64,000 nucleotides of DNA from positions 21,931 through 85,930 of the forward strand of contig WOZK01000004.1 in the NCBI GenBank assembly GCA_011620275.1, in the 5' to 3' direction. The notes beneath the pieces are model-generated. The model did not search any database. It was not told where the DNA came from and saw only the letters and a list, made by a program, of their open reading frames with translations. Of this stretch, positions 1 to 64,000 are shown piece by piece. The position numbers and the translations under genes are program-made. Within the stretch, counting starts at the first letter, position 1; each line of letters begins with the position of its first letter. The DNA is from Candidatus Omnitrophota bacterium (GTDB taxonomy: Bacteria > Omnitrophota > Gorgyraeia > Gygaellales > Profunditerraquicolaceae).

Positions 1-187
1 ACGTCTCTGTTATCCGCGTATAATATCCTTCCGACTGGCGGGAAACCCGTTCCAGCAGGCCTTCCGGCGCCTGCCGGTAATAAAGCAGAAAATGACGGCT
101 GCCGGTGGTCAGCCATTTTTCCTCGGCGGAACGCGCCGGGCAGGCGGAAAAAAGCAGGACCGATAAAATTAATATATACTCTTTCAT
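1..187 (-). CDS. 5'-partial (N-terminal part only) hypothetical secreted protein or lipoprotein (MKEYILILSVLLFSAC...). Its ATG overlaps the murG stop (TAATG). The rest of the gene lies beyond the window edge.
   Basis: Minus-strand translation from 187 gives a Met, a hydrophobic signal peptide and a lipobox-like LFSAC. It is translationally coupled to murG. The family is not recognised. Confidence 0.3.
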   Translation of the reverse strand, partial: MKEYILILSVLLFSACPARSAEEKWLTTGSRHFLLYYRQAPEGLLERVSRQSEGYYTRITET

Positions 188-1290
188 TAACGGCATGTCA
201 AACTAATTATTTCTTCCGCCAGCAGGCCGGCGGCGTCCCCGCCCGCCCCCGAAGCGGTTTTGCTCCGCCCGCGTCCGAAAAGCGCTTTTTCCAGAATCCT
301 GCGCAGGGCTTCCGGAGAGACCTCGGCGTCGGCAATCACCTCCGCCATGCCTGACCGCTTGAGGACCCCGGCATTGGCGTCCTGATGCTTGCCGGCGAAC
401 GGATAAGGAATAATGACCGCCGGTATTTCGTAATAAATTATCTCGCTGACCGTCATCGCCCCGGCGCGCGAGATTATCAGGTCGGCCGCGCTGTAGGCGT
501 ATTCCATCGAAGCCAGGAATTCGAACACCCTGGCATCCGCCCCGCATCCGGCATAAGCCTCCTTGACCGCGCGGTAATCTCTGCTCCCGGTCAAATGTAT
601 TATCTGTAATTTGTCGCGCTCTTCCAATAGGCTCACGGCGCGCACGAAAGAATCATTTATCCGGGAGCTTCCCTGGCTGCCGCCGGTGACCAGCACCGTG
701 AACTTCCTCGCGTCCATTCCCAAGAACGCCGCGGCTTCTGCCCGCTCCACCTTACGCAGACAGGAACGCAAAGGATTGCCTGTCAACACCGCCTTAGCGC
801 CGGCGCGCCCCAGGCGGCCGATAGTCCCGTCGAAGGAAACCGCGATTCTATCGCATAAATACGAAAGGAATAAGTTAGCTTTCCCCGGAATAACGTTCTG
901 CTCGTGTATAATGGTCCTGATCCCCAGCAGGCGCGCCAGTAATACCATCGGTACGGAACAAACGCTGCCGAATCCGGCGACGACGTCCGGACGGTAATAG
1001 ACCAGCAGAAAAAAGCTCTTTAGAAAGATCATAGGCAGATACAATAAAACGGCATATCCACCCAGGGCCCGGCGCAGCGCCGGCGGCGGATAAGGCAAAG
1101 CGGCGCTCCTCAGTCCGGCGCACTTTCTTTCCGCGGAAGGCAACGCGGCCTTTTCCGGCAAAACCAACACAGCCTCTGTCCCCCGCGCTCCGGCGCAAAG
1201 GCGTTCAATAACGCTTACAGCCGGGAAAATATGCCCTCCGCTCCTGCCGGTAACTATCAACACGCGCCGCGGGCGCCCGCGGTTCATCAC
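187..1290 (-). CDS. murG: UDP-N-acetylglucosamine--N-acetylmuramyl-(pentapeptide) pyrophosphoryl-undecaprenol GlcNAc transferase MurG
   Basis: The N-terminal motif LIVTGRSGGHIFPAVSV matches the GT28 MurG glycine-rich loop. Length is 367 aa. It sits at the end of the dcw cluster. Confidence 0.9.
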   Translation of the reverse strand: MMNRGRPRRVLIVTGRSGGHIFPAVSVIERLCAGARGTEAVLVLPEKAALPSAERKCAGLRSAALPYPPPALRRALGGYAVLLYLPMIFLKSFFLLVYYRPDVVAGFGSVCSVPMVLLARLLGIRTIIHEQNVIPGKANLFLSYLCDRIAVSFDGTIGRLGRAGAKAVLTGNPLRSCLRKVERAEAAAFLGMDARKFTVLVTGGSQGSSRINDSFVRAVSLLEERDKLQIIHLTGSRDYRAVKEAYAGCGADARVFEFLASMEYAYSAADLIISRAGAMTVSEIIYYEIPAVIIPYPFAGKHQDANAGVLKRSGMAEVIADAEVSPEALRRILEKALFGRGRSKTASGAGGDAAGLLAEEIISLTCR

Positions 1291-2381
1291 GGATATTCTC
1301 CGGTCCTGGCGATGTTCATCAGTATCCCCACGGCCACGATATCAAAGATCAAAGAAGACCCTCCGTAGCTTATGAACGGCAACGGCAGTCCTTTTGTCGG
1401 CAGTAGCCCGCAGGAAACCCCGATGTTAATCAACGTCCTGATGCAAAGCAGCGAAACCAGTCCGAGACTGAAGAAATAACTGAACTTATCGGGCGAATTC
1501 TTTATTATCTTGACGCCCTGCAGTATAAATCCCATGAACAAAAGCACCACCCCCACCGTTCCTATAAGGCCGAGTTCCTCTCCGATAATGGAAAAAATAA
1601 AATCCGTGTGAGCGGCCGGGAGATAAAAAAGCTTCTGTTTGGAATGTCCCAGCCCAACCCCGAAAAAACCGCCGGACCCCAGAGCGACCTGCGACTGTAT
1701 GATCTGGAAACCGGTGCCGCGCGGGTCGGCCCAGGGATTGAGGAACGCCAGTATGCGCATCTTACGGTAAGGCACCCGGAAGATCAACAGATAGAGAGCC
1801 GGTATGGACGCCAGAAACAACGATAATAAATAAGATACCCTTGTCCCGGCGACGAAAAGCATGATAAGCACGGTAACAGCCAGCGCCACCACCGTCCCCA
1901 GGTCCGGCTGGGCGAGTATCAACACCACCGTGCAGCCCATTGCCGCCATCGGAGGGAAGAAACCTTTCCAGAACGAACGCAGAAGATTATCCTTGCGAGC
2001 GATAAAATCGGCTATATACGCTATCAGCGCCAGATTGGCCAATTCGGAAGGCTGGAAACTTATAAACCTAAAACGGAACCACCTGCGCGCTCCGGAGACC
2101 TCGCGGCCGAACCCGGGGACCAGCACCAGCACCAGTAACAACAGGCAGACCAGAAGCAGAGGTTTGGAATAACGGGAGAATTTTCGGTAATCGGAGACCA
2201 TGGCCAGAAACGCCAGCAACATCCCGAACAGCAGAAAACAAATGTGCCTCTTCACGAAAAAAAGGCTGTCTTTATACCTGTCCAGCGCGTAGATACTGGA
2301 AGCGCTGTAGATCATGACAACGCCGATGCATATCAAGGCCACCGTCACGGCAAAAAGTGTTATCCTTATATTCCTTATCAT
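1287..2381 (-). CDS. ftsW: SEDS-family peptidoglycan glycosyltransferase FtsW
   Basis: Polytopic membrane protein with conserved FtsW/RodA segments (GSGGFFGVGLGHS..., PAAHTDFIFSIIGEELGLIG). It lies between murD and murG. Confidence 0.88.
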   Translation of the reverse strand: MIRNIRITLFAVTVALICIGVVMIYSASSIYALDRYKDSLFFVKRHICFLLFGMLLAFLAMVSDYRKFSRYSKPLLLVCLLLLVLVLVPGFGREVSGARRWFRFRFISFQPSELANLALIAYIADFIARKDNLLRSFWKGFFPPMAAMGCTVVLILAQPDLGTVVALAVTVLIMLFVAGTRVSYLLSLFLASIPALYLLIFRVPYRKMRILAFLNPWADPRGTGFQIIQSQVALGSGGFFGVGLGHSKQKLFYLPAAHTDFIFSIIGEELGLIGTVGVVLLFMGFILQGVKIIKNSPDKFSYFFSLGLVSLLCIRTLINIGVSCGLLPTKGLPLPFISYGGSSLIFDIVAVGILMNIARTGEYP

Positions 2382-3643
2382 GGCCGTTCCCCCAGCGCGG
2401 AGAACTCCGCCTTGAACGCTCTCCCCCGCTCTTCATAATTGGTAAACATGTCGAAACTGGAGCACATGGGAGACAACAGCACATAATCGCCCGTAGAAGC
2501 TTCCCGGAAGGCCCTTTGCACCGCGTCCGGCAACCCGGCGGCGTATTCCACCGGCACGCAGCCGCCCAGGCAATCCCTTATCTTGTCTTTCGCCTCGCCT
2601 ATCAGCAGCAGCTTTTTGACCTTCCTCTTCGCGGCTTTGGCTATCAACGAATAATCGCATCCCTTGTGCCTGCCTCCGGCGATCAGGAACACCTTCCCCT
2701 TTATGTTGTTCAGGGCCCACAGCGCAGATTCGGCGGTGGTCGCCTTGGAATCATTGATAAACTTTACCCCGCGCTTCTCCCCCACGAATTCGAAACGATG
2801 CTCTATGCCGCGGAAATCTTTAAAGACCTTCGCGCAGAGATCCGGAGTTATCCCGAGCAGTGAAACCGCGGTCTTTACCGCGCTTTGATTCGGATTCAAT
2901 CCTTCTTCCTCGCGGAAATAAACGGTCCTGGAACGCGCCTCTTTTCCCAATCCGCGCAAATACCGGTCCGAAGGATTGAGCAAAAGAAAATCCCCGTCTC
3001 CCTGGTTCAAATAAATGCGTTTCTTCGCCTCGAGGTATTCCCTCATCCCCGGGTACCTGTCGAGATGATTCCTGTTTAAGTTCAATATCACAGCTATCCA
3101 TGGCCTGAAATCGCGTATCGTCTCCAGTTGGAAAGAACTAACCTCCAGACAGACAAAATCTTCGGCGGCCATTTTTTCCACCTCTCCGCAGAAAGGAGTC
3201 CCGATGTTGCCGCAGACAAAAGCTCTTCTCCCGGAAGCCTTTATGACTTCCCCGATAAGAGTGGTAACAGTGGTCTTGCCGCTGGAGCCGGTGACCGCGA
3301 TCACCCGAGACGGGCAAAGCATATACGCGACTTCTATTTCTCCTATCACCGGTATGCCGGCCTGCGCGGCGAAACTGAAAACCTGGCTTTGCGGACCCAC
3401 TCCCGGAGAAACCACTACCATTTCGCTTCCGTCAAGAAATTCACGCGTGTGCCGCCCTAATTCGACCTCGATATCGGAAGAACAAAGTCCGCCCGCCGCC
3501 GTCCTGGTGAGCGTATTGTCGCAGGCGTCGGTCACTCCCACACGCGCGCCTATCCTGTAGAGGAGATTAGCGCAGGCGACGCCTGAACGCGCCAGTCCCG
3601 CGACCACGATCTTCTTCCCTTTGAAAAACTCCCGGTTTTTCAT
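2378..3643 (-). CDS. murD: UDP-N-acetylmuramoylalanine--D-glutamate ligase MurD
   Basis: N-terminal Rossmann motif KKIVVAGLARSG, Mur ligase P-loop GSSGKTT, 421 aa, dcw synteny. Confidence 0.9.
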   Translation of the reverse strand: MKNREFFKGKKIVVAGLARSGVACANLLYRIGARVGVTDACDNTLTRTAAGGLCSSDIEVELGRHTREFLDGSEMVVVSPGVGPQSQVFSFAAQAGIPVIGEIEVAYMLCPSRVIAVTGSSGKTTVTTLIGEVIKASGRRAFVCGNIGTPFCGEVEKMAAEDFVCLEVSSFQLETIRDFRPWIAVILNLNRNHLDRYPGMREYLEAKKRIYLNQGDGDFLLLNPSDRYLRGLGKEARSRTVYFREEEGLNPNQSAVKTAVSLLGITPDLCAKVFKDFRGIEHRFEFVGEKRGVKFINDSKATTAESALWALNNIKGKVFLIAGGRHKGCDYSLIAKAAKRKVKKLLLIGEAKDKIRDCLGGCVPVEYAAGLPDAVQRAFREASTGDYVLLSPMCSSFDMFTNYEERGRAFKAEFSALGERP

Positions 3644-3683
3644 CTCTCGTCTTTCATCCTTGTAAAACAGGTTCTTAATGCTT

Positions 3684-3770
3684 GGAAATCGAAAGTAGAA
3701 AATTGGCCGCCCGCACTGAAGCGTTAGCGGACTCTGTGCGCTGTTTAAGAAACTTATTTAACAGCGCACT
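3684..3770. repeat. ~90-bp intergenic repeat element (family 4) with an internal 11-bp perfect hairpin (GCGCTGTTTAA...TTAAACAGCGC). Copy 1 is in the murD-mraY gap.
   Basis: About 85% identical to the reverse complement of 55215..55302. Core shared string AAATTGRCCGCCCGCACTRAAG..TTAGCGGACTCTGTG. A 16-mer ATCGAAAGTAGAAAAT also recurs near 40170 on the other strand. Confidence 0.6.
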
Positions 3771-4860
3771 ACCTCAACTTCAGCGTTACCAGCGCTAGCA
3801 GCGCCAGAAGTCCGGCAACTATCCAGAAACGCACGATCACCTTGCTCTCCTGCCAGCCGAGAAACTGAAAATGGTGGTGCAGCGGGGCTATCTTGAATAT
3901 GCGTTTGCCGGTCAATTTGAAAGAAGCCACCTGCAGTATCACCGAAAGCGCCTCCATAACAAACACGCCCCCGATGACGATCAACAACAGCTCTTTCTTT
4001 ATCAACAGCGCGACCGTGCCGAGCGCTCCGCCCAGAGCAAGAGATCCCACGTCTCCCATGAATACGGACGCAGGATAACAATTGTACCATAAAAAACCCA
4101 GCCCGGCGCCGAGTATGGCGGAACAAAAGACCGACAGCTCCCCGGCGCCTCTTATGTAGGGAATAAAAAGATAACTGCTGAAACGAATATTGCCCGCGAG
4201 ATAACTCAATACCCCCAGCGCTAAGGCGGCCATGACCACGTTCCCGGAGGCAAGGCCATCCAGCCCGTCGGTCAAATTAACCGCGTTGGAGGAACCGGCG
4301 ATGACCAGCGCGGAGAATAATATATAAAACACGCCCAGGTCTATTGTGATCTCCTTCATAAAGGGAATGTCCAGGGCGGTCCCGTACTGGCCGTCTAAAA
4401 AAATAACGAACCCCGCTATCAACCCTACCGCCAGCTGGCTCGCGAGTTTCTGCGCCGCGCTCAGGCCTTTGGAACGCTTCCTGGCCTGCTTTAGATAATC
4501 GTCCGCGAAACCGGTAAGCCCGAGCCAAAGAGTGACCGTCAAAGCGATAATAATGTTCTTGTTAAGCGCTTCCGACCAGAGCAGCGTGGAAATGAAGACA
4601 GCCGCCAGTATAAATATCCCGCCCATAGTGGGCGTATCCTGTTTGTTTATCTGCAGTTTGTAAAGTTCGAGGCTCTCTTTATTATTGCGGATGTTCTCCC
4701 CTATCTTCTGCCGTCTGAGCATATTTATTATCCGCGGGCCGAGAATCAAACTGAGCAGGAACGCGGTCAAAGCCGCCATCGCCGCCCTGAAAGTGATGTA
4801 ACGGAATACGTTGAAGAACGCTATTTCTCCATGCAGGGGATAAAAAAGGTAGTATAGCAT
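3769..4860 (-). CDS. mraY: Phospho-N-acetylmuramoyl-pentapeptide transferase MraY
   Basis: NLTDGLDGLASG motif and polytopic membrane protein. The likely true start is MLYYLFYPLH at 4860, with a GGAGG SD 5 nt upstream. The ORF-track extension MCPRNKTQ... is read-through of the REP-like repeat cluster. Confidence 0.9.
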   Translation of the reverse strand: MLYYLFYPLHGEIAFFNVFRYITFRAAMAALTAFLLSLILGPRIINMLRRQKIGENIRNNKESLELYKLQINKQDTPTMGGIFILAAVFISTLLWSEALNKNIIIALTVTLWLGLTGFADDYLKQARKRSKGLSAAQKLASQLAVGLIAGFVIFLDGQYGTALDIPFMKEITIDLGVFYILFSALVIAGSSNAVNLTDGLDGLASGNVVMAALALGVLSYLAGNIRFSSYLFIPYIRGAGELSVFCSAILGAGLGFLWYNCYPASVFMGDVGSLALGGALGTVALLIKKELLLIVIGGVFVMEALSVILQVASFKLTGKRIFKIAPLHHHFQFLGWQESKVIVRFWIVAGLLALLALVTLKLR

Positions 4861-4890
4861 AAGCCTCCGTGTAAAAGCTCGTTGCGTCTT

Positions 4891-4980
4891 ATTCCGGGGA
4901 CACATTACTTAATTATACGGGGACACGATACTTTAAAAGTATCGTGTCCCCGGAATTCAAGTATCGTGTCCCCGGAATTC
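4891..4980. repeat. Cluster of four copies of the 23-bp REP-like element in the mraY-murF junction. Two are forward, and two are inverted and tandem. The inner forward and inverted pair form a perfect hairpin (CGGGGACACGATACTT-TAA-AAGTATCGTGTCCCCG).
   Basis: Direct reading gives attccggggacacattacttaat, cggggacacgatactt, aagtatcgtgtccccggaattc and aagtatcgtgtccccggaattc. The last copies encode the final 7 codons (EFRGHDT) and the stop of the murF ORF. Confidence 0.85.
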
Positions 4981-6330
4981 GAACACTTTCTCCATCCGCA
5001 TCCCGCGAGAACCTTTGACCAGCACGAGGTCTCTGCAGGTAACCTTAAGCGTATCGCGCAGGATACCGGCTGCCTGCGCGGAATCGGCGCAGCAGAATAT
5101 CTTCTCCGCCGCGAGTCCCGCATCCCGCGCAGCCCCGGCAGCGACGCTGGCGAGCCCGCCGACAGCCACGAGGACATCGCATACCCCGGCGGCCAGCGCT
5201 CCGGCCAGGCGATGGAACTCACCGGAGGTCGGCCCCAGTTCCAGCATATCCCCCATCACCAGTACTTTTCTGCCTACGGCGGTCATCGTCCCCAAAGCCT
5301 CTACGGCGCGCTCAAACGAAAGCGGATTGGAATTATACGTATCGTCTATGAATACCGTTACATCGCTTTTAAGCAGGCTCATCCTGCCGGCCGGAAAATC
5401 AAAACCGCCTAATTTAGCGCATATCCGATCGTAATCTATACCGAGTATCCTGCCGACTGCGGCCGCGGCCAGGGCGTTATAGACGTTATGCGCCCCTATG
5501 GTCTTCAACCGGCACGGAATTTTCCTCCCGCGCCCAATCAGGAACTCCGCTCCGCGCCGCGTGGTTTTTACTCCGGAAGCGATAAAATCGGCTCCCGGAG
5601 ACATCCCGTAACCGAATGCCCGGCGCCTCTTGATTAGCGGAACCAGCATTTTATCGTCGGCATTAAGTATCGCTACCGCCGGGCGGCGCAAGTATTTTAA
5701 CAGAGACGCCTTCTCTTTAAGGACCCCGCTCAAACTGCCGAAATGTTCCAGGTGAGAAGGCCCTATATTGGTAATAACGGCAATTGTCGGCCTGCAGACC
5801 GCGGCAAGATAAGCGATCTCGCCCGGGTGATTGCTCCCCAGTTCAAAGACGGCCGCCTGGTGCGAGGCCTTCAATTCCAGCAGCGCCAGCGGCATCCCGA
5901 TATGATTATTCCTGGTGCCCCGGTTTTTCAACACCCTGTAACCGGCGGAAAGCGCGCAGGCGATCATATCCTTGGTTGTGGTCTTGCCGTTAGAACCGGT
6001 CACGGCGACCACCGGTATATCAAAACGCATTCTGTGGAAATACGCGATAGCGGAAAGCGCCCTGACCGTGTCTTTTACCACGACCACGGCCGGACCTGAC
6101 GGTATCCCTGAAAGACCGCGCCTTGCCGTCACCAGACAGGCAGCGCCTTTGCGCGCCGCCTCCGCCAGAAAATCATGCCCGTCGAAATGCTCCCCTTTGA
6201 CCGCCACGAAAACCTGGCCCGGCACGACAGAACGGGAATCTATAGAGACACCGAGCATACTCCTCTCAACGCTGCCGGGACGAGCCAACCTTCCACAGGT
6301 AGCCTTTAGGATCTCTGAAAGCGTAAACAT
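4957..6330 (-). CDS. murF: UDP-N-acetylmuramoyl-tripeptide--D-alanyl-D-alanine ligase MurF
   Basis: N-terminus MFTLSEILKA...SIDSRSV.PGQVFVAVKGEHFDGHDF, P-loop VTGSNGKTT, 457 aa. The 3' end runs into the REP-like cluster. Confidence 0.88.
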   Translation of the reverse strand: MFTLSEILKATCGRLARPGSVERSMLGVSIDSRSVVPGQVFVAVKGEHFDGHDFLAEAARKGAACLVTARRGLSGIPSGPAVVVVKDTVRALSAIAYFHRMRFDIPVVAVTGSNGKTTTKDMIACALSAGYRVLKNRGTRNNHIGMPLALLELKASHQAAVFELGSNHPGEIAYLAAVCRPTIAVITNIGPSHLEHFGSLSGVLKEKASLLKYLRRPAVAILNADDKMLVPLIKRRRAFGYGMSPGADFIASGVKTTRRGAEFLIGRGRKIPCRLKTIGAHNVYNALAAAAVGRILGIDYDRICAKLGGFDFPAGRMSLLKSDVTVFIDDTYNSNPLSFERAVEALGTMTAVGRKVLVMGDMLELGPTSGEFHRLAGALAAGVCDVLVAVGGLASVAAGAARDAGLAAEKIFCCADSAQAAGILRDTLKVTCRDLVLVKGSRGMRMEKVFEFRGHDT

Positions 6331-7775
6331 TCCCTCACAACCTCTCTATCGTCGAAATGCAGTTTTTCCGCGCCGATTATCTGGTAATCCTCATGTCCTT
6401 TACCGGCGACCAGCACGATATCCCCGGCCGCTGCCATATCCAAAGCCGCGGCTATCGCTTCTTTCCGGTCGGGCACCACTCGGTAATTATCGCTTTTCAT
6501 ACCCTCTTCTATGGCTGAGATTATCGAAGCCGGACTCTCGGAACGCGGATTATCATTGGTAACCAGCGCGTAGTCGGAAAGCTCCGAGACTATCCCTCCC
6601 ATAAGAGGCCGCTTCTGCCTATCCCTCTCCCCTCCGCATCCGAACACGGTGATGATGCGCCCGGAAGATAATTGTCTGAGCGACGAAAGGACCTTTTCCA
6701 GCGCGTCCGGAGTATGCGCGTAATCCACGTAAACTGAGTAGCCGCGCGGGGAATCAATACGTTCCATTCTCCCGGGGACATAAGAGAAACTCTCCAGCGC
6801 GGTTTTGAGCGTTTTCCTGTCTATGCCGGAACACAAGGCCCAAACGGAAGCCGCCAGCGCGTTGTAAACGTTGTGCCGGCCTACGAGAGCCGTCCGGAAC
6901 GACTCTCCGCAGTCCGCGCCTTGCACCGTGATCCTGAAACTGCTCTCCTGCCCGGAAAGCCGGATGTCCACGGCCCGAAAATCTGAGCCTTCCAGCAGGC
7001 CGTAACCGTTCACCGCGGCCGCGGTCATCCCGCACAGCCTGCGTCCGCGTTCGTCGTCGGTATTTATGACGCAGAACGCCTTACCGGAAAGCCCGGAGAA
7101 CAACAGCGTCTTGGCCCGGAAATATTCTTCTTCCGTTTTATGGTAATCAAGATGATCCCGGGTCAGGTTCGTGAAGACGGCGGAGTGGAATTCCACGCCC
7201 TCCGTCCTGCGTTGATCGAGCGCGTGTGAAGAAACCTCCATAACCGCGTAAGACGCTCCGTTTTCATACATAGACGACAAAAGCCTCTGCAGTTCCACGG
7301 CGCCGGGGGTGGTGTTGGTAGAAGGCAGGACTTCTTCTCCCAGCCTGTAATTCACCGTGCCTATCACGCCGGCCTTTGCCCCGGAACAGGCAATGATATG
7401 CTCCAGCAGATATGTCAGGGTGGTCTTGCCGTTGGTGCCGGTTATACCCGCCACCTTGAGTTTCGAAGAAGGCTCACCATAAAAACGCGACGCCAGCCTG
7501 CCCGCGGCCGTTCTCGGATCTTCCGTTACCAGGCGGGCCACGCCCGCCGGCAGTTCCTCGAGCGCTTTGACATTCCCGGCTACGACGGCCGACGCGCCTT
7601 TAGAGACCGCCTCCGGGATGAACCTGTGCCCGTCCGTTCCGCAGCCGGGCACCGCGATGAAAAGCTCTCTCTTGATAGCGCGCCTGGAGTCCACGCATAT
7701 CCCGCGGATATCGCAGTCCGGACCTTCGTCAATCCTCGATACCGTCGTTCCCGAAATCAACCTGCTTAACTTCAT
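6306..7775 (-). CDS. murE: UDP-N-acetylmuramoyl-L-alanyl-D-glutamate--2,6-diaminopimelate ligase MurE
   Basis: P-loop GITGTNGKTT, 489 aa Mur ligase, dcw synteny between ftsI and murF. Confidence 0.9.
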   Translation of the reverse strand: MKLSRLISGTTVSRIDEGPDCDIRGICVDSRRAIKRELFIAVPGCGTDGHRFIPEAVSKGASAVVAGNVKALEELPAGVARLVTEDPRTAAGRLASRFYGEPSSKLKVAGITGTNGKTTLTYLLEHIIACSGAKAGVIGTVNYRLGEEVLPSTNTTPGAVELQRLLSSMYENGASYAVMEVSSHALDQRRTEGVEFHSAVFTNLTRDHLDYHKTEEEYFRAKTLLFSGLSGKAFCVINTDDERGRRLCGMTAAAVNGYGLLEGSDFRAVDIRLSGQESSFRITVQGADCGESFRTALVGRHNVYNALAASVWALCSGIDRKTLKTALESFSYVPGRMERIDSPRGYSVYVDYAHTPDALEKVLSSLRQLSSGRIITVFGCGGERDRQKRPLMGGIVSELSDYALVTNDNPRSESPASIISAIEEGMKSDNYRVVPDRKEAIAAALDMAAAGDIVLVAGKGHEDYQIIGAEKLHFDDREVVRECLRFQRS

Positions 7776-9477
7776 TTAACTTCCAGACCTCCTCGACCGA
7801 CTGTTTTGTCTTAAGATACCGCAAAGTGTCGGATACCACGTTCCTGAACACCGGGGAAGCGACCACTCCGCCGTAATAATAAGGCCGCGGTTCGTCGAGC
7901 ACTACCGCGACCACCAGCGCCGGTTCCTCGGCCGGCGCGAAGCCGACGAAAGAAGCGGTGAATTTACTGTGAGAATACCTGCCGTCCGGATCCAGCTTCT
8001 GGGCGGTCCCGGTCTTGCCCCCGGCGGTAAACCCCGGGACCTGGGCGAGCTTGCCCGTGCCGTGCTGCACCACTCCGGTGAGTATCTTGCGCATCCTGGC
8101 CGCCGTTTCCGCAGAGATCACCTGCCGGATCGCCTGCGGTTTGAACTCCTGGATTGCCTCACCGTATTTATCCCTCACCTCGCTTACCAGGTAAGGCTTC
8201 ATCAAAGTCCCGCCGTTGGCGATAACCGAAAAAGCGCAGGCCAGTTGCAAAACGGTCACACCGATCTCCTGTCCCATCGGCATCGTGGCTATCGATATCT
8301 TCGACCATTGTCTCGGGTTCTTTGTCACTCCGGAGATCTCTCCGGGGATATCCACTCCGGTCTTGGCGCCGAAACCGAACAGCTTGATATAACGGTAAAA
8401 CTCCGCCGGCCCGAGCTTCTGGGCGATCTTGGAGGTGCCGATGTTGCTCGACTGTTCAATCACCTCGCTGAAAGTCAGCCAACCGTGCGAACGGTGGTCG
8501 TGCAGGACGTGGCTGGCTATGCGGTAGGATCCGTTCTCACAAAAAAACTTCTCGTCCTCCCGGCTTTTCTTTTCCTCCAGCGCCCCGGCAGCCGCGACTA
8601 TCTTGAAGACCGATCCCGGCTCGAACATATCGCATACCGCGCGGTTGCGCCTGCTGTCCTGGGCGGAAGACGAATACTCGTTAAGGTCGAACGTCGGCCG
8701 GTTTGCCATAGCCAGGATCGCCCCGGTATGCGGATTCATCACCACGATACTCCCGCCTTTGGCATTGCTCGATTCGTAAGCCTTCTGGAGTTCTCGTTCG
8801 GCGATGTACTGGATCACGCCGTCGATGGTCATCACTACGTTGTCGCCGTCTTTAGGCAGAACCATGTTTTCCCATATCTCAAGCCGTTTCTGCCTGGCGT
8901 CGCGCAAGAAATAAGCCCAGCCCCCCTCGCCCTTGAGATATTTGTTATATAAAAGTTCGTTCCCCTCCAGCCCGTTATTGTCTATGCCGGCGAACCCTAT
9001 CAGGTGGCTGGACAGGTAACCGTTGGGATAACAGCGTTTACTTTCTTTAACGCAGCCGACACCCTTGATATTAAGCTTCCTCACCTCTTCGCTCTGCTGC
9101 GGCGTCATCTTTCGCTGCAGCCAGATGAAATATTTTTTTCTCCCCAGGCGCTCGCTTAAATAAGAACGTTCTACCCCGAGTATAGGCGCCAGCTGTTTTA
9201 TCGCGCGCTCCTTGTCCGCTGAAGACATCCCCGCAGGCGAGGCGAAGAGCGAATCCGCCGGTATGTTGATGGCCTGCGGCCGCATATTGATGTCGTATAT
9301 CGTCCCGCGGCGCGGTTCGAGCTCGACATAAAGGTTATGTTGTTTACGGGCTATCGAGGCGAGGTATTCCGAGCGGAAGAACTGGATGAACAACAACCGT
9401 GCTACGCAGAGAAAAAAAAATAAGAAAAACAGAAAAAAGACCGCATTAAAGCGGCGGCGGTAGGCGGCTATATACAC
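7729..9477 (-). CDS. ftsI: Peptidoglycan D,D-transpeptidase FtsI (class B PBP)
   Basis: N-terminal membrane anchor, PBP dimerisation region and transpeptidase domain. 582 aa. The apparent start codon is GTG at 9477. Confidence 0.85.
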   Translation of the reverse strand: MYIAAYRRRFNAVFFLFFLFFFLCVARLLFIQFFRSEYLASIARKQHNLYVELEPRRGTIYDINMRPQAINIPADSLFASPAGMSSADKERAIKQLAPILGVERSYLSERLGRKKYFIWLQRKMTPQQSEEVRKLNIKGVGCVKESKRCYPNGYLSSHLIGFAGIDNNGLEGNELLYNKYLKGEGGWAYFLRDARQKRLEIWENMVLPKDGDNVVMTIDGVIQYIAERELQKAYESSNAKGGSIVVMNPHTGAILAMANRPTFDLNEYSSSAQDSRRNRAVCDMFEPGSVFKIVAAAGALEEKKSREDEKFFCENGSYRIASHVLHDHRSHGWLTFSEVIEQSSNIGTSKIAQKLGPAEFYRYIKLFGFGAKTGVDIPGEISGVTKNPRQWSKISIATMPMGQEIGVTVLQLACAFSVIANGGTLMKPYLVSEVRDKYGEAIQEFKPQAIRQVISAETAARMRKILTGVVQHGTGKLAQVPGFTAGGKTGTAQKLDPDGRYSHSKFTASFVGFAPAEEPALVVAVVLDEPRPYYYGGVVASPVFRNVVSDTLRYLKTKQSVEEVWKLNEVKQVDFGNDGIED

Positions 9478-9696
9478 AACTATATAATAAAGATTATACC
9501 GGCGCCGGGTTCTGCACCGCGCCGGTTTACCGGGGAAGGTCCGTTTCCTCTCCTCCAGCCGGTAATCGTCTGATTATCGGAATATCCGCCCGCCAGGCCT
9601 CCCTGGGCCGCGCGGAGAGATATCTGTCCCGGATGTAACCGCGGGATCTTATACAATAATTGCTCCGGCTTGCACTGCCTGCCGCAAAGCGGAAAG

Positions 9697-10065
9697 TCAA
9701 TGCTGGATCGTGTGCGCTTCCGCCTGTCTCTTTATGCTGAATATCCTGGAAGCCAGCGTGAGAACACCGCCCTCTTCCCGTCCGGCCGGCGTTCCGCTCG
9801 CAACGAAGCCCACTTTAACCACCCGGCAGGTATCCGGCATCTGGAACTGATCATCCATAGAGACCTTATTCCCTATCCGTATCAGGGAAGCGCTCTTCTC
9901 TATATTGTAACGCAGGACGTTGTTCTTATCGAGAAGTTCCTGGAAGGCTGATTGTTTCCTCTCACCCTCGTAAGCCAGGCGAAAGATCTCCGCCTGCTGA
10001 TAAACGTAGAGAACGGAAAAGACCGTACCTAACAATATGACGACTATTAATCGCGATATTCTCAT
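9697..10065 (-). CDS. ftsL: Cell division protein FtsL-like (small bitopic membrane protein)
   Basis: 122 aa with an N-terminal TM helix (LIVVILLGTVFSVLYVY). It lies between rsmH and ftsI. The call rests on conserved position and topology. Confidence 0.6.
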   Translation of the reverse strand: MRISRLIVVILLGTVFSVLYVYQQAEIFRLAYEGERKQSAFQELLDKNNVLRYNIEKSASLIRIGNKVSMDDQFQMPDTCRVVKVGFVASGTPAGREEGGVLTLASRIFSIKRQAEAHTIQH

Positions 10066-10066
10066 T

Positions 10067-10990
10067 TTACCGCCTTTCCGCCACCCGCAGCTTGGCGCTG
10101 CGGCTGGGAGGATTATCCTTTATTTCGCAAGTGGTAGGAGTCAAAGGTTTGTGCGTTATTATATCAATTTTCCCCGTCGAAGCAAGCTCCCGGAAAGCCA
10201 GCTTTATCGTCCTGTCTTCCAGAGAATGAAAAGAGATCACGCAGAGCCTGCCGCCCCGCTCAAGCAGGTCCACGGCTTTGTTCACCGCGCTGCCCAGCAC
10301 CTCAAGTTCCCTGTTGACGGCGATTCTCACCGCCTGAAAAGTACGGGTGGCCGGATGCAGACGCTGATGACGGAACCTGCCGGGGATAGCCCGAAGCACG
10401 ATATCGCTTAGCTGGCGCGTCGTGGAGATCGGAGATTTCTGGCGTTCGCGCACCAGCAGACTGGCTATGCGGTTGTGCCACCTCTCCTGCCCGAAATTGC
10501 GCAACAGCGACGATATTTCTTCCTCGTTCAGATTGTTTACCAGGTCGTAAGCCGAAATATAACTATTCCTGTCCAGCCGCATATCTAACGGCCCGTCGTT
10601 CTGAAAGCTGAAACCGCGCTGAGGATTGGAAAGTTGATAGGAAGAAATGCCCAGGTCCATCAGTATCGCGCCTGCTCCGGTCACACCGAAAGAAGCCGCC
10701 ACCTTGTCGATATCGTAAAAATTGCTGTAAGCGAGATCGAAAGAACCGCTGTAAGCCTCCAGCCTTTGTCCGGCTATCCGCAGCGATTCCTCGTCCCTGT
10801 CTATGCCGATCAGCCTCCCTGCCGGCATGATGCGCTCCATCATGGCCAGGCTGTGCCCTGCCGTACCCACGGTGCAATCAATGACGGTCATCCCGGATGC
10901 CGGACGCAAATACTCCAGGACTTCGTTGAGCATAACCGGATGATGAATTACTGGCTCCATAACCTGTTCCTGCATTACGCCTGTGATCAA
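10067..10990 (-). CDS. rsmH: 16S rRNA (cytosine1402-N4)-methyltransferase RsmH (MraW)
   Basis: HHPVMLNEVLEYL...DCTVGTAGHS SAM-methyltransferase motifs, 307 aa, directly downstream of mraZ. Confidence 0.9.
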   Translation of the reverse strand: MITGVMQEQVMEPVIHHPVMLNEVLEYLRPASGMTVIDCTVGTAGHSLAMMERIMPAGRLIGIDRDEESLRIAGQRLEAYSGSFDLAYSNFYDIDKVAASFGVTGAGAILMDLGISSYQLSNPQRGFSFQNDGPLDMRLDRNSYISAYDLVNNLNEEEISSLLRNFGQERWHNRIASLLVRERQKSPISTTRQLSDIVLRAIPGRFRHQRLHPATRTFQAVRIAVNRELEVLGSAVNKAVDLLERGGRLCVISFHSLEDRTIKLAFRELASTGKIDIITHKPLTPTTCEIKDNPPSRSAKLRVAERR

Positions 10991-10991
10991 C

Positions 10992-11429
10992 TTAACTCCC
11001 TATCAATCTCTCGGCGATCTGTTCAAAAGCCGGCTGGGAATTCCGGCAGAATTCCTGCCATCTTTCCTTATCCCATATTTCTATGCGGGTAGAGACGCCG
11101 ACTAACACGACTTCGTTTTTTATTCCGGCAAAATCCTTGAGGGACGCCGGCAGGAGTATGCGCCCCTGTCCGTCCGGCACTGCCTCAAAAGCTCCGGAGA
11201 AATAAAGACGGTTGAAGGTCCTGGCTTCCTGTCTGGTAAAAGAGAGTTCTTTAAGGCGGGACTCGTTGATGCGCCATTCCTCCTCCGAGAACATAAAAAG
11301 ACATTTCTCGAAGCCGCGGTTCAAGAAAAACTTCTCTATAGAATTGGCTTTCGCCGTTTCACGAAATTTAGACGGCAGGATAATACGCCCTTTGCGGTCT
11401 ATGGAGTGTTGATATTCTCCGTAAAACAT
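10992..11429 (-). CDS. mraZ: Transcriptional regulator MraZ
   Basis: MFYGEYQHSIDRKGRIILPSKFR matches the MraZ N-terminus. The likely true start is at 11429, with an AAGGA SD 7 nt upstream. The ORF-track N-extension is upstream read-through. Confidence 0.85.
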   Translation of the reverse strand: MFYGEYQHSIDRKGRIILPSKFRETAKANSIEKFFLNRGFEKCLFMFSEEEWRINESRLKELSFTRQEARTFNRLYFSGAFEAVPDGQGRILLPASLKDFAGIKNEVVLVGVSTRIEIWDKERWQEFCRNSQPAFEQIAERLIGS

Positions 11430-11441
11430 AGACCATCCTTT

Positions 11442-11504
11442 CCACTTTAAGCCACTTTGTTCCACCAGTATCCACAAGTATAACAAATTGCCTTTTAATG
11501 TCAA
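11442..11504 (-). promoter_or_regulatory. mraZ promoter: -35 TTGACA (11499..11504), a 16-nt spacer, -10 TATACT (11477..11482), then four GTGG direct repeats at exact 10-bp spacing (11442..11475).
   Basis: Near-consensus sigma70 hexamers read on the minus strand. CCAC sits at 11442, 11452, 11462 and 11472 on the plus strand. MraZ is known to bind spaced GTGG(G) direct repeats in its own promoter. Confidence 0.55.
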
Positions 11505-11764
11505 GGCAAAAATACACAGAAAAGCCTTTTTTTATTCTTGTTAATCGAAGCAAAAGCTGGGTTTAGGAACAAGTTCTGTTTCCTATTATGTCCAGATTGA
11601 GTCTCTCAGAGTTGATCCTTCAACACACCTTGGTAATGGGCCTATCGGGTTACTTCGGTTTGATTAACTGCGGATAGGAGATCTTGTATTGCGGCTTCCG
11701 GCTCCTCGATTTTTCTTGCTTTCACCATAGCCGTTAACACGACACCCGAGACCGGTTTTTCTAT

Positions 11765-12682
11765 TTAATTTTCAAGAAAAGACTCTCTTGCTTTCTCCGC
11801 GTCCTTCGCTATCTGTTTTTTCAAAGCGGCAACGGAAGGGAATTTTCTGTCTCTGCGGATCATGCGGAGAAAATTTATCGAAAGATTATGCCCGTAGAGG
11901 TCGCGCGCGTAGTCTAAGATATACACCTCGATGCGTCTTTCACTCCCCTTCCCCAGAGTCGGCCGCCTGCCGATATAACAGAGTCCGTTGAGCGGACGTG
12001 ACCGGCCGGGGATGTCCGGCAGGACATTCACCGAGTATACGCCGGCAGGAGGGAGTATCTCGTGATGAGGATCTATGTTCGCCGTCGGAAAACCTATCCG
12101 TCTCCCGAATCCGTCCCCCCTTATCACCGTCCCGTAGACGCTCACCGGCCTCCCCAGCATACGCTCCGCCTCGGTCAGCTTCCCTGCCTGAATGAATTTT
12201 CTTATCAACGTGCTGCTGACCGGTCTGCCTCCGCAGTGCATCCTTGGGAACACGCGCACCCCGAAACCCAGTTTTCGTCCGAAGGCTCTCAATAAACCTA
12301 CTCTGCCGGCGGCGCCTCTGCCGAAACGAAAATTATCGCCCACGTAAACATGGCGAGCGTTCAATCTCTTGTATATGATATCCCTAAGGAACTCTTCCGC
12401 GGTAAGCGCGGAGAAGGCCGAAGAGAAATCCAGCACGACGCAGACGTCTATGCCGCATTCTGCGATGAGCTTTATCCTGTGCTCCAGCGAATAAAGACTT
12501 TTCTGACTCTGCGGATGGGGATAAAAAGTCAAAGCCACCGATGTCCCGCCGGATGCCCTGGCCTTTTTCGCCGCCGACTCCAGTATGCGGCGGTGGGCAA
12601 AGTGCACCCCGTCGAAAACCCCTATCGCCACAACCGGAGCGGGACGGCGGAAAGAACGCGGCAGACACGGAAAAATCTTCAT
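11765..12682 (-). CDS. ribF: Bifunctional riboflavin kinase / FMN adenylyltransferase RibF
   Basis: N-terminal VVAIGVFDGVHFAHRRIL nucleotidyltransferase motif, 305 aa. Confidence 0.88.
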   Translation of the reverse strand: MKIFPCLPRSFRRPAPVVAIGVFDGVHFAHRRILESAAKKARASGGTSVALTFYPHPQSQKSLYSLEHRIKLIAECGIDVCVVLDFSSAFSALTAEEFLRDIIYKRLNARHVYVGDNFRFGRGAAGRVGLLRAFGRKLGFGVRVFPRMHCGGRPVSSTLIRKFIQAGKLTEAERMLGRPVSVYGTVIRGDGFGRRIGFPTANIDPHHEILPPAGVYSVNVLPDIPGRSRPLNGLCYIGRRPTLGKGSERRIEVYILDYARDLYGHNLSINFLRMIRRDRKFPSVAALKKQIAKDAEKARESFLEN

Positions 12683-13644
12683 AAGATCTTCCCTTTTACC
12701 GCCGACAGAACTTTCTTCACCGCTGTTTTCATCTCCCCGGCAACGGTGCAGCCGCTGGCAGTGGAGTGTCCGCCGCCGCCGAACATTCCGGCGATATTAT
12801 TCACGTCTATTCTGCCGCGCGAACGGAAGTTCACGCGGATACTCCCTTTGGCGCCGAAGTTCTCCCTGAAAAGCACGACCACCTCCGCCTCTTTGACGGA
12901 ACGCGCGTAGCTCAAAATCTGCTCGGTCAAATCCATAGACATCCTGCGCCTGGGCATCATGCTCCTCTCCACCGCGAACCAGACGAGTTTACCCGATTGG
13001 TCTTTCTTCATCGTGCCCAGGATGCGCGCCAAAGCCTGCATATCGGAAAAAGAAGACGCCTCATAGATCCTCCTGTAAACGTCGGCGGGAACTGCCCCGC
13101 AACGCATCAGCTCCGCCGCAGCGAGGTGCGTCCTGTCGGAGGTGTTCGTGTAACGAAAAGAACCCGTGTCGGTCATTATCCCGGTGTACAAAAGCAGGGA
13201 GCTCTCTTTATCGAAAGGAACTTTCATTTTGCGGTAAAGATTGTAGATCATCTCGCTCGCCGACGAACTGGAAGGCTCCACCCAATTGACGCTGCCGAAG
13301 TTCACGTTGCTGACGTGGTGGTCTATGTTCAGGACGCACCGCGCACCGCGCGCCGCCTCCCCCGCCTTACCGCACCTCTTGAGGTCGGAACAATCCACGG
13401 CGACGAAACAATCGAAACCTGAAGGCGGACGTTCCGGTGTCCGCGTTATGCGCGAAGTCCCGGGCAGGAACGAATAAACCTGAGGAACGGGGTCGTCGTT
13501 AATCACCGCCGTCTTCTTCCCCAGTTTCTCCGCCAGCAGGCAGAACGCCAAGGCTGCCCCCACCGCATCCCCTTCCATGTTCACATGCATGGTAACCAGG
13601 AAACTCCTGTTATTCCGTATGCACTCAACAGCTTTTTTCATCAT
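12679..13644 (-). CDS. nrnA: DHH-family phosphoesterase, NrnA-like bifunctional oligoribonuclease / pAp phosphatase
   Basis: DHH motif (NIDHHVSN) and DHHA1 GGGGH motif, 321 aa. Confidence 0.8.
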   Translation of the reverse strand: MMKKAVECIRNNRSFLVTMHVNMEGDAVGAALAFCLLAEKLGKKTAVINDDPVPQVYSFLPGTSRITRTPERPPSGFDCFVAVDCSDLKRCGKAGEAARGARCVLNIDHHVSNVNFGSVNWVEPSSSSASEMIYNLYRKMKVPFDKESSLLLYTGIMTDTGSFRYTNTSDRTHLAAAELMRCGAVPADVYRRIYEASSFSDMQALARILGTMKKDQSGKLVWFAVERSMMPRRRMSMDLTEQILSYARSVKEAEVVVLFRENFGAKGSIRVNFRSRGRIDVNNIAGMFGGGGHSTASGCTVAGEMKTAVKKVLSAVKGKIL

Positions 13645-13984
13645 CTTTACGCCCTTTCAATTCATTCAGTATTTCCTCGATATGCGTGCTGTATTCGCTG
13701 GAACGGTCCGCCTTAAATACCATCTCCGGACTGAAACGCAATTTTATCCTTTCGGAGACCAGCTTGCGGATGAATCCCAACGCAGACTCAAGCGCCTCGC
13801 CGCTCTTTTTGCGCGTCGCCTCTTCTCCCAGCACGCTGTAAAAGATCTTGGCAAAACGCAGGTCGTCGGTAAGCTCCACCCTGGTGATAGTGACAAACCC
13901 CAGCCTGGGGTCTTTCATCTCGTTATGTATTATGTTGCTCACTTCTCTCTTTATCGCATTGGAGACTTTATCGCTCCTGCTCAT
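13625..13984 (-). CDS. rbfA: Ribosome-binding factor A
   Basis: MSRSDKVSNAIKREVSNIIHNEMKDPRLGFVTITRVELTDDLRFAKI is typical RbfA. 119 aa. Confidence 0.85.
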   Translation of the reverse strand: MSRSDKVSNAIKREVSNIIHNEMKDPRLGFVTITRVELTDDLRFAKIFYSVLGEEATRKKSGEALESALGFIRKLVSERIKLRFSPEMVFKADRSSEYSTHIEEILNELKGRKDDEKSC

Positions 13985-15296
13985 TTCGGCCCGCTCCTTT
14001 CACTTCACTGTCCGCGGCGGCGTACCTGCGTATCAAACGGCGCGCCAGGGCCAGTTCATCCTGCCTGCTTTGCACTTCTCCGTTAAGCCTGGCCTCGAGC
14101 ACGGCGGAAAATATCCGCTGGTAGAGCGGACCCGGCCCGCAGCCAAGCTGATGTATATCTCTGCCGTTTATACGAATGGGCATCCCGTTATAAAAACAGA
14201 GGAAATCTTCTATGTTCTTTCTGAACTGCCCGCCGCCGTGTTTTATGCTCAAGAAAAGTATGCTTTCGTAACTCAACGGCTCGAGTATCGAATATATTTC
14301 CGACGGCCTGGCGCGCGCGGAATGAAGCCGCTTCAGACGCGCCGCGCCGAGCTGTTTGACGGCCAAGACTCTTTTTTCGTCGCCGCGGCGCATACCGAAC
14401 CTGCGGCAGAATTCCACCGTCTGGGCGGCCGTTAAGGCGTCCAGAAGGATCATCAGGTTGACCGCCCAGATATCCGGACGCCTGCGGTGCGGCAGTCTTA
14501 GGCTAAACCAGGCGTCCCTGGCAGGAACCTGCCTGAATAAAAAGCATTCTTCCCTGCCGAGGGAAACCCGCGGATGCAGGAAATCCAGGCCCGCCGTGCG
14601 TTCAAGCCTGCGCAGCTGTCTGCAGGGAAACTTCTCTTTAAGCATCAACAGCAGTTCGTCGCGCAGCCTGTGCGGATGCACGGAATGGAGCATCCCGGAA
14701 CCGGCGGCTTTTTTCAACAGGGACAGTGTTTTCGGCTCTATCCTGAAACCATACCTCTGTTCGAACCGGACGGCGCGCAGGATGCGGGTCGGATCGTCAA
14801 TAAAACTCTCCTTATGCAATACCCGTATCTTCCCTGCCTTTAAGTCGCCCAGCCCGCCGAAGGTATCGATCAACCTGCCGAAATCACCATCGTTTATGCT
14901 GACCGCCATGGCGTTGATCGTGAAATCCCTGCGGTACAGATCGTCCTCTATCGTCCCCGGTTTGACCGAAGGCAGGGAAGCCGGCATCGGGTAAGTTTCG
15001 GTCCTGGCGGTGGCCACGTCAACCTTCAGGCCGTCGTGCGCGACGGTCGCGGTCCCAAACCTATGGTGGTGAACAACATTTCCCTTGAGCAATACCGCCA
15101 ATTTCCGCGCCGTTTTCATCCCGTCTCCCTCGACTACGAAATCGAGGTCGTAGCTGTCGGCACGCAATAAAAGGTCCCGCACACAACCGCCTACCAGGAA
15201 TATCCTGCCGCCGCTGTCTTTCGCCGCTGCGGCCGCGAGACTAATCAACCTCGACGCTTCCAGCGGCATACCGCGTAATAGACCGTCTATCTTCAT
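13968..15296 (-). CDS. cca: CCA-adding tRNA nucleotidyltransferase / poly(A) polymerase family
   Basis: GGCVRDLLL and DYDLDF motifs. The likely true start is MKIDGLLRG at 15296. The ORF-track N-extension to 15383 reads through a repeat element. Confidence 0.8.
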   Translation of the reverse strand: MKIDGLLRGMPLEASRLISLAAAAAKDSGGRIFLVGGCVRDLLLRADSYDLDFVVEGDGMKTARKLAVLLKGNVVHHHRFGTATVAHDGLKVDVATARTETYPMPASLPSVKPGTIEDDLYRRDFTINAMAVSINDGDFGRLIDTFGGLGDLKAGKIRVLHKESFIDDPTRILRAVRFEQRYGFRIEPKTLSLLKKAAGSGMLHSVHPHRLRDELLLMLKEKFPCRQLRRLERTAGLDFLHPRVSLGREECFLFRQVPARDAWFSLRLPHRRRPDIWAVNLMILLDALTAAQTVEFCRRFGMRRGDEKRVLAVKQLGAARLKRLHSARARPSEIYSILEPLSYESILFLSIKHGGGQFRKNIEDFLCFYNGMPIRINGRDIHQLGCGPGPLYQRIFSAVLEARLNGEVQSRQDELALARRLIRRYAAADSEVKGAGRNEQER

Positions 15297-15324
15297 AATC
15301 GCTCCCGATTCCATAATCGTCTCG

Positions 15325-15530
15325 ATTCCGGGGATACGATACTTAATCCCTCGGCAACGGCTACGGTAACCAGCAGAATTCAACCTGTCTTTCCTCCCAA
15401 ATGGATACCACTATTCTTTCCTCCCCAATGGATGCCACCAATCTTTCCTCCCCTCGATGGGGAGGATGAAGGAGGGGTGATAATCTTCCCTATCCTCCGA
15501 TGGGAAAAACGAAGGAGGGATAATATTGAA
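15325..15530. repeat. Composite repeat. One 23-bp REP-like copy (attccggggatacgatacttaat) is followed by a CGGCAACGG..GGTAACC segment and a degenerate tandem array built around the hairpin TCCTCCCC-TCGA-TGGGGAGGA (family 2).
   Basis: Near-identical ~75-bp core (CTTTCCTCCCCTCGATGGGGAGGATGAAGGAGGGGTGATAATCTTCCCT) recurs at 55085..55160, and in reverse orientation at 52080..52160. Confidence 0.7.
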
Positions 15531-15629
15531 GCATCGACGAGACTAAAACAACGGGATCAGAGCCGATAATTGATATTCCTAAACCACGGCTAAAGCATTC
15601 TGAACCCACGCGCGCTAATCATGTATCAA

Positions 15630-16517
15630 TTACGGCCTAGGATGGAACATCTTATGCACAGATTTCAGCCGGTCTTTATTGATATGTGTGTATATCTGCG
15701 TCGTGGAGATATTCGAGTGCCCCAGCATCTCCTGGACCGAACGCAGGTCCGCCCCGCGCTCAAGAAGGTGCGTGGCGAAAGAATGCCTCAACAGGTGCGG
15801 TTTGATCTCTTTCTTGATTCCTGCCTTCAAGGCGTAGCTCTTTATCATCTTCCAGACCGACTGCCTGGAGAGACGCCGCCCCAGCCTGCTGACGAAAATA
15901 TAATCGCTCTGTTTCTTCCCGAGCATTTTCCGGCGGCTCTTCTCGAGATAAAACCTGATGCTCTCGACAGCCTTGCCGCCGAGAGGCACAACCCTTTCCT
16001 TGTTCCCCTTGCCGATACAACGCAGAAACCCGACATCCATGTTCACCGAACCGGTCTTGAGATCGACCGCCTCGGAAACGCGCATGCCGGTGGCGTAAAG
16101 CGTCTCCAGTATCGCCCTGTCTCGTATGCCGCGTGCCCTGCGCAGGTCCGGCTGCGCCAGCAAGGCTTCCACCTCCCCTACGGAAAGAGTATCCGGTATC
16201 TTCTTCCAGAGTTTCGGGGTATCTATCAACCCCGAAGGGTCATCCTTGAGCACCCTCTCCCGCACCAGGAAACGGTAGAACATCCGTATCGCCGCCAGCC
16301 GTCTCGCAATGGAATTGGAAGATATGCCTCGCGCCTTCTGGTCGGACATAAACTCCACGATATCGTTACGCGTGACCCCGGATAACGCGCCGGCGGAACG
16401 CGCGGATAAAAACGCCTCATATTCCTTAAGATCTCCCCGGTAAGAAACGAGCGTATTGAAAGACAGCCCGCGTTCCACGGAGAGATAATTCAGAAAGGTT
16501 TCCACCAACTCTTTCAT
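15630..16517 (-). CDS. Tyrosine site-specific recombinase, XerC/XerD family
   Basis: N-terminal SAM-like domain and C-terminal catalytic region (...HSFATHLLERGADLRSVQEMLGHSNISTTQIYTH). 295 aa. Confidence 0.85.
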   Translation of the reverse strand: MKELVETFLNYLSVERGLSFNTLVSYRGDLKEYEAFLSARSAGALSGVTRNDIVEFMSDQKARGISSNSIARRLAAIRMFYRFLVRERVLKDDPSGLIDTPKLWKKIPDTLSVGEVEALLAQPDLRRARGIRDRAILETLYATGMRVSEAVDLKTGSVNMDVGFLRCIGKGNKERVVPLGGKAVESIRFYLEKSRRKMLGKKQSDYIFVSRLGRRLSRQSVWKMIKSYALKAGIKKEIKPHLLRHSFATHLLERGADLRSVQEMLGHSNISTTQIYTHINKDRLKSVHKMFHPRP

Positions 16518-16550
16518 ATCGTGATTTTAGCCCCGGGCAATATCACCTGA

Positions 16551-17171
16551 TCAGCGTAAAAAAGGATTCTTCCTTTTCTCCTCGCCTATGGTAGTGCTTT
16601 CCCCGTGACCGGGATAGACCGGCGTGTCTTCGGGAAGCGTCAAGATCCGCTCGCGCAAAGACTCCAGCAAGGCATCCCCGTCGCCGCAGGGCAGGTCGCT
16701 CCTGCCTATAGTTCCGCGGAACAGGCTGTCGCCGCTGAGAAGAACCTTCCGCCCTTCATCTTCGCAGAGAAGCGCTATACCTCCCGGCGTGTGACCGGGC
16801 AGATGGATCACGCGCATCTCGACTTCGCCGGCGGTAATTACCTGGTTATCCTCGAGTTCCCTTATCTCCGCGGTAACGCTGAAAGGACTTCCCAGCGCAG
16901 CGGACATATTCAGCTCCGGTTTAAGCAGAAAAGCCCTGTCGAGCATGTGCACGTATACCGGCAGACCGAACTCGTTGTCACATCCGATATGATCGATGTG
17001 GCCGTGCGTGTTGATCACACATTCCGCCGACAGCTTGTTCTTTTCCAGCTGGCGCTTGATAACCTGGATATCCGCCCCGGGGTCTATAACCGCGGCCTTA
17101 CCTCCGGAATGCGCGGCCACGACGTAACAATTGGAATCAAGTTCCCCCACCACTATGCGCTCAATCAACAT
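16551..17171 (-). CDS. MBL-fold metallo-hydrolase (glyoxalase II-like)
   Basis: HGHIDHIG metal-binding motif and a later PGHTPG motif. 206 aa. Confidence 0.75.
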   Translation of the reverse strand: MLIERIVVGELDSNCYVVAAHSGGKAAVIDPGADIQVIKRQLEKNKLSAECVINTHGHIDHIGCDNEFGLPVYVHMLDRAFLLKPELNMSAALGSPFSVTAEIRELEDNQVITAGEVEMRVIHLPGHTPGGIALLCEDEGRKVLLSGDSLFRGTIGRSDLPCGDGDALLESLRERILTLPEDTPVYPGHGESTTIGEEKRKNPFLR

Positions 17172-17664
17172 TCTTCCGCCCCTCTGCGGCAGGAACCATA
17201 CTGTAGAGATAAACCGATAGTTCTTTTTTCAATACTTCAGCCGGATTCCTGAAACTTTCCACCCTATTGCCGTAGATATCCGCCTCGACCCCGCTGCGCA
17301 ATTTCAAAATCCTGTTTACATACTCCCGTGCGGCAGGCTGTTCGGCGGCACCGGCGATGCCGACACAGGCGCGCAAATGCTTCAATGACTCATCGAGGCA
17401 ATACAACTGCCGCTTACGGTTCCCTCCGGGAGAAAGCGCGAAAAGGAATTCATCGTACCAACTCCCCCAATATAGGAGATTCTGTCTGTAGAGCCCCTGT
17501 GGATCCTGTCCCGGCACGGCGTATTCCTCCGGGGCAAGCACCATCTCCACATCGCGCTCCACGGTCTTCTTACGGGTAAACTTTCTGGAAAACGATTCGC
17601 AGCCGACAGCCGCCAGCAGCGCCGCTGCCAGGACGGATATCACCACGCAATTAATTGAACGCAT
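17161..17664 (-). CDS. Hypothetical lipoprotein
   Basis: Signal peptide ending in lipobox AAVGC. No recognisable domain. Overlaps the MBL hydrolase gene by 11 nt. Confidence 0.45.
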   Translation of the reverse strand: MRSINCVVISVLAAALLAAVGCESFSRKFTRKKTVERDVEMVLAPEEYAVPGQDPQGLYRQNLLYWGSWYDEFLFALSPGGNRKRQLYCLDESLKHLRACVGIAGAAEQPAAREYVNRILKLRSGVEADIYGNRVESFRNPAEVLKKELSVYLYSMVPAAEGRKNVD

Positions 17665-17782
17665 CGGTTTTACCTCCGGTAAATAATATTTATGCTTCCA
17701 AGGCGCTAAAACTTTACCTTAAAGAAAAAAGTGTTGCAGCCGCCGCTCAGCACAAAAACCATGAACGCATCGAGGAGCAAAA

Positions 17783-20118
<2,336 letters not shown>

Positions 20119-20203
20119 AGGAGCACCCCGAATTTTAATTATAACACGATAATTATGTGAAGAGAAATCAATTCACAAATTAAACATTAAGCATTCCGGA
20201 ACG

Positions 20204-20533
20204 ATGGTTAAACCCATTCAATTTACCCGCAGCAGGCCATACCACAAGGACGATAACGCCCATGTAGAACAGAAAAACTGGTCTCATGTCCGACAGTGGT
20301 CCGGCTATCACCGACTCGAGAATCAAAAGATCGTTGCCCTTATAAATAACCTTTTTCCCAATGAATGGAGACTATTTCACAAACGTGCTTTCAAAGAACA
20401 GTTCTTTTACTTAAACCCCTTTAAACTACGTAAAGCTATGGAGAGAAAACTACAGGAAATCTTCACTCTTCACTTCGGCCGCCGGGCTTCTTACCCAATC
20501 CTCCTTCGGATACATTTATTAATGAGTCAATAG
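20204..20533 (+). pseudogene. C-terminal fragment of a DDE transposase (integrase-core RSRPYHKDDNAHVEQKNW tail). The N-terminal two thirds are missing.
   Basis: Only the integrase-core C-terminal segment is present. The region is AT-rich compared with its flanks. It sits in the islet next to tRNA-Arg. Confidence 0.5.
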
Positions 20534-20610
20534 TTTCGGCGCTCCACGCCCTAAAGGCCGCGGTTCGCTTATGATTTTGATAGGAAATTCTTGAAGGAAA
20601 GCAAGATCGG

Positions 20611-20943
20611 TCAGAAAAGAAGGGCCAGCGCCTGTTTCACCGTCTGGCCTGCCGCTATCCCGAGCTCGGCGGCTGCCGGACTGCATTCGCTTACTTTGAC
20701 TTCCAGAGCCTCTTCTATGTAAGCCGCGCCGGAAAATTTTAAGACGGCGTCACCGAATTTAACGGAGGCGCCCATATCGAGATAACCGCACATCCCGTAG
20801 CCCTTATCCGCTTTGAGAACAATAAAATTCCTGCCTCCCAGCGGCAGTTGCAAGGCGGTTATTTTATACTTCGACGGCGCTAAAACCGCGCCCTTAAAGA
20901 CGCGGATAATCCGGGTGCCGCTCAGCATCAAAATCATGAGCAA
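20611..20943 (-). CDS. Small protein of the DUF1805 / YunC-like family (GYGMCGYLD motif)
   Basis: KADKGYGMCGYLDMGA resembles the YunC GYIMCG core. The N-terminus overlaps a 45-bp repeat, so the start is uncertain. Confidence 0.5.
   Translation of the reverse strand: MLMILMLSGTRIIRVFKGAVLAPSKYKITALQLPLGGRNFIVLKADKGYGMCGYLDMGASVKFGDAVLKFSGAAYIEEALEVKVSECSPAAAELGIAAGQTVKQALALLF
20865..20910. repeat. 45-bp repeat (family 3), TATACTTYGACGGCGCTAAAAYCGCGCC.TT.A.AACGCGGATAAT, copy 1
   Basis: Near-identical to 27725..27770. It contains a GGCGC-N7-GCGCC hairpin and a TATAAA box on the gene strand. Confidence 0.5.
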
Positions 20944-21045
20944 ACCCCGGCCTTTAGGCCCGTGGCGCGCCGAATTGATTCCAGTTAATGTATTATATCT
21001 CTTATCAGCATCCCGAGATATCTACGCGGATGTCATCATCCCCGC

Positions 21046-21762
21046 TTAGGACTGGTCCTCGCTGGACATACAGGATAAATTACGTTCGATGAAACTTATC
21101 AACTTTCCCTGCCCGGAGTAGGAAAGATTGCAGAACTCCACACCCATACCGGGGAATATGTTCTTCTGTATCTGCTTATCCGGCAGCCATACCACCTTGG
21201 CTTCCAATTCCAGGTCCTCCTGTTTCGGCGGCAGCTTGATCTTAAGGACTACAGCATCTCCCAGCTTTAATTTGTCCACGCCGTACACATAGGCGCCCAC
21301 CGCGCTGAGATTGAGTATATCCACGTGCGCTTTGCCTCCAGCGTATTCCAGTTCCGCCTTTATATCCAGCGGCAGGCGTTTGAACCTCCTGCGCAGCTGC
21401 ATCTTTTTTATCTTCTCTATTATACGGTCTTCGCGGAAGCTGTTCTCCGCCAGATCCAGGGAAGGGTACATCTCTATCGTCCTGTCCAGTCCGGAGACCG
21501 AGAAAACATTCCTCAAATGCGAAGGAATACAACAAAAACGCATCCTGCCGTTGTTGTTCACCACTTCCTTATAAGCGATGACGACTACGGAAATCCCCAT
21601 ATAATCCACCGATTCCACTTCCTCGAAATTACAGAGGATGTCGGTATACCCGTCTCTCAGGCACTGCCCGACGGTCTCAATGAAATTGGCGGAATCGACG
21701 TCTACCTTGCCGATCAACTCCATTATGATTATCCCGTTCTTAAGCCCGACGCGTATATCCAT
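21046..21762 (-). CDS. STAS-domain (anti-sigma-factor-antagonist-like) protein fused to a C-terminal PilZ domain
   Basis: N-terminal SpoIIAA-like STAS pattern. C-terminal RRRFKR (RxxxR) and DILNLSAVG (D/NxSxxG) PilZ c-di-GMP-binding signatures. 238 aa. Confidence 0.6.
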   Translation of the reverse strand: MDIRVGLKNGIIIMELIGKVDVDSANFIETVGQCLRDGYTDILCNFEEVESVDYMGISVVVIAYKEVVNNNGRMRFCCIPSHLRNVFSVSGLDRTIEMYPSLDLAENSFREDRIIEKIKKMQLRRRFKRLPLDIKAELEYAGGKAHVDILNLSAVGAYVYGVDKLKLGDAVVLKIKLPPKQEDLELEAKVVWLPDKQIQKNIFPGMGVEFCNLSYSGQGKLISFIERNLSCMSSEDQS

Positions 21763-21849
21763 GATTGTCTCTCCTGGGAGCTTTACGGCTGCCAGCGTAT
21801 GTTGAAAGGTTACCTCGTATATCTAAATTATAACACAAAAACTCCGCTT

Positions 21850-22231
21850 TCACCGTTTCTCCCGCACGAAGAATTCCACGGCGGCGGCAGCGATCCCGGA
21901 TTTCTCACGGTTGAACACCTCGACCTGCAAAGTTACGATATTTTTGCGCACGCGGGTTATCCTGGCCTCGGCAAAAATATCGCCCAGCGCCTGTTTCAGA
22001 AACCTGATGGTAAACTTCATCGTAAGAAAACTGCGCCCGGCATACCTGACCAGCAGAGCGTTGGCCGCGGCTGTGTCGGCAAGAGCGAAGATAGCCCCCC
22101 CCGTGCAGACTACCGTGCGGATTGATAAACCTCCGGGAGAAAGGGAGCTTCAACAGGGCCCGCCCATCCTCCGATTCCAGCACCTTTATGCCCAATAATC
22201 TCTCGAATTCAGCCTGGATTTTCTTTTTCAT
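21850..22231 (-). pseudogene. PaaI/4HBT hotdog-fold thioesterase, broken by a +1 frameshift in a G8 homopolymer (C8 on the plus strand at 22095..22102)
   Basis: Frame 1 gives MKKKIQAEFERLLGIKVLESEDGRALLKLPF...NPHGSLHGG. Removing one G restores ...GAIFALADTAAANALLV...KFTIRFLKQALGDIFAEARITRVRKNIVTLQVEVFNRE..., a full-length thioesterase. Confidence 0.65.
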
Positions 22232-22238
22232 ATTTTAA

Positions 22239-22370
22239 ATTCCGGGGACACGATACTTAATTCCAGAAAACGATAAAAAACCGTGTTAGATTCCGCCATT
22301 TTCTTGCGTCTATTATAACAAAATAGGATTATAACATAAGTTTCCTGATTCCGGGGACACAATACTTAAT
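22239..22370. repeat. Two direct copies of the 23-bp REP-like element (22239..22261 and 22348..22370) upstream of the RAYT gene
   Basis: attccggggacacgatacttaat and attccggggacacaatacttaat. Confidence 0.85.
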
Positions 22371-22471
22371 CCTTTGGGTTCTTAGAAAGATTTTCTTGAG
22401 GCAGCGGCCAAACCTCATTCGCTCCATAGATGACGCGCTTCTTGTATAAACCAACAAAAAGGAGGCTCTCA

Positions 22472-23083
22472 ATGGCAAGGATAGCGAGATTAGTTATACC
22501 CGGAATTCCTCACCATATTGTTGTACAAAGAGGCAATAGACGTCAAGATGTCTTCTTTAACGACGATGACAGGAGGACTTATCTTAATTATCTAAAAACA
22601 TACGCTATGCCTTCAGGGATAGAATTCCTGTCATATTGTTTAATGGAAAATCACGTGCATATTATTGGTGTCCCGAGTAACAAAGATAGTTTCGCCAACG
22701 GTTTCGGAGAAGCACACCGTAGATATACAAGAATGATTAATTTCAGAAAAGGATGGAGAGGATATTTATGGGAGGGCAGATTCAAATCGTACCCCTTAGA
22801 GGGCACTTATTTATATGCCGCGCTTCGTTATATAGAAATGAATCCTGTAAGGGCAAAAATGGTGAAGAACGCCTGGGACTATCCTTGGTCAAGCGCAAAA
22901 GCACATGTCCTAAACCACACTGACATTTTACTAACCAATAATTGTATCGCTCCGGTAGTGGAGGACTGGAGATCATTTCTTTCTGAAGATGACAAACAAG
23001 ATACCGTCAACTTATTAGAAACGCATTTGATGAGCGGACGGCCGTTGGGAGATAATAAATTTATTGAGAAGTTAAAAAACTAA
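22472..23083 (+). CDS. REP-associated tyrosine transposase (RAYT; IS200/IS605-like Y1 HUH transposase)
   Basis: HUH motif NHVHIIGVP. RAYT signature YIEMNPVRAKMV with catalytic Tyr. N-terminal IPHHIVQRGNRRQDVFF. AGGAGG SD 8 nt upstream. The gene is markedly AT-rich. It is flanked by inverted copies of the 23-bp repeat. Confidence 0.85.
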   Translation: MARIARLVIPGIPHHIVVQRGNRRQDVFFNDDDRRTYLNYLKTYAMPSGIEFLSYCLMENHVHIIGVPSNKDSFANGFGEAHRRYTRMINFRKGWRGYLWEGRFKSYPLEGTYLYAALRYIEMNPVRAKMVKNAWDYPWSSAKAHVLNHTDILLTNNCIAPVVEDWRSFLSEDDKQDTVNLLETHLMSGRPLGDNKFIEKLKN

Positions 23084-23161
23084 CCGGTAAAATACTGTAT
23101 AAACAGAAACCGGGGCCGAAGAAGGCTGAGAATGAAACTCCCCGGGCTGAGCTGCTTAATA

Positions 23162-23184
23162 ATTAAGTATCGTGTCCCCGGAAT
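23162..23184. repeat. 23-bp REP-like element, inverted copy downstream of the RAYT gene
   Basis: attaagtatcgtgtccccggaat. Confidence 0.85.
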
Positions 23185-23194
23185 TACGAGCAAG

Positions 23195-23268
23195 TGCGCC
23201 TGGCAGGACTCGAACCTGCAACGCCCAGCTCCGAAGGCTGGCGCTCTATCCAATTGAGCTACAGGCGC
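23195..23268 (-). tRNA. tRNA-Arg (anticodon TCG)
   Basis: Manual fold gives a 7-bp acceptor stem, a D-arm GTAGCTCAATTGGATAGAGC typical of Arg tRNAs, anticodon loop CTTCGGA and T-arm GGTTCGAGTCC. CCA is not encoded. Confidence 0.8.
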
Positions 23269-23282
23269 GCAAAGAGACTTTA

Positions 23283-24125
23283 TTATACCGCTTCCGCCGA
23301 CGGTCCGAGCACGCGCATAATTTCTTCTATCCTCCGCTTGTCCAAAGGAATAACGCCTTCTTCCGCCGGCTTGCGCACCGGGGAATTAACCTGGATTTTG
23401 TCCGGCTTTATGCGTTCCACGGCCTGCTTCAACCCGACGATATCCTCCGGTGAGTCGTTAAGGCCGCGCACAAGCATTATTTCCAGCCAGATCTTACCGG
23501 GATATTCCTTCCGGAATTCCTCCAGAGCGTTTATTATATCCGTTATCCTTGTCCCGGGGACCGGGCGGTCTATCTTCTCGAAGGTTTCCTGCCTTGCCGC
23601 ATCCAGGGAAGGCACCACCAGATCAGCTGACATTAGTTCTTTACGAATCGAAGGCGATACCAGCATGGAGGAATTAGTGATCACCGCCACCGGCAGATTT
23701 ACCATTTTCTTTATATCTAAAATAATCTCCCCCAGCTTACTGTTAAGGCAGGGTTCGCCTGTGCCGGCGATGGTCACGTAACTCAGTTGGGCAGCGGTAT
23801 CTTTATGCTCATCAAGCCACTCCCGCAGAGCAGAAAGCACCTGCCCGGCAGAAGAATATTCTTTTCGTTCTCCGGTCCGCATAGTCGTCCTGCCCGCCTG
23901 GCAATATACGCAGTCAAAACTGCAGATCTTGTAAGGAGTAAGATTGATCCCCAGAGAAAGACCGAGCCTGCGTGAGTTTATCGGACCGTAGATATACAAG
24001 TTTTTGCCGCGAATCATAATAAATCCGGGTTCCGGGTTATAGGCGCCGGGTTCTGAAATACCGAAGCACGAAAGAAGACGGACGAAGACCGCTTCTAAAT
24101 CAGAGGCATAGCGGGAAGCGGTCAT
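23283..24125 (-). CDS. Radical SAM protein (CxxxCxxC: CSFDCVYC), function unknown
   Basis: GPINSRRLGLSLGINLTPYKICSFDCVYCQ radical-SAM core, 280 aa. Subfamily not assigned. Confidence 0.7.
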   Translation of the reverse strand: MTASRYASDLEAVFVRLLSCFGISEPGAYNPEPGFIMIRGKNLYIYGPINSRRLGLSLGINLTPYKICSFDCVYCQAGRTTMRTGERKEYSSAGQVLSALREWLDEHKDTAAQLSYVTIAGTGEPCLNSKLGEIILDIKKMVNLPVAVITNSSMLVSPSIRKELMSADLVVPSLDAARQETFEKIDRPVPGTRITDIINALEEFRKEYPGKIWLEIMLVRGLNDSPEDIVGLKQAVERIKPDKIQVNSPVRKPAEEGVIPLDKRRIEEIMRVLGPSAEAV

Positions 24126-24182
24126 TCTTCATCTGTATCAGGCTTATTGTTTCCCGACTCCCCTGTCATTAATTAGCTCTAT

Positions 24183-24241
24183 ATAAAAAGAACCCCCGGC
24201 ATCCTTGAGAAGACTTGAGTTTCGCATAAGGAAACCGGGGG
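24183..24241 (-). terminator. Candidate terminator downstream of the CBM48 gene (CCCCCGG...CCGGGGG stem followed by TTCTTTTTAT on the minus strand)
   Basis: 7-bp GC stem with a long (~35 nt) loop, followed by a T-run. The geometry is imperfect. Confidence 0.35.
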
Positions 24242-24246
24242 ATGAA

Positions 24247-24522
24247 TTACTTTACTTCTATTACGGAATTCTGCGTGCCGAATGAATTTATTGCTACCGC
24301 GTTGTTATTGGGATCATTGATCCAGTTGCCATCCACAAAGAACTTGTATTCGTACCTGCCGGGTTTAAGCGATATTTTCGCAGACCAATTACCCTTGCTG
24401 TCTTTCTTAGCTACCGCTCCTTTCAGGTCCCAACTGTTGAAGTCCCCGGCCAAGTTGACCTTCTTCGCTTTCGGCGCGTAAATCTTGAATTGTGTCGGCT
24501 TCTCTGTAACTTTTCTGACCAT
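24247..24522 (-). CDS. Stand-alone CBM48 / glycogen-binding E-set domain protein
   Basis: FKIYAPKAKKVNLAGDFNSWD...YEYKFFVDGNWINDP is the CBM48 / isoamylase N-domain signature. 91 aa. Confidence 0.7.
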   Translation of the reverse strand: MVRKVTEKPTQFKIYAPKAKKVNLAGDFNSWDLKGAVAKKDSKGNWSAKISLKPGRYEYKFFVDGNWINDPNNNAVAINSFGTQNSVIEVK

Positions 24523-24633
24523 CTCTCCCTCCTTTTATAAATTTAATTTACACGAGTATGAGATGGATGTCAAGATTTTTTCACTCGTAGACGTAACGCA
24601 AGTCGGTGTCCCGTCGATAATAAAGAAAAAAAC

Positions 24634-25437
24634 TTATACGGCAGTTATAATGAGCCCCTTGCGCTCGGCAAGGGCAAGAGAAGCATCCTTGTCGATGAAA
24701 AGCGTCTTGCCGGCTTCTATCGCCAGGCACGCCGCGCCGCAACGCAGCAATGTTTTCACGGTGCACAAACCCACCACCGGGACGTCGAACCTGGGGTCCT
24801 GCTTGGGCTTGCTCACCTTAACCACGGTAAAACCGCGGCCGGCTATTTTCCCGGCGCGACGGATAAGATTATCCGTACCTTCAAAAGCTTCCACCCCCAC
24901 TATCGCCCCGGATTTTACGGCCACGCTCTGCCCTATATCGAGGCCGGCTACTTCTTTGGCCAGTTTAAAGCCGAATTCAATATCCTTGAACTGCTCGGGA
25001 GATGGCTCAGGTCCGCAAAGCAGGCCGTGCCCCGGCATCATCTCCCAGAGGAACGCGGTGGAATCGAGAAATTTCACGCCCGATTTCTCCAGATGCCGTA
25101 TAACCGTCGAGAAAATGGTATCCGCCCTTTTATCTTTCATGCCGGCAAGCACTTCTCGCAGCCCGGCGTCGCGCATCACCTCGGCGCTGAAAAGACGGCT
25201 GGGAGAGATCTGCCCGGCCATGACGGCTTCACTTATGCCCTCTCTTTTCATTATATCGCCGAGCCTGCCGAATTCCCGCAGACGCAACCACACCACTTTG
25301 TCCGCGCATTTGTTTATAGCGCGCCAGGCGTCACCTTTAACGGCAAAAGCGACAACTTTATACCCCCTGTCCCGCGCCGCCCGCGCGAATATAAGAGGCA
25401 ATTTCCTGTTTCCTGCTATTAAACCGAGTTCGGACAT
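24634..25437 (-). CDS. lpxI: UDP-2,3-diacylglucosamine pyrophosphatase LpxI (DUF1009 family)
   Basis: N-terminus MSELGLIAGNRKLPLIFARAARDRGYKVVAFAVKGD matches LpxI. 267 aa. It is adjacent to lpxA. Confidence 0.65.
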   Translation of the reverse strand: MSELGLIAGNRKLPLIFARAARDRGYKVVAFAVKGDAWRAINKCADKVVWLRLREFGRLGDIMKREGISEAVMAGQISPSRLFSAEVMRDAGLREVLAGMKDKRADTIFSTVIRHLEKSGVKFLDSTAFLWEMMPGHGLLCGPEPSPEQFKDIEFGFKLAKEVAGLDIGQSVAVKSGAIVGVEAFEGTDNLIRRAGKIAGRGFTVVKVSKPKQDPRFDVPVVGLCTVKTLLRCGAACLAIEAGKTLFIDKDASLALAERKGLIITAV

Positions 25438-25557
25438 GCTTTATATAAATAAGTGTATCTATGATTTATCATGCTTCGTGCTTCACGCTGCGCGCCGCAA
25501 GCTTTTTACCTTTTACACGCCAAAGATCGGTTTTCAATTGTTAGACTGCGAATTAAT

Positions 25558-26367
25558 TTACTCTGTCTCATCTGCGGCGGAATGCGCCGTGCGGCAGGAA
25601 CGGGCTACGCTTCTCTGCGAATTCTTTATGAAATCGACGAGGTAAGCCGTTTCTTTGGAGAGGGTGTTTTCCGCTTCGAACTTGATTGCTGCCTTGCGCA
25701 GCGGCATCCCGGAATAGAAAATTGCCCGGTAAGCCTTGTTAAGGCCGCCGACGGTCTCTCTGTCGAATCCGTTTCTGCGCAGGCCGATAAAGTTCAAGCC
25801 GTAAACGCGCGCCGGATGTCCGTCGCAGGTGGAATAAGGAGGTATGTCCTGGGTCACTTTGGAACATCCGCCGAGAATGGAAAACTTCCCCACGCGCACG
25901 AACTGGTGAATGGCGACCATGCCGCCGATTATGGCTTTATCTTCCACACACACATGTCCGGCAAGGGTTCCGTTATTGGCGATGACGCAGCCGCTGCCCA
26001 CACGGCAATCGTGCGCCACATGGCAATAGGCCATAAGCAAATTGCCGTCTTCGACGACGGTCTTGCCGCCTTCCCCGGTACCGGGATTTAAAGTGCAGTA
26101 TTCCCTGATGATATTCCTGTCGCCTATAATAAGATAGCTCTTCTCGCCCTTGAACTTAAGGTCCTGGGGCCTGCTGCCGACCACCGCACCGCTGAATATT
26201 TCGCAATCCCGGCCTATGGTCGTATTACCTTCAATAACGCAATGCGCCCCAATCTTGGTGCCCGGGTTGATAGTCACATTATCGCCGATAATGGAGAATG
26301 GCCCGACTTCCACGTCTTCAGCGAGCTTTGCCTTATCTGAAACTATGGCGGTGTTGTGTATTGACAT
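25558..26367 (-). CDS. lpxA: Acyl-ACP--UDP-N-acetylglucosamine O-acyltransferase LpxA
   Basis: MSIHNTAIVSDKAKLAEDVEVGPFSIIG hexapeptide-repeat N-terminus, 269 aa. Confidence 0.9.
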   Translation of the reverse strand: MSIHNTAIVSDKAKLAEDVEVGPFSIIGDNVTINPGTKIGAHCVIEGNTTIGRDCEIFSGAVVGSRPQDLKFKGEKSYLIIGDRNIIREYCTLNPGTGEGGKTVVEDGNLLMAYCHVAHDCRVGSGCVIANNGTLAGHVCVEDKAIIGGMVAIHQFVRVGKFSILGGCSKVTQDIPPYSTCDGHPARVYGLNFIGLRRNGFDRETVGGLNKAYRAIFYSGMPLRKAAIKFEAENTLSKETAYLVDFIKNSQRSVARSCRTAHSAADETE

Positions 26368-26406
26368 ATATGCACTTTCTATATCCGGTTGTTATGCCGG
26401 GAGCCC

Positions 26407-27708
26407 TTATCCAAAAGCGAACATCAGGGTGGCTTCAGCCACCACTTTTCCGTCCACGTAAGCCTTGCCGTAAACCTGCCCGGTCCTGGATTTCACCTTA
26501 CCTGCCGTGACCTCCATCACCAGCCTATCGCCGGGCACCACCACTTTGCGGAACTTTGCGTCGTCTATAGCCATGAAATAAGCGAGCTTGCCGCGGTTCT
26601 CCGCAAAAGAAAGCAGCATTACTCCGCCGACCTGAGCCATCGCCTCCAGGATAAGCACGCCCGGCATCACCGGCTTGCCGGGAAAATGCCCCTGAAAAAA
26701 TGCGTCGTTGATGGTAATGTTTTTTATTCCGACCACCCGTTTGCCTTGCTCCAGATACGTGATCCTGTCCACAAGAAGGAACGGGAAACGGTGCGGCAGC
26801 ACATCCATTATCGCCTGCACGTCCATCACGCAGCCTTCCCCGGAACAAACATTCGCGCCTGCCAAGTTTTTCTGCTTCTGCTGTAATATCGACTTGACCA
26901 TCCTGGCGTTAAGAGAATGGCCGCTCTTGACGGCGATTATGTGGGCCTTCAAAGGCTGCCCGAGCAGGCTGAAGTCCCCGATAAGGTCGAGAACTTTATG
27001 CCTGACGAACTCGTCTGGAAAACGCAGTACATTGCCGACGACGCCTTTTTCCCCGACGACAAGCGTGTTCTCGTAAGTCGCGCCCTTGCCCAGCCCCTGC
27101 TTCTTCAGCTCCTCAGCCTCCTCTTCCAGGCAAAACGTCCTTGCGCCCGCAATGCAGTCGCGAAAGGACTTCTCCGTGATCTCCATATCGAAAAACTGGG
27201 AAGCCAGCATGGGATGTTCGTAATTAAGGGTGTAGGAAACATGGAAATTCTCGCAGGGCACAGCTACCAGGGAAACTCCGGATTCGTTAATATAAATCGG
27301 CTCTGTCAGCGAGTAATAATCCCTTGGTTTATCCAGCGTCTGTATTTCGGCTCTGTCCAGCGCCTTCAGGTATTCCAGCGCGCTGCCGTCGAGGCCGGGC
27401 AATTCCTCGCCGTCGAGTTCTACCACAAGATTGTCTATGCCGCAGGCCGACAGAGCGGCCATCATATGCTCCACGGTATGTATGCTGGCGACGCCGCTGC
27501 CGATAGTGGTGCGGCGCTTGCTGCGCGGATAAGACGAAACGCAGTCAACACTGGCCTTCATCTCCGGCCTATCCGGCAGATCGATCCTCACTATGGTAAC
27601 GCCGCTGTCCGCAGGCGCCGGCTTAAGTGTAACGGCGGCCTTGTTTCCTGTATGCAGGCCTACGCCCGTAATAGTAATCTGTCCTTTTATAGTCTTCTGT
27701 AGATCCAT
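26407..27708 (-). CDS. lpxC: Bifunctional UDP-3-O-acyl-GlcNAc deacetylase LpxC / 3-hydroxyacyl-ACP dehydratase FabZ (fusion)
   Basis: N-terminal LpxC (ITGVGLHTGNKAAVTLKPA...). C-terminal FabZ (LPHRFPFLLVDRI...GHFPGKPVMPGVLILEAMAQ). 433 aa in one frame. Confidence 0.88.
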   Translation of the reverse strand: MDLQKTIKGQITITGVGLHTGNKAAVTLKPAPADSGVTIVRIDLPDRPEMKASVDCVSSYPRSKRRTTIGSGVASIHTVEHMMAALSACGIDNLVVELDGEELPGLDGSALEYLKALDRAEIQTLDKPRDYYSLTEPIYINESGVSLVAVPCENFHVSYTLNYEHPMLASQFFDMEITEKSFRDCIAGARTFCLEEEAEELKKQGLGKGATYENTLVVGEKGVVGNVLRFPDEFVRHKVLDLIGDFSLLGQPLKAHIIAVKSGHSLNARMVKSILQQKQKNLAGANVCSGEGCVMDVQAIMDVLPHRFPFLLVDRITYLEQGKRVVGIKNITINDAFFQGHFPGKPVMPGVLILEAMAQVGGVMLLSFAENRGKLAYFMAIDDAKFRKVVVPGDRLVMEVTAGKVKSRTGQVYGKAYVDGKVVAEATLMFAFG

Positions 27709-27724
27709 TATCTCCCCGCCGGTT

Positions 27725-27770
27725 TATACTTTGACGGCGCTAAAATCGCGCCTTTTAGAACGCGGATAAT
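27725..27770. repeat. 45-bp repeat (family 3), copy 2, in the lpxD to lpxC::fabZ intergenic region
   Basis: tatactttgacggcgctaaaatcgcgccttttagaacgcggataat, near-identical to 20865..20910. Confidence 0.5.
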
Positions 27771-27791
27771 ATATACCACAATAATAAGCAA

Positions 27792-27813
27792 GCCGCGGTC
27801 TTCAGACCGCGGC
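27792..27813 (-). other. Perfect 9-bp-stem hairpin (GCCGCGGTC-TTCA-GACCGCGGC) between lpxD and lpxC::fabZ. Possible intra-operon attenuator or RNA processing site.
   Basis: The palindrome lies directly downstream of the lpxD stop on the minus strand, and is followed by a T-rich segment. Confidence 0.35.
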
Positions 27814-27822
27814 GGGCCGAAT

Positions 27823-28857
27823 TTATTTCAGTCTCGACTCCAATTCTTCTATCTTTTTTTTCAACTCCGCTACGGTCTTGGTAAGCTTCGGAAGATTCTG
27901 CGCGCAGGCATTTATTCTCTGCGTGGACATAAATTCTCTTGCCGGATACCCCGAAACCATCATCCCCGGAGGCACCGACTTGGAGACCCCCGCCTGGGCC
28001 GTGACTATCGCTCCCTCTCCTATAATGATGTGTCCGGCCAACCCTGCCTGCCCGGCTATTATAGCGCCGTCGCCTATTTTGGTACTGCCTGAAATCCCGG
28101 CCTGCGCGATGAGCAACACGTTATTGCCGACGTTAACGTTATGCGCTACCTGCACCAGATTGTCAATCTTGGTCCCGCTGCCGATTACGGTCTTGCCGAA
28201 ACGCGCGCGGTCGATGGCGACATTGGCGCCTATCTCAACGTCGTCTCCGATCACCACCGTCCCGGTCTGCGGTATCTTGTGATGCGCTCCCTTCACGGTA
28301 ACATATCCGAACCCGTCAGAGCCGACCACTGTCCCGCTGTGGATGATCACCCTATCCCCGATGACGATATCTTCTCTGACCGTGACGTTGGGATACAGAA
28401 GACAGCAGGTCCCGATCTTGACCCCGTAACCGATATAACATCCGGAGTAAACAATAGTGTCGTCGCCTACGCTGGCGCCGTCTTCTATAACGGCGTAAGC
28501 GCCGACGGTAACATTCTTGCCCAGGGACGCTCCGGGAGAGACCGCCGCCGCCGGGTGTATTCCCCGGGGATGGCGCGCTTTATTCTCTCCGAACAGCTGG
28601 ACTACCTGCGTGAAAGCCAATGAAGGATTTTCCACCCTGATCAGAGCCGCGCGCTTCGGGGGGGAGACTTGGGGAGACGTTATTACCGCCGACGCACCGG
28701 TTTTCTCCAGAAACGGCGCGTATTTGGAATTGGATAAAAAAGCTATGTCCCCCGGGCGTGCCTCTTCTATGCCGGAAAACCCGGTTATCTCCAGGTCTGC
28801 CGGTCCGATTACTTCGCCGCCGATAATCTCGGCGATTTCTTTGAGGGTCTTACGCAT
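27823..28857 (-). CDS. lpxD: UDP-3-O-acylglucosamine N-acyltransferase LpxD
   Basis: Left-handed beta-helix hexapeptide repeats, 344 aa. The N-terminus MRKTLKEIAEIIGGEV is typical LpxD. Confidence 0.9.
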   Translation of the reverse strand: MRKTLKEIAEIIGGEVIGPADLEITGFSGIEEARPGDIAFLSNSKYAPFLEKTGASAVITSPQVSPPKRAALIRVENPSLAFTQVVQLFGENKARHPRGIHPAAAVSPGASLGKNVTVGAYAVIEDGASVGDDTIVYSGCYIGYGVKIGTCCLLYPNVTVREDIVIGDRVIIHSGTVVGSDGFGYVTVKGAHHKIPQTGTVVIGDDVEIGANVAIDRARFGKTVIGSGTKIDNLVQVAHNVNVGNNVLLIAQAGISGSTKIGDGAIIAGQAGLAGHIIIGEGAIVTAQAGVSKSVPPGMMVSGYPAREFMSTQRINACAQNLPKLTKTVAELKKKIEELESRLK

Positions 28858-28910
28858 AAGCCGGGAGAAAACCCTGCGGGAGAGGGCGCCGCCCTCTCCC
28901 GCGCGGGATC

Positions 28911-29420
28911 TTATTTCTTTGTGTTGCCTTTATTGAGGGCGTCTATTATCTTATCGCTGATCTCCAGACCCTTGGTCTGGTAAACAAGCACCCTGTCATT
29001 GAAAATGAAGGTGTATCCCTCTTTCTCCGCGTAGGTCTTCACCGCGTTCTCTATATCCTTGAGGATCTCCTTCATCTTTTCATCTTGCTCCTTGCGCAGA
29101 TCCGTCTGCTTCTGACGGTCGAATTCCTGCAGGGCCTTAACCTTGGTCTCGATGTCGCCCTTTTTGGATTCCTTCTCCTTGTCGTTGAGAAGGTTGATTT
29201 TTTCCTGGAGCTGTTTGATTTCGTTGACCTTTTTTGTCCTTTCGGCGTCGTAGGCGGACTGTTTGTCGCCGAGTACCTTATCGTAATCCTTGGTTTTGTA
29301 ATACTCGTTGAACGTGCGGCTCAAGTCAATATATCCCAGTTTATCGGCTGCCGAAGCGCTGCCGGCTAACATGGCCAACACGAAAAGTCCCCCAAAAACA
29401 ACCCCTATTCCCTTTTTCAT
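28911..29420 (-). CDS. skp: Periplasmic chaperone Skp (OmpH)
   Basis: Signal peptide then ADKLGYIDLSRTF and a lysine-rich coiled-coil body. 169 aa. Between bamA and lpxD. Confidence 0.8.
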   Translation of the reverse strand: MKKGIGVVFGGLFVLAMLAGSASAADKLGYIDLSRTFNEYYKTKDYDKVLGDKQSAYDAERTKKVNEIKQLQEKINLLNDKEKESKKGDIETKVKALQEFDRQKQTDLRKEQDEKMKEILKDIENAVKTYAEKEGYTFIFNDRVLVYQTKGLEISDKIIDALNKGNTKK

Positions 29421-29703
29421 TTCCTCTCCTCCTTTTTTATCCTTTGATTGATTGTTTGTTTGGCAAGGATAGCGCCGAATCGTTTGTTTACCAGTACTTT
29501 ATTAAAATTTATTTTCTTTGTGCTTACTTTCCAAAAGCCATCTTATTGTAACATATTGGCATTAGAAACGCTGCGCGTATTTTAATGCGTTGATTATCTT
29601 TGATTTCATGTCGGTTTAACGCTACTTCTCGGCGATAAAACCATTAAATTGAGCCGTTCTTTAACAAAGTACTGATACACTAAAAAACTTATGTAACAGA
29701 ACA

Positions 29704-32106
29704 CTAGAACCCGTGGCTCATATTGAAATGGAACCTGCCGTCGCCTTTGGAGTCCTCTCCCGAAGCCTTGTCGAGCGGGATACCGTAATCAAGCATGATT
29801 GGGCCGATCGGCGTCTTGATGCGGAAGCCTATACCGGTGCCGGCTTTCAACCCGCCGCTGCCCAATTTGTTGGCTTTTTCCCAAACATTACCGATATCAT
29901 AGAAAAACGCCACGCGCAGGAAATTCATCAGCGGATACGTGTATTCGGCGTTGGCGACCATTATCGCCTGACCGCCCTTGGGATCATCATTCCCGTAGTA
30001 TGGACCGATCCTGCGTTCCTTGTAACCGCGGATGGTATTGGCTCCTCCGGCGAAATATCGCTCATAAATAGGCACTGTGGAAGTATCTCCATAAGGTTCA
30101 GCCACGCCCGTGCGCAGCCTCAATTCCATCACCGACTTCATGAACAGCGGCTGGTAATGCGACATCCTCAGGAAAAGCTTGTAGAAGTCTTTGTCTCCTC
30201 CGAACGGACCGCCGGCGACGTCAACAGTGCCGCTGACAAGATCTCCCCTGCGCGGGTCGAACACATTATCCCTGCTGTCGTAGGTGAAGCCGTAATTCAT
30301 ACTGCTGATATTATATTTCCCAATTTCCTCTTCTATAAATTCGGTGTTTGTATTTAAGTCATCGCTGGGATTGCTGATCTCGATCTGCTCATACTTATAC
30401 ATCACGCTACCCTTGAGATACTCGCTCAGGTCCTTAGTCAGGCGCAGGTCGCCGCCGGTGACGTCTTCATCGTAGCCGTAACCGACGTCGGAATCGCGCT
30501 CGTGCGTACGCCTGTAAATATCGAAACCGAATGAAACCGGATAATCGAATATCCAGGGCTGGGTAAAGCTCAGTTCATACCCTTGGGTCAGGCTGCCGAT
30601 AGAAGCCCTGATCTTCAGGTCCTGCCCGCCGCCGGTGAAATAGGGAAAATTCTTCCAGTCGAAATTTCGCTGTTCTATCTCCACAAAACCGATGAACTCG
30701 TCCACGCTGCTGTAGCCGCCGCCGAAGCTAAACATACCGGTCTTCGACTCTTTCACGTCCACCACCAGGTCTTTGCGGTTGGGGACATCGGTATCCTCGG
30801 TATCGTAGCTGATCTCCTCGAAAAACCCGAGGTTCTGCAGCCTTTCCTTGCTCCTGCGCAGCTTGTCTCCGTCGAAACGGTCGCCGGGATGTATACGCAG
30901 TTCACGGCGGATGACTATATCCCTGGTCTTGACGTTGCCGCGTATCTTGATCTTGTTCACGTAGGCGATATCGTTCTCGACTATACGGTAAAGAATGTCC
31001 ACGTTGCCGTTGACCAGGCTTAAAGACGTGCTCTCCAGCACCCCGGCAAAGATGTAGCCTTTATCGAAATACAAACCCTGGATGGATGCGATATCTTCGT
31101 GCATCCCCTCCTGACTGAATACCTTGCCCGGCACGCAAACCTTGATCCTCTCCATTATGTCTTTCTGCGCGATATCTTTGTTCCCTTCTACCTTCACGGA
31201 GCCCACGAAATATTTCCTGCCCTCGTTTATGGTAACTATGACCGACAGGGTATTACGGTGTTTGTTCGGGACCACTTCGTAAGAAACCGTCATATCCGCG
31301 TAGCCGCTGCGCCTGTAGAAATCGCGCAGCCGATCCATATCCTCCTTTATTACTTCTTCCTTAAGTATCCCGGAATTGAAAAGCCAGGCGCGCCTGGTCT
31401 TCATTATCTTTAATATCTTGCCTTTTTTGTATGCCTTGGCGCCGCGGACGAAAATGTCCCGTATCTTGGCCCTGAAGCCTTCTTCTACCTTGAAAATGAC
31501 CAGCGCCTTGCCGTTCTCCTTGTTGAAATCAACGGAATATTCGACTTTCGCGTTGCTGTAGCCGCGCTTCTCGTAAAGCGCCCTCAGCGTCGCGCTGTCA
31601 TCGGTCAATGTCGGATGGTCGAGATACTGCGATTCTTTTGACTTAATCATCCCTTTAAGCTTATCTTCTTTCATACGAAGGGTTTTCACCCCTGAAAAGG
31701 AAATTTTTTCTATAAGCGGACGCTCGTTGACCGTTATCACGAGCTTGAGCCCGCCGTTATAAGGCTTGACGTCTGTATTTATATCGCTAAAAAAACCGAG
31801 CAGATACAGCCTCTTGATGTCGTCGCTTACAACGTTCTCCTGGTAAAGGCCGCCGACTTTCGTCTTTATTTTGGCTATTATGGTATTGGTGCTGATGGTT
31901 TTGTTACCGGCGACTTCTATCGCGGTAACCTTGGAATCCGGAGATATTGTCGGAGAATTCTCTACCCGGGGAAGCGTTGCGGCTGAAGAAGGAGCAGCCT
32001 GCGAAACGCCGCTGCCGGCAGGCTGGGAATCCTGCGCGAATGCGGCGGCCGCCATGAAAAAGGCGAGAACAAAAGGTATTGCCCGGAACATATTCTTATG
32101 CGTCAT
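29704..32106 (-). CDS. bamA: Outer membrane protein assembly factor BamA
   Basis: 800 aa with signal peptide, POTRA repeats and C-terminal Omp85 barrel (ends ...RFHFNMSHGF). Confidence 0.9.
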   Translation of the reverse strand: MTHKNMFRAIPFVLAFFMAAAAFAQDSQPAGSGVSQAAPSSAATLPRVENSPTISPDSKVTAIEVAGNKTISTNTIIAKIKTKVGGLYQENVVSDDIKRLYLLGFFSDINTDVKPYNGGLKLVITVNERPLIEKISFSGVKTLRMKEDKLKGMIKSKESQYLDHPTLTDDSATLRALYEKRGYSNAKVEYSVDFNKENGKALVIFKVEEGFRAKIRDIFVRGAKAYKKGKILKIMKTRRAWLFNSGILKEEVIKEDMDRLRDFYRRSGYADMTVSYEVVPNKHRNTLSVIVTINEGRKYFVGSVKVEGNKDIAQKDIMERIKVCVPGKVFSQEGMHEDIASIQGLYFDKGYIFAGVLESTSLSLVNGNVDILYRIVENDIAYVNKIKIRGNVKTRDIVIRRELRIHPGDRFDGDKLRRSKERLQNLGFFEEISYDTEDTDVPNRKDLVVDVKESKTGMFSFGGGYSSVDEFIGFVEIEQRNFDWKNFPYFTGGGQDLKIRASIGSLTQGYELSFTQPWIFDYPVSFGFDIYRRTHERDSDVGYGYDEDVTGGDLRLTKDLSEYLKGSVMYKYEQIEISNPSDDLNTNTEFIEEEIGKYNISSMNYGFTYDSRDNVFDPRRGDLVSGTVDVAGGPFGGDKDFYKLFLRMSHYQPLFMKSVMELRLRTGVAEPYGDTSTVPIYERYFAGGANTIRGYKERRIGPYYGNDDPKGGQAIMVANAEYTYPLMNFLRVAFFYDIGNVWEKANKLGSGGLKAGTGIGFRIKTPIGPIMLDYGIPLDKASGEDSKGDGRFHFNMSHGF

Positions 32107-32301
32107 ATCCGAAGTGAAATTTTATACCTCATACACGTTAACCCCGGCCGCGTCACCGTCGAAAAATACACGGTCGCAACAATTTTTCTCAGTATAACAC
32201 ACCGCATTCAAAAAGCAATAGAAAAATCTCTCCCCGAATTAACTCATATGAAATCTAACCGAAAGTTTTCTATACAGGCAGGTATCGTTGACTCATCAGA
32301 T

Positions 32302-33242
32302 CCCGGGGACACAATACTTAATTATAAGTTTCCTGTAAGTTTTAAATGGGTACGTAGTGTTTATTAAGTCTGGTAAAATCCAAACGGCCGGTTACCAGGA
32401 AAGCGCCGATCCTGAAGTACCGGAAGGTGCTGAAACCTATGGCGTTAGCCTTAGCCGCCTGAATTAAGAAATTAAGTCCTTCAAGGAAACCGTTATCAAT
32501 GTGCGATTTCTTCCACTGCACAACACCTTCCCAGTGAGCTTTAATCGTGCGGGCGGCTTTGTGTCTGTACTTCTTGTTTGCGAACCGTATCAACTGCCGT
32601 GTTGATGATTTTGATGATATGGAACCGGCCAAAGGTAATCTCGGCGTTAGGGAAATTATCCTTAATGCCCTTTATAAAAGCCGGCCACATATCACAACTG
32701 ACATCCGTGACTGCCTGCGGGTTGCCGTTGTGTTCTTTGATATCCTCGGCAAAAGCTTCAACGGTCTTTTGGTCATTGCCTTCGGCGATGAAAACGGTTC
32801 GCTTCTTGAGAAGGTCAACGAACAAGGTAATGTAATCGTGGCCCTTACGCCTTGAAGTCTCATCTATGCCGACGCCTTTAAGATCCCTGTAATCGTTGCC
32901 GGCCAAGGCCAGAGTCACATAACGTTCCAGTATCGCCCAAATCTTGTAATCTGATTCGCCAGTAATCCGGCTGACAGTATGAACCGGCATATGGCCGGCT
33001 AACTGGATAAGCAAAATGAAAAATCGCGCCTTTGTGAAAATCAATGTGAATATCCAGCCGCTTGCTTTCGGCGCTAAACTGGATATCTTTGATATACCAC
33101 GGTTCTTGAATATTTAGAGCAAGCTCAAACAGCTGTTGGGTAAACATTGGCATCCTCCTGGTTTATTGTTCCTACAGGATTATACCAAATTACCCATTCG
33201 AATTTCAGTAGACTGTTAAATTAAGTATTGTGTCCCCGGAAT
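32302..33242. mobile_element. Degenerate ISL3-family element, bounded at both ends by inverted copies of the 23-bp repeat (32302..32322 and 33220..33242)
   Basis: The left end is cccggggacacaatacttaat. The right end is attaagtattgtgtccccggaat. The internal transposase reading frame is frameshifted. The element is AT-rich. Confidence 0.6.
32342..33153 (-). pseudogene. ISL3-family transposase split over three frames (at least two frameshifts)
   Basis: The frames contain ISL3-like segments (HTH-like VSRITGESDYKIWAILERY; DDE core GVGIDETSRRKGHDYITLFVDL, CDMWPAFIKGIKDNFPNAEITFGRFHIIK; and a C-terminal NGFLEGLNFLIQAAKANAIGFSTF). Confidence 0.7.
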
Positions 33243-33249
33243 TACGGAA

Positions 33250-34596
33250 TCAGAACTCTACCCTGGCGTAATTCTCAAAACGGGTATATTCTTTTATGAA
33301 GGAGAGTTTAACCGACCCGACCGGGCCGTTACGTTGTTTGGCGACTATGATTTCGGCGATACCTTGATTTTCCGGGGTGGGATTATAATATTCTTCCCTG
33401 AGAATAAGCACCACCACGTCGGCGTCCTGTTCAATGGCTCCCGATTCCCTCAAATCCGATAACTGCGGACGGTGATCGTCGCGACGCTCCACGGCGCGCG
33501 AAAGCTGGCTGATGGCGATAACCGGCACGTTAAGCTCCCTGGCCAGCGCCTTCAAGGAACGCGATATTTCGGATATCTCCTGCTGTCGGCTTTCGTCCGA
33601 ACCGCTGCCGCTGCCGCGCATCAACTGCAGGTAATCCAAAATTATAAACTGGATATCGTGGTGAGATTTGAGCCTGCGCGCCTTGGCGCGCAGTTCCATT
33701 ACCGATATGCCCGGGGTATCATCGATATAGATGGGTGCCTCGGAAAGCCGTCCGGCGGCCGCAGTGAGTTTGGGCCAGTCGGACGCGGAAAGATAACCGG
33801 TCCTGACCTTGTGGGCATCGACCCTGGCGTGAGAACAAAGCATCCTTTGCACCAACTGTTCTTTGGACATTTCCAGGCTGAATATGGCGGTGGGCACCTT
33901 GGCGGATACCCCGGCGTATTCGGCCATGGACAAAGCCAAGGCGCTCTTACCCATGGAAGGACGCGCCGCCACAATCACCAGGTCGGACGCCTGCATACCG
34001 GAAGTTATCGTGTCGAAATCCAGGAAACCGGTGGGGATACCGGTGACATGCGCCTTCTTCTGGTAGAGACGATCGATATTCTCTATACTGTCCTTGATAA
34101 TCTCTTTCAGGTGGACGGCGCTTCCCCGGTGGCGGCGGTCGCTCACTTCGAAGATGAGTTTCTCGGCGTTATCGACCACCTCGCGGACGTTCCCCTCGTT
34201 CTCGTAACAGGAAGAGATGATGCGAGTGGCGCTGCTGATTAGCCCGCGCAGAACGCTTTTATCGCGGACTATCCCGCTGTAATGACGGATGTTGGCCGCG
34301 CTCGGCACCGCGTTGACCATAGACGCCAGATAACTGGCTCCGCCGGTCTCCTCGAGTATCCCCTTGCGGCGCAGTTCGTCTGTCAGCGTGATAAGATCAA
34401 CCGCCTTGTTGACGTTGAAAAGATCCAGTATGGTCTCGAATATCTTGCGGTGGGAATCTTTATAGAAACATTCTTTGCCGAGGTGCTCCGCGGCGACCGC
34501 TATCGCCTCTTCATCCATAAGCATGGAGCCGATTACCGCCATTTCGGCGTCCAGGTTCTGCGGCGGGAGCTTCTCGATGGAACTTTCCGTAGGCAT
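33250..34596 (-). CDS. dnaB: Replicative DNA helicase DnaB
   Basis: Walker A GARPSMGKSALAL, 448 aa, directly downstream of rplI. Confidence 0.92.
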   Translation of the reverse strand: MPTESSIEKLPPQNLDAEMAVIGSMLMDEEAIAVAAEHLGKECFYKDSHRKIFETILDLFNVNKAVDLITLTDELRRKGILEETGGASYLASMVNAVPSAANIRHYSGIVRDKSVLRGLISSATRIISSCYENEGNVREVVDNAEKLIFEVSDRRHRGSAVHLKEIIKDSIENIDRLYQKKAHVTGIPTGFLDFDTITSGMQASDLVIVAARPSMGKSALALSMAEYAGVSAKVPTAIFSLEMSKEQLVQRMLCSHARVDAHKVRTGYLSASDWPKLTAAAGRLSEAPIYIDDTPGISVMELRAKARRLKSHHDIQFIILDYLQLMRGSGSGSDESRQQEISEISRSLKALARELNVPVIAISQLSRAVERRDDHRPQLSDLRESGAIEQDADVVVLILREEYYNPTPENQGIAEIIVAKQRNGPVGSVKLSFIKEYTRFENYARVEF

Positions 34597-34722
34597 AATT
34601 CTACAAAATGGGATGAAGACCGAAGAATGAAGTACGAAACTTGCTAACTAAAGATAAATACGAAGGTATTTCTTGCGTCCTTCGTGCCTCGTCCCCCGTC
34701 CTTCAAATTATGGATTCTTTTC

Positions 34723-35166
34723 TTATTTCTTCACCACCCATACCTTGACCTTACCTTCGACTTCAGGGTGGAGTCTAACCGGAACTTCGTAAATCCCGAG
34801 GGCCCTGATAGGCTCCTCGAGCAGTATATCTCTCTTCTGCAGAATAATGCCTTCGTCTTTCAAGGCCTGCAGGATATCCACGGAGGAGATACCGGCGTAC
34901 AGTTTATCGTCCTCCTGAGTGAGCACCGGCATGGTCAAAGAGAGAGCCTCAAGGCGCGCGCGCGTCTTCTCGGCTTCATTCTTCAAGGCCTCCAGTTCTT
35001 TGGCCTTTTTTTTCATTTTCGCTTCCAGCGCCTTCAGGTTCCCCGGAGTGGAAGGAAGCGCCAGCTTCCTGGGGAACAGAAAATTACGGGCGAACCCGTC
35101 TTTCACATTAATCACGGTCCCCAGTTTGCCGATTTTATCGATATTATCGGTAAGTATCACTTTCAT
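34723..35166 (-). CDS. rplI: 50S ribosomal protein L9
   Basis: MKVILTDNIDKIGKLGTVINVKDGFARNFLFP. Confidence 0.9.
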   Translation of the reverse strand: MKVILTDNIDKIGKLGTVINVKDGFARNFLFPRKLALPSTPGNLKALEAKMKKKAKELEALKNEAEKTRARLEALSLTMPVLTQEDDKLYAGISSVDILQALKDEGIILQKRDILLEEPIRALGIYEVPVRLHPEVEGKVKVWVVKK

Positions 35167-35167
35167 T

Positions 35168-35437
35168 TTAAGCCCTCGAATAAGGTAACAGGGCCAGGAA
35201 CCTCGCCCTTTTGATTGCAGTCACAAGTCTCCTTTGATGCTTGGCGCAATTCCCCGAGAGACGGCTGGAAACAATCTTACCCCTGTCCCTCATGAAGAAT
35301 TCGAGCCTCTTGATGTCTTTATAATCTATGTTTTCCATCTTGTCGGCGCAGAAACGGCATATCCTCTTGCGGCCGGAAGAACCGGAATCCTTTCTTCTCT
35401 TGTTTCTGTTAGGCGTTTTCCTGATTTTCTCTTTCAT
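35168..35437 (-). CDS. rpsR: 30S ribosomal protein S18
   Basis: [45 protein letters not shown]. Confidence 0.9.
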
Positions 35438-35858
35438 TGAACTTCTCCTCGCTTTCTCCCATCCATTCAGCTTCAGTGGAATGTTCCATATTCGTCTCTG
35501 CCGGCGCCGCCGCTCCGTCCCTGGCGCCGCCTCCGCCGAGGAATTGCACCCGCTCGGCCCTCACTTCTATCGTACTGCGTTTTTGCCCGCTGGCATCTTC
35601 CCAGGAACGCGACTGCAGGCGCCCCTCGATGAAAACCGGACTGCCTTTGCGCAGATACTGATTGCAGGTCTCGGCCTGTTTATCCCAGACTACCGCCGTC
35701 ACGAAACAGGTCTCTTCTTTTAATTCCTGGTTCCTGTCCTTGAACCTGCGGTTGACCGCCAGACGAAGATTAACCACACCGGTCCCCTGCGGGGTATAAC
35801 GCAACTCCGGATCCTTGGTCAGGTTGCCGATAAGAAACACCCGGTTAAAATTAGCCAT
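35409..35858 (-). CDS. ssb: Single-stranded DNA-binding protein
   Basis: [27 protein letters not shown] fold with an acidic C-terminal tail. 149 aa. Confidence 0.88.
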
Positions 35859-35891
35859 ATCGCATCCTCCCCCGTCCGGCTAAGAAAGCAA

Positions 35892-36185
35892 TTACTTGCT
35901 CTCATGCACGGTTATAAGCGTCCTTAACACGTTATCATTCAGTTTATACACCCCGAGTATCTTTTCTATAGCCCCGGGTTCGGCCGAGAAATCGATCAGA
36001 TAATAAACTCCCTCCGCGTGCTTCTTGATGGGGAACTGCAGTTTCCTGCGCTCTGCCCAGACTCCCGCCTGCGCCACGGTACCCGTGTTTGCGGTTATCG
36101 TATCCGTAAGCTGCGCCAGAACGGCCTTTCTTTCGTCTTCGGAAAGTTCCGGCTTAATAATCACCATAGCTTCATACTTATTCAT
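35892..36185 (-). CDS. rpsF: 30S ribosomal protein S6
   Basis: MNKYEAMVIIKPELSE... It is first in the rpsF-ssb-rpsR-rplI block. Confidence 0.88.
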   Translation of the reverse strand: MNKYEAMVIIKPELSEDERKAVLAQLTDTITANTGTVAQAGVWAERRKLQFPIKKHAEGVYYLIDFSAEPGAIEKILGVYKLNDNVLRTLITVHESK

Positions 36186-36248
36186 CCTGTCTTGCTCCTT
36201 TTCTATTCCTATTGTTATCCCGCTCCGCTTGGCTAAGGTAAAACCGGC

Positions 36249-36836
36249 TTAAGACCCCGGGATTTCCGGGCGGAGGAAATTGAAACGATTCATCGCCTTC
36301 TCCGTTCCTTCCGCAAGCCAAGTCTTGCAGCACTCTATAGCCGTCTCCAGTACTCCCGGCAGGGAGCCTTTTTCAAACGGACCGAATTTCTCAAGAACGT
36401 ATACGGCAGCATCGATCCCGGCAGACGGCCTGCCTATCCCCATCCGCAGACGGCAGAAGTCTACATTTCCCAGGGATTCGATTATCGAAGCTATCCCTTT
36501 GTGCCCTCCGGAGGACCCGCCGCGCTTAATCCGGAGCGTCCCGAAATCGAAATCCATATCGTCGCAGACGACCAGAAGTTCGTAACCGCCCTTGCCGTAT
36601 TTGGCGGTCATGGCCTTCACTGCGCGTCCCGATAAATTCATATACGTGTACGGCAAGGCCAGGACGACTTCCTCTCCGCAGAAAGTTCCGCGGGCGATAA
36701 ATGAATACACGCCGCTGTCCCGCCTGAAAGACAGCCCGGCCTCGCATCCCAACGCCTGCACCAAAATATTACCCAGGTTATGCCTGGTATTCACGTATTC
36801 TTTCCCGGGATTCCCCAGGCCGACGATGAATTTCAT
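36249..36836 (-). CDS. pth: Peptidyl-tRNA hydrolase
   Basis: MKFIVGLGNPGKEYVNTRHNLG. Confidence 0.9.
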   Translation of the reverse strand: MKFIVGLGNPGKEYVNTRHNLGNILVQALGCEAGLSFRRDSGVYSFIARGTFCGEEVVLALPYTYMNLSGRAVKAMTAKYGKGGYELLVVCDDMDFDFGTLRIKRGGSSGGHKGIASIIESLGNVDFCRLRMGIGRPSAGIDAAVYVLEKFGPFEKGSLPGVLETAIECCKTWLAEGTEKAMNRFNFLRPEIPGS

Positions 36837-36840
36837 CGGT

Positions 36841-37515
36841 TTACTTCTTCTCTTTGTCCTTGGATTCTTCCGCGGGCGCTTCTTTTTTCTCTTTTATGAC
36901 TTCCGGCTCGGCCTTCGCTTCACCCTCCGCCGCCGCCTCTTCCTCCACCGCCTGCACCGTCGGAGCCGCGACCGTGAAGAGCACGCTTTCCGGTTCGGTC
37001 AGGGCCTTTACCCCGGACGGAAGATTCAAATCCTTGACGTGCATGGATTCGCCGAGTTTCAGCCCGCTGATGTCCACTTCTATCTTTTCAGGGATGTCGG
37101 TAGGAAGACACTCCACCTCTATTTCCCAGAGGATATGCTCCAGTGACCCGCCTTCCTGCTTTACACCTGCAGGTTCGCCGCTGCCGATGATCGGCACGTT
37201 CAAACGCAGTTTTTTGTCCATCGAAATAGAGTTAAAATCGACGTGGATGATATCCCCGTGCAGCGGATCCAGCTGTATGTCCTTTATAAGACAAGGTTTC
37301 TCCGTTTCGCCTTCCATCCTCAAGGTAACGAGCGCATTCTCCAGCCTGTGTTTATGCACCAGGTCGAAAAGCTGGCGCATGGAGACCTGCACGGGACGCC
37401 CTTCCTTGCCTTCTCCGTAAATTACCGCCGGGATAAAACCTTTATCGCGGAGAGCCTTGACCTTGCTCCTGCCGGTCTCGGCCCTTGTCTCGACGTTAAG
37501 AAACATTTTTTCCAT
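36841..37515 (-). CDS. rplY: 50S ribosomal protein L25 / general stress protein Ctc
   Basis: L25 N-domain with an acidic or lysine-rich C-terminal tail. 224 aa. Between prs and pth. Confidence 0.85.
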   Translation of the reverse strand: MEKMFLNVETRAETGRSKVKALRDKGFIPAVIYGEGKEGRPVQVSMRQLFDLVHKHRLENALVTLRMEGETEKPCLIKDIQLDPLHGDIIHVDFNSISMDKKLRLNVPIIGSGEPAGVKQEGGSLEHILWEIEVECLPTDIPEKIEVDISGLKLGESMHVKDLNLPSGVKALTEPESVLFTVAAPTVQAVEEEAAAEGEAKAEPEVIKEKKEAPAEESKDKEKK

Positions 37516-37645
37516 TACCGCTACCTCTCTTCCTTATGCAGTACTGCCTTGTGCTTGAATACCGGAGTAAAGCCCGCCGCGACTACCGCCCGGCGGACAT
37601 TAGCCTGCGTCCGCTAATCGGCGGCCTGGGCGCTCGGAGAAAACT

Positions 37646-38584
37646 CTAATCGAACAGAGAGCTTACCGACTCCTCGTTATGTATCCTTCTTATCGCCTCT
37701 CCCAACAGAGGCGCGACCGACAACGTTCTTAACCGCGGATGCACCCTGCTGCCTTCGGAAGGGATACTGTCTGTGATAACCAGTTCCTCGAGCCAGCGGC
37801 AGGCGTCCAGGCGCTCCATAGCCGGGCCGGAAAGCACCCCGTGGGTGATGCCCGCCCTGATCGATCTGGCTTTATACTTATGCAATATCTCCACCGCTTC
37901 GAAAAGCGAACTGCCGGTGGCTACCAAATCGTCGACGATAAGGACATCTTTTCCTTCCACCTCGCCTAATATATGCATAACCTCGGCCTTGTCCGGCGAT
38001 ATCCGCCTTTTGTCTATAATTGCCAGCGACGCCATCAGCCTCTTGGCATACGACCTGGCCATTTTTATGCTGCCGACGTCTGGGGATACCACCACGATAT
38101 TCTTTAATCCCAGGTTCTTGATATAATCTATGAAAACCCCCACGGCGAACAGGTGGTCCACCGGGATATCGAAAAATCCCTGTATCTGCCCGGCGTGCAG
38201 GTCCATTGTCAGCACCCTGTTTGCACCGGCGGTTGTCAAAAGATTAGCCACGAGCTTGGCGCTGATGGGAACGCGCGGCTGGTCTTTCCTATCCTGCCTG
38301 GCGTAACCGAAATAAGGCATCACCGCAGTTATGCGCTGGCTGGATGCTCTTTTGAGGGCATCAATCATCACCAGCAGCTCCACCAGATTCTCATTCACCG
38401 GAGGGCACGTCGGCTGGACGATAAAAACGTCCTTGCCCCGTATGTTATCGTTTATCTTTACCCTTACCTCGCCCTCGCTGAATCTGCCTACCATCGCATC
38501 CGAGACATCTATCTTGAGGTAATTGCAAATGCTCTTAGCCAGTTCAGGATGGGCGTTACCGGTGAATACCGCGAGTTTATTCAT
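37646..38584 (-). CDS. prs: Ribose-phosphate pyrophosphokinase
   Basis: MNKLAVFTGNAHPELAKSIC..., PRPP-binding VLIVDDLVATGSS, 312 aa. Confidence 0.92.
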   Translation of the reverse strand: MNKLAVFTGNAHPELAKSICNYLKIDVSDAMVGRFSEGEVRVKINDNIRGKDVFIVQPTCPPVNENLVELLVMIDALKRASSQRITAVMPYFGYARQDRKDQPRVPISAKLVANLLTTAGANRVLTMDLHAGQIQGFFDIPVDHLFAVGVFIDYIKNLGLKNIVVVSPDVGSIKMARSYAKRLMASLAIIDKRRISPDKAEVMHILGEVEGKDVLIVDDLVATGSSLFEAVEILHKYKARSIRAGITHGVLSGPAMERLDACRWLEELVITDSIPSEGSRVHPRLRTLSVAPLLGEAIRRIHNEESVSSLFD

Positions 38585-38673
38585 CTCTCTCCGATTCCTC
38601 CGTATGGCAAAAAAAACTTGGTCTTGGAATGAAGTTTCCCGGACTCGAAAGCCGGGGATCTCTGCGTCCTGAT

Positions 38674-39942
38674 TTACCGCCGCTTACTCCTGTTCAAAAC
38701 CCTTGCCGGCACTCCCGCCACCACTCCTCCGTCGGGAACGCTGCGTCCCCTGGTGACTACGGAACCGGCGCCGGTTTTCGCGCCCCTGCCTACGCGGACC
38801 GGAGCGATCAACACCGTATCCGAACCGATAAAGGCGTTATCCGCTATCACCGTATTGTGCTTATTGGCGCCGTCAAAATTGGCGGTTACCGTTCCGGCGC
38901 CGATATTGGCGCCGCGCCCGACGCGCGTATCGCCGAGATAGGAAAAATGCTTCACAAAGACGTTCTTTCCCACGTTGGCGCGCACCATTTCTATAAAATT
39001 CCCGGCGCAGACATTGTCCGCAAGGCGGGTCCCTTCACGCAAATGCGCAAACGGCCCTATCGAACAGTTTTTCCCGATTTTAACATCCCTTTCTATGACT
39101 GTAAAGGGATAAATAACGGTATCTTCGCCTATTTTGGTGCCGTGATTGATGAAAACCGTCTCCGGAGCCGTAAGGCTAACGCCCTGTTTCATATAGCTCT
39201 CGTTCAGGCGCGCCTGCATTATAACATTCGCGGCCGCCAGCTCGACGCGGGAATTGACTCCCATTCCCTCGCGATTATCCTTGACACGCATCCCGCCGAT
39301 CGCCTTACCCATCGAATACAGTATCCCTATGCAATCGGTGAGATAATATTCTTTCTTGCGGTTACGCGGCTTTACCTTCTTCAGGCTCGCGGCCAGGCAG
39401 TCCTTGTTGAAACAGACTACCCCGGTATTGATCTCCTTGATCTCTTTCTGGTAACCGTCGGCCTCCGCCGCTTCCACGATGCCGCTTATGGCGGAATACT
39501 CATCCCTGACGATCCTACCGTATTCGGCCGCGTCCTCCACCACCGCGGTCAGTACCGTGGCCGCTGCCCCGCTCCTGCGGTGTTCCGCGACCAGTTTCTT
39601 CAATGTGTCCGCTTTAAGCAGAGGCATATCACCGTAAAGCACGACGACGTCGCCGCTAAAGTCCTTAAGCAAACCAAGCGCCTGAGACACCGCGGAGGCC
39701 GTACCGTTTATCTTTTTTTGCACGGCGATACGGACATTGCCGGACAGACAAGCGGCGACCTGCTCGTGTTTATATCCCAAGACGGCCACGCACGGCCCGG
39801 TCTTGAATTCATTGGCCTGATCCAAAACATATCTCAGCATCGGCCTGCCGCACAAAGGATGCAGCACTTTCGGCAGGCTCGAACGCATGCGCGTACTCTT
39901 ACCGGCGGCAAGAATTATACAAGCTGTTTTCTGTGAGCTCAT
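38674..39942 (-). CDS. glmU: Bifunctional GlcNAc-1-phosphate uridyltransferase / glucosamine-1-phosphate acetyltransferase GlmU
   Basis: ACIILAAGKSTRMRSSLPKVLHPLCGRPML nucleotidyltransferase N-domain plus C-terminal hexapeptide repeats. 422 aa. Confidence 0.9.
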   Translation of the reverse strand: MSSQKTACIILAAGKSTRMRSSLPKVLHPLCGRPMLRYVLDQANEFKTGPCVAVLGYKHEQVAACLSGNVRIAVQKKINGTASAVSQALGLLKDFSGDVVVLYGDMPLLKADTLKKLVAEHRRSGAAATVLTAVVEDAAEYGRIVRDEYSAISGIVEAAEADGYQKEIKEINTGVVCFNKDCLAASLKKVKPRNRKKEYYLTDCIGILYSMGKAIGGMRVKDNREGMGVNSRVELAAANVIMQARLNESYMKQGVSLTAPETVFINHGTKIGEDTVIYPFTVIERDVKIGKNCSIGPFAHLREGTRLADNVCAGNFIEMVRANVGKNVFVKHFSYLGDTRVGRGANIGAGTVTANFDGANKHNTVIADNAFIGSDTVLIAPVRVGRGAKTGAGSVVTRGRSVPDGGVVAGVPARVLNRSKRR

Positions 39943-40230
39943 GCTTTATTTCGGATCCAAGTTAAAAACTTTTTACCGCTATCACGGGTTAAAGACGAAA
40001 AACCCAACTTCCGCCGGGATTCTTCATCGTCCGCCACTGAAACACTGGCGAGACTCCGTAAAATGACGGCGCGGGAAACTTTGTCGACAGACTGTTATTT
40101 CAAAATCCCTAAAGCTAAGCACCTTGAGATTCGGGAGTAAAGGTTTGACCGAATCGAAAGTTTTCTGTCTTCCCAACTCTCTATTTTCTACTTTCGATTG
40201 CTCTATACTTCCCGCCATAGGCGGGAAGTA

Positions 40231-40301
40231 TTGCCCGGTGAGGACTCGAACCTCAACGCTCAGACCCAAATTCTGATGTGCTACCATTACACTACCGGGC
40301 A
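40231..40301 (-). tRNA. tRNA-Gln (anticodon TTG)
   Basis: Manual fold gives acceptor TGCCCGG/CCGGGCA (U1:A72 as in Gln tRNAs), anticodon stem TCAGA/TCTGA with loop ATTTGGG, and T-arm GGTTCGAGTCC. A 9-bp hairpin (CTTCCCGCC-ATAG-GCGGGAAG) follows the 3' end. Confidence 0.75.
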
Positions 40302-40378
40302 GTAGGTTCGTTCCTCCGCAGTGATGCGTAAAAACGCGATTTCCCCGGGATAGGTATATTTAAAGGCGGCTTCGGGGT

Positions 40379-40801
40379 TTATTCGACGCTGAATTCCTGA
40401 TCCGCGCGCACTCCTGTGCCGTCCCGTCTCCTCTCCTGCTCATAGATATCCAATATCTTCTTCTGGAGATATTCCCTGAAGGATTGGGTAATGGGATGGG
40501 CTATATCTTTATGTTCCGACTGAGCCCCGCCGACCGCGTCGGTTTCCGCCGGAGCGGAGGTAAAAGGCAGCTGCGCTCCGCACTGGTTGCAATATTTACT
40601 GCGAATTTCATTCTTGAAGCCGCATTTCGGGCAGGCGAATTTAAGCTTACGCGACGGCATGGCGATAAAAACACCGTTATTGCCCTCTATAACCTTGATA
40701 TTCCTGACAACGAACGCGTTATCAAAAGTTACCGTGGCATAAGCCTTGAGCTTCTTGTCGGGCGAGTCTTTCAGGAACACTCTTACTTCGGTGATCTCCA
40801 T
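40379..40801 (-). CDS. spoVG: SpoVG-family protein with a C-terminal zinc-ribbon extension
   Basis: [53 protein letters not shown] SpoVG core. Then CPKCG...CNQCG and a ~45-aa tail. GGAGG SD 9 nt upstream of the ATG at 40801. Confidence 0.7.
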
Positions 40802-41775
40802 CGGCCTACCTCCTTGTGCTGTTGCTTCCTGGGTAACGCAGTCCCTGCGGTCCAAACACGCCACCGGCGGTTCATTCCGCTAATCAGACGCGCCAAATTA
40901 GAAGCCTCACGATATGAAGATACCACGGCGAACACGCAAGAACCGCTGCCCGACATGGCATTAGCTTCTATCCCAAGGCGCGCAAAAGATTCTTTTACGC
41001 GCCTGACTTCCGGATATAAGTCAACAGCAACACTTTCCAGACCGTTGAATAACTCGCCATTATAGCCGGGAAAAACATACCGGCTATAACCTGAATTTAT
41101 TATTTTAACATTATTTGAAGATTTTGTCAATACGTCTTTCTTATTACGGAGAGAGCGCTTTCTGTCCCACTCCCGGTAAATCAAAGGAGTGGGCGCGCTT
41201 ACGGAAGGAAAGACCAGAACGTGATAAAAAAACAGTCTGTCCAGCCTGTGCAAGGGTTTGATCTTTTCTCCTCTGCCTGTCCCAAGTCCGAAAGAACATT
41301 CGTGAAGAAAAAAGGCCGTGTCCGAGCCGATGGAGGCCGCGAGCCCGTATAACTTGCTGAACGGTAACTTCAAACCGGCCAGACGGTTCAGTCCCAGTAT
41401 CACAGCCGCCGCGTTTCCCGAACCGCCGCCCAAACCCGCGCCGGGTGGAATGTTCTTGCGTATGCTGATATCCGCCCCGGCCTTATCCCGGACGCCGCAA
41501 AGCTTGAATAACTCATCAGCGGCCCGATAGGCCAGATTGCCTTCATCCTGCGGGACACCCGGATAACCGCAAGAAACCTTGATAACGCCGTCATCCCGAA
41601 GCTGGACGCTAATCTCGTCGCACAAATCTATGCGCTCGAAAAGAGTGCGGAGATCGTGATACCCATCCCTGCGCCTGCGCAGGATTTCCAGATAAAGATT
41701 TATCTTGGAGTATGAGGGAAAAACCGCCCGGATTCCCGAGGGTATCTTCCGTAAAAGCATGGGTTTGCGCCTCAA
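40783..41775 (-). CDS. ispE: 4-diphosphocytidyl-2-C-methyl-D-erythritol kinase IspE
   Basis: GHMP kinase motif [16 protein letters not shown] and N-terminal KINLYLEI. 330 aa including short terminal extensions. The 3' end overlaps the spoVG start. Confidence 0.85.
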
Positions 41776-42707
41776 CCGCGGATGCTTTCCAAAGCCGCTC
41801 TTTCCACGTCTTCTGCGGTAAGTTTGTAGCTTTTGATCAGTTCATCCGGATCGCCGGACTGCCCGAACTTTTCCTTGATAGCGACAGTGGTCACCCTGCC
41901 GCAATAACCTTCTTCCTGCAAAGTCTCCGCGACCGCCGCGCATAACCCGCCGACTACCGAGTGTTCTTCACAGACCACCATGCCACGAACCGTCCCCGCC
42001 GCCTCTTTCACCGTTTCCGCGTCGAAAGGCCTCAAGGTATGCATATTGATCACGCGCGCCCGAACGCCTTTACCGGCCAGCTTTTCCGCGGCCTTCAAGG
42101 CGTTACCTACCATCATACCGCAGGCGATAATGGCGACATCGCCGCCTTCCCTAAGCACCTGCGCCTTGCCCAGACGAAAATCCCCCGTCCCCTCTATCGT
42201 CGGGACCTTAGCGCGCCCCAGGCGTATGTAAAAAGGCCCCGGGGTCTCCGCTGCCGCCAGCACCGCCGCTTTTGTCTGCGGACCGTCGCAAGGAACAACC
42301 ACATTTATTCCCGGTATCACGCGCACCAAAGCCAGGTCTTCCAGCGCCTGATGGCTCGCCCCGTCAGGCCCGACCGTCAATCCGGCGTGGGTGGCAACTA
42401 TCTTAACATTCAAATGATTGTAGCATATCCCGTTGCGCACCTGATCCCAGGCGCGGCCGGTGGCGAAGATGGCGAAAGTGGAAGCGAATACCGTTTTGCC
42501 GGACACCGCCAGCCCGGCGGCGACGCCCATCAGGTTCTGCTCCGCCACCCCCATATTGAAGAACCTCTCGGGGAACGCCTTGGCGAACAGCCCGGTCCTG
42601 GTGGAACTGGAAAGATCCGCGTCCAGCACTACTATGTCCGTGTTCTTACCGCCCAGTTCCACGAGAGTCTTGCCGTAAACATCCCTTTGATAGAATAATT
42701 CAACCAT
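41772..42707 (-). CDS. Transketolase, C-terminal subunit (split tkt)
   Basis: Pyrimidine-binding and C-terminal transketolase domains. 311 aa. Confidence 0.88.
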   Translation of the reverse strand: MVELFYQRDVYGKTLVELGGKNTDIVVLDADLSSSTRTGLFAKAFPERFFNMGVAEQNLMGVAAGLAVSGKTVFASTFAIFATGRAWDQVRNGICYNHLNVKIVATHAGLTVGPDGASHQALEDLALVRVIPGINVVVPCDGPQTKAAVLAAAETPGPFYIRLGRAKVPTIEGTGDFRLGKAQVLREGGDVAIIACGMMVGNALKAAEKLAGKGVRARVINMHTLRPFDAETVKEAAGTVRGMVVCEEHSVVGGLCAAVAETLQEEGYCGRVTTVAIKEKFGQSGDPDELIKSYKLTAEDVERAALESIRG

Positions 42708-42727
42708 AAAATTTTTCTCCGCGACGG

Positions 42728-43549
42728 CTACTCCAGTTCCTGCAACGCCTGTTCCGTCTCTTCTTTAGTGGGCGCGCGCCCGTGAAACTCCACATTATTT
42801 TCCATGAAAGAAACACCTTTCCCTTTTATGGTGTGGGCGATAATCACGCTCGGCCTTCCTTTTACTCCGGCGGCTTCTTTATAGGCGCCGAGAATCTCCG
42901 CCATGTCGTGCCCGTCTATTTCGATCGTGTGCCAGCCGAAAGCCTCCCATTTGGCCTTTATCGGCTCAAGGCCCATTATATCGGACGTCCTGCCGTCTAT
43001 CTGCAGCCCGTTATAATCGACTATACCGCAAAGATTATCGCACTTGTAATGAGCGGCGGACATCGCGGCTTCCCAAATATTGCCTTCCTGTATCTCGCCG
43101 TCTCCCATCAACACGTAAACCCTGCTTTGTCTACCGTCCAGCCGCGCCGCCAGAGACATCCCCACGCCCACGGAAAGCCCCTGCCCGAGAGACCCGGAGG
43201 ACATTTCTACTCCCGGAGCGCGCCTGTCCGGATGCCCCTGCAGTATGGAGCCAAATTTACGCAAAGTGAATAGTTCGCACTGCGGCATGTAACCGTCCGC
43301 CGCCAGCACCGAGAACCAGAGAGGACAGCAATGCCCTTTTGACATATGGAACTTGTCTCTATCAGGCCACGCGGGATCAGACGGGTTATGCCTCAGCACG
43401 GAAAAATAAAGAGCGGTAACCAGGTCCGCGGAAGAAAGACTTCCCCCGGGGTGGCCCGAGCCGGCGACGGAGATCATCTGGATTATACTTCTTCTGATCT
43501 GCCTTGCTTTTTCTTGAAGTTGCCGTATATCTAAAGTTTCATTTTCCAT
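42728..43549 (-). CDS. Transketolase, N-terminal TPP-binding subunit (split tkt)
   Basis: GSGHPGGSLS and the TPP-binding motif. 273 aa. Confidence 0.88.
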   Translation of the reverse strand: MENETLDIRQLQEKARQIRRSIIQMISVAGSGHPGGSLSSADLVTALYFSVLRHNPSDPAWPDRDKFHMSKGHCCPLWFSVLAADGYMPQCELFTLRKFGSILQGHPDRRAPGVEMSSGSLGQGLSVGVGMSLAARLDGRQSRVYVLMGDGEIQEGNIWEAAMSAAHYKCDNLCGIVDYNGLQIDGRTSDIMGLEPIKAKWEAFGWHTIEIDGHDMAEILGAYKEAAGVKGRPSVIIAHTIKGKGVSFMENNVEFHGRAPTKEETEQALQELE

Positions 43550-44567
43550 TTTTGACCGGTTCTCCGTTCTTCTCCGTCTGCCCGGACAGTTTTTTTAGTT
43601 TCGCTCTCACCTCTTCCTGTTCAGGGTCGAGCCGCAGAGATTCCCGCCATTCCTGCGCGGCTTTATCTTTATCTCCAGTCTTAAGATAGAAATCACCAAG
43701 ATGGTCAAGTATCACCGGATCATTCAACAGCGAAGCGGCTTTTCTCAATTCCCTACCCGCCTCCTTTATCATTCCCTTCTTGAAATAAAGCCAGCCCAGG
43801 CTGTCGGCATAAGCGCCGTTGTCCGGCGCCAAGGAAACGGCCTTTTTTATCATCGTCTCCGCTTCCCTGAGGTTGCGATCTTCCTCAAGATACATGTACC
43901 CGAGATAATTAAGGGCCTGGTGGCAATCCCCGTTTAAAGCTATCGTCTTGACCAGTTCGGCCTCGGCGCCTTTCTTATCTCCCAGGCGGTAACGTATATC
44001 CCCGAGATAAAAATGCGCCTCCCAGGAAGAAGGAGACAGATTTACTATCCGGCGGAACACCTGCTCGGCCTGTTCCAGCTTACCGCGGTAAAGATATAGC
44101 CGCCCCAGGCTGCCGGATATTCTGGCGTCGTCCGGTTTGGTCTCCGCCGCCGCACGCAGGGCACTTTCGTATTCCTGTATGGCTTTATCGGGCTCTTCCA
44201 GTAGATAATAAACCAGCGACAACAAAGCGTGGGGTTCCGCCATCTCCGGGCGCAACTTTGCCGCCGACTGCAGTTCCACGACGGCGCCGGGATAATCCTC
44301 CTCGCCCATGTAACAAACGGCGAGTTTCATGCGGATGTAAACGTTTTGCGGGTCGGCCTTGAGCGCCTTTTTGAATTCCCGTATGGAATCTTTCTGTTCG
44401 CCGCGGCGGTTGTAAATCAATCCGGTTATATAATGGCTCAACGCGGAGGCTTTCGCGCTTTCCGCCGCCCGGCAGGCACCGGCACAGATAAGGACAAAGA
44501 ACAACAATGCGGGTATTGAACCCCGGGAGATAAAACTCTTTATGCTGAAAGGTTTCGGAAGGGCCAT
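43539..44567 (-). CDS. TPR-repeat lipoprotein
   Basis: Multiple TPR units (AxxYxxLGxxYxxxGxxxxA pattern). The probable start is MALPKPF... with the lipobox ICAGAC. The ORF-track start at 44642 runs into a REP doublet. Confidence 0.6.
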   Translation of the reverse strand: MALPKPFSIKSFISRGSIPALLFFVLICAGACRAAESAKASALSHYITGLIYNRRGEQKDSIREFKKALKADPQNVYIRMKLAVCYMGEEDYPGAVVELQSAAKLRPEMAEPHALLSLVYYLLEEPDKAIQEYESALRAAAETKPDDARISGSLGRLYLYRGKLEQAEQVFRRIVNLSPSSWEAHFYLGDIRYRLGDKKGAEAELVKTIALNGDCHQALNYLGYMYLEEDRNLREAETMIKKAVSLAPDNGAYADSLGWLYFKKGMIKEAGRELRKAASLLNDPVILDHLGDFYLKTGDKDKAAQEWRESLRLDPEQEEVRAKLKKLSGQTEKNGEPVKNGK

Positions 44568-44598
44568 TTTTATCCCGGAACTCACGCGTGACGGCGTA

Positions 44599-44664
44599 AA
44601 TCCGGGGACACTATACTTAATTATTCCCAAAACCACAGACATTTAAGTATTGTGTCCCCGGAAT
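44599..44664. repeat. REPIN-like inverted doublet of the 23-bp element (forward 44599..44621, 19-bp spacer, inverted 44641..44664)
   Basis: aatccggggacactatacttaat...atttaagtattgtgtccccggaat, which can form a ~23-bp stem hairpin. Confidence 0.85.
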
Positions 44665-44679
44665 CCTATTAACAACCTA

Positions 44680-44781
44680 CTAATTCCAGTCTCTCTTCTT
44701 CACGTGACGCAGACGGCGACGCATTTTCTTGCGCTTATGCGTCCGTATCTTAATTCTCTTTCTTTTCTTACCGCAAGGCAT
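44680..44781 (-). CDS. Unannotated 33-aa highly basic peptide, MPCGKKRKRIKIRTHKRKKMRRRLRHVKKRDWN. Candidate bS22-like small ribosomal protein.
   Basis: ATG at 44781 with a GGAGGAG SD 5 nt upstream. The composition and pattern resemble the bS22 family (KKRRKRMSKKKHRKLL...). It is absent from the ORF track because it is under 60 aa. Confidence 0.4.
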   Translation of the reverse strand: MPCGKKRKRIKIRTHKRKKMRRRLRHVKKRDWN

Positions 44782-44794
44782 TTGACTCCTCCGC

Positions 44795-45694
44795 TTAATA
44801 TATTACTTTATTCAAAGGATACTCGATTATCCCTTCAGCGCCGGCTTTTTTCAAACCGGGTATCAACATACGCACAACCTTCTCGTCGATAATAGTCTCC
44901 ACGGCGCACCACTCTTCCTGCGCCAGACCGGAGATGGTCGGCCTCTTGAGAGCCGGAAGGAGCGAGATGACTTTATTCAAGTCCTTCCTGCGGACGTTCA
45001 TCTTCAAACCTACCTTCTCCTCCGCGTTTATCGCGCCCTTCAAAAGCATCGCTATCTGCTGCATTTTATCGTTCTTCCAGGAATCCTTGAAGGCTTTCTT
45101 ATTGGCTATGAACTGGGTGGTCGACTCGCAGATAGTAGCGATTATCTTCAGCTTATTGGCCTTAAGGCTTCTGCCGGTCTCGGTCAAATCCACGATCGCA
45201 TCCACCAACCCGGAATTCACCTTCACCTCGGTGGCGCCCCAGCTGAATTCCACCTCGGCGTTCACTTTTTGCTTCTTGAGATATTTTCTGGTGGCGTTGG
45301 CCAACTCGGTGGCGATACGTTTATTGTTCAACTGCTTTACAGAATCGATCCCCGAGCATTCCGGTACCGCCAGCACCCAACGCACTTTGCTCATGCTCTG
45401 TTTGGCGTAAGCCAGGTCAGTGATCCTGACGACATCGGACCCGTTCTCGATTATCCAATCCTCGCCGGTTATGCCGCAGTCAAGCACGCCTTCCTGGACG
45501 TAACGCGACATCTCCTGGGCCCTGAGCAGTATTGCTTCTATCTCCGGATCGCCTGTAGAGGGAAAATAAGAACGCTCTGAAGGCAGCGAGACATTGAAGC
45601 CTGCTTTCCGGAACATTTTGAAAGTCGCTTCCTGAAGGCTACCTTTTGGTAAACCGAGCTTTAAAACCTTCTTCTGTTTTTTATTCACAACCAT
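44795..45694 (-). CDS. hisG: ATP phosphoribosyltransferase HisG (long form)
   Basis: [14 protein letters not shown]-terminus. The probable start is MVVNKKQ at 45694, with a GGAGG SD 5 nt upstream. 299 aa. Confidence 0.85.
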
Positions 45695-46253
45695 ACTACC
45701 TCCGATAAATGCGGTCATTCTTTCCGGATTCCCCTGAAGCCCCCAGGCAAACGCCGGACAGCCGGAAACAACGAAAAGAAACACCTTTATTGTAGAAAGA
45801 AATGAAGCTCCCCAGGCTTCAGACTGTGGTAATCCTTAGACAAACTAAAAATAAGTTTGCGTTACATACCGGCCACAACAATAACCACGGGAAAAACGCA
45901 AAAAAAATACCCCCTTATGCTCCCTTTTGGGGAGCACTTCAGGAATGGTTTCTTAATTATACAGATGGAAAAACCTTTTGTAAAGCAACTAATTGATTAA
46001 AAACAAAAACGGCCCCGTGCCTCAGGTCGTCCTTGTGAGGAGCAAAATGGCAAAGCAACCCTTCCCAGCCGGATTGCTCCGCAAAAAACGCCTGTAATGA
46101 CCATATATCCTATAAAGTATTGCTCGGGAGGACAATATCCCGAAGCATTCTCTTGCTCCCGCCTTTGCTTTTATTTTTACTTCCCGACATTTCAAATATT
46201 AATTATTGTCTCTCCGGTTTGAAAATAGTATAATTGGATAAAAGGATAGCAAT

Positions 46254-46493
46254 ATGGCGATAATTATACGCAATATCTTCACGCTCACGTTCATAGTCTG
46301 TTGTTTCTATTATCTTTATATCTTCCTTTTTCGCAAAATAAACGACTTCTCCGCCTTCTCCAGCGGAGAGGACATCTGGAACCACCCCGAAGCCTATTTC
46401 GATCCTGAAGTTTGCAAATACATACATGTCCCGGCCTATATAGCGGTATTCAGTTGGTGCGCGGCTGCGCTCATCCATCTCATCACCGCTTAA
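46254..46493 (+). CDS. Possible small hydrophobic membrane protein (79 aa). Alternative: the antisense 100-aa ORF at 46203..46505.
   Basis: C/T-rich third codon positions like neighbouring genes. AAGGA 8 nt upstream of the ATG. Same strand as, and just upstream of, the ppiD-like gene. No homology is recognised for either reading. Confidence 0.25.
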   Translation: MAIIIRNIFTLTFIVCCFYYLYIFLFRKINDFSAFSSGEDIWNHPEAYFDPEVCKYIHVPAYIAVFSWCAAALIHLITA

Positions 46494-46529
46494 GTAACCC
46501 GGCACAATCCCCCGGCGGAGGTTAATATC

Positions 46530-47948
46530 ATGTGGAGCAAAAGAACAAAAAAGACCATCTGGATCATACTTTTGATAGCCATTTTACCGGGTTTCGTTCT
46601 CTGGGGATTTTTCGATTCCATAAAAAAATCCCCCGGCCAAAGCCACTACGCCGGCAGGATATACGGCAGGAAGATTACCAGCCGGGAATACCAGTCCGCT
46701 CTCCAGGCGGTTAATACGGCTGCCGCTATGCGTCTCGGAGATAAACTCCAGCAAATGCAACAGTATCTCAACCTCGAAGGGCAAGCATGGCAACGGCTGC
46801 TTATGCTCGAAGAAGCCTCCCGCCGCAGGATAAGAATCCCGGACAAGGAAGTGGTGAGAACGATTCGAAGTTATTCTTTTCTGCAGAATAAAAAAGGCGA
46901 ATTCGACGAAAAGCAATACCGGCAGGTTCTGCGCTACGTATTCCACGTCCCCGCCAGAGCTTTCGAAGAGCAGGTGCGCGGAGACATAGCCATAGAGAAG
47001 CTATTCCAAGAGGTGACCGCCGGAATCAAAGTCGACGACACCGAAATAAAAGAAGCCTACAACAAGGCCAACGAAGAAATAAGCGTCAAATACATAGCTG
47101 CTCTGCCCGCGGACATAGCCGCCGATTTTTCCGTGCCGGATGAAGAAATAAAAGCCTATTTCACCGCCAACAACCTGCTTTTCAAGAAACCGCTCAGCTA
47201 CAACCTGGAATATGTTATGCTCGGGACGGACGTGCCGGAGAATAAAATACAAGACACCCTGCAGCGTTTCATCAAAGCCGCCGATTTCAGGGATGAGGCC
47301 AAGAATATGGAACTGGAGGCCAAAGAAACCGGACTCTTCGCAGAGAACGGTCCTATCCCGGGCATAGGCTGGTCGCAGGAATTGATGGAACGCCTCGCCA
47401 ACTCCTCCGCCGGTAAATTCCTGCCGCCGGTCAAAACCTCTACCGGGGTCTTCTTGCTCAAAATCAAAGAAAAAAAAGAACCGTATATCCCTCTGCTTGA
47501 GGAGATCAAAGACGAAGTGAAGAAAAAAATGGTGTCGCAGAAGTCCGCCCAGGAAGCGAAAAAAAGGATAGAGGAATGCCTCTCAAAGATCAAAGCCGCG
47601 ACGACAGCCAAAGAATCCGTGTCGCTTGAACAGTTGGCTAAATCCCTGTCGCTTAAATCAGGCAAAACCGGGGATTTTAGATTCGGCAGTTATATCGAAG
47701 GTATCGGGGCTTCCGACGCCTTTTACACGGAAGCGAAAAAACTCTCCCCCGGACAATACAGCGGCGTGATAAAAGCCGCCTCCGGTTTTTATATCATCAC
47801 CCCGGATTCTTTCAAGCCGGTGGACGAGAATAAATTCGCCCAGGAGAAAAAAGACTTCGCCCGCAGCCTGCTTTTCAAGAAGCAGAACGAAGCCTTCGAC
47901 CAATTCATGCGGGAAGTAGAGAAGAAATCCGCGGCGAAAAAGTTCTAG
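46530..47948 (+). CDS. Membrane-anchored peptidyl-prolyl cis-trans isomerase and chaperone, PpiD/SurA family
   Basis: N-terminal TM anchor (IWIILLIAILPGFVLWGF), a SurA-N-like chaperone region and a C-terminal parvulin-type region (GVIKAASGFYIITPDSF). 472 aa. Confidence 0.75.
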   Translation: MWSKRTKKTIWIILLIAILPGFVLWGFFDSIKKSPGQSHYAGRIYGRKITSREYQSALQAVNTAAAMRLGDKLQQMQQYLNLEGQAWQRLLMLEEASRRRIRIPDKEVVRTIRSYSFLQNKKGEFDEKQYRQVLRYVFHVPARAFEEQVRGDIAIEKLFQEVTAGIKVDDTEIKEAYNKANEEISVKYIAALPADIAADFSVPDEEIKAYFTANNLLFKKPLSYNLEYVMLGTDVPENKIQDTLQRFIKAADFRDEAKNMELEAKETGLFAENGPIPGIGWSQELMERLANSSAGKFLPPVKTSTGVFLLKIKEKKEPYIPLLEEIKDEVKKKMVSQKSAQEAKKRIEECLSKIKAATTAKESVSLEQLAKSLSLKSGKTGDFRFGSYIEGIGASDAFYTEAKKLSPGQYSGVIKAASGFYIITPDSFKPVDENKFAQEKKDFARSLLFKKQNEAFDQFMREVEKKSAAKKF

Positions 47949-47962
47949 AAACCGCCCGCATT

Positions 47963-47994
47963 AAAAAAGCCCCGCGTTCACACGCGGGGCTTTT
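47963..47994. terminator. Bidirectional rho-independent terminator (AAAAAA-GCCCCGCGT-TCAC-ACGCGGGGC-TTTT)
   Basis: Perfect 9-bp GC stem with a U-run on both strands. It sits between the convergent ppiD-like (+) and ferredoxin (-) genes. Confidence 0.8.
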
Positions 47995-48015
47995 CATTGT
48001 TTCTCGGCGCTCGTA

Positions 48016-48198
48016 TTACTCCACTTTAATAGCGCTGACCGGGCACTGCTCGGCAATCTCGCTTATATTATGCGTATTGCAAACGTCCGCCTTGCTATGC
48101 GCGACACCGTCAGCCTGAACCTCGAATACCTCCGGGCACAACTGCTCGCACAATCCGCAGCCCACGCATACGGAAGCGTCAATAGTCACCTTCGCCAT
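48016..48198 (-). CDS. 4Fe-4S ferredoxin (single-cluster type)
   Basis: CVGCGLCEQLCP...CP motif, 60 aa. GGAGGA SD upstream of the ATG. Confidence 0.8.
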   Translation of the reverse strand: MAKVTIDASVCVGCGLCEQLCPEVFEVQADGVAHSKADVCNTHNISEIAEQCPVSAIKVE

Positions 48199-48349
48199 TT
48201 TTCATTCCTCCTGAATGGAACCTTGGAACTAAAGCCCAAAGCCCCTGTTTTTCCCGGCGAAGCTCCGGCTTCGCCGATACACAGCCCATATTAAGCTGTA
48301 TGCTCCTACAGTAACCTCCCCGAAGCGGGGCCATTCCGCGGAACTTTTT

Positions 48350-48829
48350 TTAACGCTCCATAAGATTCTCAAACATCTCTTCGTGTTCGATTTCCTCGGC
48401 GAGTATATGCATAACCAACTGATAGGTCACGTGGTCCTTACCGAACGTCTTCTTGGCGATCTTGTTGTAAACATCTATCGCGGAAGCCTCTGCCTCGGTA
48501 ACGATGCGGATTATGCGGTTGATATCCGCTCCGTTCTTAGGAGGCATTATGTAAGGCGTGTTGGCATTTTTCTCAAGTTCCATCGGGTTGGCTATCGGGA
48601 CACCGCCCAGTTTCGTGATCAGGTCGGCCAGTTCTTCAGTGTGTTCCTTCTCATCCGCGGCGATTTTCTTCAACAACTCTTTCATATCCTCGTAGGCCTT
48701 GCCGCAGACTATCTGGGCCATATACCAATAAAGATAATGCGCCAGCCATTCGTCGGCGTAAGCTTTTGTCAGGTCTTTGACGATATCCTTTAGTGGAATT
48801 TCCGCTATCGCCCTTGCCTGCTTTCCCAT
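48350..48829 (-). CDS. Ferritin-like diiron protein (rubrerythrin/Dps/bacterioferritin superfamily)
   Basis: ExxH-type ligand motifs (ADEKEHTEEL, LAEEIEHEEM). 159 aa. Subfamily not assigned. Confidence 0.55.
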   Translation of the reverse strand: MGKQARAIAEIPLKDIVKDLTKAYADEWLAHYLYWYMAQIVCGKAYEDMKELLKKIAADEKEHTEELADLITKLGGVPIANPMELEKNANTPYIMPPKNGADINRIIRIVTEAEASAIDVYNKIAKKTFGKDHVTYQLVMHILAEEIEHEEMFENLMER

Positions 48830-48845
48830 AACCTACCCCCTTCCG

Positions 48846-49733
48846 CTAATTCCCGGAGACCTGATCCCTGAGCCCGTATTTCCTGACATTATTGTCAGCA
48901 ATCTCCTGGATCTTCTTTATTTCCTCGGCGGCACCCGTAAGGTGCTTAAACCTTCCCTGCATTTTCAGGTACTCTTCCACAGGTTTGGCCTGCGCCAGTT
49001 TACGCACGGCGGAGAGCTGTCCGTTCTCATACTCAAACAGCGGATAAAGGCCGGTTTCTACGGCTGATTTCGCCACGGTAAGGGTGAGGCCCGAATCGTG
49101 CCTCCACCCAAGCGGGCATGGGACGTGTATCTGCATATATTTGGGGCCTTTTATTGAAAAAGCTTTCTTGACCTTTCTCTGGATGTCCTGCGGGAACGCT
49201 ACCGAGGCTGTCGCGACATACGGGATGCCGTGCGCCACGGCTATCTCCGGCAGGGCTTTCTTGGGCCGCAAATTGCCGAAGGACTGCTTGCCGGACGGGC
49301 TGGTGGTAGTGTTGGAATCGAAAGGCGTAAGGCCGCTGCGCTGGACACCGGTGTTCATATAAGCTTCATTGTCGTAGCAAACGTAGAGAATATCGTGGCC
49401 GCGCTCCAGCATCCCCGAGAGAGCCTGCAGGCCGATATCCGCGGTCCCGCCGTCTCCGGCCTGGGCAATAATGTTGATACCGTCTTTCTTGCCCATGAAT
49501 TTGAGTGCGGATTCGACTCCGGAAGCCACTGCCGCGCAGTTTTCGAATAGAGAATGGATAAAGGGGACCTCCCAGGCTGACTCCGGGTATTTCGTGGAAA
49601 ACACCTCCAGACAGCCCGTGTTATTGACTACTATAGTGTTCGGCCCGCTGGCGTCTATGACAAGTCTCGCCGCCAAAGACTGGCCGCATCCCGCGCAGGC
49701 GGTATGACCCGAGACAAAAAGGTTCTTATTCAT
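48846..49733 (-). CDS. porB: 2-oxoacid:ferredoxin oxidoreductase, beta (TPP-binding) subunit
   Basis: GHTACAGCG and the TPP-binding GDGG motif. 295 aa. Confidence 0.85.
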   Translation of the reverse strand: MNKNLFVSGHTACAGCGQSLAARLVIDASGPNTIVVNNTGCLEVFSTKYPESAWEVPFIHSLFENCAAVASGVESALKFMGKKDGINIIAQAGDGGTADIGLQALSGMLERGHDILYVCYDNEAYMNTGVQRSGLTPFDSNTTTSPSGKQSFGNLRPKKALPEIAVAHGIPYVATASVAFPQDIQRKVKKAFSIKGPKYMQIHVPCPLGWRHDSGLTLTVAKSAVETGLYPLFEYENGQLSAVRKLAQAKPVEEYLKMQGRFKHLTGAAEEIKKIQEIADNNVRKYGLRDQVSGN

Positions 49734-50907
49734 AACTCTCCTTTAGAAGTTCCGGCTTCAGGTCTATGAATTCGCCGTTTCTTTCCCTGCCGTTTAGTAA
49801 TTTTATCACTTCTCTGATCGAGTCTTTGGTAATATCCCTGCCGCCGAGCCCGACCACGAAACTGCTGATCACAGAAGGGGCCTTCTTCTTGCCGAAGAAA
49901 GCCGCTTTTACTTCCGAGGCCAGCGGGGCGGTCGACCCCAGAGACAACGCCCTGTCTATCACGGCGACCTTGGATGCGCCTTTAAGCGCGTCGTATATTT
50001 GCTGCGCCGGGAACGGACGCAGGCAGGAAACTTTCAACAATCCTATCTTCTTACCCTTCGCCCTGGCTTCGTCTATGACTTCTTTGATGGTGCCGCAGAC
50101 GGAGCCGATAGCGACGATCACTTTTTCGGCGCCCTCAAGATGATATCCCTCCACCAATCCGTTATACTTTCGGCCGAAGGTCTTGGCGAACTCCGCGGTT
50201 ATCTGAGGAAGCATATCCAAAACCTTCTTCTGCGTCTCCTGAAGGGCATAACGCGTCTCCATGTAATATTCCGGATCCACCAGCGGCCCCATGGTCACCG
50301 GTGCTGCCGGGTCGAGCTTATACGGAGCGATATATGGAGGCAGGAAATTGTCCACCATCGTCTGCTCAGGGATATCGACCGTCTCTATCCCGTGAGTAAG
50401 AATAAATCCGTCCATGCAGACCATAACCGGAAGCATGATCGATTTATTCTCGGCGAGTTTGTAAGCTATAAGATGCAAGTCTACCGCTTCCTGAATATCT
50501 TCGGCGTGCAGTTGTATCCAACCGCTGTCGCGCAGGGATACCGCGTCCTGCTGGTCGTTCCAGATATTAATGGGAGCCGAAATAGCCCTGGCCGCACAGG
50601 TCATCACCACCGGCAATCTCATCCCGGCGATGTTAAAAAGCACTTCGAACATATAAAACAATCCCTGGGAACTGGTCGCGGTGTAAGAGCGCACGCCGGT
50701 GGCCGACGCCCCCAGCACCACGGAAGCCGCGGAATGTTCCGATTCCACGTTCACGGTCTGCGCCGCGAGCTTGCCGTCGGAAACAAACTGCGCCAGATCC
50801 TCTACGATGTGCGTCTGCGGGGTTATGGGATAGGCGGATATCACGCCGGGTTTGCATAGGCGGACGACCTCCGCTACTGCGTGTGAACCTTCAACGAACT
50901 CTTTCAT
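49726..50907 (-). CDS. porA: 2-oxoacid:ferredoxin oxidoreductase, alpha subunit
   Basis: MKEFVEGSHAVAEVVRLCKPGVISAYPITPQT. 393 aa. Confidence 0.85.
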   Translation of the reverse strand: MKEFVEGSHAVAEVVRLCKPGVISAYPITPQTHIVEDLAQFVSDGKLAAQTVNVESEHSAASVVLGASATGVRSYTATSSQGLFYMFEVLFNIAGMRLPVVMTCAARAISAPINIWNDQQDAVSLRDSGWIQLHAEDIQEAVDLHLIAYKLAENKSIMLPVMVCMDGFILTHGIETVDIPEQTMVDNFLPPYIAPYKLDPAAPVTMGPLVDPEYYMETRYALQETQKKVLDMLPQITAEFAKTFGRKYNGLVEGYHLEGAEKVIVAIGSVCGTIKEVIDEARAKGKKIGLLKVSCLRPFPAQQIYDALKGASKVAVIDRALSLGSTAPLASEVKAAFFGKKKAPSVISSFVVGLGGRDITKDSIREVIKLLNGRERNGEFIDLKPELLKESYE

Positions 50908-50939
50908 AGCTATTCCTTTTCAGTATAGGGATGACGCGG

Positions 50940-51197
50940 TTAGTTTTCCTCTTTAACCATTTCGATGTCCTGTTTAGGGCAAACGGAGGCGCAAAGACCG
51001 CACCCCTTGCAGAAATTCGGGTCGAATCTGTAGGTATTCTTCCCTTCGCCTTCTATGCAGGCTTCGGGGCAAACCAAAAGGCACATACGGCAGGCGATGC
51101 AGTTCTTCTGCAGGTATTTCGGCCTTTTCTCGATCCGCCATGAACCTGTTTTATTATTCTTGCTGGAACCGGGCTTGGAAATAAGTGGTCCGAACAT
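50940..51197 (-). CDS. porD: 2-oxoacid:ferredoxin oxidoreductase, delta subunit (2x[4Fe-4S])
   Basis: CIACRMCLLVCP and CKGCGLCASVCP. 85 aa. Confidence 0.8.
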   Translation of the reverse strand: MFGPLISKPGSSKNNKTGSWRIEKRPKYLQKNCIACRMCLLVCPEACIEGEGKNTYRFDPNFCKGCGLCASVCPKQDIEMVKEEN

Positions 51198-51757
51198 TAT
51201 TTTACCTCGTTATATTTATGTTTCACGTACTCAAAACCCTCTTTTACCGACGCTATATTCCCATCCAACGCTTTACCGCTGAATCTCTTCTTAACCGCCT
51301 CCAGCAGTGCCTCCTGGCTGAACTCTCCGGTGGCTGCGGCAAACGCGCCAAGCAGAGCCGTGTTAGCCAGCGGCCTGCCGATGGTCTTCATGGCTATGTC
51401 CGTCGCCGGAACCACCAAGGACTTCTGGCGCGCCGACAGTTTCGGGATTTCCACTTCGCCGTCCTTACCGTTTATCACGGCAATGCCGGCGTCTTGCAGA
51501 CCGGAAAAACAGTTAAACCCGCGCATCAGAGTCGGATCGATCACCAACAGATAATCCGGTTCGTAAATTTGACTGCGCAGGCGCACGGGCTTGGAATCCA
51601 CCCGCACATACGCGTTCATCGGCGCTCCCATACGCGCGGCCCCGAAATTCGGGAAGGCATAAGGATACATCCCCTGCAGGAAATAAACATACCCCAACAA
51701 CGAAGCCGTAGTAATGGCGCCCTGCCCCGCCCTTGCGTGAATACGTATTTCTTTCAT
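51197..51757 (-). CDS. porG: 2-oxoacid:ferredoxin oxidoreductase, gamma subunit
   Basis: MKEIRIHARAGQGAITTASLLG. 186 aa. First gene of the operon. Confidence 0.8.
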   Translation of the reverse strand: MKEIRIHARAGQGAITTASLLGYVYFLQGMYPYAFPNFGAARMGAPMNAYVRVDSKPVRLRSQIYEPDYLLVIDPTLMRGFNCFSGLQDAGIAVINGKDGEVEIPKLSARQKSLVVPATDIAMKTIGRPLANTALLGAFAAATGEFSQEALLEAVKKRFSGKALDGNIASVKEGFEYVKHKYNEVK

Positions 51758-51875
51758 TATGGTTACTCCTTGAGGAATAATTAAGCTACCCAGACTTGTC
51801 CCTCGACTTTACTCAGGACAGGCACCCGGGGTACATTCGGGACACAGTCACGTTGGATTTTGTTGGTTACCGTAA

Positions 51876-52253
51876 CCAAGAACCGAAACGGGCTTAGTTA
51901 CCGTTGCCGATATTAAAACTCGTTTATCGTTTATGATGCCCTTGTCTTAGTCTTTATTTCCCTTCCCCTGGTGGGGGAGCAATAAGGACGATGATACTCT
52001 TCCTGCATCTTCCCCATCGAGGGGAAGAAAGATATGAATAATCTATTGGTTCGGGAGGGGATTGATTATCACCCCTCTAAAGCCTCCTTAGTTGTCACCC
52101 CTCCTCTATCCTCCTTAGTTACCACCCCTCCTTCATCCTCCCCATCGAGGGGAGGAAATACAGATTGAACCCTATTGGGTACCGTAGCCGAGAACCAAAA
52201 CGGACTTTGTTACCGTAACCGTTACCGAATTAAGTATCGTGTTCCCGGAATTC
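51876..52253. repeat. Composite repeat region upstream of the por operon. It has two ~45-bp GGTTACCGTAACC-type direct repeats, a G4/C4 hairpin tandem array (family 2, reverse orientation), and a terminal 23-bp REP-like copy at 52228..52253.
   Basis: The hairpins are TCCCC-TGGT-GGGGGA, CTTCCCC-ATCGA-GGGGAAG, GAGGGG-N11-CCCCTC and CCTCCCC-ATCGA-GGGGAGG. It has the same module order as 15325..15530, but inverted. Confidence 0.7.
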
Positions 52254-52665
52254 AAAATGTTTTGTAGTATTTTACTGCCGCCCCCTATGGCTGTCAAACA
52301 TTATTTTTAAAACATAGATGTAACTTACTGCGGCAAATAATGTTAGAGCGTACAGTTATCAAAAGAGCCTGGCAGGCGATTTCTACAGTAAAGGAAAAGG
52401 GGCTGAACCGCTCAACAGGCTCACTAAAAATGGTTATCGAAGGATCAAACCGCGGCGCGCCGGGTAGATTGCTTCAAGGAGGGCGACCGGCTCTCATCTG
52501 GCTTACCCGACTCTACTGACCGGGTCTCTCATAATGCGTTATATTTAAAACAGTTACAACGCCGGTTTCTTGAGTTTCTCGATGCCCAAGCCCGAGAAAC
52601 GGATTCTCAGCGGGCTGTTGATTCGTTACGGTTTGACTAATTTATAATGTGCGCTCGGCTCTGTT

Positions 52666-53958
52666 TTAGCGCCCTATTCCTTTATATAGGAATCCGAATC
52701 GCTCTATTGTCTCCGGATTAAAAATGTTCCTGCCGTCTATGATAAACCGGCTGCGCATCACTTTTTTAAGTTTGGCCGGGTCAAGACGCCGGAATTCCTC
52801 CCACTCAGTAACTACCAGCAGACAATCCGCTCCTGTGGCGGCATCGTAGGCGTCACGGCAGAACTTCACCCCCCTTAATTCCCGCGCGGCTTTAGGCATC
52901 GCGTGCGGATCATAAGCCCGGATCCTGGCGCCTGAGCGCTGCAGCGTAACTATGAGCTCGAGGGCGATGGAATTACGGATGTCATCGGTGTTCGGTTTGA
53001 AACTTAAACCCAGCACGGCGACGGTCTTGTTTTTTATTTTACCGAGCACAGCTTTTACTTTTTTGAAGACGACTTTCTTCTGCTCCTTGTTTATACTGCG
53101 CACTGCTTTCAGCAGTTCAAAGTCATAGCCTTTTTTCTGGGCGATATGGATAAAGGCGTCCAGGTCTTTGGGAAAACAATACCCCCCGAACCCGACCCCG
53201 GCGTCGAGAAAAGAGGCGCCGATGCGCTTGTCGAGCCCCATGGCGTGCGCCACCTGCTTGACATCAGCCCCGACAAGCTCGCAAAGATTGGCCACGGCGT
53301 TTATAAAGGATATCTTGGTGGAAAGAAAACCGTTGCAGGCGTGCTTGATGATCTCCGCCGTGGGGATATTGGTCACTACAACCGGGGCATTGATCGGGGC
53401 GTAGAGCCTGCGCATTATCTTCCCGGCCTTCTCGCTTTCCACCCCTATCACAATGCGGTCGGGATGCATGGTATCGGAAATGGCCTGCCCCTCACGCAGG
53501 AATTCCGGGTTGGAGACCACGTCGAATTCGTATTTGCCGCGCGTTATCCTCTTCACGGTCCGCCGGATACGTTCCCCGGTCTGCACCGGAACCGTGGATT
53601 TGCCGACGATCACTTTGTAGCCGTTCATAGACCCGGCGATCCTCTGCGCCACATATTCCACCGCCGAAAGGTCAGCGCCGCCGTCAGCGTTGGCCGGCGT
53701 GCCCACGCAAATAAAAATAATATCCGACTTACGCGTGGCTTCTTTAATGCTGTGGATAAACCTTATCCTGCCGGACTTCCTGTTCTTTCTTATCAATTCA
53801 TTCAGCCCGGGTTCATAAATGGGAACACCGCCTTTTTTCAGTCTCTCCAGCTTCCCGCGATCGTTGTCCACGCAGAGCACTCTATTGCCGATCTCCGCCA
53901 GGCACGCCGCCGTCACCAACCCCACGTATCCGGCACCTATCACGCAGATGTTATACAT
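52666..53958 (-). CDS. ugd: UDP-glucose 6-dehydrogenase family (nucleotide-sugar dehydrogenase)
   Basis: MYNICVIGAGYVGLVTAACLAEIGNRV Rossmann N-terminus. 430 aa. The exact sugar specificity is not determinable. Confidence 0.8.
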   Translation of the reverse strand: MYNICVIGAGYVGLVTAACLAEIGNRVLCVDNDRGKLERLKKGGVPIYEPGLNELIRKNRKSGRIRFIHSIKEATRKSDIIFICVGTPANADGGADLSAVEYVAQRIAGSMNGYKVIVGKSTVPVQTGERIRRTVKRITRGKYEFDVVSNPEFLREGQAISDTMHPDRIVIGVESEKAGKIMRRLYAPINAPVVVTNIPTAEIIKHACNGFLSTKISFINAVANLCELVGADVKQVAHAMGLDKRIGASFLDAGVGFGGYCFPKDLDAFIHIAQKKGYDFELLKAVRSINKEQKKVVFKKVKAVLGKIKNKTVAVLGLSFKPNTDDIRNSIALELIVTLQRSGARIRAYDPHAMPKAARELRGVKFCRDAYDAATGADCLLVVTEWEEFRRLDPAKLKKVMRSRFIIDGRNIFNPETIERFGFLYKGIGR

Positions 53959-53974
53959 TTAGATTACTCCTTCA

Positions 53975-55030
53975 TTAACCGGATGATTTTCTTTTTTTCA
54001 CTATCACCTCGTCCTTCTTGCGTTTAGTGCCCCTCGAGTTCTTCTGCTGCCATTCCCACGCCGAGGAGATTATTTGTTCCAAGCCGAGCTTGGGCCTCCA
54101 GCCAAGGAGTGCTTCAGCTTTGGCGTAGGAGGCCACTAGTTCCGCGGCGTCCCCTGGCCTGCGCGCGGCTATTTTCACCGGGATGGGACTGCCGGTGACT
54201 CTCTCGACGAATGAGATCATTTCTTTGACGCTGTATCCCCTGCCGCTGCCCAGATTCAAGGCGGCGTTTTTCACGCCCTTGCCCAGCGCGTCCAGGGCCA
54301 GCAAATGCGCCCGGACCAAATCCATCACGTGTATGTAATCCCTGATGCAGGTACCGTCGCGCGTGGGATAGTCATCCCCGAAGATGTTCAACGCCGGGAT
54401 ATCGCCCGCCGCCGCCTTCAGCGCGTTGGGAAGCAGATGCGTCGCCTCTTCAAGCGGCTGTCCTATCCTGCCGCTCGGGTGCGCTCCGGAAACGTTGAAG
54501 TAACGCAAAGACAGATAATCCATCTTTCCGGAGGCGGCGCAATCACGCAACATCTGCTCCACCATCATCTTGGAAGTTCCGTAAGGGTTCTCCGGCCGCA
54601 AGGGGACTTCCTCGTTCACCGGCATCAGTTCCGGCTGGCCGTAAACCGCGGCCGAGGAAGAGAAAATGAATTTGCGCGCGCCGTGCTTCAGGCAATGTCG
54701 AAGCAAGTTGACAGATCCCCAGACGTTGTTTTCGTAGTACTTCAACGGCTCGCTCACCGACTCCGGGACCACGATCGAAGCCGCGAAATGCAAGACGGCA
54801 TCGAAGCGGAAGCGCGAAAAAAGCTTCTCCAGATCCTGTGCGGACCGCAGATCACCCCGCACGAATTCCACGCCCTCCGGGACGCGCTCCCGCCTGCCGG
54901 TAGATAGATCGTCGAACACCACCGCTTCTCGACCCTGCTCAAGCAAGAGGCTCAACATATGCGAACCGATATACCCGGCACCACCGGTGATCAAAATGAG
55001 ATTATTTTTCAACGTAAGCTCCGAAGACAC
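53975..55030 (-). CDS. galE: UDP-glucose 4-epimerase GalE (SDR family)
   Basis: LITGGAGYIGSH and the YxxxK catalytic region. 351 aa. Confidence 0.85.
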   Translation of the reverse strand: MSSELTLKNNLILITGGAGYIGSHMLSLLLEQGREAVVFDDLSTGRRERVPEGVEFVRGDLRSAQDLEKLFSRFRFDAVLHFAASIVVPESVSEPLKYYENNVWGSVNLLRHCLKHGARKFIFSSSAAVYGQPELMPVNEEVPLRPENPYGTSKMMVEQMLRDCAASGKMDYLSLRYFNVSGAHPSGRIGQPLEEATHLLPNALKAAAGDIPALNIFGDDYPTRDGTCIRDYIHVMDLVRAHLLALDALGKGVKNAALNLGSGRGYSVKEMISFVERVTGSPIPVKIAARRPGDAAELVASYAKAEALLGWRPKLGLEQIISSAWEWQQKNSRGTKRKKDEVIVKKRKSSG

Positions 55031-55302
55031 AATTATTCGGCAACGGTCACGGTTACCAACAGACCCCTACCTGTCTTTCCTCCCGAATGGGCACCTCCAA
55101 TCTTTCCTCCCCTCGATGGGGAGGATGAAGGAGGGGTGATAATCTTCCCTGTCATCCGATGGAGAGGATGAAGAAGGGGTGGTAATCAAGGATGATTTAG
55201 GAGGGGTGACAATCAGTGCGCTGTTCAGTAAGTTTTTTAGACAGCTCACAGAGTCCGCTAAAACTTTAGTGCGGGCGGTCAAATTTCGACTTTCGATTTT
55301 TA
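55031..55302. repeat. Adjacent copies of repeat family 2 (55031..55215) and of the ~90-bp family 4 element (55215..55302, inverted relative to 3684..3770)
   Basis: The family-2 part has a CGGCAACGGTCACGGTTACC leader, then CTTTCCTCCCCTCGATGGGGAGGATGAAGGAGGGGTGATAATC, then degenerate GGAGGGGTGRYAATC units. The family-4 part is ~85% identical to copy 1. Confidence 0.7.
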
Positions 55303-55448
55303 AATACCTATACACGACAGCCGAGATTTAATCAAACCGCAAGGATCTCCGCTTTTCAAGCCGATTCCAAGAGACAATCTTAAAGATTTGATCCGGTTTT
55401 TTCAATACTTATTTTGAATAAAAAGGATATTCGCTGCTTCATACTCCT

Positions 55449-56579
55449 TTATCTTACCGCTTTTTTAAGCAGGAGCAAGGCGAGACGGATGCGGTTTTTC
55501 AATCCGCGGTTCCGCCAGACGCAAAGCAAATAATGCGTAAACACGGGCAATATGCCCCGCACCGGACGGCCTAATATTATTCCGCAGGCCCGGTCGTCTG
55601 CCATTGGGATAATATAGCCCGGGTCAAAAGGCCGGTATTTTATCGACGGGAGCGAATTTATATCGTTGAGGATATTTCTTGCGCAGGATTCGCCCTGGGT
55701 GATGGCGAATTGCACCGACATGCGCAAACAGCCTTGCCCTGCGGAGAAACAAATGTTGTCCCCGGCGGCAAAACACCTCCCGGATATCCGCAGGCACTCG
55801 TCTACCTTCAGCCTGCCTTGCGGCGTGCGCCGAACAGGAATACGGTCTATAAAATCCGGCGTCTTGACCCCGGCCGCCCAGACCACGATGCTATTGCCGA
55901 AAACACTTCCATCGGAAAGCACGCTCCTGCCGGCGCGCGTCTCCATAATAAAAAGCCCCGTCTTCACTTCTATCCCGCAGGCGGCGAGATCGTCCGTAAC
56001 GTAAGCCTTCATCCATTCCGGCAGCGGACCTAGAATCGAAGGCGATTTTTCTACGATAATTATTCGGCTCCTGCGCCGTTTTTTATGTAGAAAAAGCGAT
56101 AGATTAGAAGCGATCTCGATGCCGGTATAACCTCCCCCGGCAACCAGGTAATTATCGTAGCAACCGATTTCGATGGCCTGACGAAGTTTTAGGGCGTCGG
56201 AGACGCTGTCGAGTTTATAAGTTGACTCGGACAGGGAAATATTCCCGTAGAAATCGGTTTCCGTGCCGCAGGATAGCAGGAGATAATCGCAATCAATATT
56301 CAACCCGCTTCCCAGACGCAGACTTTTGCCGTCGGGTGAGACCGCATGGGCGATATCTTGAATGAAACGCGCCTTTAATCCCGAACAGATATCCTTAAAA
56401 GGATATGCCATCAATTCTGCCGGGATGCCTCTGCCCAGAACGTCCGGCAGCAGAGGCAAGAAATTAAAACAATGCCTCCTGTCCACCAGTACCGTTTCCA
56501 GCTTCTTGCCGCGGCGGGACAATATCCCGGCAGCAGCCAGCCCGGCAAATCCTCCCCCGACTATAACTACGCGTTTCAT
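55449..56579 (-). CDS. NAD(P)H:quinone oxidoreductase-like flavoprotein (NDH-2 / pyridine-nucleotide disulfide oxidoreductase family)
   Basis: The probable start MKRVVIVGGGFAGLAAAG at 56579 is the dinucleotide-binding motif. The ORF-track N-extension is unlikely to be real. Confidence 0.7.
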   Translation of the reverse strand: MKRVVIVGGGFAGLAAAGILSRRGKKLETVLVDRRHCFNFLPLLPDVLGRGIPAELMAYPFKDICSGLKARFIQDIAHAVSPDGKSLRLGSGLNIDCDYLLLSCGTETDFYGNISLSESTYKLDSVSDALKLRQAIEIGCYDNYLVAGGGYTGIEIASNLSLFLHKKRRRSRIIIVEKSPSILGPLPEWMKAYVTDDLAACGIEVKTGLFIMETRAGRSVLSDGSVFGNSIVVWAAGVKTPDFIDRIPVRRTPQGRLKVDECLRISGRCFAAGDNICFSAGQGCLRMSVQFAITQGESCARNILNDINSLPSIKYRPFDPGYIIPMADDRACGIILGRPVRGILPVFTHYLLCVWRNRGLKNRIRLALLLLKKAVR

Positions 56580-56788
56580 AATATTGATTTTACCATAAAC
56601 TTCCTTTAAGCTTAAGGCATATTTATTCCCGGCCCGATAGCCGGAAGCATTTTTTCTATTCGCTCCCCCGAAAAAGTTGACACAAACAATAGTTTCCAGA
56701 CCGCGGCGGCGATAAACCTTATACAGCAGCAAACATACATCCTTTTAAAAAAATCCGGTATTCAGCATGGCAAATAAAGCGAACACCT

Positions 56789-57480
56789 TTAAAGTTGAGC
56801 CATACTTCTATATGTTCCCGAGAGGATTCTTCTGCAAGCGAAGTCGGCGCTGATCAGGCACATCGGCACGCCGATGCCGGGGAGGGTGTTGCCTCCGGCA
56901 TAAAACAGGTTGCGTATTTTCCTGCTCCTGTTAGCCGGCCTGAACATCGCGGTCTGCCCGAGAGTATACGCCAGCCCGAGCGCGGAACCGCGGAAGCTGT
57001 GGTAACGCGAGACGAAGTCCTTCACGCAGAAATGATGTTTGACCTGCAGTCTTGACCGCAAGGACGGGATATTCCTTTTTCCATTATGTGCAGTATTTTG
57101 TCCGTATAGGCGGATAGTTCTCCGGTCCCGTATTCCAGCCCGGCAGGGATCGGCACGAAAACGAACAGGTGTGGCGCGACGGCGAGGTCGGAGTAAAAAT
57201 CCGCCTGCCTTCCCCCTTTAAAAAGGACCCGTAGGAAGGGCTCAATTTCACCAGCTCCAGATAGTCAACCACACGCTCATTGAGTAGCGCGAAGAATTTC
57301 TCGAAGATGTCAGGATTAAGGCACCAAGGACGGCCCCATATCGTAAACGAAACCCTGTGCCTCCATAATATTACAACGCCCGCCGGATTTACGGTTATTG
57401 TCGAACACTTTCACCTCCCACCTTCTTCTTGGACAAGGATGCAGGCTGAAGCCAGGCCGCCGATACCGGCCCCGATGACC
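56789..57480 (-). pseudogene. Remnant of a phytoene-desaturase-family (CrtI/HpnE-like amine oxidase) gene. About half is deleted and it has multiple frameshifts.
   Basis: N-terminal MKKKAAVIGAGIGGLASA FAD motif, then a stop. Internal fragments lie in other frames. The C-terminal LFYAGGNTLPGIGVPMCLISA signature is in the 56789..57061 ORF. Total span is ~0.7 kb, against ~1.5 kb expected. Confidence 0.55.
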
Positions 57481-57493
57481 GCGGCTTTCTTCT

Positions 57494-58378
57494 TCATATA
57501 TTCCCTCCGGGCAGATTTAAAAGCGTTCTTAAAGCCAGAACCGCTTTCTCGGCCGTCCCGCTGCGGGCGCGGCCGAGGAAGCGGTTATAGTCCATCTGTT
57601 TTATCTTCACCAGGATGCGGCTGTAGAAAGCCGAGGCCACGCGCACCGCCAGCCTGCCGCGCTTGTCCAGCATGGCGATGCCGGGCTGAGCGCGGCGGTA
57701 AATCCCGGCAGAGCGCTCTACCTGTAATTTCATAAAATCCCGAAATGCCGGCGAGAAACGCCTGTGCGAGATGTCCTCACGCGAGAGCCCATAGGCAGCC
57801 AGCTCGTCGAGCGGCATGTATATCCTTCCCCTCTGCCGGTAATCCTCGTCTATATCGCGCAGAAAATTGGTAAGCTGCATCGCTTCTCCCAGGCAGGAGG
57901 CGTATTCCAGCGCGCGCGAATCGTTGAAACCGATGATGTAACAAAGCATCAATCCCACCACGCAGGCAGAGCCGTACATATATTCGCGCAATTCTCCGTA
58001 ATCCGCGTATTCCCGCTTCTCGATATCCATGAACATCGAGCGAAAAAAATCCTCGCTGTAACCGTAGGGGATATTGTATCTGCGGAACACTCTCAGCGCC
58101 GAACGCAAAACAGGCTCATCGGAAACATCTCCGCGGCAGGCGGCACGCCACTTGCCCAGCCAGGCGGAAAGCTCTGCCTTTATGCGCTCTTCGCCGCCGG
58201 AACGGTTATTGTCCACGATCTCATCGGGGATGCGCAGGAAGGCGTAAAGCGAATATACGGAACAGCGTAATTCCGCCGGGAAAAAAGCGGCGGCGTAATA
58301 ATAATTCAAGCCGTGCTTTTTGTTGAGCGAACGGCAGATCCGCAGATCCTCTTTTCCCGTTCCGGAAACTACAGGCAT
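57494..58378 (-). CDS. Squalene/phytoene synthase family protein (CrtB/HpnD-like)
   Basis: YYYAAAFFP...LYAFLRIPDEIVD (first Asp-rich motif), a second motif region FLRDIDEDY, and a YM(I)G..VGLML-type core. Probable start at 58378. 294 aa. Confidence 0.75.
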   Translation of the reverse strand: MPVVSGTGKEDLRICRSLNKKHGLNYYYAAAFFPAELRCSVYSLYAFLRIPDEIVDNNRSGGEERIKAELSAWLGKWRAACRGDVSDEPVLRSALRVFRRYNIPYGYSEDFFRSMFMDIEKREYADYGELREYMYGSACVVGLMLCYIIGFNDSRALEYASCLGEAMQLTNFLRDIDEDYRQRGRIYMPLDELAAYGLSREDISHRRFSPAFRDFMKLQVERSAGIYRRAQPGIAMLDKRGRLAVRVASAFYSRILVKIKQMDYNRFLGRARSGTAEKAVLALRTLLNLPGGNI

Positions 58379-58510
58379 ATTCACCGGTTTTGCGCTTTTT
58401 CCCAGACGATCAGGCAGAAGCCGGCCATGCTGAAATCGAAGAGAAAATCCTCCAGCAGAATACTCGCCCAGCCTTATGCCGGAGAACATCGTTGGGTTAT
58501 AGATAACTAT

Positions 58511-58973
58511 CTACCGCGAAGTAAGATAACCGTTCACCAGCAGTTTAAAGAAAAAATCACCGCTAGAAAAACGTAGAAGAGGCGGCGCTTCATCAGCCCG
58601 GGCCGGAAGATTCTGTCCATTACCGGTATCGCCGCGGCAAAAATGATTGCGAACAGGGTATATTCCCGCATCACGCCTTCCTGAATCTCGTTCCAGATAC
58701 TTGAGAGTTCCCCAAGTAAAAAGACAACAGAACGGTATGACCACAAAGAAAAGTATTTCCTCCAGCGGGAGGCCGAGGAAACGAAACGGCCGCACGGCCA
58801 GGCCAATGGCCGCGAGCGGCAGCCAGGACGTCCCAGCCGCCGAAAACCAACAAAGTAGCGCCTATCGCGATGGTAAACGCTGATAAACGGCGGTACAATT
58901 TTAAAATGGGCCAGAAACTAAGGAACAGAGGCAGGAAAAGAGAAATCAAAAGTACCGCCATGTATTCCGACAT
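58511..58973 (-). pseudogene. Lycopene cyclase domain (CrtYcd-type) gene, disrupted by at least two frameshifts and truncated
   Basis: Frame A has MSEYMAVLLISLFLPL...GGWDVLAAARGHW. Frame C has FLGLPLEEILFFVVIPFCCLF. Frame B has REYTLFAIIFAAAIPV. These are the characteristic WDxxAxxxGxW and PLEExLFF motifs, in different frames. Confidence 0.5.
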
Positions 58974-59262
58974 AACCTTATTTTATCTTAACCGTCGAAT
59001 ACGTCAACAATATTTAAGGGTCTTAACGCCATGGCATGGATTCCATGAAATTGACTTTTGATACCTTATTTTCATCTTTCTTGTCTCGTACTCATTCATC
59101 ACCGCACAATCGAACACTTGACAATCCGACAAGCTAAGGTTTAGACCCGATACCTCCAAAGGGCAGGGCGTTCCAGACTATTTAAGGGACACACTTATGC
59201 CGCAGCTCTCTACGGCAGCGAAAGAGAAAGACACCCGGGGCCGCGACGAGGCAATACAATAA

Positions 59263-60300
59263 TCAACAGGCAAGCAGACGTTCGGCGTAATCGGCAAGGG
59301 CTGTTCGGTAGCTTTGACGCATGCGCAGTGAATTGCCTATCTTCAAGGCCTTTTCGCGCAAGTCATAAACTTCTTGTTTGACGTGTTCCAGGGCGCCGCA
59401 GCCGGCGATAATCCCGCGCATCCGCGCCAGGTCTGAGAAGGTAACCCGTTTTTTTGCCAACATGGTCTTGATCTCGGCGCGCTGGCCGAAATTCCCCATG
59501 CGATAGGCGTAATACATCAACACCGTCTTTTTGGCTTCCTGAAGGTCGCTCAAGGAAGGTTTGCCGCTTTCATCGGAGTTCGAGAACATACCGATGATAT
59601 CATCCTTAATCTGAAAGGCCCTGCCGAGGCAGATGCTGTATTCGTCAAGTTTTCTTATTTCGGACGCGGGAGCGTTAGCCAGGATGGCGCCCACGGATAA
59701 CGGACAGGAAAATGTATAGTAGGCGGTCTTATAATCGTAGATCTTGTATATGTCCGCGAGTTTGACACGGCTGATATCTTCTCCTCCCAAAAGCAGTTCA
59801 ATGAATTCCCCGGCGCCGGTATAAAGCGCGGCGTCCACGAATTTGCGCAGGCCCTGTTCTTTGTATTTCATATCCACCTGGACCTCCAGGAAGGCGTGAA
59901 TGGCCATGGCATAAACCACGTCTCCGGCAACGATCGCCAGATCCTGCCCGCTGAATTTGACCTTCGAGGCGCCTCTGATACCTTTACTCAGGAGAACGTG
60001 CATAGCCGGTTTACCACGCCGCAAGTCTGATTTATCGATGATATCGTCGTGGATGAGCATAAAATCGTGCAACAGCTCGATGGATAGAGCCGAGGTATAC
60101 AACCCCGGCGCCGGTTTGCCGGCATAGCCGAGATAACCTACCGCGAGCATTATCGGACGGATGCGCTTGCCGTCCCTGCCGATAAACTCACAAATGGCCC
60201 GTTCAAGGGAAGGAGATACGGCTTTTAGGCTGCGGAAACGCCCGTTTTTCAGGAGTTTCACGAGTTCTCCGTCGATTTCTTTCTTTAGAATTTCAAACAT
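59263..60300 (-). CDS. Polyprenyl diphosphate synthase (GGPP/FPP synthase family, CrtE/IspA-like)
   Basis: First aspartate-rich motif LIHDDIID and a second one in FQIKDDIIG. 345 aa. Confidence 0.85.
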   Translation of the reverse strand: MFEILKKEIDGELVKLLKNGRFRSLKAVSPSLERAICEFIGRDGKRIRPIMLAVGYLGYAGKPAPGLYTSALSIELLHDFMLIHDDIIDKSDLRRGKPAMHVLLSKGIRGASKVKFSGQDLAIVAGDVVYAMAIHAFLEVQVDMKYKEQGLRKFVDAALYTGAGEFIELLLGGEDISRVKLADIYKIYDYKTAYYTFSCPLSVGAILANAPASEIRKLDEYSICLGRAFQIKDDIIGMFSNSDESGKPSLSDLQEAKKTVLMYYAYRMGNFGQRAEIKTMLAKKRVTFSDLARMRGIIAGCGALEHVKQEVYDLREKALKIGNSLRMRQSYRTALADYAERLLAC

Positions 60301-60321
60301 GGCTTCCTCTTTCCGCGCTAC

Positions 60322-61236
60322 TCAGTATCCCAAGTCCTTCAATATATACGGATCATCCTGCCATCCCTCGCGGACCTTAACGTGCATCTGCAGGAAGACC
60401 TTCTTGTCCAGCAGCATCTCCAGTTCGGAACGGGCCGTTTCCCCGGCTTTTTTCAAAACACTACCGCCCTTGCCGATGACTATTGACTTCTGCGAATCCC
60501 TCTCCACCAGCACGACCGCGGATATAAACATCACTTTACCCCGCCTCTGCGTCGTTTCCTCCACATACACTGCCAGGGAATGCGGTATCTCATCTTTCAG
60601 GAAAAGAAAGAATTTCTCTCTAATGATATCAGCGATCGCCAGCTTCTGGGGAAAATCCGTAAGAACTTCCGGCGGATAAAGCAATGGCCCTTCCGGCAGC
60701 AGTCCGAAGAGAACGTCCACCAGCTTGTCGGTATTGATACCGGTCATCCCGGAGACCGGCATCAGAACGAACCTATCCGCCGTCTCTGTCACCGGCTTGC
60801 CGAGCGCCTTTTCCCATTCTTTGATGTAGCCGTCCATATAGGCAGCCTTGCGATCGACCTTGTTCATCGCCAGGATTACCGGGATTTTCCTGCCGCTGAG
60901 TTTCTCTATGATCATGCCTTCTTCGCGGCCGAGCCGTTCGCAGGCGTCCACCAGATGGATTATAACGTCTGCTCCTTCAATGGCGCTGTCTATGTCGCTA
61001 AGCATGTGCCGGCCGAGTTTGTTGCGAGAGAGGTAAATCCCCGGGGTATCGAGAAAAACGATCTGCCCGCGTTTTTCGGTGAGCACGCCGCGCACCTGGT
61101 AACGAGTCGTTTGCGGAACCGGAGAGACTATCGCCACCTTCTCCCCCAGAAGAGTATTCATCAGTGTGGATTTCCCGGTGCTTGGTCTGCCGACTATACA
61201 AACTACGCCGCAGCGTTGACCTTTTTGATCATTCAT
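60322..61236 (-). CDS. era: GTPase Era
   Basis: G1 motif GRPSTGKST, G3 DTPG, G4 NKVD, and a C-terminal KH domain. The probable start MNDQKGQRCGVV is at 61236. The ORF-track N-extension MCPRSVPG... is read-through of a REP doublet. Confidence 0.88.
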   Translation of the reverse strand: MNDQKGQRCGVVCIVGRPSTGKSTLMNTLLGEKVAIVSPVPQTTRYQVRGVLTEKRGQIVFLDTPGIYLSRNKLGRHMLSDIDSAIEGADVIIHLVDACERLGREEGMIIEKLSGRKIPVILAMNKVDRKAAYMDGYIKEWEKALGKPVTETADRFVLMPVSGMTGINTDKLVDVLFGLLPEGPLLYPPEVLTDFPQKLAIADIIREKFFLFLKDEIPHSLAVYVEETTQRRGKVMFISAVVLVERDSQKSIVIGKGGSVLKKAGETARSELEMLLDKKVFLQMHVKVREGWQDDPYILKDLGY

Positions 61237-61337
61237 AACCTGTTGAAAGATATAAGAAACGGGTTGAACAATAATGTTTGCATCCCTACCAGCGCCGTTA
61301 TAATAACACAGCGGAAAAAACAAGGCAAACCTTTTAA

Positions 61338-61413
61338 TACCGGGGACACTCCGGGGACACAATACCTAATTGCGAGTATAGCGATAAATAATTAAGTATT
61401 GTGTCCCCGGAAT
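61338..61413. repeat. REPIN-like inverted doublet of the 23-bp element in the divergent era/mutS intergenic region. An extra partial copy sits at 61338..61350.
   Basis: taccggggacact, then ccggggacacaatacctaat, a 20-bp spacer, then attaagtattgtgtccccggaat. Confidence 0.85.
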
Positions 61414-61425
61414 TACAGGTATAAA

Positions 61426-64000
61426 ATGTGGATTATGGAAAATTTGACTCCTATGCTTAAACAATACCGGGAAATCAAGGCCAAATATCCCGATTGCATT
61501 CTTTTTTTCCGCCTTGGCGATTTCTATGAGATGTTCATGGAAGACGCCAAAACCGCCAGTCCTATACTGGAAGTGGTTCTAACTTCCCGCGATGCCGGCA
61601 AGGCGGGCAGGATACCGATGTGCGGGGTCCCTTATCATGCCGGAGACAATTACGTGGCAAAATTGGTTAAAGCAGGTTTCAAAGTCGCTATATGCGAACA
61701 GGTTGAAGACCCGGCACTCGCCAAGGGACTGGTGAAACGCGAGGTGATCCGGGTAATTACAGCGGGTACTTTCATAGATGAGACCAGCAACGATCAGCGT
61801 TTCACCTGTTGTATATATCCGGGCAGAGACGGTATAGGCCTGGCTTTCTCTGAAGCGTCTTCGGGGGTGATCCGGCTGGCGCGTTTTACCGATAAAGAAG
61901 CCGCGGTAATGATAATGGCGAAGCTGCCTCTCTTCGAATGCCTTTTCCCCCAGCAGGACGAACAGCAGGTAAAAGAATTATTAGAGCACCCGCTATTGAA
62001 AAATAAAGGGCTCTCTCTCAGCCCTTATGAAGACTGGAATTTCAATCCGGAGATCGCGGAAAAGAATTTAACCGAGCATTTCGGGACAAACAACCTGAAA
62101 GGTTTCGGCATAGAGGATATCTCCGCGGCGGTATCCGCGGCAGGAGCGCTTCTCGAGTATCTTAAAAGCGTGCACCGTTCTTCTTTGAAGCACATCGACC
62201 GCCTGACGCTGTATTCCGAAACCGGAAGCGTAGTCATCTCCCCCGCCGCCTGTTACGGGCTGGAGCTGGAAGAGCTTTTCCAGACGCTCGACCGCACCGT
62301 CACTCCTCTCGGCAGACGCATGCTTAAAGAATGGCTCTACCGGCCGTTGAACGATCCGGAAGAAATCAGAAAACGCCAGCAGGCGGTGAGCATCCTGAAG
62401 AACGATCCTATGCTGAGAGATAACCTGGGCAAGACGCTCAAGAACACTCCCGATATAGAAAAAAACCTTTCACGGCTTAGCTGCGGTTCCGGAGGAGCTA
62501 AAGACCTGCTGGCCCTGCGCAACGCGCTTAACCGCGTGCCGGGACTGCAATCGTTACTCTCCGAAGCAGGAAAAGACACCGAATTACTCCGGCTAAAGGA
62601 CGCCGCGCGCATAAGAGAATTGCTTGAACAAACCATCAACCCGGAGATGCCTCTTTCGCTCTCCGAGGGAAAGGTTATACGCCCGGGATACCACAGAGAG
62701 CTGGACGAATTGCGCGATCTGCAGGAAAACGGCAGACAATGGCTGCAGTCCTACCAGGCGCAGCAGGCCAAAGAAACCGGGATAAATTCCCTGAAGATAG
62801 GATTCAACAACGTATTCGGTTATTATATCGAGGTCACTCGCGCTAATCTGAAAAATACCCCGCCCCATTTCACGCGAAAACAAACCCTTGCCAATGCCGA
62901 ACGTTTTGTCACCGGGGAATTGAAGGCATTCGAGGAAAAAATCCTGACGGCCCAAGGAAAGATCGCGGCGATAGAACGCGAAATAATCAACAAGCTCTGC
63001 GCCCAGGTATTGAAAGACGCCACTGCCCTGCATGAAACGGCCTCCGGCATAGCCTCGCTCGACGCCTTGTATTCGATGTCCGCTACCGCATCCCTACCCG
63101 GTTACATCATCCCGGAGGTAAACTCCGGAGAGGAAATTCACGTTAAAGACGGACGCCACCCGGTGGTGGAAAAACTCACCGGCAACGCCTTTATTCCCAA
63201 CGACACACTGCTCGACCGCAACGAGAACCAGCTTATAATACTCACCGGTCCGAACATGGCCGGGAAATCCACTTATATAAGACAGACCGCCTTGCTGGTT
63301 ATTATGGCGCAGATGGGAGGAGCGGTGCCGGCGGCAGAGGCGCGCATCGGCATAGTAGACAAGATATTCACCCGTATCGGAGCGCACGATGAGATCAGCA
63401 AAGGACAGAGCACATTCATGGTGGAAATGACCGAGGCCGCCGGGATATTGAATAATCTTTCCGAGCGCAGTCTGGTAGTCCTCGACGAGATCGGACGCGG
63501 CACAAGCACCTACGACGGGCTCAGCCTCGCCTGGGCGGTGGCGGAATTCTTGCAGCAGCGAAAAGTCAGGACACTTTTCGCCACGCATTTCCACGAGCTG
63601 ACCGCGCTGGCCGAGGAATACCCGGGAGTGAAAAATTATAACGTCTCGGTAAAAGAATGGGACGACCGCATCATATTCTTGCATAAAATAATACCCGGGG
63701 GCAGCGACCAGAGTTACGGCATATACGTGGCAAAGCTCGCCGGCATCCCGAGAGAAGCAGTCTCCCGCGCCGGGGCGATACTGGCAAAGCTCGAGCTGCA
63801 CGGCAGCCTGCAGGAGACCATCCGCCACGGCCGTAAGTCAAACGAACGACAGATGGCGATATTCGAAGAGGAAAACAAAAACGCGCGGCGTTACGAGGAA
63901 ATAGGCAGGGCGCTTGAAGAAACCGACATAGACTCCATAACGCCCTTGGAAGCGCTGAACAAACTTCAACAGCTAAAAAGAATAGCGGAGAAAAATGACA
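61426..64000 (+). CDS. mutS: DNA mismatch repair protein MutS (3'-partial; runs off the window end)
   Basis: N-terminal mismatch-binding domain (TPMLKQYREIKAKYPDCILFFRLGDFYEMF). Walker A GPNMAGKST. DExx motif LVVLDEIGRGTSTYDG. The reading frame is open to position 64000. Confidence 0.9.
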   Translation, partial: MWIMENLTPMLKQYREIKAKYPDCILFFRLGDFYEMFMEDAKTASPILEVVLTSRDAGKAGRIPMCGVPYHAGDNYVAKLVKAGFKVAICEQVEDPALAKGLVKREVIRVITAGTFIDETSNDQRFTCCIYPGRDGIGLAFSEASSGVIRLARFTDKEAAVMIMAKLPLFECLFPQQDEQQVKELLEHPLLKNKGLSLSPYEDWNFNPEIAEKNLTEHFGTNNLKGFGIEDISAAVSAAGALLEYLKSVHRSSLKHIDRLTLYSETGSVVISPAACYGLELEELFQTLDRTVTPLGRRMLKEWLYRPLNDPEEIRKRQQAVSILKNDPMLRDNLGKTLKNTPDIEKNLSRLSCGSGGAKDLLALRNALNRVPGLQSLLSEAGKDTELLRLKDAARIRELLEQTINPEMPLSLSEGKVIRPGYHRELDELRDLQENGRQWLQSYQAQQAKETGINSLKIGFNNVFGYYIEVTRANLKNTPPHFTRKQTLANAERFVTGELKAFEEKILTAQGKIAAIEREIINKLCAQVLKDATALHETASGIASLDALYSMSATASLPGYIIPEVNSGEEIHVKDGRHPVVEKLTGNAFIPNDTLLDRNENQLIILTGPNMAGKSTYIRQTALLVIMAQMGGAVPAAEARIGIVDKIFTRIGAHDEISKGQSTFMVEMTEAAGILNNLSERSLVVLDEIGRGTSTYDGLSLAWAVAEFLQQRKVRTLFATHFHELTALAEEYPGVKNYNVSVKEWDDRIIFLHKIIPGGSDQSYGIYVAKLAGIPREAVSRAGAILAKLELHGSLQETIRHGRKSNERQMAIFEEENKNARRYEEIGRALEETDIDSITPLEALNKLQQLKRIAEKND

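Follow-up and report, generated by a model that had tools for sequence, protein, structure and literature searches.

The window analyzed here, a stretch of 64,000 nucleotides from a Candidatus Omnitrophota bacterium, carries genes of the dcw cluster on its minus strand, and two of them, murF and mraY, are separated by an array of short repeats (Table 1). Along the minus strand, murF is followed by two perfect tandem 22-mers, two inverted copies and then mraY; positions 4980 to 4891 consist of GAATTCCGGGGACACGATACTT, GAATTCCGGGGACACGATACTT, TTAA, AGTATCGTGTCCCCG, TATAATT, and AAGTAATGTGTCCCCGGAAT. Copy 3 is perfectly complementary to copy 2, and a perfect 17-nt palindrome (4918–4934/4936–4952) yields a stem of 16 bp closed by a 3-nt loop. 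The true start of mraY is at 4860, and the open reading frame extending to 4905 is a spurious extension.

The array reaches into murF. The protein ends in ...KVFEFRGHDT, of which EFRGHDT is repeat copy 1, and the TGA stop codon (4957–4959) straddles two copies, its T being the last base of copy 1 and its GA the first two bases of copy 2. Most MurF proteins of Omnitrophota stop 0–5 residues past the conserved MEEVF. The original prediction, made from the sequence of the window, placed two forward and two inverted copies with a perfect 16-bp-stem hairpin at this junction and held that the repeat supplies the last seven codons and the stop of murF; reading the junction gives the same picture. It also described the copies as four 23-mers. 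The number stands and the length does not, the exact tandem unit being 22 nt and the unit of the whole family ∼25–26 nt.

The mraY–murD gap holds a member of a second dispersed repeat family (family-4), whose hairpin, GTGCGCTGTT...AACAGCGCAC, begins at the mraY stop codon. This element, predicted at ∼90 bp, is a genuine second family, and with dispersed repeats in both the murF–mraY and the mraY–murD gaps the predicted invasion of the dcw cluster is confirmed. The accompanying view of a cluster that was compact and free of insertions before the repeats is contradicted by relatives, which already have gaps of 59–122 nt (murF–mraY) and 85–620 nt (mraY–murD), occupied by other repeats. The ftsL–ftsI spacer, listed at 220 bp in the same context, is present. 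It is kept in relatives (96% and ∼71%) and folds moderately better than shuffled sequence (z = −2.5); no Rfam family (E ≤ 1 over 3600–9800) and no repeat in the window matched it. Having no second copy in the window and being shared by relatives, the spacer is ancestral and not part of the invasion.

Table 1. Genes, repeats and other features of the window. TIR, terminal inverted repeat.
Feature	Position	Strand	Remarks
Family-4 repeat, mraY–murD gap	3686..3768	-	87% copy at 55217–55299
mraY, 363 aa	3769..4860	-	conserved RBS (ACGGAGGC) and ATG ∼30 nt downstream of repeat array
TIR copy 4, inverted, diverged (2 mismatches)	4891..4910	+	outer stem with copy 1
TIR copy 3, inverted, truncated, without AATTC end	4918..4933	+	3' arm of inner 16-bp stem
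TIR copy 2, perfect tandem duplicate of copy 1	4937..4958	-	5' arm of inner hairpin
TIR copy 1 (GAATTCCGGGGACACGATACTT)	4959..4980	-	encodes MurF tail EFRGHDT and first stop-codon base
murF (UDP-MurNAc-tripeptide--D-Ala-D-Ala ligase), 457 aa	4957..6330	-	conserved domain ends ...MEKVF
ftsL–ftsI spacer, 219 nt	9478..9696	-	unique in window
Solo TIR, intergenic	15325..15344	+	
TIR, distal, upstream of Y1 gene	22239..22258	+	7 nt from start of divergent small ORF
TIR, proximal, upstream of Y1 gene	22348..22367	+	104 nt before ATG; gene's orientation
Y1 (IS200-like, RAYT/TIRYT-type) tyrosine-transposase gene, 203 aa as read	22472..23083	+	PF01797
TIR downstream of Y1 gene	23165..23184	-	inverted relative to upstream copies; 9 nt from tRNA-Arg 3' end
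tRNA-Arg	23194..23268	-	adjoins downstream TIR
TIR, left half of doublet split by ISL3 transposase remnant	32300..32319	+	
TIR, right half of split doublet	33223..33242	-	7 nt past stop of ORF 33250–34596
TIR doublet	44599..44664		forward 44599–44618, inverted 44645–44664, 26-nt spacer; between two co-directional genes
Solo TIR, intergenic	52232..52251	-	
TIR cluster	61340..61413		partial forward 61340–61349, forward 61348–61367, inverted 61394–61413

A dispersed repeat family

The junction copies belong to a family with a unit of ∼25 nt, AATTCCGGGGACAC[G/A]ATACTTAATT, present in ∼15 copies at 9 loci of the 64-kb window, a density of about one copy per 4 kb. Searched with up to three mismatches, the 22-mer had 11 matches in the 64 kb where 0.00 were expected, and CGGGGACAC had 14 where 0.43 were expected. 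Nearly every copy contains the core GGGGACAC, with the one-base variants GGGGATAC at 15325 and GGGAACAC at 52232. The murF tail excepted, all copies are outside confident coding sequence; they are found upstream or downstream of genes as well as between them, in either orientation, and some lie just before start codons. The cluster at the right of the window, for example, stops ∼12 nt short of the start codon (ATG) of an ORF on the plus strand. The ORF that abuts the split doublet encodes 448 aa and is dnaB-like as read from sequence.

The exact 21-mer core occurs in more than 10 phyla, amid unrelated flanks and with sharp unit edges (at least 108 stretches among the matches listed). Its hosts include Omnitrophota, Gamma- and Alphaproteobacteria, Desulfobacterota, Planctomycetota, Elusimicrobiota, Clostridia, Nitrospirota, Spirochaetota, and Saccharibacteria. 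Among the matches listed, 59% of the cross-phylum instances are solo, 26% are inverted pairs and 15% are tandem, and all inverted pairs have the forward unit (F) before its inverted copy (F..rcF), none the reverse (rcF..F). A literature search with the repeat string in both orientations found no paper, and Rfam at gathering threshold returned two tRNAs and nothing else.

A Y1 transposase gene flanked by the repeats

The window also encodes a Y1 transposase, ∼17 kb from the murF–mraY array, with copies of the repeat on both sides. The ORF scores 36.9 bits against PF01797 (cutoff 23), and the protein carries the HuH motif as HVH and the Y---NP motif as YIEMNP. In the PDB it matches a single entry, E. 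coli TnpA-REP (4ER8, E 4e-5), in an alignment that covers the HuH and Y motifs, and it is 46% identical to the Y1 protein encoded beside the same motif in a Pseudomonadota MAG. A −1 frameshift in an A6 run (23073–23078) removes ∼20 C-terminal residues; one added A yields a protein of 224 aa that ends in ...ELLNN, with its stop codon within the downstream TIR. The gene in the window may be inactive through this frameshift, or the run may have been read in error.

The layout F-gene-rcF is found in the window and at three further loci (L007, L028, L100). Four homologues selected solely for the similarity of their proteins all share it: L117, L119 (complete genome CP070837), L121, and L123, whose TIR variant is GGGGACAGCTACC. 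The repeat therefore flanks 8/8 Y1 loci examined. The best 120 Y1 homologues are 202–248 aa long with PF01797 as sole Pfam domain, and 53% of them end in N followed by the stop codon, corresponding to the AAT-TAA of the TIR. The clade shares a conserved tail, ...GRPLG...LTGR.L.KQKPGPK, and no Pfam HTH domain was detected in the window protein or in the 120 best homologues. Against the NCBIfam RAYT equivalog model (NF047646, cutoff 80), the window protein and the L007 homologue score 53.5 and 53.7 bits, respectively.

These data point to what the original prediction had missed about the nature of the repeats, namely that they are TIRs of a Y1 element encoded in the window itself. We consider it likely that the junction copies are the TIRs of a 'TIRtron', a RAYT-like Y1/HUH gene (TIRYT, TIR-associated tyrosine transposase) with inverted GGGGWSAS TIRs, and that insertion of a doublet donated the MurF tail.

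Relatives and history of the murF–mraY junction

In a ∼95% relative (L125; MraY 96% identical), the junction consists of F, a 22-nt spacer and rcF, and MurF ends in ...EFRGHNT. TIR copy 4 of the window is orthologous to the right-hand copy of this doublet, and the copy number at the junction has gone from 2 to 4 within ∼5% divergence. The contig of another relative (L001) breaks within the first copy. No TIR is present at the junction in L114, L115/L116, L002/L003, and L126, relatives of ∼75% nucleotide identity with MurF ∼67–69% identical or MraY 88% identical (L126). Their MurF tails differ, ending in ...VFEET, in ...VFDEARGMKHEARRR, or in longer unrelated sequences. Since the repeat doublet and EFRGHNT occur together in the ∼95% relative and neither occurs in the ∼75% relatives, the comparison shows that the MurF tail and stop codon are repeat-derived and that the four-copy array is recent. 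This agrees with the original prediction, in which the tail was contributed by the repeat rather than ancestral.

These differences trace the course of events. One doublet entered an existing murF–mraY gap in an ancestor shared by this genome and its ∼95% relatives, landing immediately after the last conserved MurF residues (...KVF-E). With this landing site, the left unit swapped the short variable MurF tail for (E)FRGHNT and a stop codon, a change that was probably neutral for MurF function. In the lineage of the window, a second doublet now fills the former 22-nt spacer, giving the nested F-F-rcF-rcF order. On the model of IS200/IS608 TnpA and E. coli TnpA-REP, the Y1 enzyme may spread the units by working on hairpins of single-stranded DNA; the adjacency of the units to the Y1 gene, their copy number and the differences between relatives suggest that they are mobile. 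The 59% of instances that are solo, and unable to form a hairpin alone, are awkward for a strictly hairpin-dependent mechanism.

Folding of the repeats

The single unit (AATTCCGGGGACACAATACTTAATT) is not palindromic and forms no stem (0 kcal/mol), whereas the F...rcF doublet folds at −28.2 kcal/mol; the doublet at 44599..44664 gives an RNA hairpin of −29.7 kcal/mol. At the murF–mraY junction, values of −28.7 kcal/mol for the inner hairpin, −62.1 kcal/mol for the whole nested array and −72.2 kcal/mol (z = −9.7) for the junction RNA were obtained. The murF stop codon is 4 nt ahead of the inner stem, and the sequence that follows the stem, GGAAUAAGACGCAAC, contains no U-tract. A scan of 4880–4985 called no terminator-like site and no sigma-70 promoter. 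Lacking both a U-tract and a terminator call, the array was rejected as an intrinsic (Rho-independent) terminator. A TATAAT lies in the spacer that precedes copy 4, but no −35 partner passed the scan, and an internal promoter there was likewise rejected. The sole match at E ≤ 1 in an Rfam search over 3600–9800 was of the long hairpin to a microRNA precursor model, mir-54 (32.9 bits, cutoff 70), which was set aside as a generic hairpin match.

Discussion

The element is real and essentially of a known kind. TIRYT/TIRtron elements have been described as a RAYT-like gene flanked by TIRs that share GGGGWSAS (Di Nocera et al., 2013; PMC3733652), and 'moderately abundant TIR families' have been described as dimers and clusters (PMC3733652, PMC6006769). 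TnpAY1 subclass 2.1, whose members are among the longest TnpAY1 proteins and have a C-terminal HTH (Bac_DnaA_C, HTH_23 or HTH_28), has been equated with TIRYT and GGGG[AT][CG]A[CG] repeats (Quentin et al., 2018; PMC6006769). The window likewise has a RAYT-like Y1/HUH gene between inverted, non-palindromic repeats that are not REP hairpins, GGGGWSAS in the TIR (GGGGACAC), a TIR overlapping the 3' end of the gene, and dispersed copies as singles, dimers and clusters. It differs from the described TIRtrons in its host, Omnitrophota being absent from the 2013 sample, in its high density of copies, in the exact identity of the 21-mer across phyla whose proteins are only ∼46–70% identical (not found stated in PMC3733652 or PMC6006769), and in a copy that forms the C-terminus of an essential gene within the dcw cluster. 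With subclass 2.1 the protein shares the class-2 signature Y---NP and the HuH motif. The clade here, however, is ∼220 aa long, with only PF01797 detected and a GRPLG...-type tail rather than an HTH. Assignment to that subclass is therefore unsupported by Pfam.

REP/REPIN–RAYT systems (Nunvar, 2010; Bertels and Rainey, 2011; TnpA-REP, 4ER8) also combine a single Y1 gene with inverted short extragenic repeats, doublets that fold into long hairpins (here 44599/44645, 61348/61394 and the nested array 4891–4980), and copies between co-directional or convergent genes, sometimes in operons and occasionally over ORF ends. Canonical membership was rejected because the unit lacks both a palindrome and a GTAG or CGTC tag, and its protein falls under the NCBIfam RAYT equivalog cutoff. 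REPs are moreover lineage-specific and vertically inherited, whereas the unit here is identical across phyla.

The array could instead be mainly a selected regulatory element of the dcw cluster (for attenuation, RNase processing or mRNA stabilization) that uncouples mraZ–murF expression from mraY–murG, its mobile origin being incidental. Its nested hairpin is very stable, ribosomes terminating at murF must open the inner stem, and both the murF–mraY and the mraY–murD junctions hold some repeat in every relative examined. REP hairpins in E. coli operons stabilize upstream mRNA and, near a stop codon, depress translation. Examples such as that of malE–malF resemble the array in being stable intercistronic hairpins without a U-tract, in a polycistronic mRNA, that begin at most a few nucleotides from the stop codon of the gene before; in the present case, the stop and seven codons lie inside the repeat. 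By analogy, the array could shield the upstream part of the polycistronic dcw mRNA from 3' exonucleases, and its hairpin could slow ribosomes at the murF stop. The predicted attenuator or RNA-processing role is plausible, though any regulatory effect of the hairpin is speculative. Yet the occupants of these junctions vary by lineage (TIR doublet, GAGGCACGAAG-type repeats, family-4 element), suggesting permissive gaps rather than one conserved regulator, and the copy number doubled between close relatives. The missing U-tract and terminator call speak against termination, which if strong would be unlikely ahead of essential downstream genes. We therefore think it rather improbable that regulation is the main reason for the array.

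The source of the repeats might also be sought in a DDE-type IS rather than in Y1, the units being its ends or miniature derivatives, since an inverted pair of copies, at 32300 and 33223, encloses a frameshifted ISL3 transposase (PF01610, E 2e-31). In a ∼93% relative (L105) this site is occupied by the doublet alone, with a spacer of 7 nt, from which it follows that the IS inserted into a pre-existing doublet. Other copies have no accompanying ISL3 homologue, whereas the repeat is present on both sides of every Y1 locus examined and commonly contains the Y1 stop, and we judge an ISL3 origin very unlikely. Being short, highly conserved and intergenic, and in some copies just upstream of a start codon, the motif could also be taken for a cis-element of the host (a transcription-factor operator, for example, or a DNA-uptake sequence) rather than for mobile DNA. 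This reading is even harder to credit for a motif that is exact across phyla amid unrelated flanks and with sharp edges, is physically coupled to a transposase gene, is placed on any side of genes in both orientations, and varies in number and arrangement among ∼95% relatives. That the four-copy palindromic array is an assembly artefact is the least credible alternative. Short-read assemblers often break or mis-join at repeats, and L001 does end inside the first copy, but the units are shorter than typical k-mers, the L125 contig reads cleanly through the orthologous doublet, and the whole array recurs at 100% identity in an independent Logan assembly (L112/L113, 37-kb contig). The TIRs of a Y1 element remain the preferred explanation of the junction copies.

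The odd MurF C-terminus and the palindromes in an essential, usually compact operon are best read as footprints of mobile repeats, not as a new regulatory device or an annotation error, and in this Omnitrophota clade the murF–mraY and mraY–murD junctions have taken insertions repeatedly while the operon stayed unbroken. Only two of the papers searched mention TIRYT/TIRtron elements, which to our knowledge have never been tested biochemically. The window offers a compact natural system, in which a Y1 gene with flanking TIRs is found together with solo, doublet, tandem and nested copies, an IS inside a doublet and a recent change in copy number between close relatives. Being identical across phyla, the 21-mer is a ready substrate for in vitro study of how Y1 recognizes a non-palindromic end. 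More tentatively, the exact 21-mer across phyla, next to proteins of much lower identity, raises the possibility that one ∼220-aa Y1 clade is served by the 25-nt unit as a nearly invariant cis-element passed horizontally among bacteria, with a solo unit sufficing to spread. If true, this would contrast with the view of REPIN–RAYT systems as lineage-specific and vertical, and would place the 25-nt unit among the smallest and most widely shared mobile DNAs, able to give essential genes, murF among them, new C-termini.

A repeat array supplies the C-terminus of MurF

The genes of the dcw cluster (see table) were named from the ORF list and from Pfam labels on two public contigs identical to the window (L112, L113) and two syntenic relatives (L001, L002). 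An mraY ORF reaching 4905 was rejected as a spurious 5' extension, as the public contigs carry a 363-residue protein starting at 4860. Read 5' to 3' on the minus strand, the murF–mraY junction is ...AAAGTGTTC / GAATTCCGGGGACACGATACTT / GAATTCCGGGGACACGATACTT / TTAA / AGTATCGTGTCCCCG / TATAATT / AAGTAATGTGTCCCCGGAAT / AAGACGCAACGAGCTTTTACACGGAGGCTT ATG. A repeat search recovered a perfect tandem pair of 22-nt copies, a further two in inverted orientation and a perfect 17-nt palindrome, bearing out the four copies of the original prediction. Translation gives a MurF C-terminus of ...MEKVFEFRGHDT before the stop; copy 1 encodes EFRGHDT and the TGA straddles the point where copy 1 meets copy 2, so that the repeat does supply the last seven codons and the stop. 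The repeat was predicted as a 23-mer; its exact tandem copies measure 22 nt, and the unit of the dispersed family ∼25–26 nt. With up to three mismatches, the terminal inverted repeat (TIR) motif has 11 matches in the 64-kb window (0.00 expected), and the exact CGGGGACAC occurs 14 times (0.43 expected), which is far beyond chance. The array and its surroundings (7.4 kb) are 100% identical to an independently assembled Logan contig. The observation is confirmed as real and well described.

Coordinates of features in the window, or in the locus named
Feature	Position	Strand
murG	187–1290	minus
ftsW	1287–2381	minus
murD	2378–3643	minus
mraY	3769–4860	minus
murF	4957–6330	minus
murE	6306–7775	minus
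ftsI	7729–9477	minus
ftsL–ftsI spacer	9478–9696	minus
ftsL	9697–10065	minus
rsmH	10067–10990	minus
mraZ	from 10992	minus
Family-4 elements	3686–3768; 55217–55299	
Family-4 copy, L002	∼6555–6650	
Nested TIR array	4891–4980	
Solo TIR copies	15325, 22239, 52232	
Inverted TIR pairs	44599/44645 and 61348/61394	
TIR pair split by foreign DNA	32300/33223	
ISL3-family remnant	32320–33222	
ISL3 remnant ORF pieces	33153–32878, 33044–32541, 32632–32342	minus
TIR pair flanking a gene	22348/23165	
Y1 gene	22472–23083	plus
Repeats adjoining TIR copies	15351–15534 vs 55037–55193; 51996–52030 / 52124–52158	
GAGGCACGAAG / CATGAGGCATGAAG-type repeats	L002 11350–11500; L115 4350–4400, 5560–5620; L126 420–540	
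Promoter-like sequences	L119 1462–1500; L121 1463–1500; L123 1440–1500	
Tandem array, L028	4750–5035	

The junction was compared with relatives, as the original prediction had proposed. In L125 (MraY 96% identical) it reads GTGTTT GAATTCCGGGGACACAATACTTAATT, a 22-nt spacer and AATTAAGTATTGTGTCCCCGGAAT AAGA..., and MurF ends EFRGHNT at the TAA of the TIR unit itself; the contig of L001 (94.7% nucleotide identity) stops inside the first TIR copy. The junctions of L114, L115/L116 and L002/L003 (MurF 67–69% identical, ∼75% nucleotide identity) and of L126 (MraY 88% identical) are without TIR, and their MurF proteins end VFEET, VFDEARGMKHEARRR, VFEETRGTKHEA... and, in L126, VFDEARGTQLQKQSTDHSR. These TIR-less relatives keep a murF–mraY gap of 59–122 nt and a conserved mraY RBS, and most Omnitrophota MurF proteins end 0–5 residues past a conserved MEEVF. 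The other tails of the TIR-less relatives, together with EFRGHNT in L125, argue that the tail came from the repeat; on these sequence comparisons it is repeat-derived and not ancestral. A TIR doublet, that is, a forward copy (F) followed by an inverted one (rcF), entered the pre-existing gap in the ancestor shared by the ∼95% group. The window lineage has since had the spacer of this doublet replaced by a second one, giving F-F-rcF-rcF; copy 1 of the array now has the same G variant.

Repeats and spacers elsewhere in the cluster

The ∼90-bp family-4 element predicted in the murD–mraY gap was also recovered. It fills the gap from the mraY stop codon, is ∼83 nt long and opens with the hairpin GTGCGCTGTT..AACAGCGCAC; it is dispersed, with a second window copy 87% identical, homologues in other Omnitrophota loci (L089, L038, L073, L105) and a copy inside the ftsL–ftsI spacer of L002. 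The mraY–murD gap of L002, L003, L115 and L126 holds the same TIR family. The TIR and family-4 copies across the window and its relatives indicate that the dcw cluster of this clade tolerates repeats at several junctions. The 220-bp ftsL–ftsI spacer exists (219 nt) but does not belong to the repeat invasion: it has no second copy in the window and is conserved in relatives (L001 96%, L002/L003 ∼71%), and is therefore not an insertion. Moderately structured (z = −2.5) and without a match in Rfam, it may serve the dcw operon as a conserved leader or an internal promoter region, or may encode a small RNA.

In relatives, the murF tail and the murF–mraY and mraY–murD gaps also contain short repeats of the GAGGCACGAAG / CATGAGGCATGAAG type. 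These lengthen MurF with ...RGTKHEARG... tails and are another repeat family writing MurF C-termini.

The repeat is dispersed in the window and across phyla

The window holds ∼15 TIR copies at 9 loci, and on a crude gene map, with 83% of the window coding, the murF tail is the sole one within confident coding sequence. Exactly between the forward copy at 32300 and the inverted copy at 33223 lies the remnant of an ISL3-family transposase gene, frameshifted (PF01610, E 2e-31). The orthologous site of L105, a ∼93% relative, is a bare doublet with a 7-nt spacer and no ISL3 element, indicating that a TIR doublet took up the element in its loop, which recalls the IS elements that target REPs. Further intergenic repeats, 82–84% identical and with CTTTCCTCCCC motifs, adjoin TIR copies, and a CGGTAACGGxTACGGTAAC-like motif often follows the TIR 3' end (15325 forward and 52232 inverted; L033, L047); both suggest composite elements.

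When one genome per GTDB species was searched for the 21-mer core TTCCGGGGACAC[A/G]ATACTTAA, at least 108 stretches were found (L004–L111). Among the matches listed, hosts span >10 phyla: Omnitrophota, Gamma- and Alphaproteobacteria, Desulfobacterota, Planctomycetota, Elusimicrobiota, Clostridia, Desantisbacteria, Nitrospirota, Spirochaetota, Saccharibacteria, WOR-3 and Bdellovibrionales. Bin contamination was ruled out as the source, since several matches come from contigs of megabase size or from complete chromosomes (OZ252091.1, OZ242265.1). The flanks of the listed matches are mutually unrelated, and conservation falls to background two bases beyond the core on either side (AA / core / TT), which defines the unit as a discrete ∼25-mer. 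A 263-aa ORF of a gammaproteobacterial MAG (L027), unrelated to MurF, ends ...QFRGHNT at a TIR; the same TIR reading frame thus also provides genes other than murF, in other phyla, with C-terminal tails.

TIRs flank a Y1 transposase gene

At some of the 21-mer loci a convergent gene, whose product ends ...TGRPLG...KKPGPK..N, has its stop codon directly against the TTAA end of the unit. This protein is an IS200-like Y1 transposase (PF01797; sub-threshold match to the NCBIfam REP-associated tyrosine transposase, RAYT, model). A tblastn search with it gave exactly one window homologue (46% identity, E 3e-61), which scores 36.9 bits against PF01797 (cutoff 23) and 53.5 bits against the RAYT model, below the cutoff of 80. 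Its sole PDB relative is E. coli TnpA-REP (4ER8), with an alignment covering the HuH and Y motifs. The gene lies between inverted TIRs: upstream are F copies at 22239 and 22348, downstream an rcF copy at 23165. Against ascertainment bias, four homologues on long contigs were chosen solely for the similarity of their proteins; each has F 38–135 nt upstream and, at the stop codon or overlapping it, rcF, and L123 has a variant inner sequence, ATTCCGGGGACAGCTACCATAATT. The family comprises >6000 sequences at E ≤ 1e-10, typically of 219–223 aa with PF01797 only, and 53% of the best 120 of these end in an Asn-stop corresponding to AAT-TAA in the TIR. In the window gene, an A6 run (23073–23078) has a −1 frameshift that shortens the protein by ∼20 residues; with one A added it has 224 aa, ending ...ELLNN with its TAA within the downstream TIR. 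This may reflect an error in sequencing, genuine decay or a programmed frameshift.

In the intact elements L119, L121 and L123, the upstream TIR is followed immediately by a near-consensus TTGACx-N17-TATAAT/TATACT that ends ∼7–8 nt before the Y1 ATG, a spacing that suggests a transposase mRNA with a very short leader or none. In L028 (Ca. Undivivens industriae, syntenic with window 23268–23281), a ∼46-nt tandem array of GCGCATAATTAATGTGTACTTGCGCAATTCCTCATAAGCGCAAGGT (∼4 copies) adjoins tRNA-Arg; no such array beside tRNA-Arg is present in the window.

Hairpins, mobility and classification of the element

A facing unit pair folds into a perfect hairpin (−28.2 kcal/mol as DNA). All 31 pairs within 200 nt among the cross-phylum matches listed are F..rcF and none rcF..F, with 12–123 nt between matched cores; the Y1 gene, and once an IS, occupy the 'loop' between units paired in this way. 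We infer, from the analogy of IS608 TnpA and TnpA-REP, that the Y1 enzyme would act on single-stranded hairpin DNA and spread doublets. The weakest link in this argument is the solo units, 59% of cross-phylum instances among the matches listed, which would be decayed or half-deleted doublets, or may instead be the sign of a different recognition mode.

In the mRNA, the 140-nt junction forms a predicted nested hairpin of −72.2 kcal/mol (z = −9.7; array alone −62.1, inner stem −28.7 kcal/mol). The murF UGA lies 4 nt ahead of the inner 16-bp stem, and ribosomes translating the MurF tail would melt the outer stem. The junction has no U-tract, and a scan of it gave neither a terminator-like call nor a sigma-70-like promoter. 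In E. coli operons, REP hairpins act as exonuclease barriers and slow termination at a nearby stop codon; similar roles for the array, at the murF stop, are plausible by analogy.

RAYT-like genes bounded by terminal inverted repeats rather than REP hairpins have been named TIRtrons and their proteins TIRYT; GGGGWSAS is common to many such TIRs, and 'moderately abundant' families occur singly, as dimers or in clusters (Di Nocera et al., 2013, PMC3733652). The motif was later restated as GGGG[AT][CG]A[CG], and TIRYT tentatively equated with TnpAY1 subclass 2.1, which has a C-terminal HTH (Quentin et al., 2018, PMC6006769); TIRYT is mentioned only in these two papers in the literature searched. 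The window repeat (core GGGGACAC) and Y1 gene agree with TIRtron/TIRYT in every sequence-level feature. The unit differs from a canonical REP in having no stem (0 kcal/mol) and no GTAG tag. Membership of subclass 2.1 is not supported and the protein was not assigned to it, as no HTH domain was detected in it or in the 120 homologues listed. A mobile element of a known, though obscure, kind explains the repeat array. What might surprise a specialist, and was not found stated in the literature searched, is that among the matches listed the exact 21-mer is kept across >10 phyla while the Y1 proteins have diverged to ∼46–70% identity.

Follow-up and report, generated by a model that had tools for sequence, protein, structure and literature searches.

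A dispersed 25-nt repeat family and its RAYT-like transposase gene in an Omnitrophota genome

Di Nocera et al. (2013, BMC Genomics 14:522, PMC3733652) have described TIRtrons and their TIRYT genes. In their class description a RAYT-like gene lies between TIRs at short, fairly fixed distances; the TIRs are not GTAG REPs and have GGGGWSAS in common, and the TIR family is dispersed as singles, dimers and groups. The TIRYT class corresponds to the RAYT Group 1 of Bertels et al. (2017, PMC5581495), which is the same as the TnpAY1 subclass 2.1 of Quentin et al. (2018, PMC6006769).

We have studied a window of 64 kb (the whole stretch of DNA analysed) from an Omnitrophota genome near that of Candidatus Undivivens industriae. 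The features listed above are all found here. We consider it probable, at about 80%, that the locus is a TIRtron, i.e., a TIRYT gene between inverted 25-nt repeats with the core GGGGACAC, the same unit being dispersed and mobilised in trans.

The repeat unit and its copies

The source of all copies is a sharply bounded unit of 25 nt, AATTCCGGGGACACRATACTTAATT, as seen in 178 copies at 110 genome loci, where the flanks contain no information. Its core, GGGGACAC, fits the GGGGWSAS consensus of TIRYT TIRs. The sequence ATTCCGGGGACACRATACTTAAT was found 14 times in the 64-kb window at three or fewer mismatches, and 0 times in 100 dinucleotide-preserving shuffles (expected number 0). Scanning with the full 25-mer gave the identical 14 copies with no more than 4/25 mismatches, and five mononucleotide shuffles gave no match at six or fewer. 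The original prediction of a dispersed repeat with at least 14 copies, each intergenic or at a gene end, is thus confirmed, and its coordinates hold apart from small offsets (32300, 52229 and 61348, against 32302, 52228 and 61351). Beyond the 14 there are about four decayed copies, among them a truncated arm (4913-4937) and weakly matching relics (868-892 and 46197-46221) that the 25-mer scan brought out. Units are locally dense, at about one per 4 kb; the commonest 16-mers of the window all come from the family, with five occurrences each. These counts are for the 64-kb window.

In intergenic DNA the unit occurs solo, as inverted doublets, as nested doublets and in composites with other repeat modules, solo copies being commoner than doublets. 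The orientation within doublets is fixed, with the CCGG ends outside and the TTAATT ends inside; among the 178 copies there are about 28 close pairs in the plus-minus arrangement and none in the minus-plus. Doublet spacers measure 5, 18, 18, 18, 28 and 37 nt, and their sequences are unrelated. The single unit is not palindromic, forms no stable hairpin when folded, and lacks the GT[AG]G tag of REPs. Known Y1 transposase substrates form stable hairpins, unlike the single 25-nt unit here.

The most elaborate arrangement lies at the murF-mraY junction (4890-4979), where four units form a doublet within a doublet that folds with −36.9 kcal/mol (z = −11.5). The outer left arm, unit A (4890-4914, plus strand, 2/25 mismatches), pairs in the fold with the outer right arm, unit D (4955-4979, minus strand), which was placed by the repeat scan and the murF reading frame and encodes the last seven codons of MurF (EFRGHDT) and the stop. 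The inner left arm, unit B′ (4913-4937, plus strand; ACGGGGACACGATACTTT), is truncated, with seven mismatches, and pairs with the inner right arm, unit C (4933-4957, minus strand), seen in repeat scans and in the fold. Four copies had been predicted here; the number stands, with one of them truncated and the whole arranged as nested doublets.

Two simple inverted doublets, predicted at 44599-44664 and 61351-61413, were also found, each with an 18-nt spacer between 25-mers, and each forms a DNA hairpin. The doublet at 44598-44665 (arms 44598-44622, plus, and 44641-44665, minus; −17.9 kcal/mol, z = −7.0) lies between hisG and a TPR-protein gene. That at 61340-61414 (arms 61347-61371, plus, and 61390-61414, minus; −19.4 kcal/mol, z = −7.2) lies upstream of era, with a partial duplication of CCGGGGACAC at 61340-61349.

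Copies at 32299-32323 (plus strand) and 33219-33243 (minus strand, from the repeat scan), previously read as separate, are both real and are the arms of one doublet that was later split. The intervening DNA (32327-33215, minus strand; boundaries approximate, taken from imperfect inverted ends) is a degraded ISL3-family insertion with frameshifted transposase fragments that match Pfam DDE_Tnp_ISL3 and NCBIfam transpos_ISL3. The orthologous site (L104, 5899-5953) lacks it and is an intact tight doublet. The insertion is a secondary event, outside the repeat family.

The remaining copies are solo units and those around the transposase gene. Two solo units, at 15324-15348 (plus strand, its TTAAT end adjoining 15351-15540) and 52228-52252 (minus strand, adjoining 51990-52225), each lie against the same second repeat module, of about 150-200 bp, and so does a decayed unit at 55018-55040 (plus strand; CTCCGAAGACACAATTATT). 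The 52228 copy is truncated at the orthologous site of Ca. Undivivens, and the 55018 copy is intact at that of the closest relative (L073, 3639-3663). Since they share the module, these three are not fully independent insertions; alignment of the flanks, proposed as a check, revealed no common sequence among the others.

The copies in this lineage look old, being common to a relative at about 92% nucleotide identity. At all four sites that could be compared with Ca. Undivivens, the copies are inherited from a common ancestor. At the murF-mraY junction, units are present in the window and in the 92% relative L192, and the 67% relatives L193-L196 have none there but carry a unit at mraY-murD instead; the difference amounts to an exchange of about 55 bp, not a clean empty site. 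Such lineage-specific occupancy of orthologous intergenic sites points to gains and losses with time. The search for empty sites and copy polymorphism, suggested with the original prediction, yielded no clean insertion polymorphism among the sites compared with relatives. Insertion-like events are seen in the nested doublet and in the doublet split by ISL3.

The transposase gene and its terminal repeats

The TIRYT gene (22472-23083, plus strand) encodes a RAYT-like Y1 HUH tyrosine transposase of 203 aa as called, starting from M15. It matches Pfam Y1_Tnp with 36.6 bits (cutoff 23). The best NCBIfam model is REP_Tyr_transpos, at 53 bits and under the cutoff of 80, and the sole match among PDB sequences is 4ER8, E. 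coli TnpA-REP (E = 4e-5). The motif residues H75, H77 and Y134 are present, and comparison of homologues shows the HUH and Tyr motifs to be invariant. The window protein has a unique one-residue insertion within an invariant motif. A 1-nt deletion at about 23074 creates a premature stop, and the conserved C-terminal tail is lost, although it is still encoded out of frame to about 23135.

An inverted pair brackets the gene, with the left TIR at 22347-22371 (plus strand) and the right TIR at 23161-23185 (minus strand), both from the repeat scan; the latter is 8 bp from a tRNA-Arg gene (23194-23268, minus strand). The same orientation is found at L028, L004 and L071. An intact RAYT gene between inverted copies had been claimed; the bracketing is as described, and the gene is truncated in its tail. 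An extra direct copy without mismatches lies 84 bp upstream of the left TIR (22238-22262, plus strand). It is kept in Ca. Undivivens, with the same pair at L028 separated by 83 bp.

The association extends well beyond this genome. We examined 80 metagenome homologues of the TIRYT, with 46-68% identity. A plus-strand copy lies about 55-64 bp upstream in 50/80 and a minus-strand copy about 50-65 bp downstream in 52/80, while core-bearing copies are present on both sides at 66/80. The left and right copies of one locus co-vary, differing by a distance of 4.1, compared with 7.4 ± 0.19 for shuffled pairs (0/2000 shuffles), and the repeat variants of a lineage follow the transposase gene beside them. 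An R. rubrum homologue with 36% identity has perfect inverted repeats of 19 nt, with GGGGTCAG, on its two sides. The repeat and this clade of transposases are linked in a specific and widely conserved way.

The ends of the unit are tetranucleotides, AATT...AATT with the variants AGTT...AACT and AAAT...ATTT, around an asymmetric core of 17 nt without a stem. They are complementary and co-vary. Pairing occurs in 74% of cells compared with 66% in shuffles, and the covariation score is 0.319 compared with 0.197 (0/500 shuffles). The shuffle overstates the significance because the sequences are related; the more trustworthy control is sliding the register, where all scores were ≤0.128. These ends may serve as paired cleavage and guide sites.

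By homology, the transposase acting in trans would recognise the 25-nt unit, and would disperse it by cutting and rejoining single-stranded DNA through HUH/tyrosine chemistry, for which E. coli TnpA-REP and IS608 TnpA provide the model. The TIRtron and RAYT papers cited here give no biochemical evidence that a TIRYT is active, and the mobilisation step therefore draws upon homology. Current activity in this lineage is doubtful, as the copies look old and the resident gene has a 3′ frameshift.

Alternative explanations

The original prediction had taken the repeats for REPINs. A canonical REP/REPIN-RAYT system, with a doublet replicated by a RAYT of the Group 2 or 3 type and singlets as its decayed remnants, is unlikely here. 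Parts of the label do apply: a RAYT-like Y1 gene is flanked by inverted copies, copies are intergenic, the inverted doublets give strong hairpins, and both the best NCBIfam model and the sole PDB match are of the REP type. Against this, the unit neither folds nor bears the tag, the NCBIfam score lies below its cutoff, and the protein has the motifs of subclass 2.1 (Group 1), not those of 2.2 or 2.5, and does not belong to Groups 2 and 3. The doublet as the replicating unit has no support, since spacers vary and are unrelated and solos outnumber doublets. The REPIN reading is already weakened by what these membership tests returned. It is still less probable that the 25-mer serves the host as a regulatory or structural site under selection (for example a protein binding site, or a hairpin that stabilises or terminates transcripts), its tie to the transposase reflecting domestication rather than mobility. 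In its favour, the unit hardly varies over many phyla, although the protein that goes with it falls below 50% identity, copies are old and occur in more than one species, and Bertels et al. (PMC5581495) have argued that RAYTs behave like housekeeping genes. Yet promoter or terminator signals tied to the unit were none above chance, and no Rfam family matches it. Copies lie in either orientation beside genes that have nothing in common, and related lineages have them at different orthologous junctions; copies have freely decayed and been truncated, and the repeat variants follow the adjacent transposase gene.

Two further explanations can be set aside with more confidence. That the units are ends of MITEs mobilised by a DDE transposase is suggested by the 25-bp inverted ends with short spacers, and by the ISL3 fragments exactly between two inverted units. 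It is very improbable, because the intact doublet of Ca. Undivivens lacks the IS, which therefore came later; ISL3 as the mobiliser is refuted. Moreover, imperfect ends that belong to the ISL3 remnant itself lie inside the units, other repeat loci showed no ISL3 while units flank 66/80 TIRYT loci, and the end tetranucleotides are complementary rather than direct, which argues against a target-site duplication. Least of all would we expect the copies to come from duplication of larger segments. The module shared by 15324, 52228 and 55018 and the conserved 84-bp direct arrangement of the 22238 copy would fit, while the remaining flanks are unrelated, as they are across the 178 copies, and the neighbouring genes are unrelated in some 78 assemblies.

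Comparison with known systems

Returning to the TIRtron interpretation, the protein motifs NHVH, WE, YIEMNP and WSS fit those of subclass 2.1 (Table 1, PMC6006769), i.e., an NHVH HuH motif, W[EQ], YIE(L/M)NP as the Y motif and SS in the tail. Length (about 220-240 aa), low copy number and very wide taxonomic spread are also in common. Most subclass 2.1 members have an HTH-like domain at the C terminus; Pfam detects none in the window TIRYT. In this subclass Quentin et al. did not find REP-like sequences, whereas TIRYT loci here have repeats. Group 1 flanking 16-mers number about 12 genome-wide (PMC5581495), compared with five of each commonest 16-mer in this 64-kb window alone.

The REPIN-RAYT systems (Groups 2 and 3) known from Pseudomonas and Enterobacteria, with E. 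coli TnpA-REP (PDB 4ER8) among them, likewise have a single Y1 gene between inverted short intergenic repeats, doublet hairpins, long-lived, vertically inherited copies and specificity between protein and repeat. Here, in contrast, the unit is non-palindromic and untagged, and with unrelated spacers the doublet is not demonstrably the replicator. REPIN repeats are species-specific, while the 25-nt unit is conserved across phyla. With IS200/IS605 elements (IS608, ISDra2) the locus shares the HUH/Tyr catalytic core; it has true inverted-repeat ends, and no subterminal hairpins, tnpB or multi-copy autonomous element. The complementary end tetranucleotides recall the pairing of guide and cleavage site by IS608 TnpA, which is established and is summarised in PMC6006769. 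They also resemble the 'double-foot' REPs that Quentin et al. (2018, PMC6006769) describe in subclass 2.4, with a 5′ tetranucleotide and its reverse complement at the 3′ end, although those feet (GTAG...CTAC) close a long stem-loop and the ends here enclose a stemless core.

Compared with the TIRtrons, the host here is an uncultured Omnitrophota lineage, and there is about one unit per 4 kb, where in the class description (PMC3733652) TIR families are 'moderately abundant' and TIRYTs 'less productive'. Two observations go beyond that description: the co-variation of the end tetranucleotides, and a near-invariant unit whose exact 20-mer recurs in about 78 assemblies that represent a dozen or more phyla. 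The repeat family is real and of an already described kind, and is notable mainly for its constancy across phyla.

A dispersed 25-nt repeat and its transposase

We have studied a repeat family that the original prediction placed in the window at 14 or more copies in 64 kb. This was borne out, at essentially the coordinates given: ATTCCGGGGACACRATACTTAAT matched 14 sites with three or fewer mismatches, compared with none in 100 shuffled sequences. Extending the copies defined a unit of exactly 25 nt, AATTCCGGGGACACRATACTTAATT, with sharp borders; in 178 copies from 110 public genome stretches the conservation is ~2 bits per position inside the unit and zero just outside. Direct scanning of the window with the 25-mer recovered the identical 14 copies at four or fewer mismatches (five mononucleotide shuffles gave no match at six or fewer); it also picked up one truncated arm (4913) and two weak relics (868, 46197). 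The commonest 16-mers of the window all derive from this family. Every copy in the window is intergenic or lies at a gene end, in agreement with the prediction. Solo (unpaired) units are located at 15324(+), 22238(+), 52228(-) and 55018(+), the last being decayed in the window, with an intact copy at the orthologous position in Candidatus Undivivens industriae, the closest relative.

Two inverted units, at 22347(+) and 23161(-), surround an open reading frame (ORF) at 22472-23083, the start of which is backed by the gene caller and by homologues. Its product scored 36.6 bits against Pfam Y1_Tnp (cutoff 23). Among NCBIfam models it matched the REP-associated tyrosine transposase best, with a score under the cutoff of that model, and the sole sequence relative among solved structures is Escherichia coli TnpA-REP (4ER8, E = 4e-5). 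In an alignment of 11 homologues H75, H77 and the catalytic Y134 are invariant; the product is a RAYT-like Y1 transposase that has both the HUH motif and the catalytic tyrosine expected in a TIRtron.

The prediction of an intact RAYT gene flanked by inverted copies was correct for the flanking units, but the gene is not strictly intact. The window protein carries a unique one-residue insertion within the invariant PHHI-QRGNRR motif, and it ends ~20 residues early. DNA alignment with a 91%-identical orthologue traces the early stop to a single-base deletion in an A-run at ~23074, beyond which the conserved tail LTGKILYKQKPGPK persists in a different reading frame. The frameshift is probably genuine and not an artifact of assembly, since an independent Logan assembly yields the same 203-aa product, although that assembly may share reads with the window. 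The strain of the window itself is represented by one 14-kb Logan contig of identical sequence, and is of no use for polymorphism.

RAYT-like genes with flanking terminal inverted repeats (TIRs) that are not GTAG REPs were named TIRYTs, and the structures TIRtrons, in Di Nocera et al. (2013; PMC3733652), where GGGGWSAS is described as common to many TIRs, and some TIR families as dispersed as singles, dimers and groups. Most TIRYTs belong to TnpAY1 subclass 2.1 (Quentin et al., 2018; PMC6006769), equivalent to RAYT Group 1. No RAYT group is larger or more widespread, yet two large surveys found little or no repeat family for it (Bertels et al., 2017, PMC5581495; Quentin et al., 2018, PMC6006769). 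The motifs of subclass 2.1 are NHVH, W[EQ], YIELNP and an SS tail motif, with the flanking consensus quoted as GGGG[AT][CG]A[CG] (Quentin et al., 2018; PMC6006769). Comparing our homologue alignment by eye with the published Table 1, we find ENHVH, YLWEGRF, RYIEMNP and PWSSA; the protein of the window itself carries ENHVH, WE, YIEMNP and WSS. The repeat core, GGGGACAC, conforms to GGGGWSAS, with positions 7-13 conserved at 90-100% in 132 flanking copies, and a homologue of 36% identity on a plasmid of the cultured organism R. rubrum lies between perfect 19-nt inverted repeats containing GGGGTCAG. Because the protein motifs, the core and the R. rubrum repeats all match the class, the window element is a TIRtron with a dispersed TIR family, of a known but little-studied class. 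Dispersal, an optional trait of only some TIR families, is evident here from the 14 or more copies, a density that is high for Group 1, where the flanking 16-mer occurs ~12 times per replicon (Bertels et al., 2017; PMC5581495). The conserved family tail, GRPLGD...LTGR...KPGPK, differs from the helix-turn-helix (HTH) of subclass 2.1; Pfam at E ≤ 1 gave Y1_Tnp only for three full-length homologues, with no C-terminal HTH-like domain (Bac_DnaA_C, HTH_23, HTH_28). The C-terminal region of subgroup 2.1.2 is described as heterogeneous (Quentin et al., 2018; PMC6006769). A literature search for the core GGGGACAC returned nothing relevant.

The surroundings of the TIRtron were also analyzed. A scan for promoters and terminators around it found none above chance and none tied to the unit, and Rfam at gathering threshold found two tRNAs only in the whole window. 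The gene for tRNA-Arg(TCG), at 23194-23268 (-), lies 8 bp off the right TIR. An unrelated Gammaproteobacteria MAG (L001, 150-546) also seems to have a tRNA gene between two inverted units, judging from translation of the intervening ORF.

The repeat is linked to its transposase across phyla

The exact 20-mer CCGGGGACACRATACTTAAT is present in more than 110 public genome stretches. Among the matches listed, these come from ~78 assemblies (by count of accession prefixes) and are distributed over Omnitrophota, Pseudomonadota, Planctomycetota, Bacillota, Desulfobacterota, Elusimicrobiota, Bdellovibrionota, Nitrospirota, Spirochaetota, Actinomycetota, Saccharibacteria, Desantisbacteria and WOR-3. 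Inverted units surround transposase homologues of only 46-50% identity in a GC-rich Pseudomonadota MAG and a Bacteriovoracaceae MAG, and overall the 25-mer is nearly invariant beside proteins that are less than 50% identical, in genomes of very different base composition.

We examined 80 metagenome loci picked solely for encoding a transposase homologue, of 46-68% identity. An upstream '+' unit was found ~55-64 bp away in 50 of these, a downstream '-' unit ~50-65 bp away in 52, and core-bearing units on both sides in 66. Most of these homologues are thus flanked by TIRs, not GTAG REPs, at similar distances across genomes, in support of the earlier TIRtron proposal. The core GGGGACA(C/G)nATAC is almost fixed at the metagenome loci, and the outer positions differ by lineage. 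The left and right units of one locus carry the same variant, with a mean distance of 4.1 compared with 7.4 ± 0.19 for shuffled pairs (0/2000 shuffles). The repeat family, with its anatomy and orientation rule, is specifically tied to this transposase clade, and the tie is conserved.

Viral contigs gave no exact match to the 20-mer, so that phage carriage is unsupported as a route of spread. Homologues were found in only 22 of 72,556 plasmid records, at 38% identity or less, and we reject a plasmid-borne element on the grounds that they are both rare and distant.

Doublets, solo units and the age of the copies

The window contains two clean inverted doublets, at 44598/44641 and 61347/61390, each with an 18-nt spacer, the two spacers being unrelated in sequence. 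Folding the doublets, as had been suggested, gave DNA hairpins far stronger than those of shuffled sequences (z = -7.0 and -7.2); when a doublet from the public stretch L104 is included with 44598-44665 and 61347-61414, the fold z-scores span -7 to -13. The cluster at 4890-4979 comprises two '+' units followed by two '-' units and folds into a single nested hairpin (-36.9 kcal/mol, z = -11.5); it is a doublet within the spacer of another doublet. Close pairs are strictly oriented, with ~28 '+-' against no '-+' in the 178 copies from 110 genome stretches.

The doublets thus resemble REPINs, in that inverted units with a short spacer form a long hairpin, and the original prediction took the family to be of the REP/REPIN kind. 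The family is real and the prediction stands in kind, but the specific identity failed on two counts. The REPIN of Bertels and Rainey (2011) is said to replicate as a doublet including its spacer, leading to related spacers and to doublets that outnumber singlets. In the window and 13 loci of close relatives (12 Ca. Undivivens blocks and L192, a 92%-identical stretch; a small sample from an incomplete genome) the spacers are 5, 18, 18, 18, 28 and 37 nt and unrelated in sequence, and solos are commoner than doublets. On this small sample there is no support for the doublet as the replicating unit. Nor is the unit a canonical REP, given that it has neither a self-palindrome nor GTAG. Three solos folded with 0 to -3.2 kcal/mol, no better than shuffled sequences, and so lack the stem-loop that a canonical REP forms on its own; the consensus contains no GT[AG]G foot tetranucleotide, and starts with AATT (variants AGTT and AAAT). 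The window has one RAYT gene, and the 12 Ca. Undivivens blocks together have one. At a metagenome TIRYT locus, L117, the flanking repeat is itself a perfect hairpin, AATTCGGTG-ACACA-CACCGAATT. That this lineage has switched to a hairpin repeat shows that TIR-type and REP-type (self-palindromic) ends are interconvertible inside the TIRYT protein clade.

The window is syntenic with contig JAAYZR010000015 of Ca. Undivivens industriae (Omnitrophota), at 92-93% nucleotide identity. The TIRtron, including the extra upstream unit, is kept in this relative, in which the 52228 unit is truncated. At ~23136 the window has a 29-bp deletion relative to Ca. Undivivens, which takes out an extra degenerate '+' unit just 3′ of the TIRYT gene. 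All four comparable sites are common to both genomes by descent, and the copies are therefore older than their split.

Another candidate for the mobilizing enzyme was an ISL3-family transposase, with the units as the ends of a DDE-transposon MITE. Units at 32299(+) and 33219(-) enclose ~890 bp containing a degraded ISL3-family element, 32327-33215 (-), with three frameshifted transposase fragments at the exact center of the doublet. The Ca. Undivivens counterpart, however, is one intact, tight palindromic doublet without ISL3. Evidently the ISL3 element entered the center of an older doublet and later decayed. This late insertion has no recurrence at other repeat loci, and ISL3 was rejected as the mobilizer. 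The terminal tetranucleotides of the unit are complementary, and not the direct target-site duplications expected around such a MITE. Other bacteria are known to have insertion sequences that target REP hairpins. The ISPpu9 paper, considered as a parallel for ISL3-family insertion into REPs, contains no mention of ISL3.

Across Omnitrophota, synteny is kept at the murF-mraY junction. There the repeat directly follows MurF '...MEKVF' in both the window and L192, the contig of L192 stopping within the unit. Four more distant stretches (L193-L196, 67% MurF identity) have a different MurF tail with no unit at this junction, and carry a unit at the next, mraY-murD. Orthologous sites are thus occupied lineage-specifically, with turnover between lineages, although murF-mraY is not a clean empty site because ~55 bp differ. 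The unit at 4955-4979 provides the last seven codons and stop of murF (4957-6330 (-); …VFEFRGHDT*), in place of the variable native tail of relatives (…VFEETRGTKHEARG…). Units can therefore rewrite gene ends; they also break short-read assemblies, the contigs L191 and L192 ending at or beside units.

The intergenic regions contain further repeats. A second module of ~150-200 bp is found at 15351-15540, 51990-52225 (inverted) and 55037-55215, and in the public stretch L073 (3880-4060). It begins YTCGGYAACGGYYACGGTAACC, has repeated TTTCCTCCCCTCGATGGGGAGGATGAAGGAGGGGTGATAATC blocks including the perfect palindrome CCTCCCCTCGATGGGGAGG, and directly adjoins the TTAATT end of three TIR units, creating a composite repeat. 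A third module of ~85 nt, containing …GTGCGCTGTTYAGTAAGTTTTTTAGACAGC…GGTCAAATTTCG…, lies at 3686-3770 and 55215-55299 (inverted, 87% complementary), with related sequence in L073 at ~510-570 and ~3810-3895; it fills the mraY-murD junction of the window, where more distant relatives have a TIR unit. In being mosaics of several repeat families, these regions are like BIMEs.

Several other features were observed. A short intergenic repeat unrelated to the TIR family, TTTATACTTCGACGGCGCTAAAACCGCGCC…GACGCGGATAAT, occurs at 17689-17712, 20863-20910 and 27723-27770, with 48 nt common to two copies at 88% identity. A 377-bp segment at 20174-20551, replaced by ~12 bp in Ca. Undivivens, contains a 109-aa ORF with no Pfam match; the 32-nt sequence at its right end (20550-20581) recurs inverted at 20927-20958, the pair bracketing a DUF1805 gene. 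ORFs of at least 80 aa are absent from the ~900 bp beside the last doublet (61415-62336), and a permissive Rfam search of 61.3-62.4 kb gave only a chance miRNA-like match on the doublet hairpin. The ~900-bp stretch may represent either a gene that has decayed or an RNA that has escaped annotation.

Complementary ends and a possible mode of mobilization

Covariation was analyzed in 147 distinct units flanking homologues, anchored on the exact core only so that the ends were unselected. Unit positions 2/24 and 3/23 undergo joint complementary change, with counts in the formal test of A-T 77 and G-C 19 at 2/24, and T-A 73 and A-T 29 at 3/23. In the same 147 units there was no covariation at 5/21, 6/20 or in the flanks. 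Paired cells amounted to 74%, compared with 66% in shuffles, and cells changed on both sides to 61 compared with 29. The covariation score was 0.319 against 0.197 (0/500 shuffles), with all slid registers at 0.128 or less. Relatedness among the sequences makes the shuffles a generous control; sliding the register preserves that relatedness, and 2/24 and 3/23 are still picked out. A target-site duplication might be suggested for the AATT ends, yet their variants are complementary (AGTT...AACT) and not direct; since G2 pairs with C24 and not G24, this was rejected. The unit thus consists of two complementary tetranucleotides enclosing a 17-nt core that is itself asymmetric.

Homology to TnpA-REP and IS608 TnpA suggests that TIRYT would recognize the 25-nt unit, cut and rejoin single-stranded DNA with its HUH/Tyr center, and spread units in trans, and the complementary end tetranucleotides may set the cleavage sites. 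As solos form no stable hairpin, such recognition would either be unlike the classical hairpin-foot mode or need the doublet. We tentatively propose, with a probability of about one in four, that the single 25-nt unit and not the hairpin doublet is what Group 1 RAYT/TIRYT enzymes act on and disperse, with paired guide and cleavage tetranucleotides around the near-invariant GGGGACAC. In the window genome the family may now be inactive, given that the resident TIRYT is frameshifted and the copies are old.

If the single-unit proposal is correct, RAYT-driven repeat populations would also exist in the RAYT group that is largest and least understood, and in at least 12 phyla, candidate phyla among them; the near-invariance of the 25-mer would then be due not to recent transfer but to protein-DNA recognition by an unusually rigid code. 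In the window, which comes from an uncultured phylum, a gene plainly of the Group 1 type is accompanied by a dense family of cognate repeats. A TIRYT could be assayed biochemically for the first time on concrete substrates, namely the 25-mer, the doublets and the end positions 2/24 and 3/23 that co-vary. Overall the interest is moderate. It lies in the local density, in how little the 25-mer changes from phylum to phylum, and in the end tetranucleotides, whose covariation gives a directly testable handle on how TIRYT reads DNA.

The complementary ends have a likeness to the 'double-foot' REPs of subclass 2.4 (Quentin et al., 2018; PMC6006769), and resemble the pairing of guide and cleavage site in IS608. 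Mobilization of single units in the way proposed would nonetheless be unlike that of both REPINs and the IS200/IS605 elements.

Follow-up and report, generated by a model that had tools for sequence, protein, structure and literature searches.

A modular intergenic repeat family in a Candidatus Omnitrophota genome, probably a lineage-specific mosaic repeat of the BOX and BIME type

Introduction

The BOX elements of pneumococci have the structure boxA-(boxB)n-boxC, measure 67 to 637 bp, contain predicted stem-loops, are open on both strands, and cluster with and insert into other repeats (PMC3049150). Among described systems, BOX (Streptococcus pneumoniae and S. suis) appears to be the closest in architecture to the repeat reported here, which we designate the composite; the likeness lies in architecture only. 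Like BOX, the composite (i) is an intergenic non-coding sequence built of several parts, in which the end modules are fixed and the tandem module between them varies in number (14 loci); (ii) ranges in size from less than 100 to several hundred bp, with predicted stem-loops if transcribed and with both strands open by composition; (iii) clusters with other repeat families, which insert; and (iv) occurs as dispersed intergenic copies with presence/absence polymorphism between relatives. The composite differs from BOX in that (i) its one central hairpin (H) is flanked by two arrays, P and R, that run in opposite polarity, where BOX has a single boxB array; (ii) one of its ends is a REP-like 23-mer, common to a separate repeat family that flanks a RAYT gene; (iii) terminal inverted repeats and target-site duplications have been reported for BOX, whereas neither was found in the composite, the right-hand borders of which are variable; and (iv) its host belongs to an uncultivated phylum of the PVC group.

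The BIME and REP/REPIN–RAYT systems of enterobacteria (PMC2817692, PMC3116915, PMC3733652) are the other point of reference. The composite resembles BIMEs and REPINs as an extragenic, lineage-specific mosaic in which a REP-type sequence and other motifs are combined in fixed order and variable number, and, as in REP–RAYT systems, the same genome carries a RAYT-like gene with inverted REP-type copies on both sides. By contrast with BIMEs, in which REPs alternate in orientation with conserved linkers, the composite has one 23-mer at one end and consists for the most part of non-REP modules. A REP is an imperfect palindrome of 20–40 nt, often with a GTAG or CGTC tag, whereas the 23-mer is non-palindromic and H is untagged.

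Correia (NEMIS) and ERIC/IRU elements are small intergenic repeats that lie in either orientation in transcription units, fold as hairpins in RNA, and can contribute parts of promoters or affect how an mRNA is processed or how stable it is. The composite is likewise small, intergenic, found in both orientations, and predicted to form RNA hairpins. Correia and ERIC differ from it as fixed-length MITEs with clear terminal inverted repeats and, in Correia, TA duplications, and they have neither internal tandem arrays nor a Shine-Dalgarno (SD)/anti-SD composition. LhrC, RoxS/RsaE, and the csRNAs are C-rich multi-copy small RNAs that pair with ribosome-binding sites, and the CsrB/Rsm RNAs are GGA-rich sponges. 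The composite shares with these RNAs repeated CCUCC-type or GGA-type motifs in several copies per genome. They differ as discrete genes at fixed loci, few in number and each with its own promoter and terminator, features that were not found for the composite, and the GGA motifs of the composite are mostly in stems and not in loops.

On these comparisons, the composite appears to be a member of neither BOX nor BIME and would constitute a new family, which varies the architecture of a kind of element already known. We regard it as new at the level of the family, and not as a system of a new kind, because it is most like the selfish mosaic repeats BOX and BIME.

Results

Three loci share one order of modules

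The DNA analysed here is a single stretch of 64,000 nucleotides, referred to as the window. Its host is taken to be a Candidatus Omnitrophota bacterium because homologues of its CCA-adding enzyme carry that name. The loci at 15325–15530 (locus 1), 51876–52253 (locus 2), and 55031–55215 (locus 3) are copies of one multi-copy, modular, non-coding intergenic repeat family. Their modules were located by blastn-short against consensus modules and their tandem arrays by TRF. With loci 1 and 3 read on the plus strand and locus 2 on the minus strand, all 3 follow the order 23-mer, leader, P, H, R, tail. The consensus of the REP-like 23-mer is ATTCCGGGGACACGATACTTAAT. The leader is composed of CGGYWA hexamers (6-nt period) and ends in ...AGAGTTCAACCTG. 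P is a tandem 27-nt pyrimidine unit (TCTTTCCTCCCSAATGGRNAYCYCCAA; 0–6 per copy in the window and related loci), and R is a tandem 27-nt purine unit (CTRAGGAGGATTAAGAGGGGTGAYAA; 0–3 per copy) that is roughly the reverse complement of P. The central hairpin unit H, TCTTTCCTCCCC-TCGAT-GGGGAGGATGAAGGAGGGGTG, has the stem CCTCCCC/GGGGAGG and a longer, purine-rich 3′ arm. Weaker hairpin modules (H2 and T1) come after H, and the tail after R alternates between copies, with H2-T1-(new leader) in some and T2-T3 in others. No spacers separate the 27-nt units, which directly adjoin one another; this rules out a CRISPR array.

These modules are strongly enriched at the 3 loci. The 19-nt hairpin core CCTCCCCTCGATGGGGAGG gave 4 matches at up to 3 mismatches, all of them within the loci (0.02 expected from shuffles); GGAGGGGTGATAATC occurs 9 times against an expectation of 1.9 from shuffles, with 7 of the 9 occurrences inside the loci; and the leader sequence GGTTACCGTAACCGTTRCCGA occurs 3 times, once per locus (0 expected from shuffles). 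Direct comparison of loci 1 and 3 revealed 120 nt at 84% identity and a further 76-nt leader/P stretch at 82%. Locus 2, which is the reverse complement relative to the others, aligns over 40 nt at 98% and 61 nt at 82%. Outside the modules, the flanks of the 3 copies have nothing in common. The surrounding genes are housekeeping genes, encoding a xerC-like recombinase, the CCA-adding enzyme, 2-oxoacid:ferredoxin oxidoreductase subunits, UDP-glucose dehydrogenase, and an epimerase.

Locus 1 (plus strand) has at its 5′ end the 23-mer ATTCCGGGGATACGATACTTAAT (15325–15347; 95.7% to the consensus), connected through a 3-nt linker (CCC) to a leader (15351–15387) in which the hexamer-periodic CGGYWA part is followed by CAGCAGAATTCAACCTG. 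Two tandem 27-nt P units TCTTTCCTCCCMAATGGATRCCACYAW (15388–15441; TRF period 27, 2.4 copies, 89% matches) precede the H unit (15442–15485), which matches the core at 36 of 36 positions. In the predicted fold of H, the stem CCTCCCC (15447–15453)/GGGGAGG (15459–15465) encloses the loop TCGAT, and the prolonged 3′ arm GATGAAGGAGGGGTG folds back onto CACC..TCTT. The element is closed by a degenerate second hairpin unit (H2-like; 15486–15528), recognised by comparison with the metagenome locus L015 and with units of locus 3.

Locus 2 (minus strand) consists of the 23-mer (52229–52251), a long form of the leader (52161–52228) with 2 CGGYWA blocks around AAAGTCCGTTTTGGTTC, an H unit (52123–52160; 36/36 core match) with no P units at this locus, and 2 to 3 tandem 27-nt R units CTAAGGAGGMTWKAGRGGGGTGAYAA (52064–52122; period 27, 2.2 copies, 87% matches). 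A spacer module and then the second hairpin unit H2, with the compensated stem CTTCCCC/GGGGAAG (52027–52009), occupy 51989–52063. The tail module T1 (51911–51988; 76 nt, 93.4% to the metagenome consensus) comprises the hairpin CTCCCC..GGGGAAG and then ...CGATAAACGAGTTTTAATA. The last part (51833–51910) holds a second leader copy (LEAD, 51861–51877) and a degenerate inverted 23-mer, TGTGTCCCGAAT, judged by eye; such a possible inverted remnant at the far end was seen only in locus 2. Just upstream of, and outside, locus 2 is a sigma-70-like site, TTGACA-17-TAAAAT (11/12 matches), and with transcription from this site the oxidoreductase operon would have a long 5′ UTR containing the whole element.

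Locus 3 (plus strand) begins with a degenerate 23-mer remnant identified by alignment, CTCCGAAGACACAA----TTAT, which has a 4-nt deletion (about 55019–55036) and overlaps the 5′ end and ribosome-binding region of the minus-strand epimerase gene. It is followed by the leader (55037–55073), one P unit (55074–55100), the H unit (55101–55142; stem-loop 55106–55124; 36/36 core match), and an H2-like unit with one R unit (55143–55214; 43-nt and 27-nt periods). The tail (55215–55370) is composed of a T2 hairpin (GTGCGCTGT..ACAGCTCAC; 94.7%), T3-like and T1b-like modules, and a CCGC-TTTTCAA-GCCG hairpin module. These tail modules recur in L003, L015, L018, and L029, which are loci described below, and T2/T3 modules also stand alone in the window at 3686–3770.

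An earlier note on this DNA had proposed the 3 loci as copies of one repeat. Its sequences were found where it placed them, at counts far above those of shuffles, and the common core and module order are borne out, with locus 2 inverted. The tandem array of hairpins that it described needs to be redrawn: tandem arrays and hairpins both exist, but as 2 distinct 27-nt arrays (P and R) flanking one strong hairpin. The 23-mer adjoins loci 1 and 2 as proposed, and the degenerate copy at locus 3 extends this to 3 of 3 copies. The extents also grow, locus 2 reaching left to about 51833 and locus 3 running on to about 55370. As for the suggestion of one larger nonautonomous element, the composite is indeed a non-coding multi-copy family that behaves as mobile or rapidly turning-over DNA, but it has no fixed 200–300-bp unit ending in the 23-mer. 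It is a mosaic in which unit numbers vary (P 0–6, R 0–3) and both the tails and the 23-mer/leader junction differ. Because the linker at this junction measures 0–3 nt (none, A, CCC, TAC, or TAT, by copy) and leaders also stand after T1 without any 23-mer, the 23-mer and the other modules are separable.

Copies lie in unrelated contexts on other contigs

A scan of a one-genome-per-species collection, in which the window's own genome is not included, with the hairpin core returned one true relative, the Omnitrophota MAG L003 (2 tandem modules), and 2 chance matches. A metagenome scan with a 21-mer of the H 3′ arm returned 32 loci, of which 10 (L005, L007, L015, L018, L021, L022, L024, L026, L029, and L035) have the same modules in the same order. 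The 11 other loci with the same ordered modules occur in unrelated gene contexts and in both orientations, and no flanking genes or synteny in common between them and the window were found. Neither the H 21-mer nor the 23-mer had a match in viral contigs. The copy density is 3 in the 64-kb window and 3 in one 32-kb metagenome contig, all in unrelated contexts; the number for the whole genome is extrapolated from that of the window. Several of the metagenome copies are found at the ends of their contigs, and the public short-read Logan contig L004, which is identical to the window, stops at 15469, that is to say, inside H. This is the behaviour expected of a dispersed repeat.

Two copies on one contig, L015 and L024, contain an identical ordered series of 6 variant P units and have different tails. 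L024 in addition holds a 185-bp MITE-like repeat at a point where its paralogue L015 is uninterrupted. Therefore, arrays were copied as blocks, and recombination and a secondary insertion came afterwards. Between contigs of different samples, among them at least one further species-level MAG, the 36-nt H core retains 94–100% identity. Such conservation is more than a neutral relic needs and could reflect a host function.

The composite in the xerC–cca spacer is a recent gain

The xerC–cca synteny around locus 1 is kept in 6 relatives, whose CCA-adding enzymes have amino acid identities of 95% (L042), 83% (L037), 79% (L043), 72% (L038 and L040), and 61% (L041) to that of the window. The 23-mer, leader, P, H, and R are absent from the xerC–cca spacer in all 6. 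Other modules occur there: a T2 hairpin abuts the xerC stop codon in L038, L040, and L041; T3-type modules are present in L037, L040, and L042; and L041 has a leader-like hexamer array. A conserved cca-proximal stretch, found in L037, L038, L042, and partly L040, is lost from the window. The 105-nt spacer of L043 has no T2, T3, leader-like array, or cca-proximal stretch. Because the relatives do not have the element at this site, the composite replaced the ancestral spacer after the split from the 95%-identical relative, and locus 1 is thus a recent lineage-specific gain and not a local duplication. Over 14–19 kb syntenic with about 4–26 kb of the window, the 72% relatives L038 and L040 have no 23-mer, no P/H/R, and no RAYT/Y1 transposase gene.

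The 23-mer flanks a RAYT-like transposase gene

The window encodes a Y1/HUH transposase of the RAYT-like kind (217 aa; 22430–23083, plus strand), a candidate mobilising enzyme. The protein has PF01797 (Y1_Tnp) on record and an HVH motif, and its best and only NCBIfam match is NF047646 (REP-associated tyrosine transposase), at 53.2 bits, below the cut-off of 80. The gene is flanked by inverted 23-mers, 2 on the plus strand (22239–22261 and 22348–22370) and one on the minus strand (23162–23184); this arrangement of a RAYT gene between inverted repeat copies is true of the 23-mer and not of the composite. The 23-mer is not palindromic or self-complementary, and hairpins arise only from inverted 23-mer pairs. 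H is palindromic, though without a GTAG or CGTC tag; GTAG is found in a different module, T2. The composite, taken whole, is not a REP.

Among the stretches compared, the transposase gene, the 23-mer, and the composite are either all together or all absent. We conjecture that the RAYT-like Y1 transposase is the most likely mobilising enzyme of the composite. Since the 23-mer/leader junction varies by 0–3 nt, copying does not take the composite and the 23-mer together as a rigid whole, which keeps the role of the transposase conjectural. Neither a transposition event nor a target-site duplication nor a consistent terminal inverted repeat was found for the composite, and its right-hand borders vary between copies.

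Composition, folding, and transcription of the modules

An alternative to a mosaic repeat, which we consider unlikely, is that the composite is a functional RNA, whether a small RNA with many copies or a module that acts in cis within the mRNA. Through UCUUUCCUCCCC and CCUCC, the P units would mimic an anti-SD, and the R units (AAGGAGG(GG)UGAU) a near-perfect SD, so that the RNA could titrate 30S subunits, the ribosome-binding sites of mRNAs, or an RNA-binding protein, serve as a ribosome standby site, or be a target of RNase III.

The composition of the arrays, which is the composite's most unusual feature, speaks for this alternative. Each P unit contains CCUCC twice, and the R unit contains AAGGAGG and GGGGUGAU, close to a perfect complement of the well-established 3′ tail of bacterial 16S rRNA; gene starts in the clade have GGGAGG-type ribosome-binding sites. 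Either strand reads pyrimidine array, hairpin, purine array. Because the reverse complement of P resembles R, the element is pseudo-palindromic and orientation-independent at the level of the arrays. Against the alternative, P and R units do not occur in balanced numbers (6:2, 3:0, and 0:2 in different copies), and thus a defined long P:R helix is not conserved. A likeness of the leader GGTTACCGTAG together with R to the 16S rRNA 3′ end was considered and dropped, since order and orientation do not fit.

H is predicted to fold as CACC..UCUUUCCUCCCC-loop-GGGGAGGA(UGA)AGGA(GG)GGUG. In an alignment of 18 sequences, its inner helix is paired in 97.9% of the cells, a figure to be read with the near invariance of the helix and with the fixing of the 3′ arm by the search pattern. 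The very strong conservation of the core is in favour of an RNA function, as is the tolerance of the stems for C-to-U changes as G·U pairs. Compensated stem variants (CCUCCCC/GGGGAGG, CUUCCCC/GGGGAAG, and UUCUUCCC/GGGGAGAA) occur and maintain the hairpin, some of them in copies outside the selection by the search pattern. The covariation in H is weak and amounts to 2 pairs with double changes, and 24 of 500 shuffles reach as many. Folding of the whole element barely exceeds that of shuffles at locus 1 (z = −1.06 and +0.08) and does so moderately at locus 3 (z = −2.7 and −3.1), with no strand preferred, which counts against an RNA function; the scores are weak because pyrimidine/purine shuffles fold almost equally well. 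The asymmetry of G·U versus A·C in the mini-hairpins of the P units, scored partly by eye, favours the forward strand in one P subtype and the reverse strand in the other.

With respect to neighbouring genes, 10 copies are co-directional and 7 antisense, so there is no orientation rule (gene orientation was called with a codon-usage gene caller made for this analysis). All 10 copies with both flanks known lie between same-strand genes, which makes read-through transcription likely; this and the sigma-70-like site upstream of locus 2 are consistent with an RNA role. A scan of the 3 window regions, by contrast, revealed no conserved promoter or intrinsic terminator at the element borders, and no terminator-like site (GC-rich hairpin with a T run) within these regions. 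Rfam searches of the whole window at gathering thresholds and of the 3 regions at E ≤ 10 returned only 2 tRNAs and chance-level matches, and thus no described family. The composite does not look like a small-RNA gene, for which one would expect its own promoter and terminator at the borders, a fixed locus, and a described family. The presence or absence of the element at an orthologous site differs between 95%-identical relatives, which argues against a gene-specific cis role, and about one copy per 10–20 kb is far above the density of known small-RNA families.

A broader form of the RNA reading, which strikes us as doubtful, is that the transcripts are a genome-wide, orientation-independent layer of translational or mRNA-stability control, acting via the P/R arrays around the conserved hairpin, with 30S standby or decoy sites and RNase III entry sites as possible modes. 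If true, such a layer would explain the 94–100% identity of the H core across samples and species.

Binding sites, local duplication, and coding as alternatives

The modules may also be considered at the level of DNA, as an array that binds a nucleoid-associated protein, gyrase, or a regulator, with the 27-nt units and CGGYWA hexamers as putative sites; this we hold to be rather improbable. The BIMEs of E. coli bind IHF, gyrase, and Pol I. The regular 27-nt and 6-nt periodicities, the strong conservation of unit cores with variable unit numbers, and the extragenic position all fit such an array. By contrast, the loci have no link to any candidate binding protein, 27 nt does not correspond to a whole number of helical turns, and the element is dispensable at orthologous sites; inspection by eye revealed no match to the IHF consensus in the units. 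Protein binding is, moreover, compatible with the reading as a selfish repeat, as a secondary acquired role.

The presence of 3 copies within 40 kb, 2 of them only 3 kb apart, could point to local segmental duplication in the window region without mobility. This explanation is very improbable, given copies in unrelated contexts on at least 7 other contigs, the lack of the element in the orthologous spacer of 6 relatives, and window-copy flanks that share only modules. The earlier note had reasoned that copies confined to the 3 loci, with conserved flanks in relatives, would favour local duplication over mobility. The pattern found is the opposite one, since copies occur elsewhere in unrelated contexts and the element is missing from the orthologous spacer of 6 relatives.

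That the composite encodes small repetitive peptides, the 27-nt period being 9 codons, is hardly credible and was rejected: the 27-nt periods are divisible by 3, hand translation finds all frames open through the P/R arrays, and short GTG-initiated mini-ORFs can be drawn by hand in the R units, but the openness holds in all 3 frames because the base composition leaves few stop-codon letters, no properly spaced start codon is conserved, and the frame is not maintained, being broken by the 43-nt H unit and by T1-hairpin indels that keep the hairpin, and shifted between long and short leaders.

Discussion

The composite is a multi-copy family that keeps a constant order of modules with variable unit numbers, occurs in both orientations in unrelated spacers, and has undergone block copying and a recent gain at an orthologous site. 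We consider that it is probably a lineage-specific, non-autonomous mosaic repeat of the BOX/BIME type in Candidatus Omnitrophota. New copies of such a mosaic repeat may arise by transposition or recombination beside 23-mers, with the RAYT-like Y1 transposase as the most likely mobiliser. Replication slippage or unequal recombination may change the length of the P and R arrays in either direction, and copies may acquire differing tails by recombining with one another. Such an element is probably selfish or neutral. It is probably also read through with co-directional genes, and its hairpins and SD-like/anti-SD-like tracts may alter mRNA structure as a side effect. On the present sequence data, the composite does not appear to involve a new mechanism.

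A literature search revealed nothing on repeats of this kind in Omnitrophota. The composite documents, apparently for the first time, a mosaic intergenic repeat family in this uncultivated phylum, which is known only from metagenomes. It breaks short-read assemblies and therefore explains fragmented MAGs, and it is a marker of very recent genome changes, which separate relatives with 95% identity in the neighbouring protein. These aspects are of concern to workers on mobile DNA, metagenome assembly, and Omnitrophota. The combination of a REP-like end, a RAYT-like gene, and a BOX-like body offers a natural case for the assembly and mobilisation of mosaic repeats. If the SD/anti-SD composition were functional, the composite would be an unusual dispersed translational control element.

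Further modules and similar hairpins in intergenic spacers

The tail module T2 of the composite intergenic repeat is a hairpin, TGCGCTGTT-loop-AACAGCGCA, preceded by GTAG, and it is found on the reverse strand of the window (3732–3771) and in 3 relatives with xerC–cca synteny (L038, 7262–7300; L040, 9652–9690; L041, 9797–9835). In each case, the upstream gene uses the TAG of this GTAG as its stop codon; this gene ends at 3769 in the window and is xerC in the 3 relatives. REPs often carry a GTAG tag (PMC3733652), and T2 looks like a classical GTAG-tagged REP that is different from the 23-mer at the end of the composite.

A second recurrent module, AACCGCAGAAATCTCCGGCTTTCAAGCCGGTTACGCG, forms the hairpin CCGGC-TTTCAA-GCCGG and is usually the final module ahead of the next gene start (window, 55334–55367; L015; L018, 8640–8700; L022, 4150–4180; and the Omnitrophota MAG L003, 170–215). 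By eye, the motif GCYTGYCCTGAG....TCGARGGGRYCAA is also common to intergenic spacers of several Omnitrophota contigs (window, ~51790–51830 on the reverse strand; L018, 300–560; L003, 3400–3470; L038, 7310–7440).

The 21-mer GGGGAGGATGAAGGAGGGGTG of the 3′ arm of H, the central hairpin of the composite, also forms the 3′ arm of lone intergenic hairpins with a pyrimidine 5′ arm (L006/L036, L008, L010 [= L011, L019, L020, L025, L027, and L031], L012, L013, L030, and L032). Each is single-copy on its contig, and no other module of the family is present on these contigs. The 5′ arms of H and of the L008, L010, and L012 hairpins have in common the mismatch TCTTTCC, a departure from perfect complementarity. 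The likeness to H may stem from homology or from convergence. Some lone hairpins are followed by T runs, and one is located 20 nt upstream of the start of a putative riboflavin synthase gene (hand translation).

Putative mobile elements

A MITE-like element of 185 bp with the terminal inverted repeats CAGTACTTTRTTAAAA ... TTTAACAARGTACTG is present in 3 copies with 87–88% identity among them (window, 29492–29674; L007, 7905–8086; L024, 797–978). In L007 and L024, it lies within an array of 27-nt pyrimidine (P) units of the composite; L015, the paralogue of L024, has no such interruption.

A RAYT-like Y1 transposase gene (22430–23083, forward strand) has inverted 23-mers on both sides; together they form a block (22239–23184) that adjoins a tRNA gene (23195–23268). 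A codon-usage gene caller missed this gene, which suggests an atypical composition. In relatives, a 4HBT-domain gene occupies the corresponding neighbourhood instead.

Expression of genes beside the composite

A near-consensus sigma-70-type promoter (TTGACA-17-TAAAAT; 52269–52297, reverse strand) is located directly upstream of the composite copy at ~51833–52251. This predicted promoter implies that the 2-oxoacid:ferredoxin oxidoreductase genes would have a 5′ UTR of ~500 nt built from repeat modules.

The relatives have in common a conserved stretch, CTAAGAAAACTTTTGTAACAATGTATTAGACCGGGGAGG, just 5′ of cca (L037, 380–424; L038, 7480–7530; L042, 80–121; L040, 9970–10000), which is probably the native cca promoter and ribosome-binding region and is lost from the window. 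Given this loss, expression of cca in the window would have to rely on xerC read-through or on sequences within the repeat.
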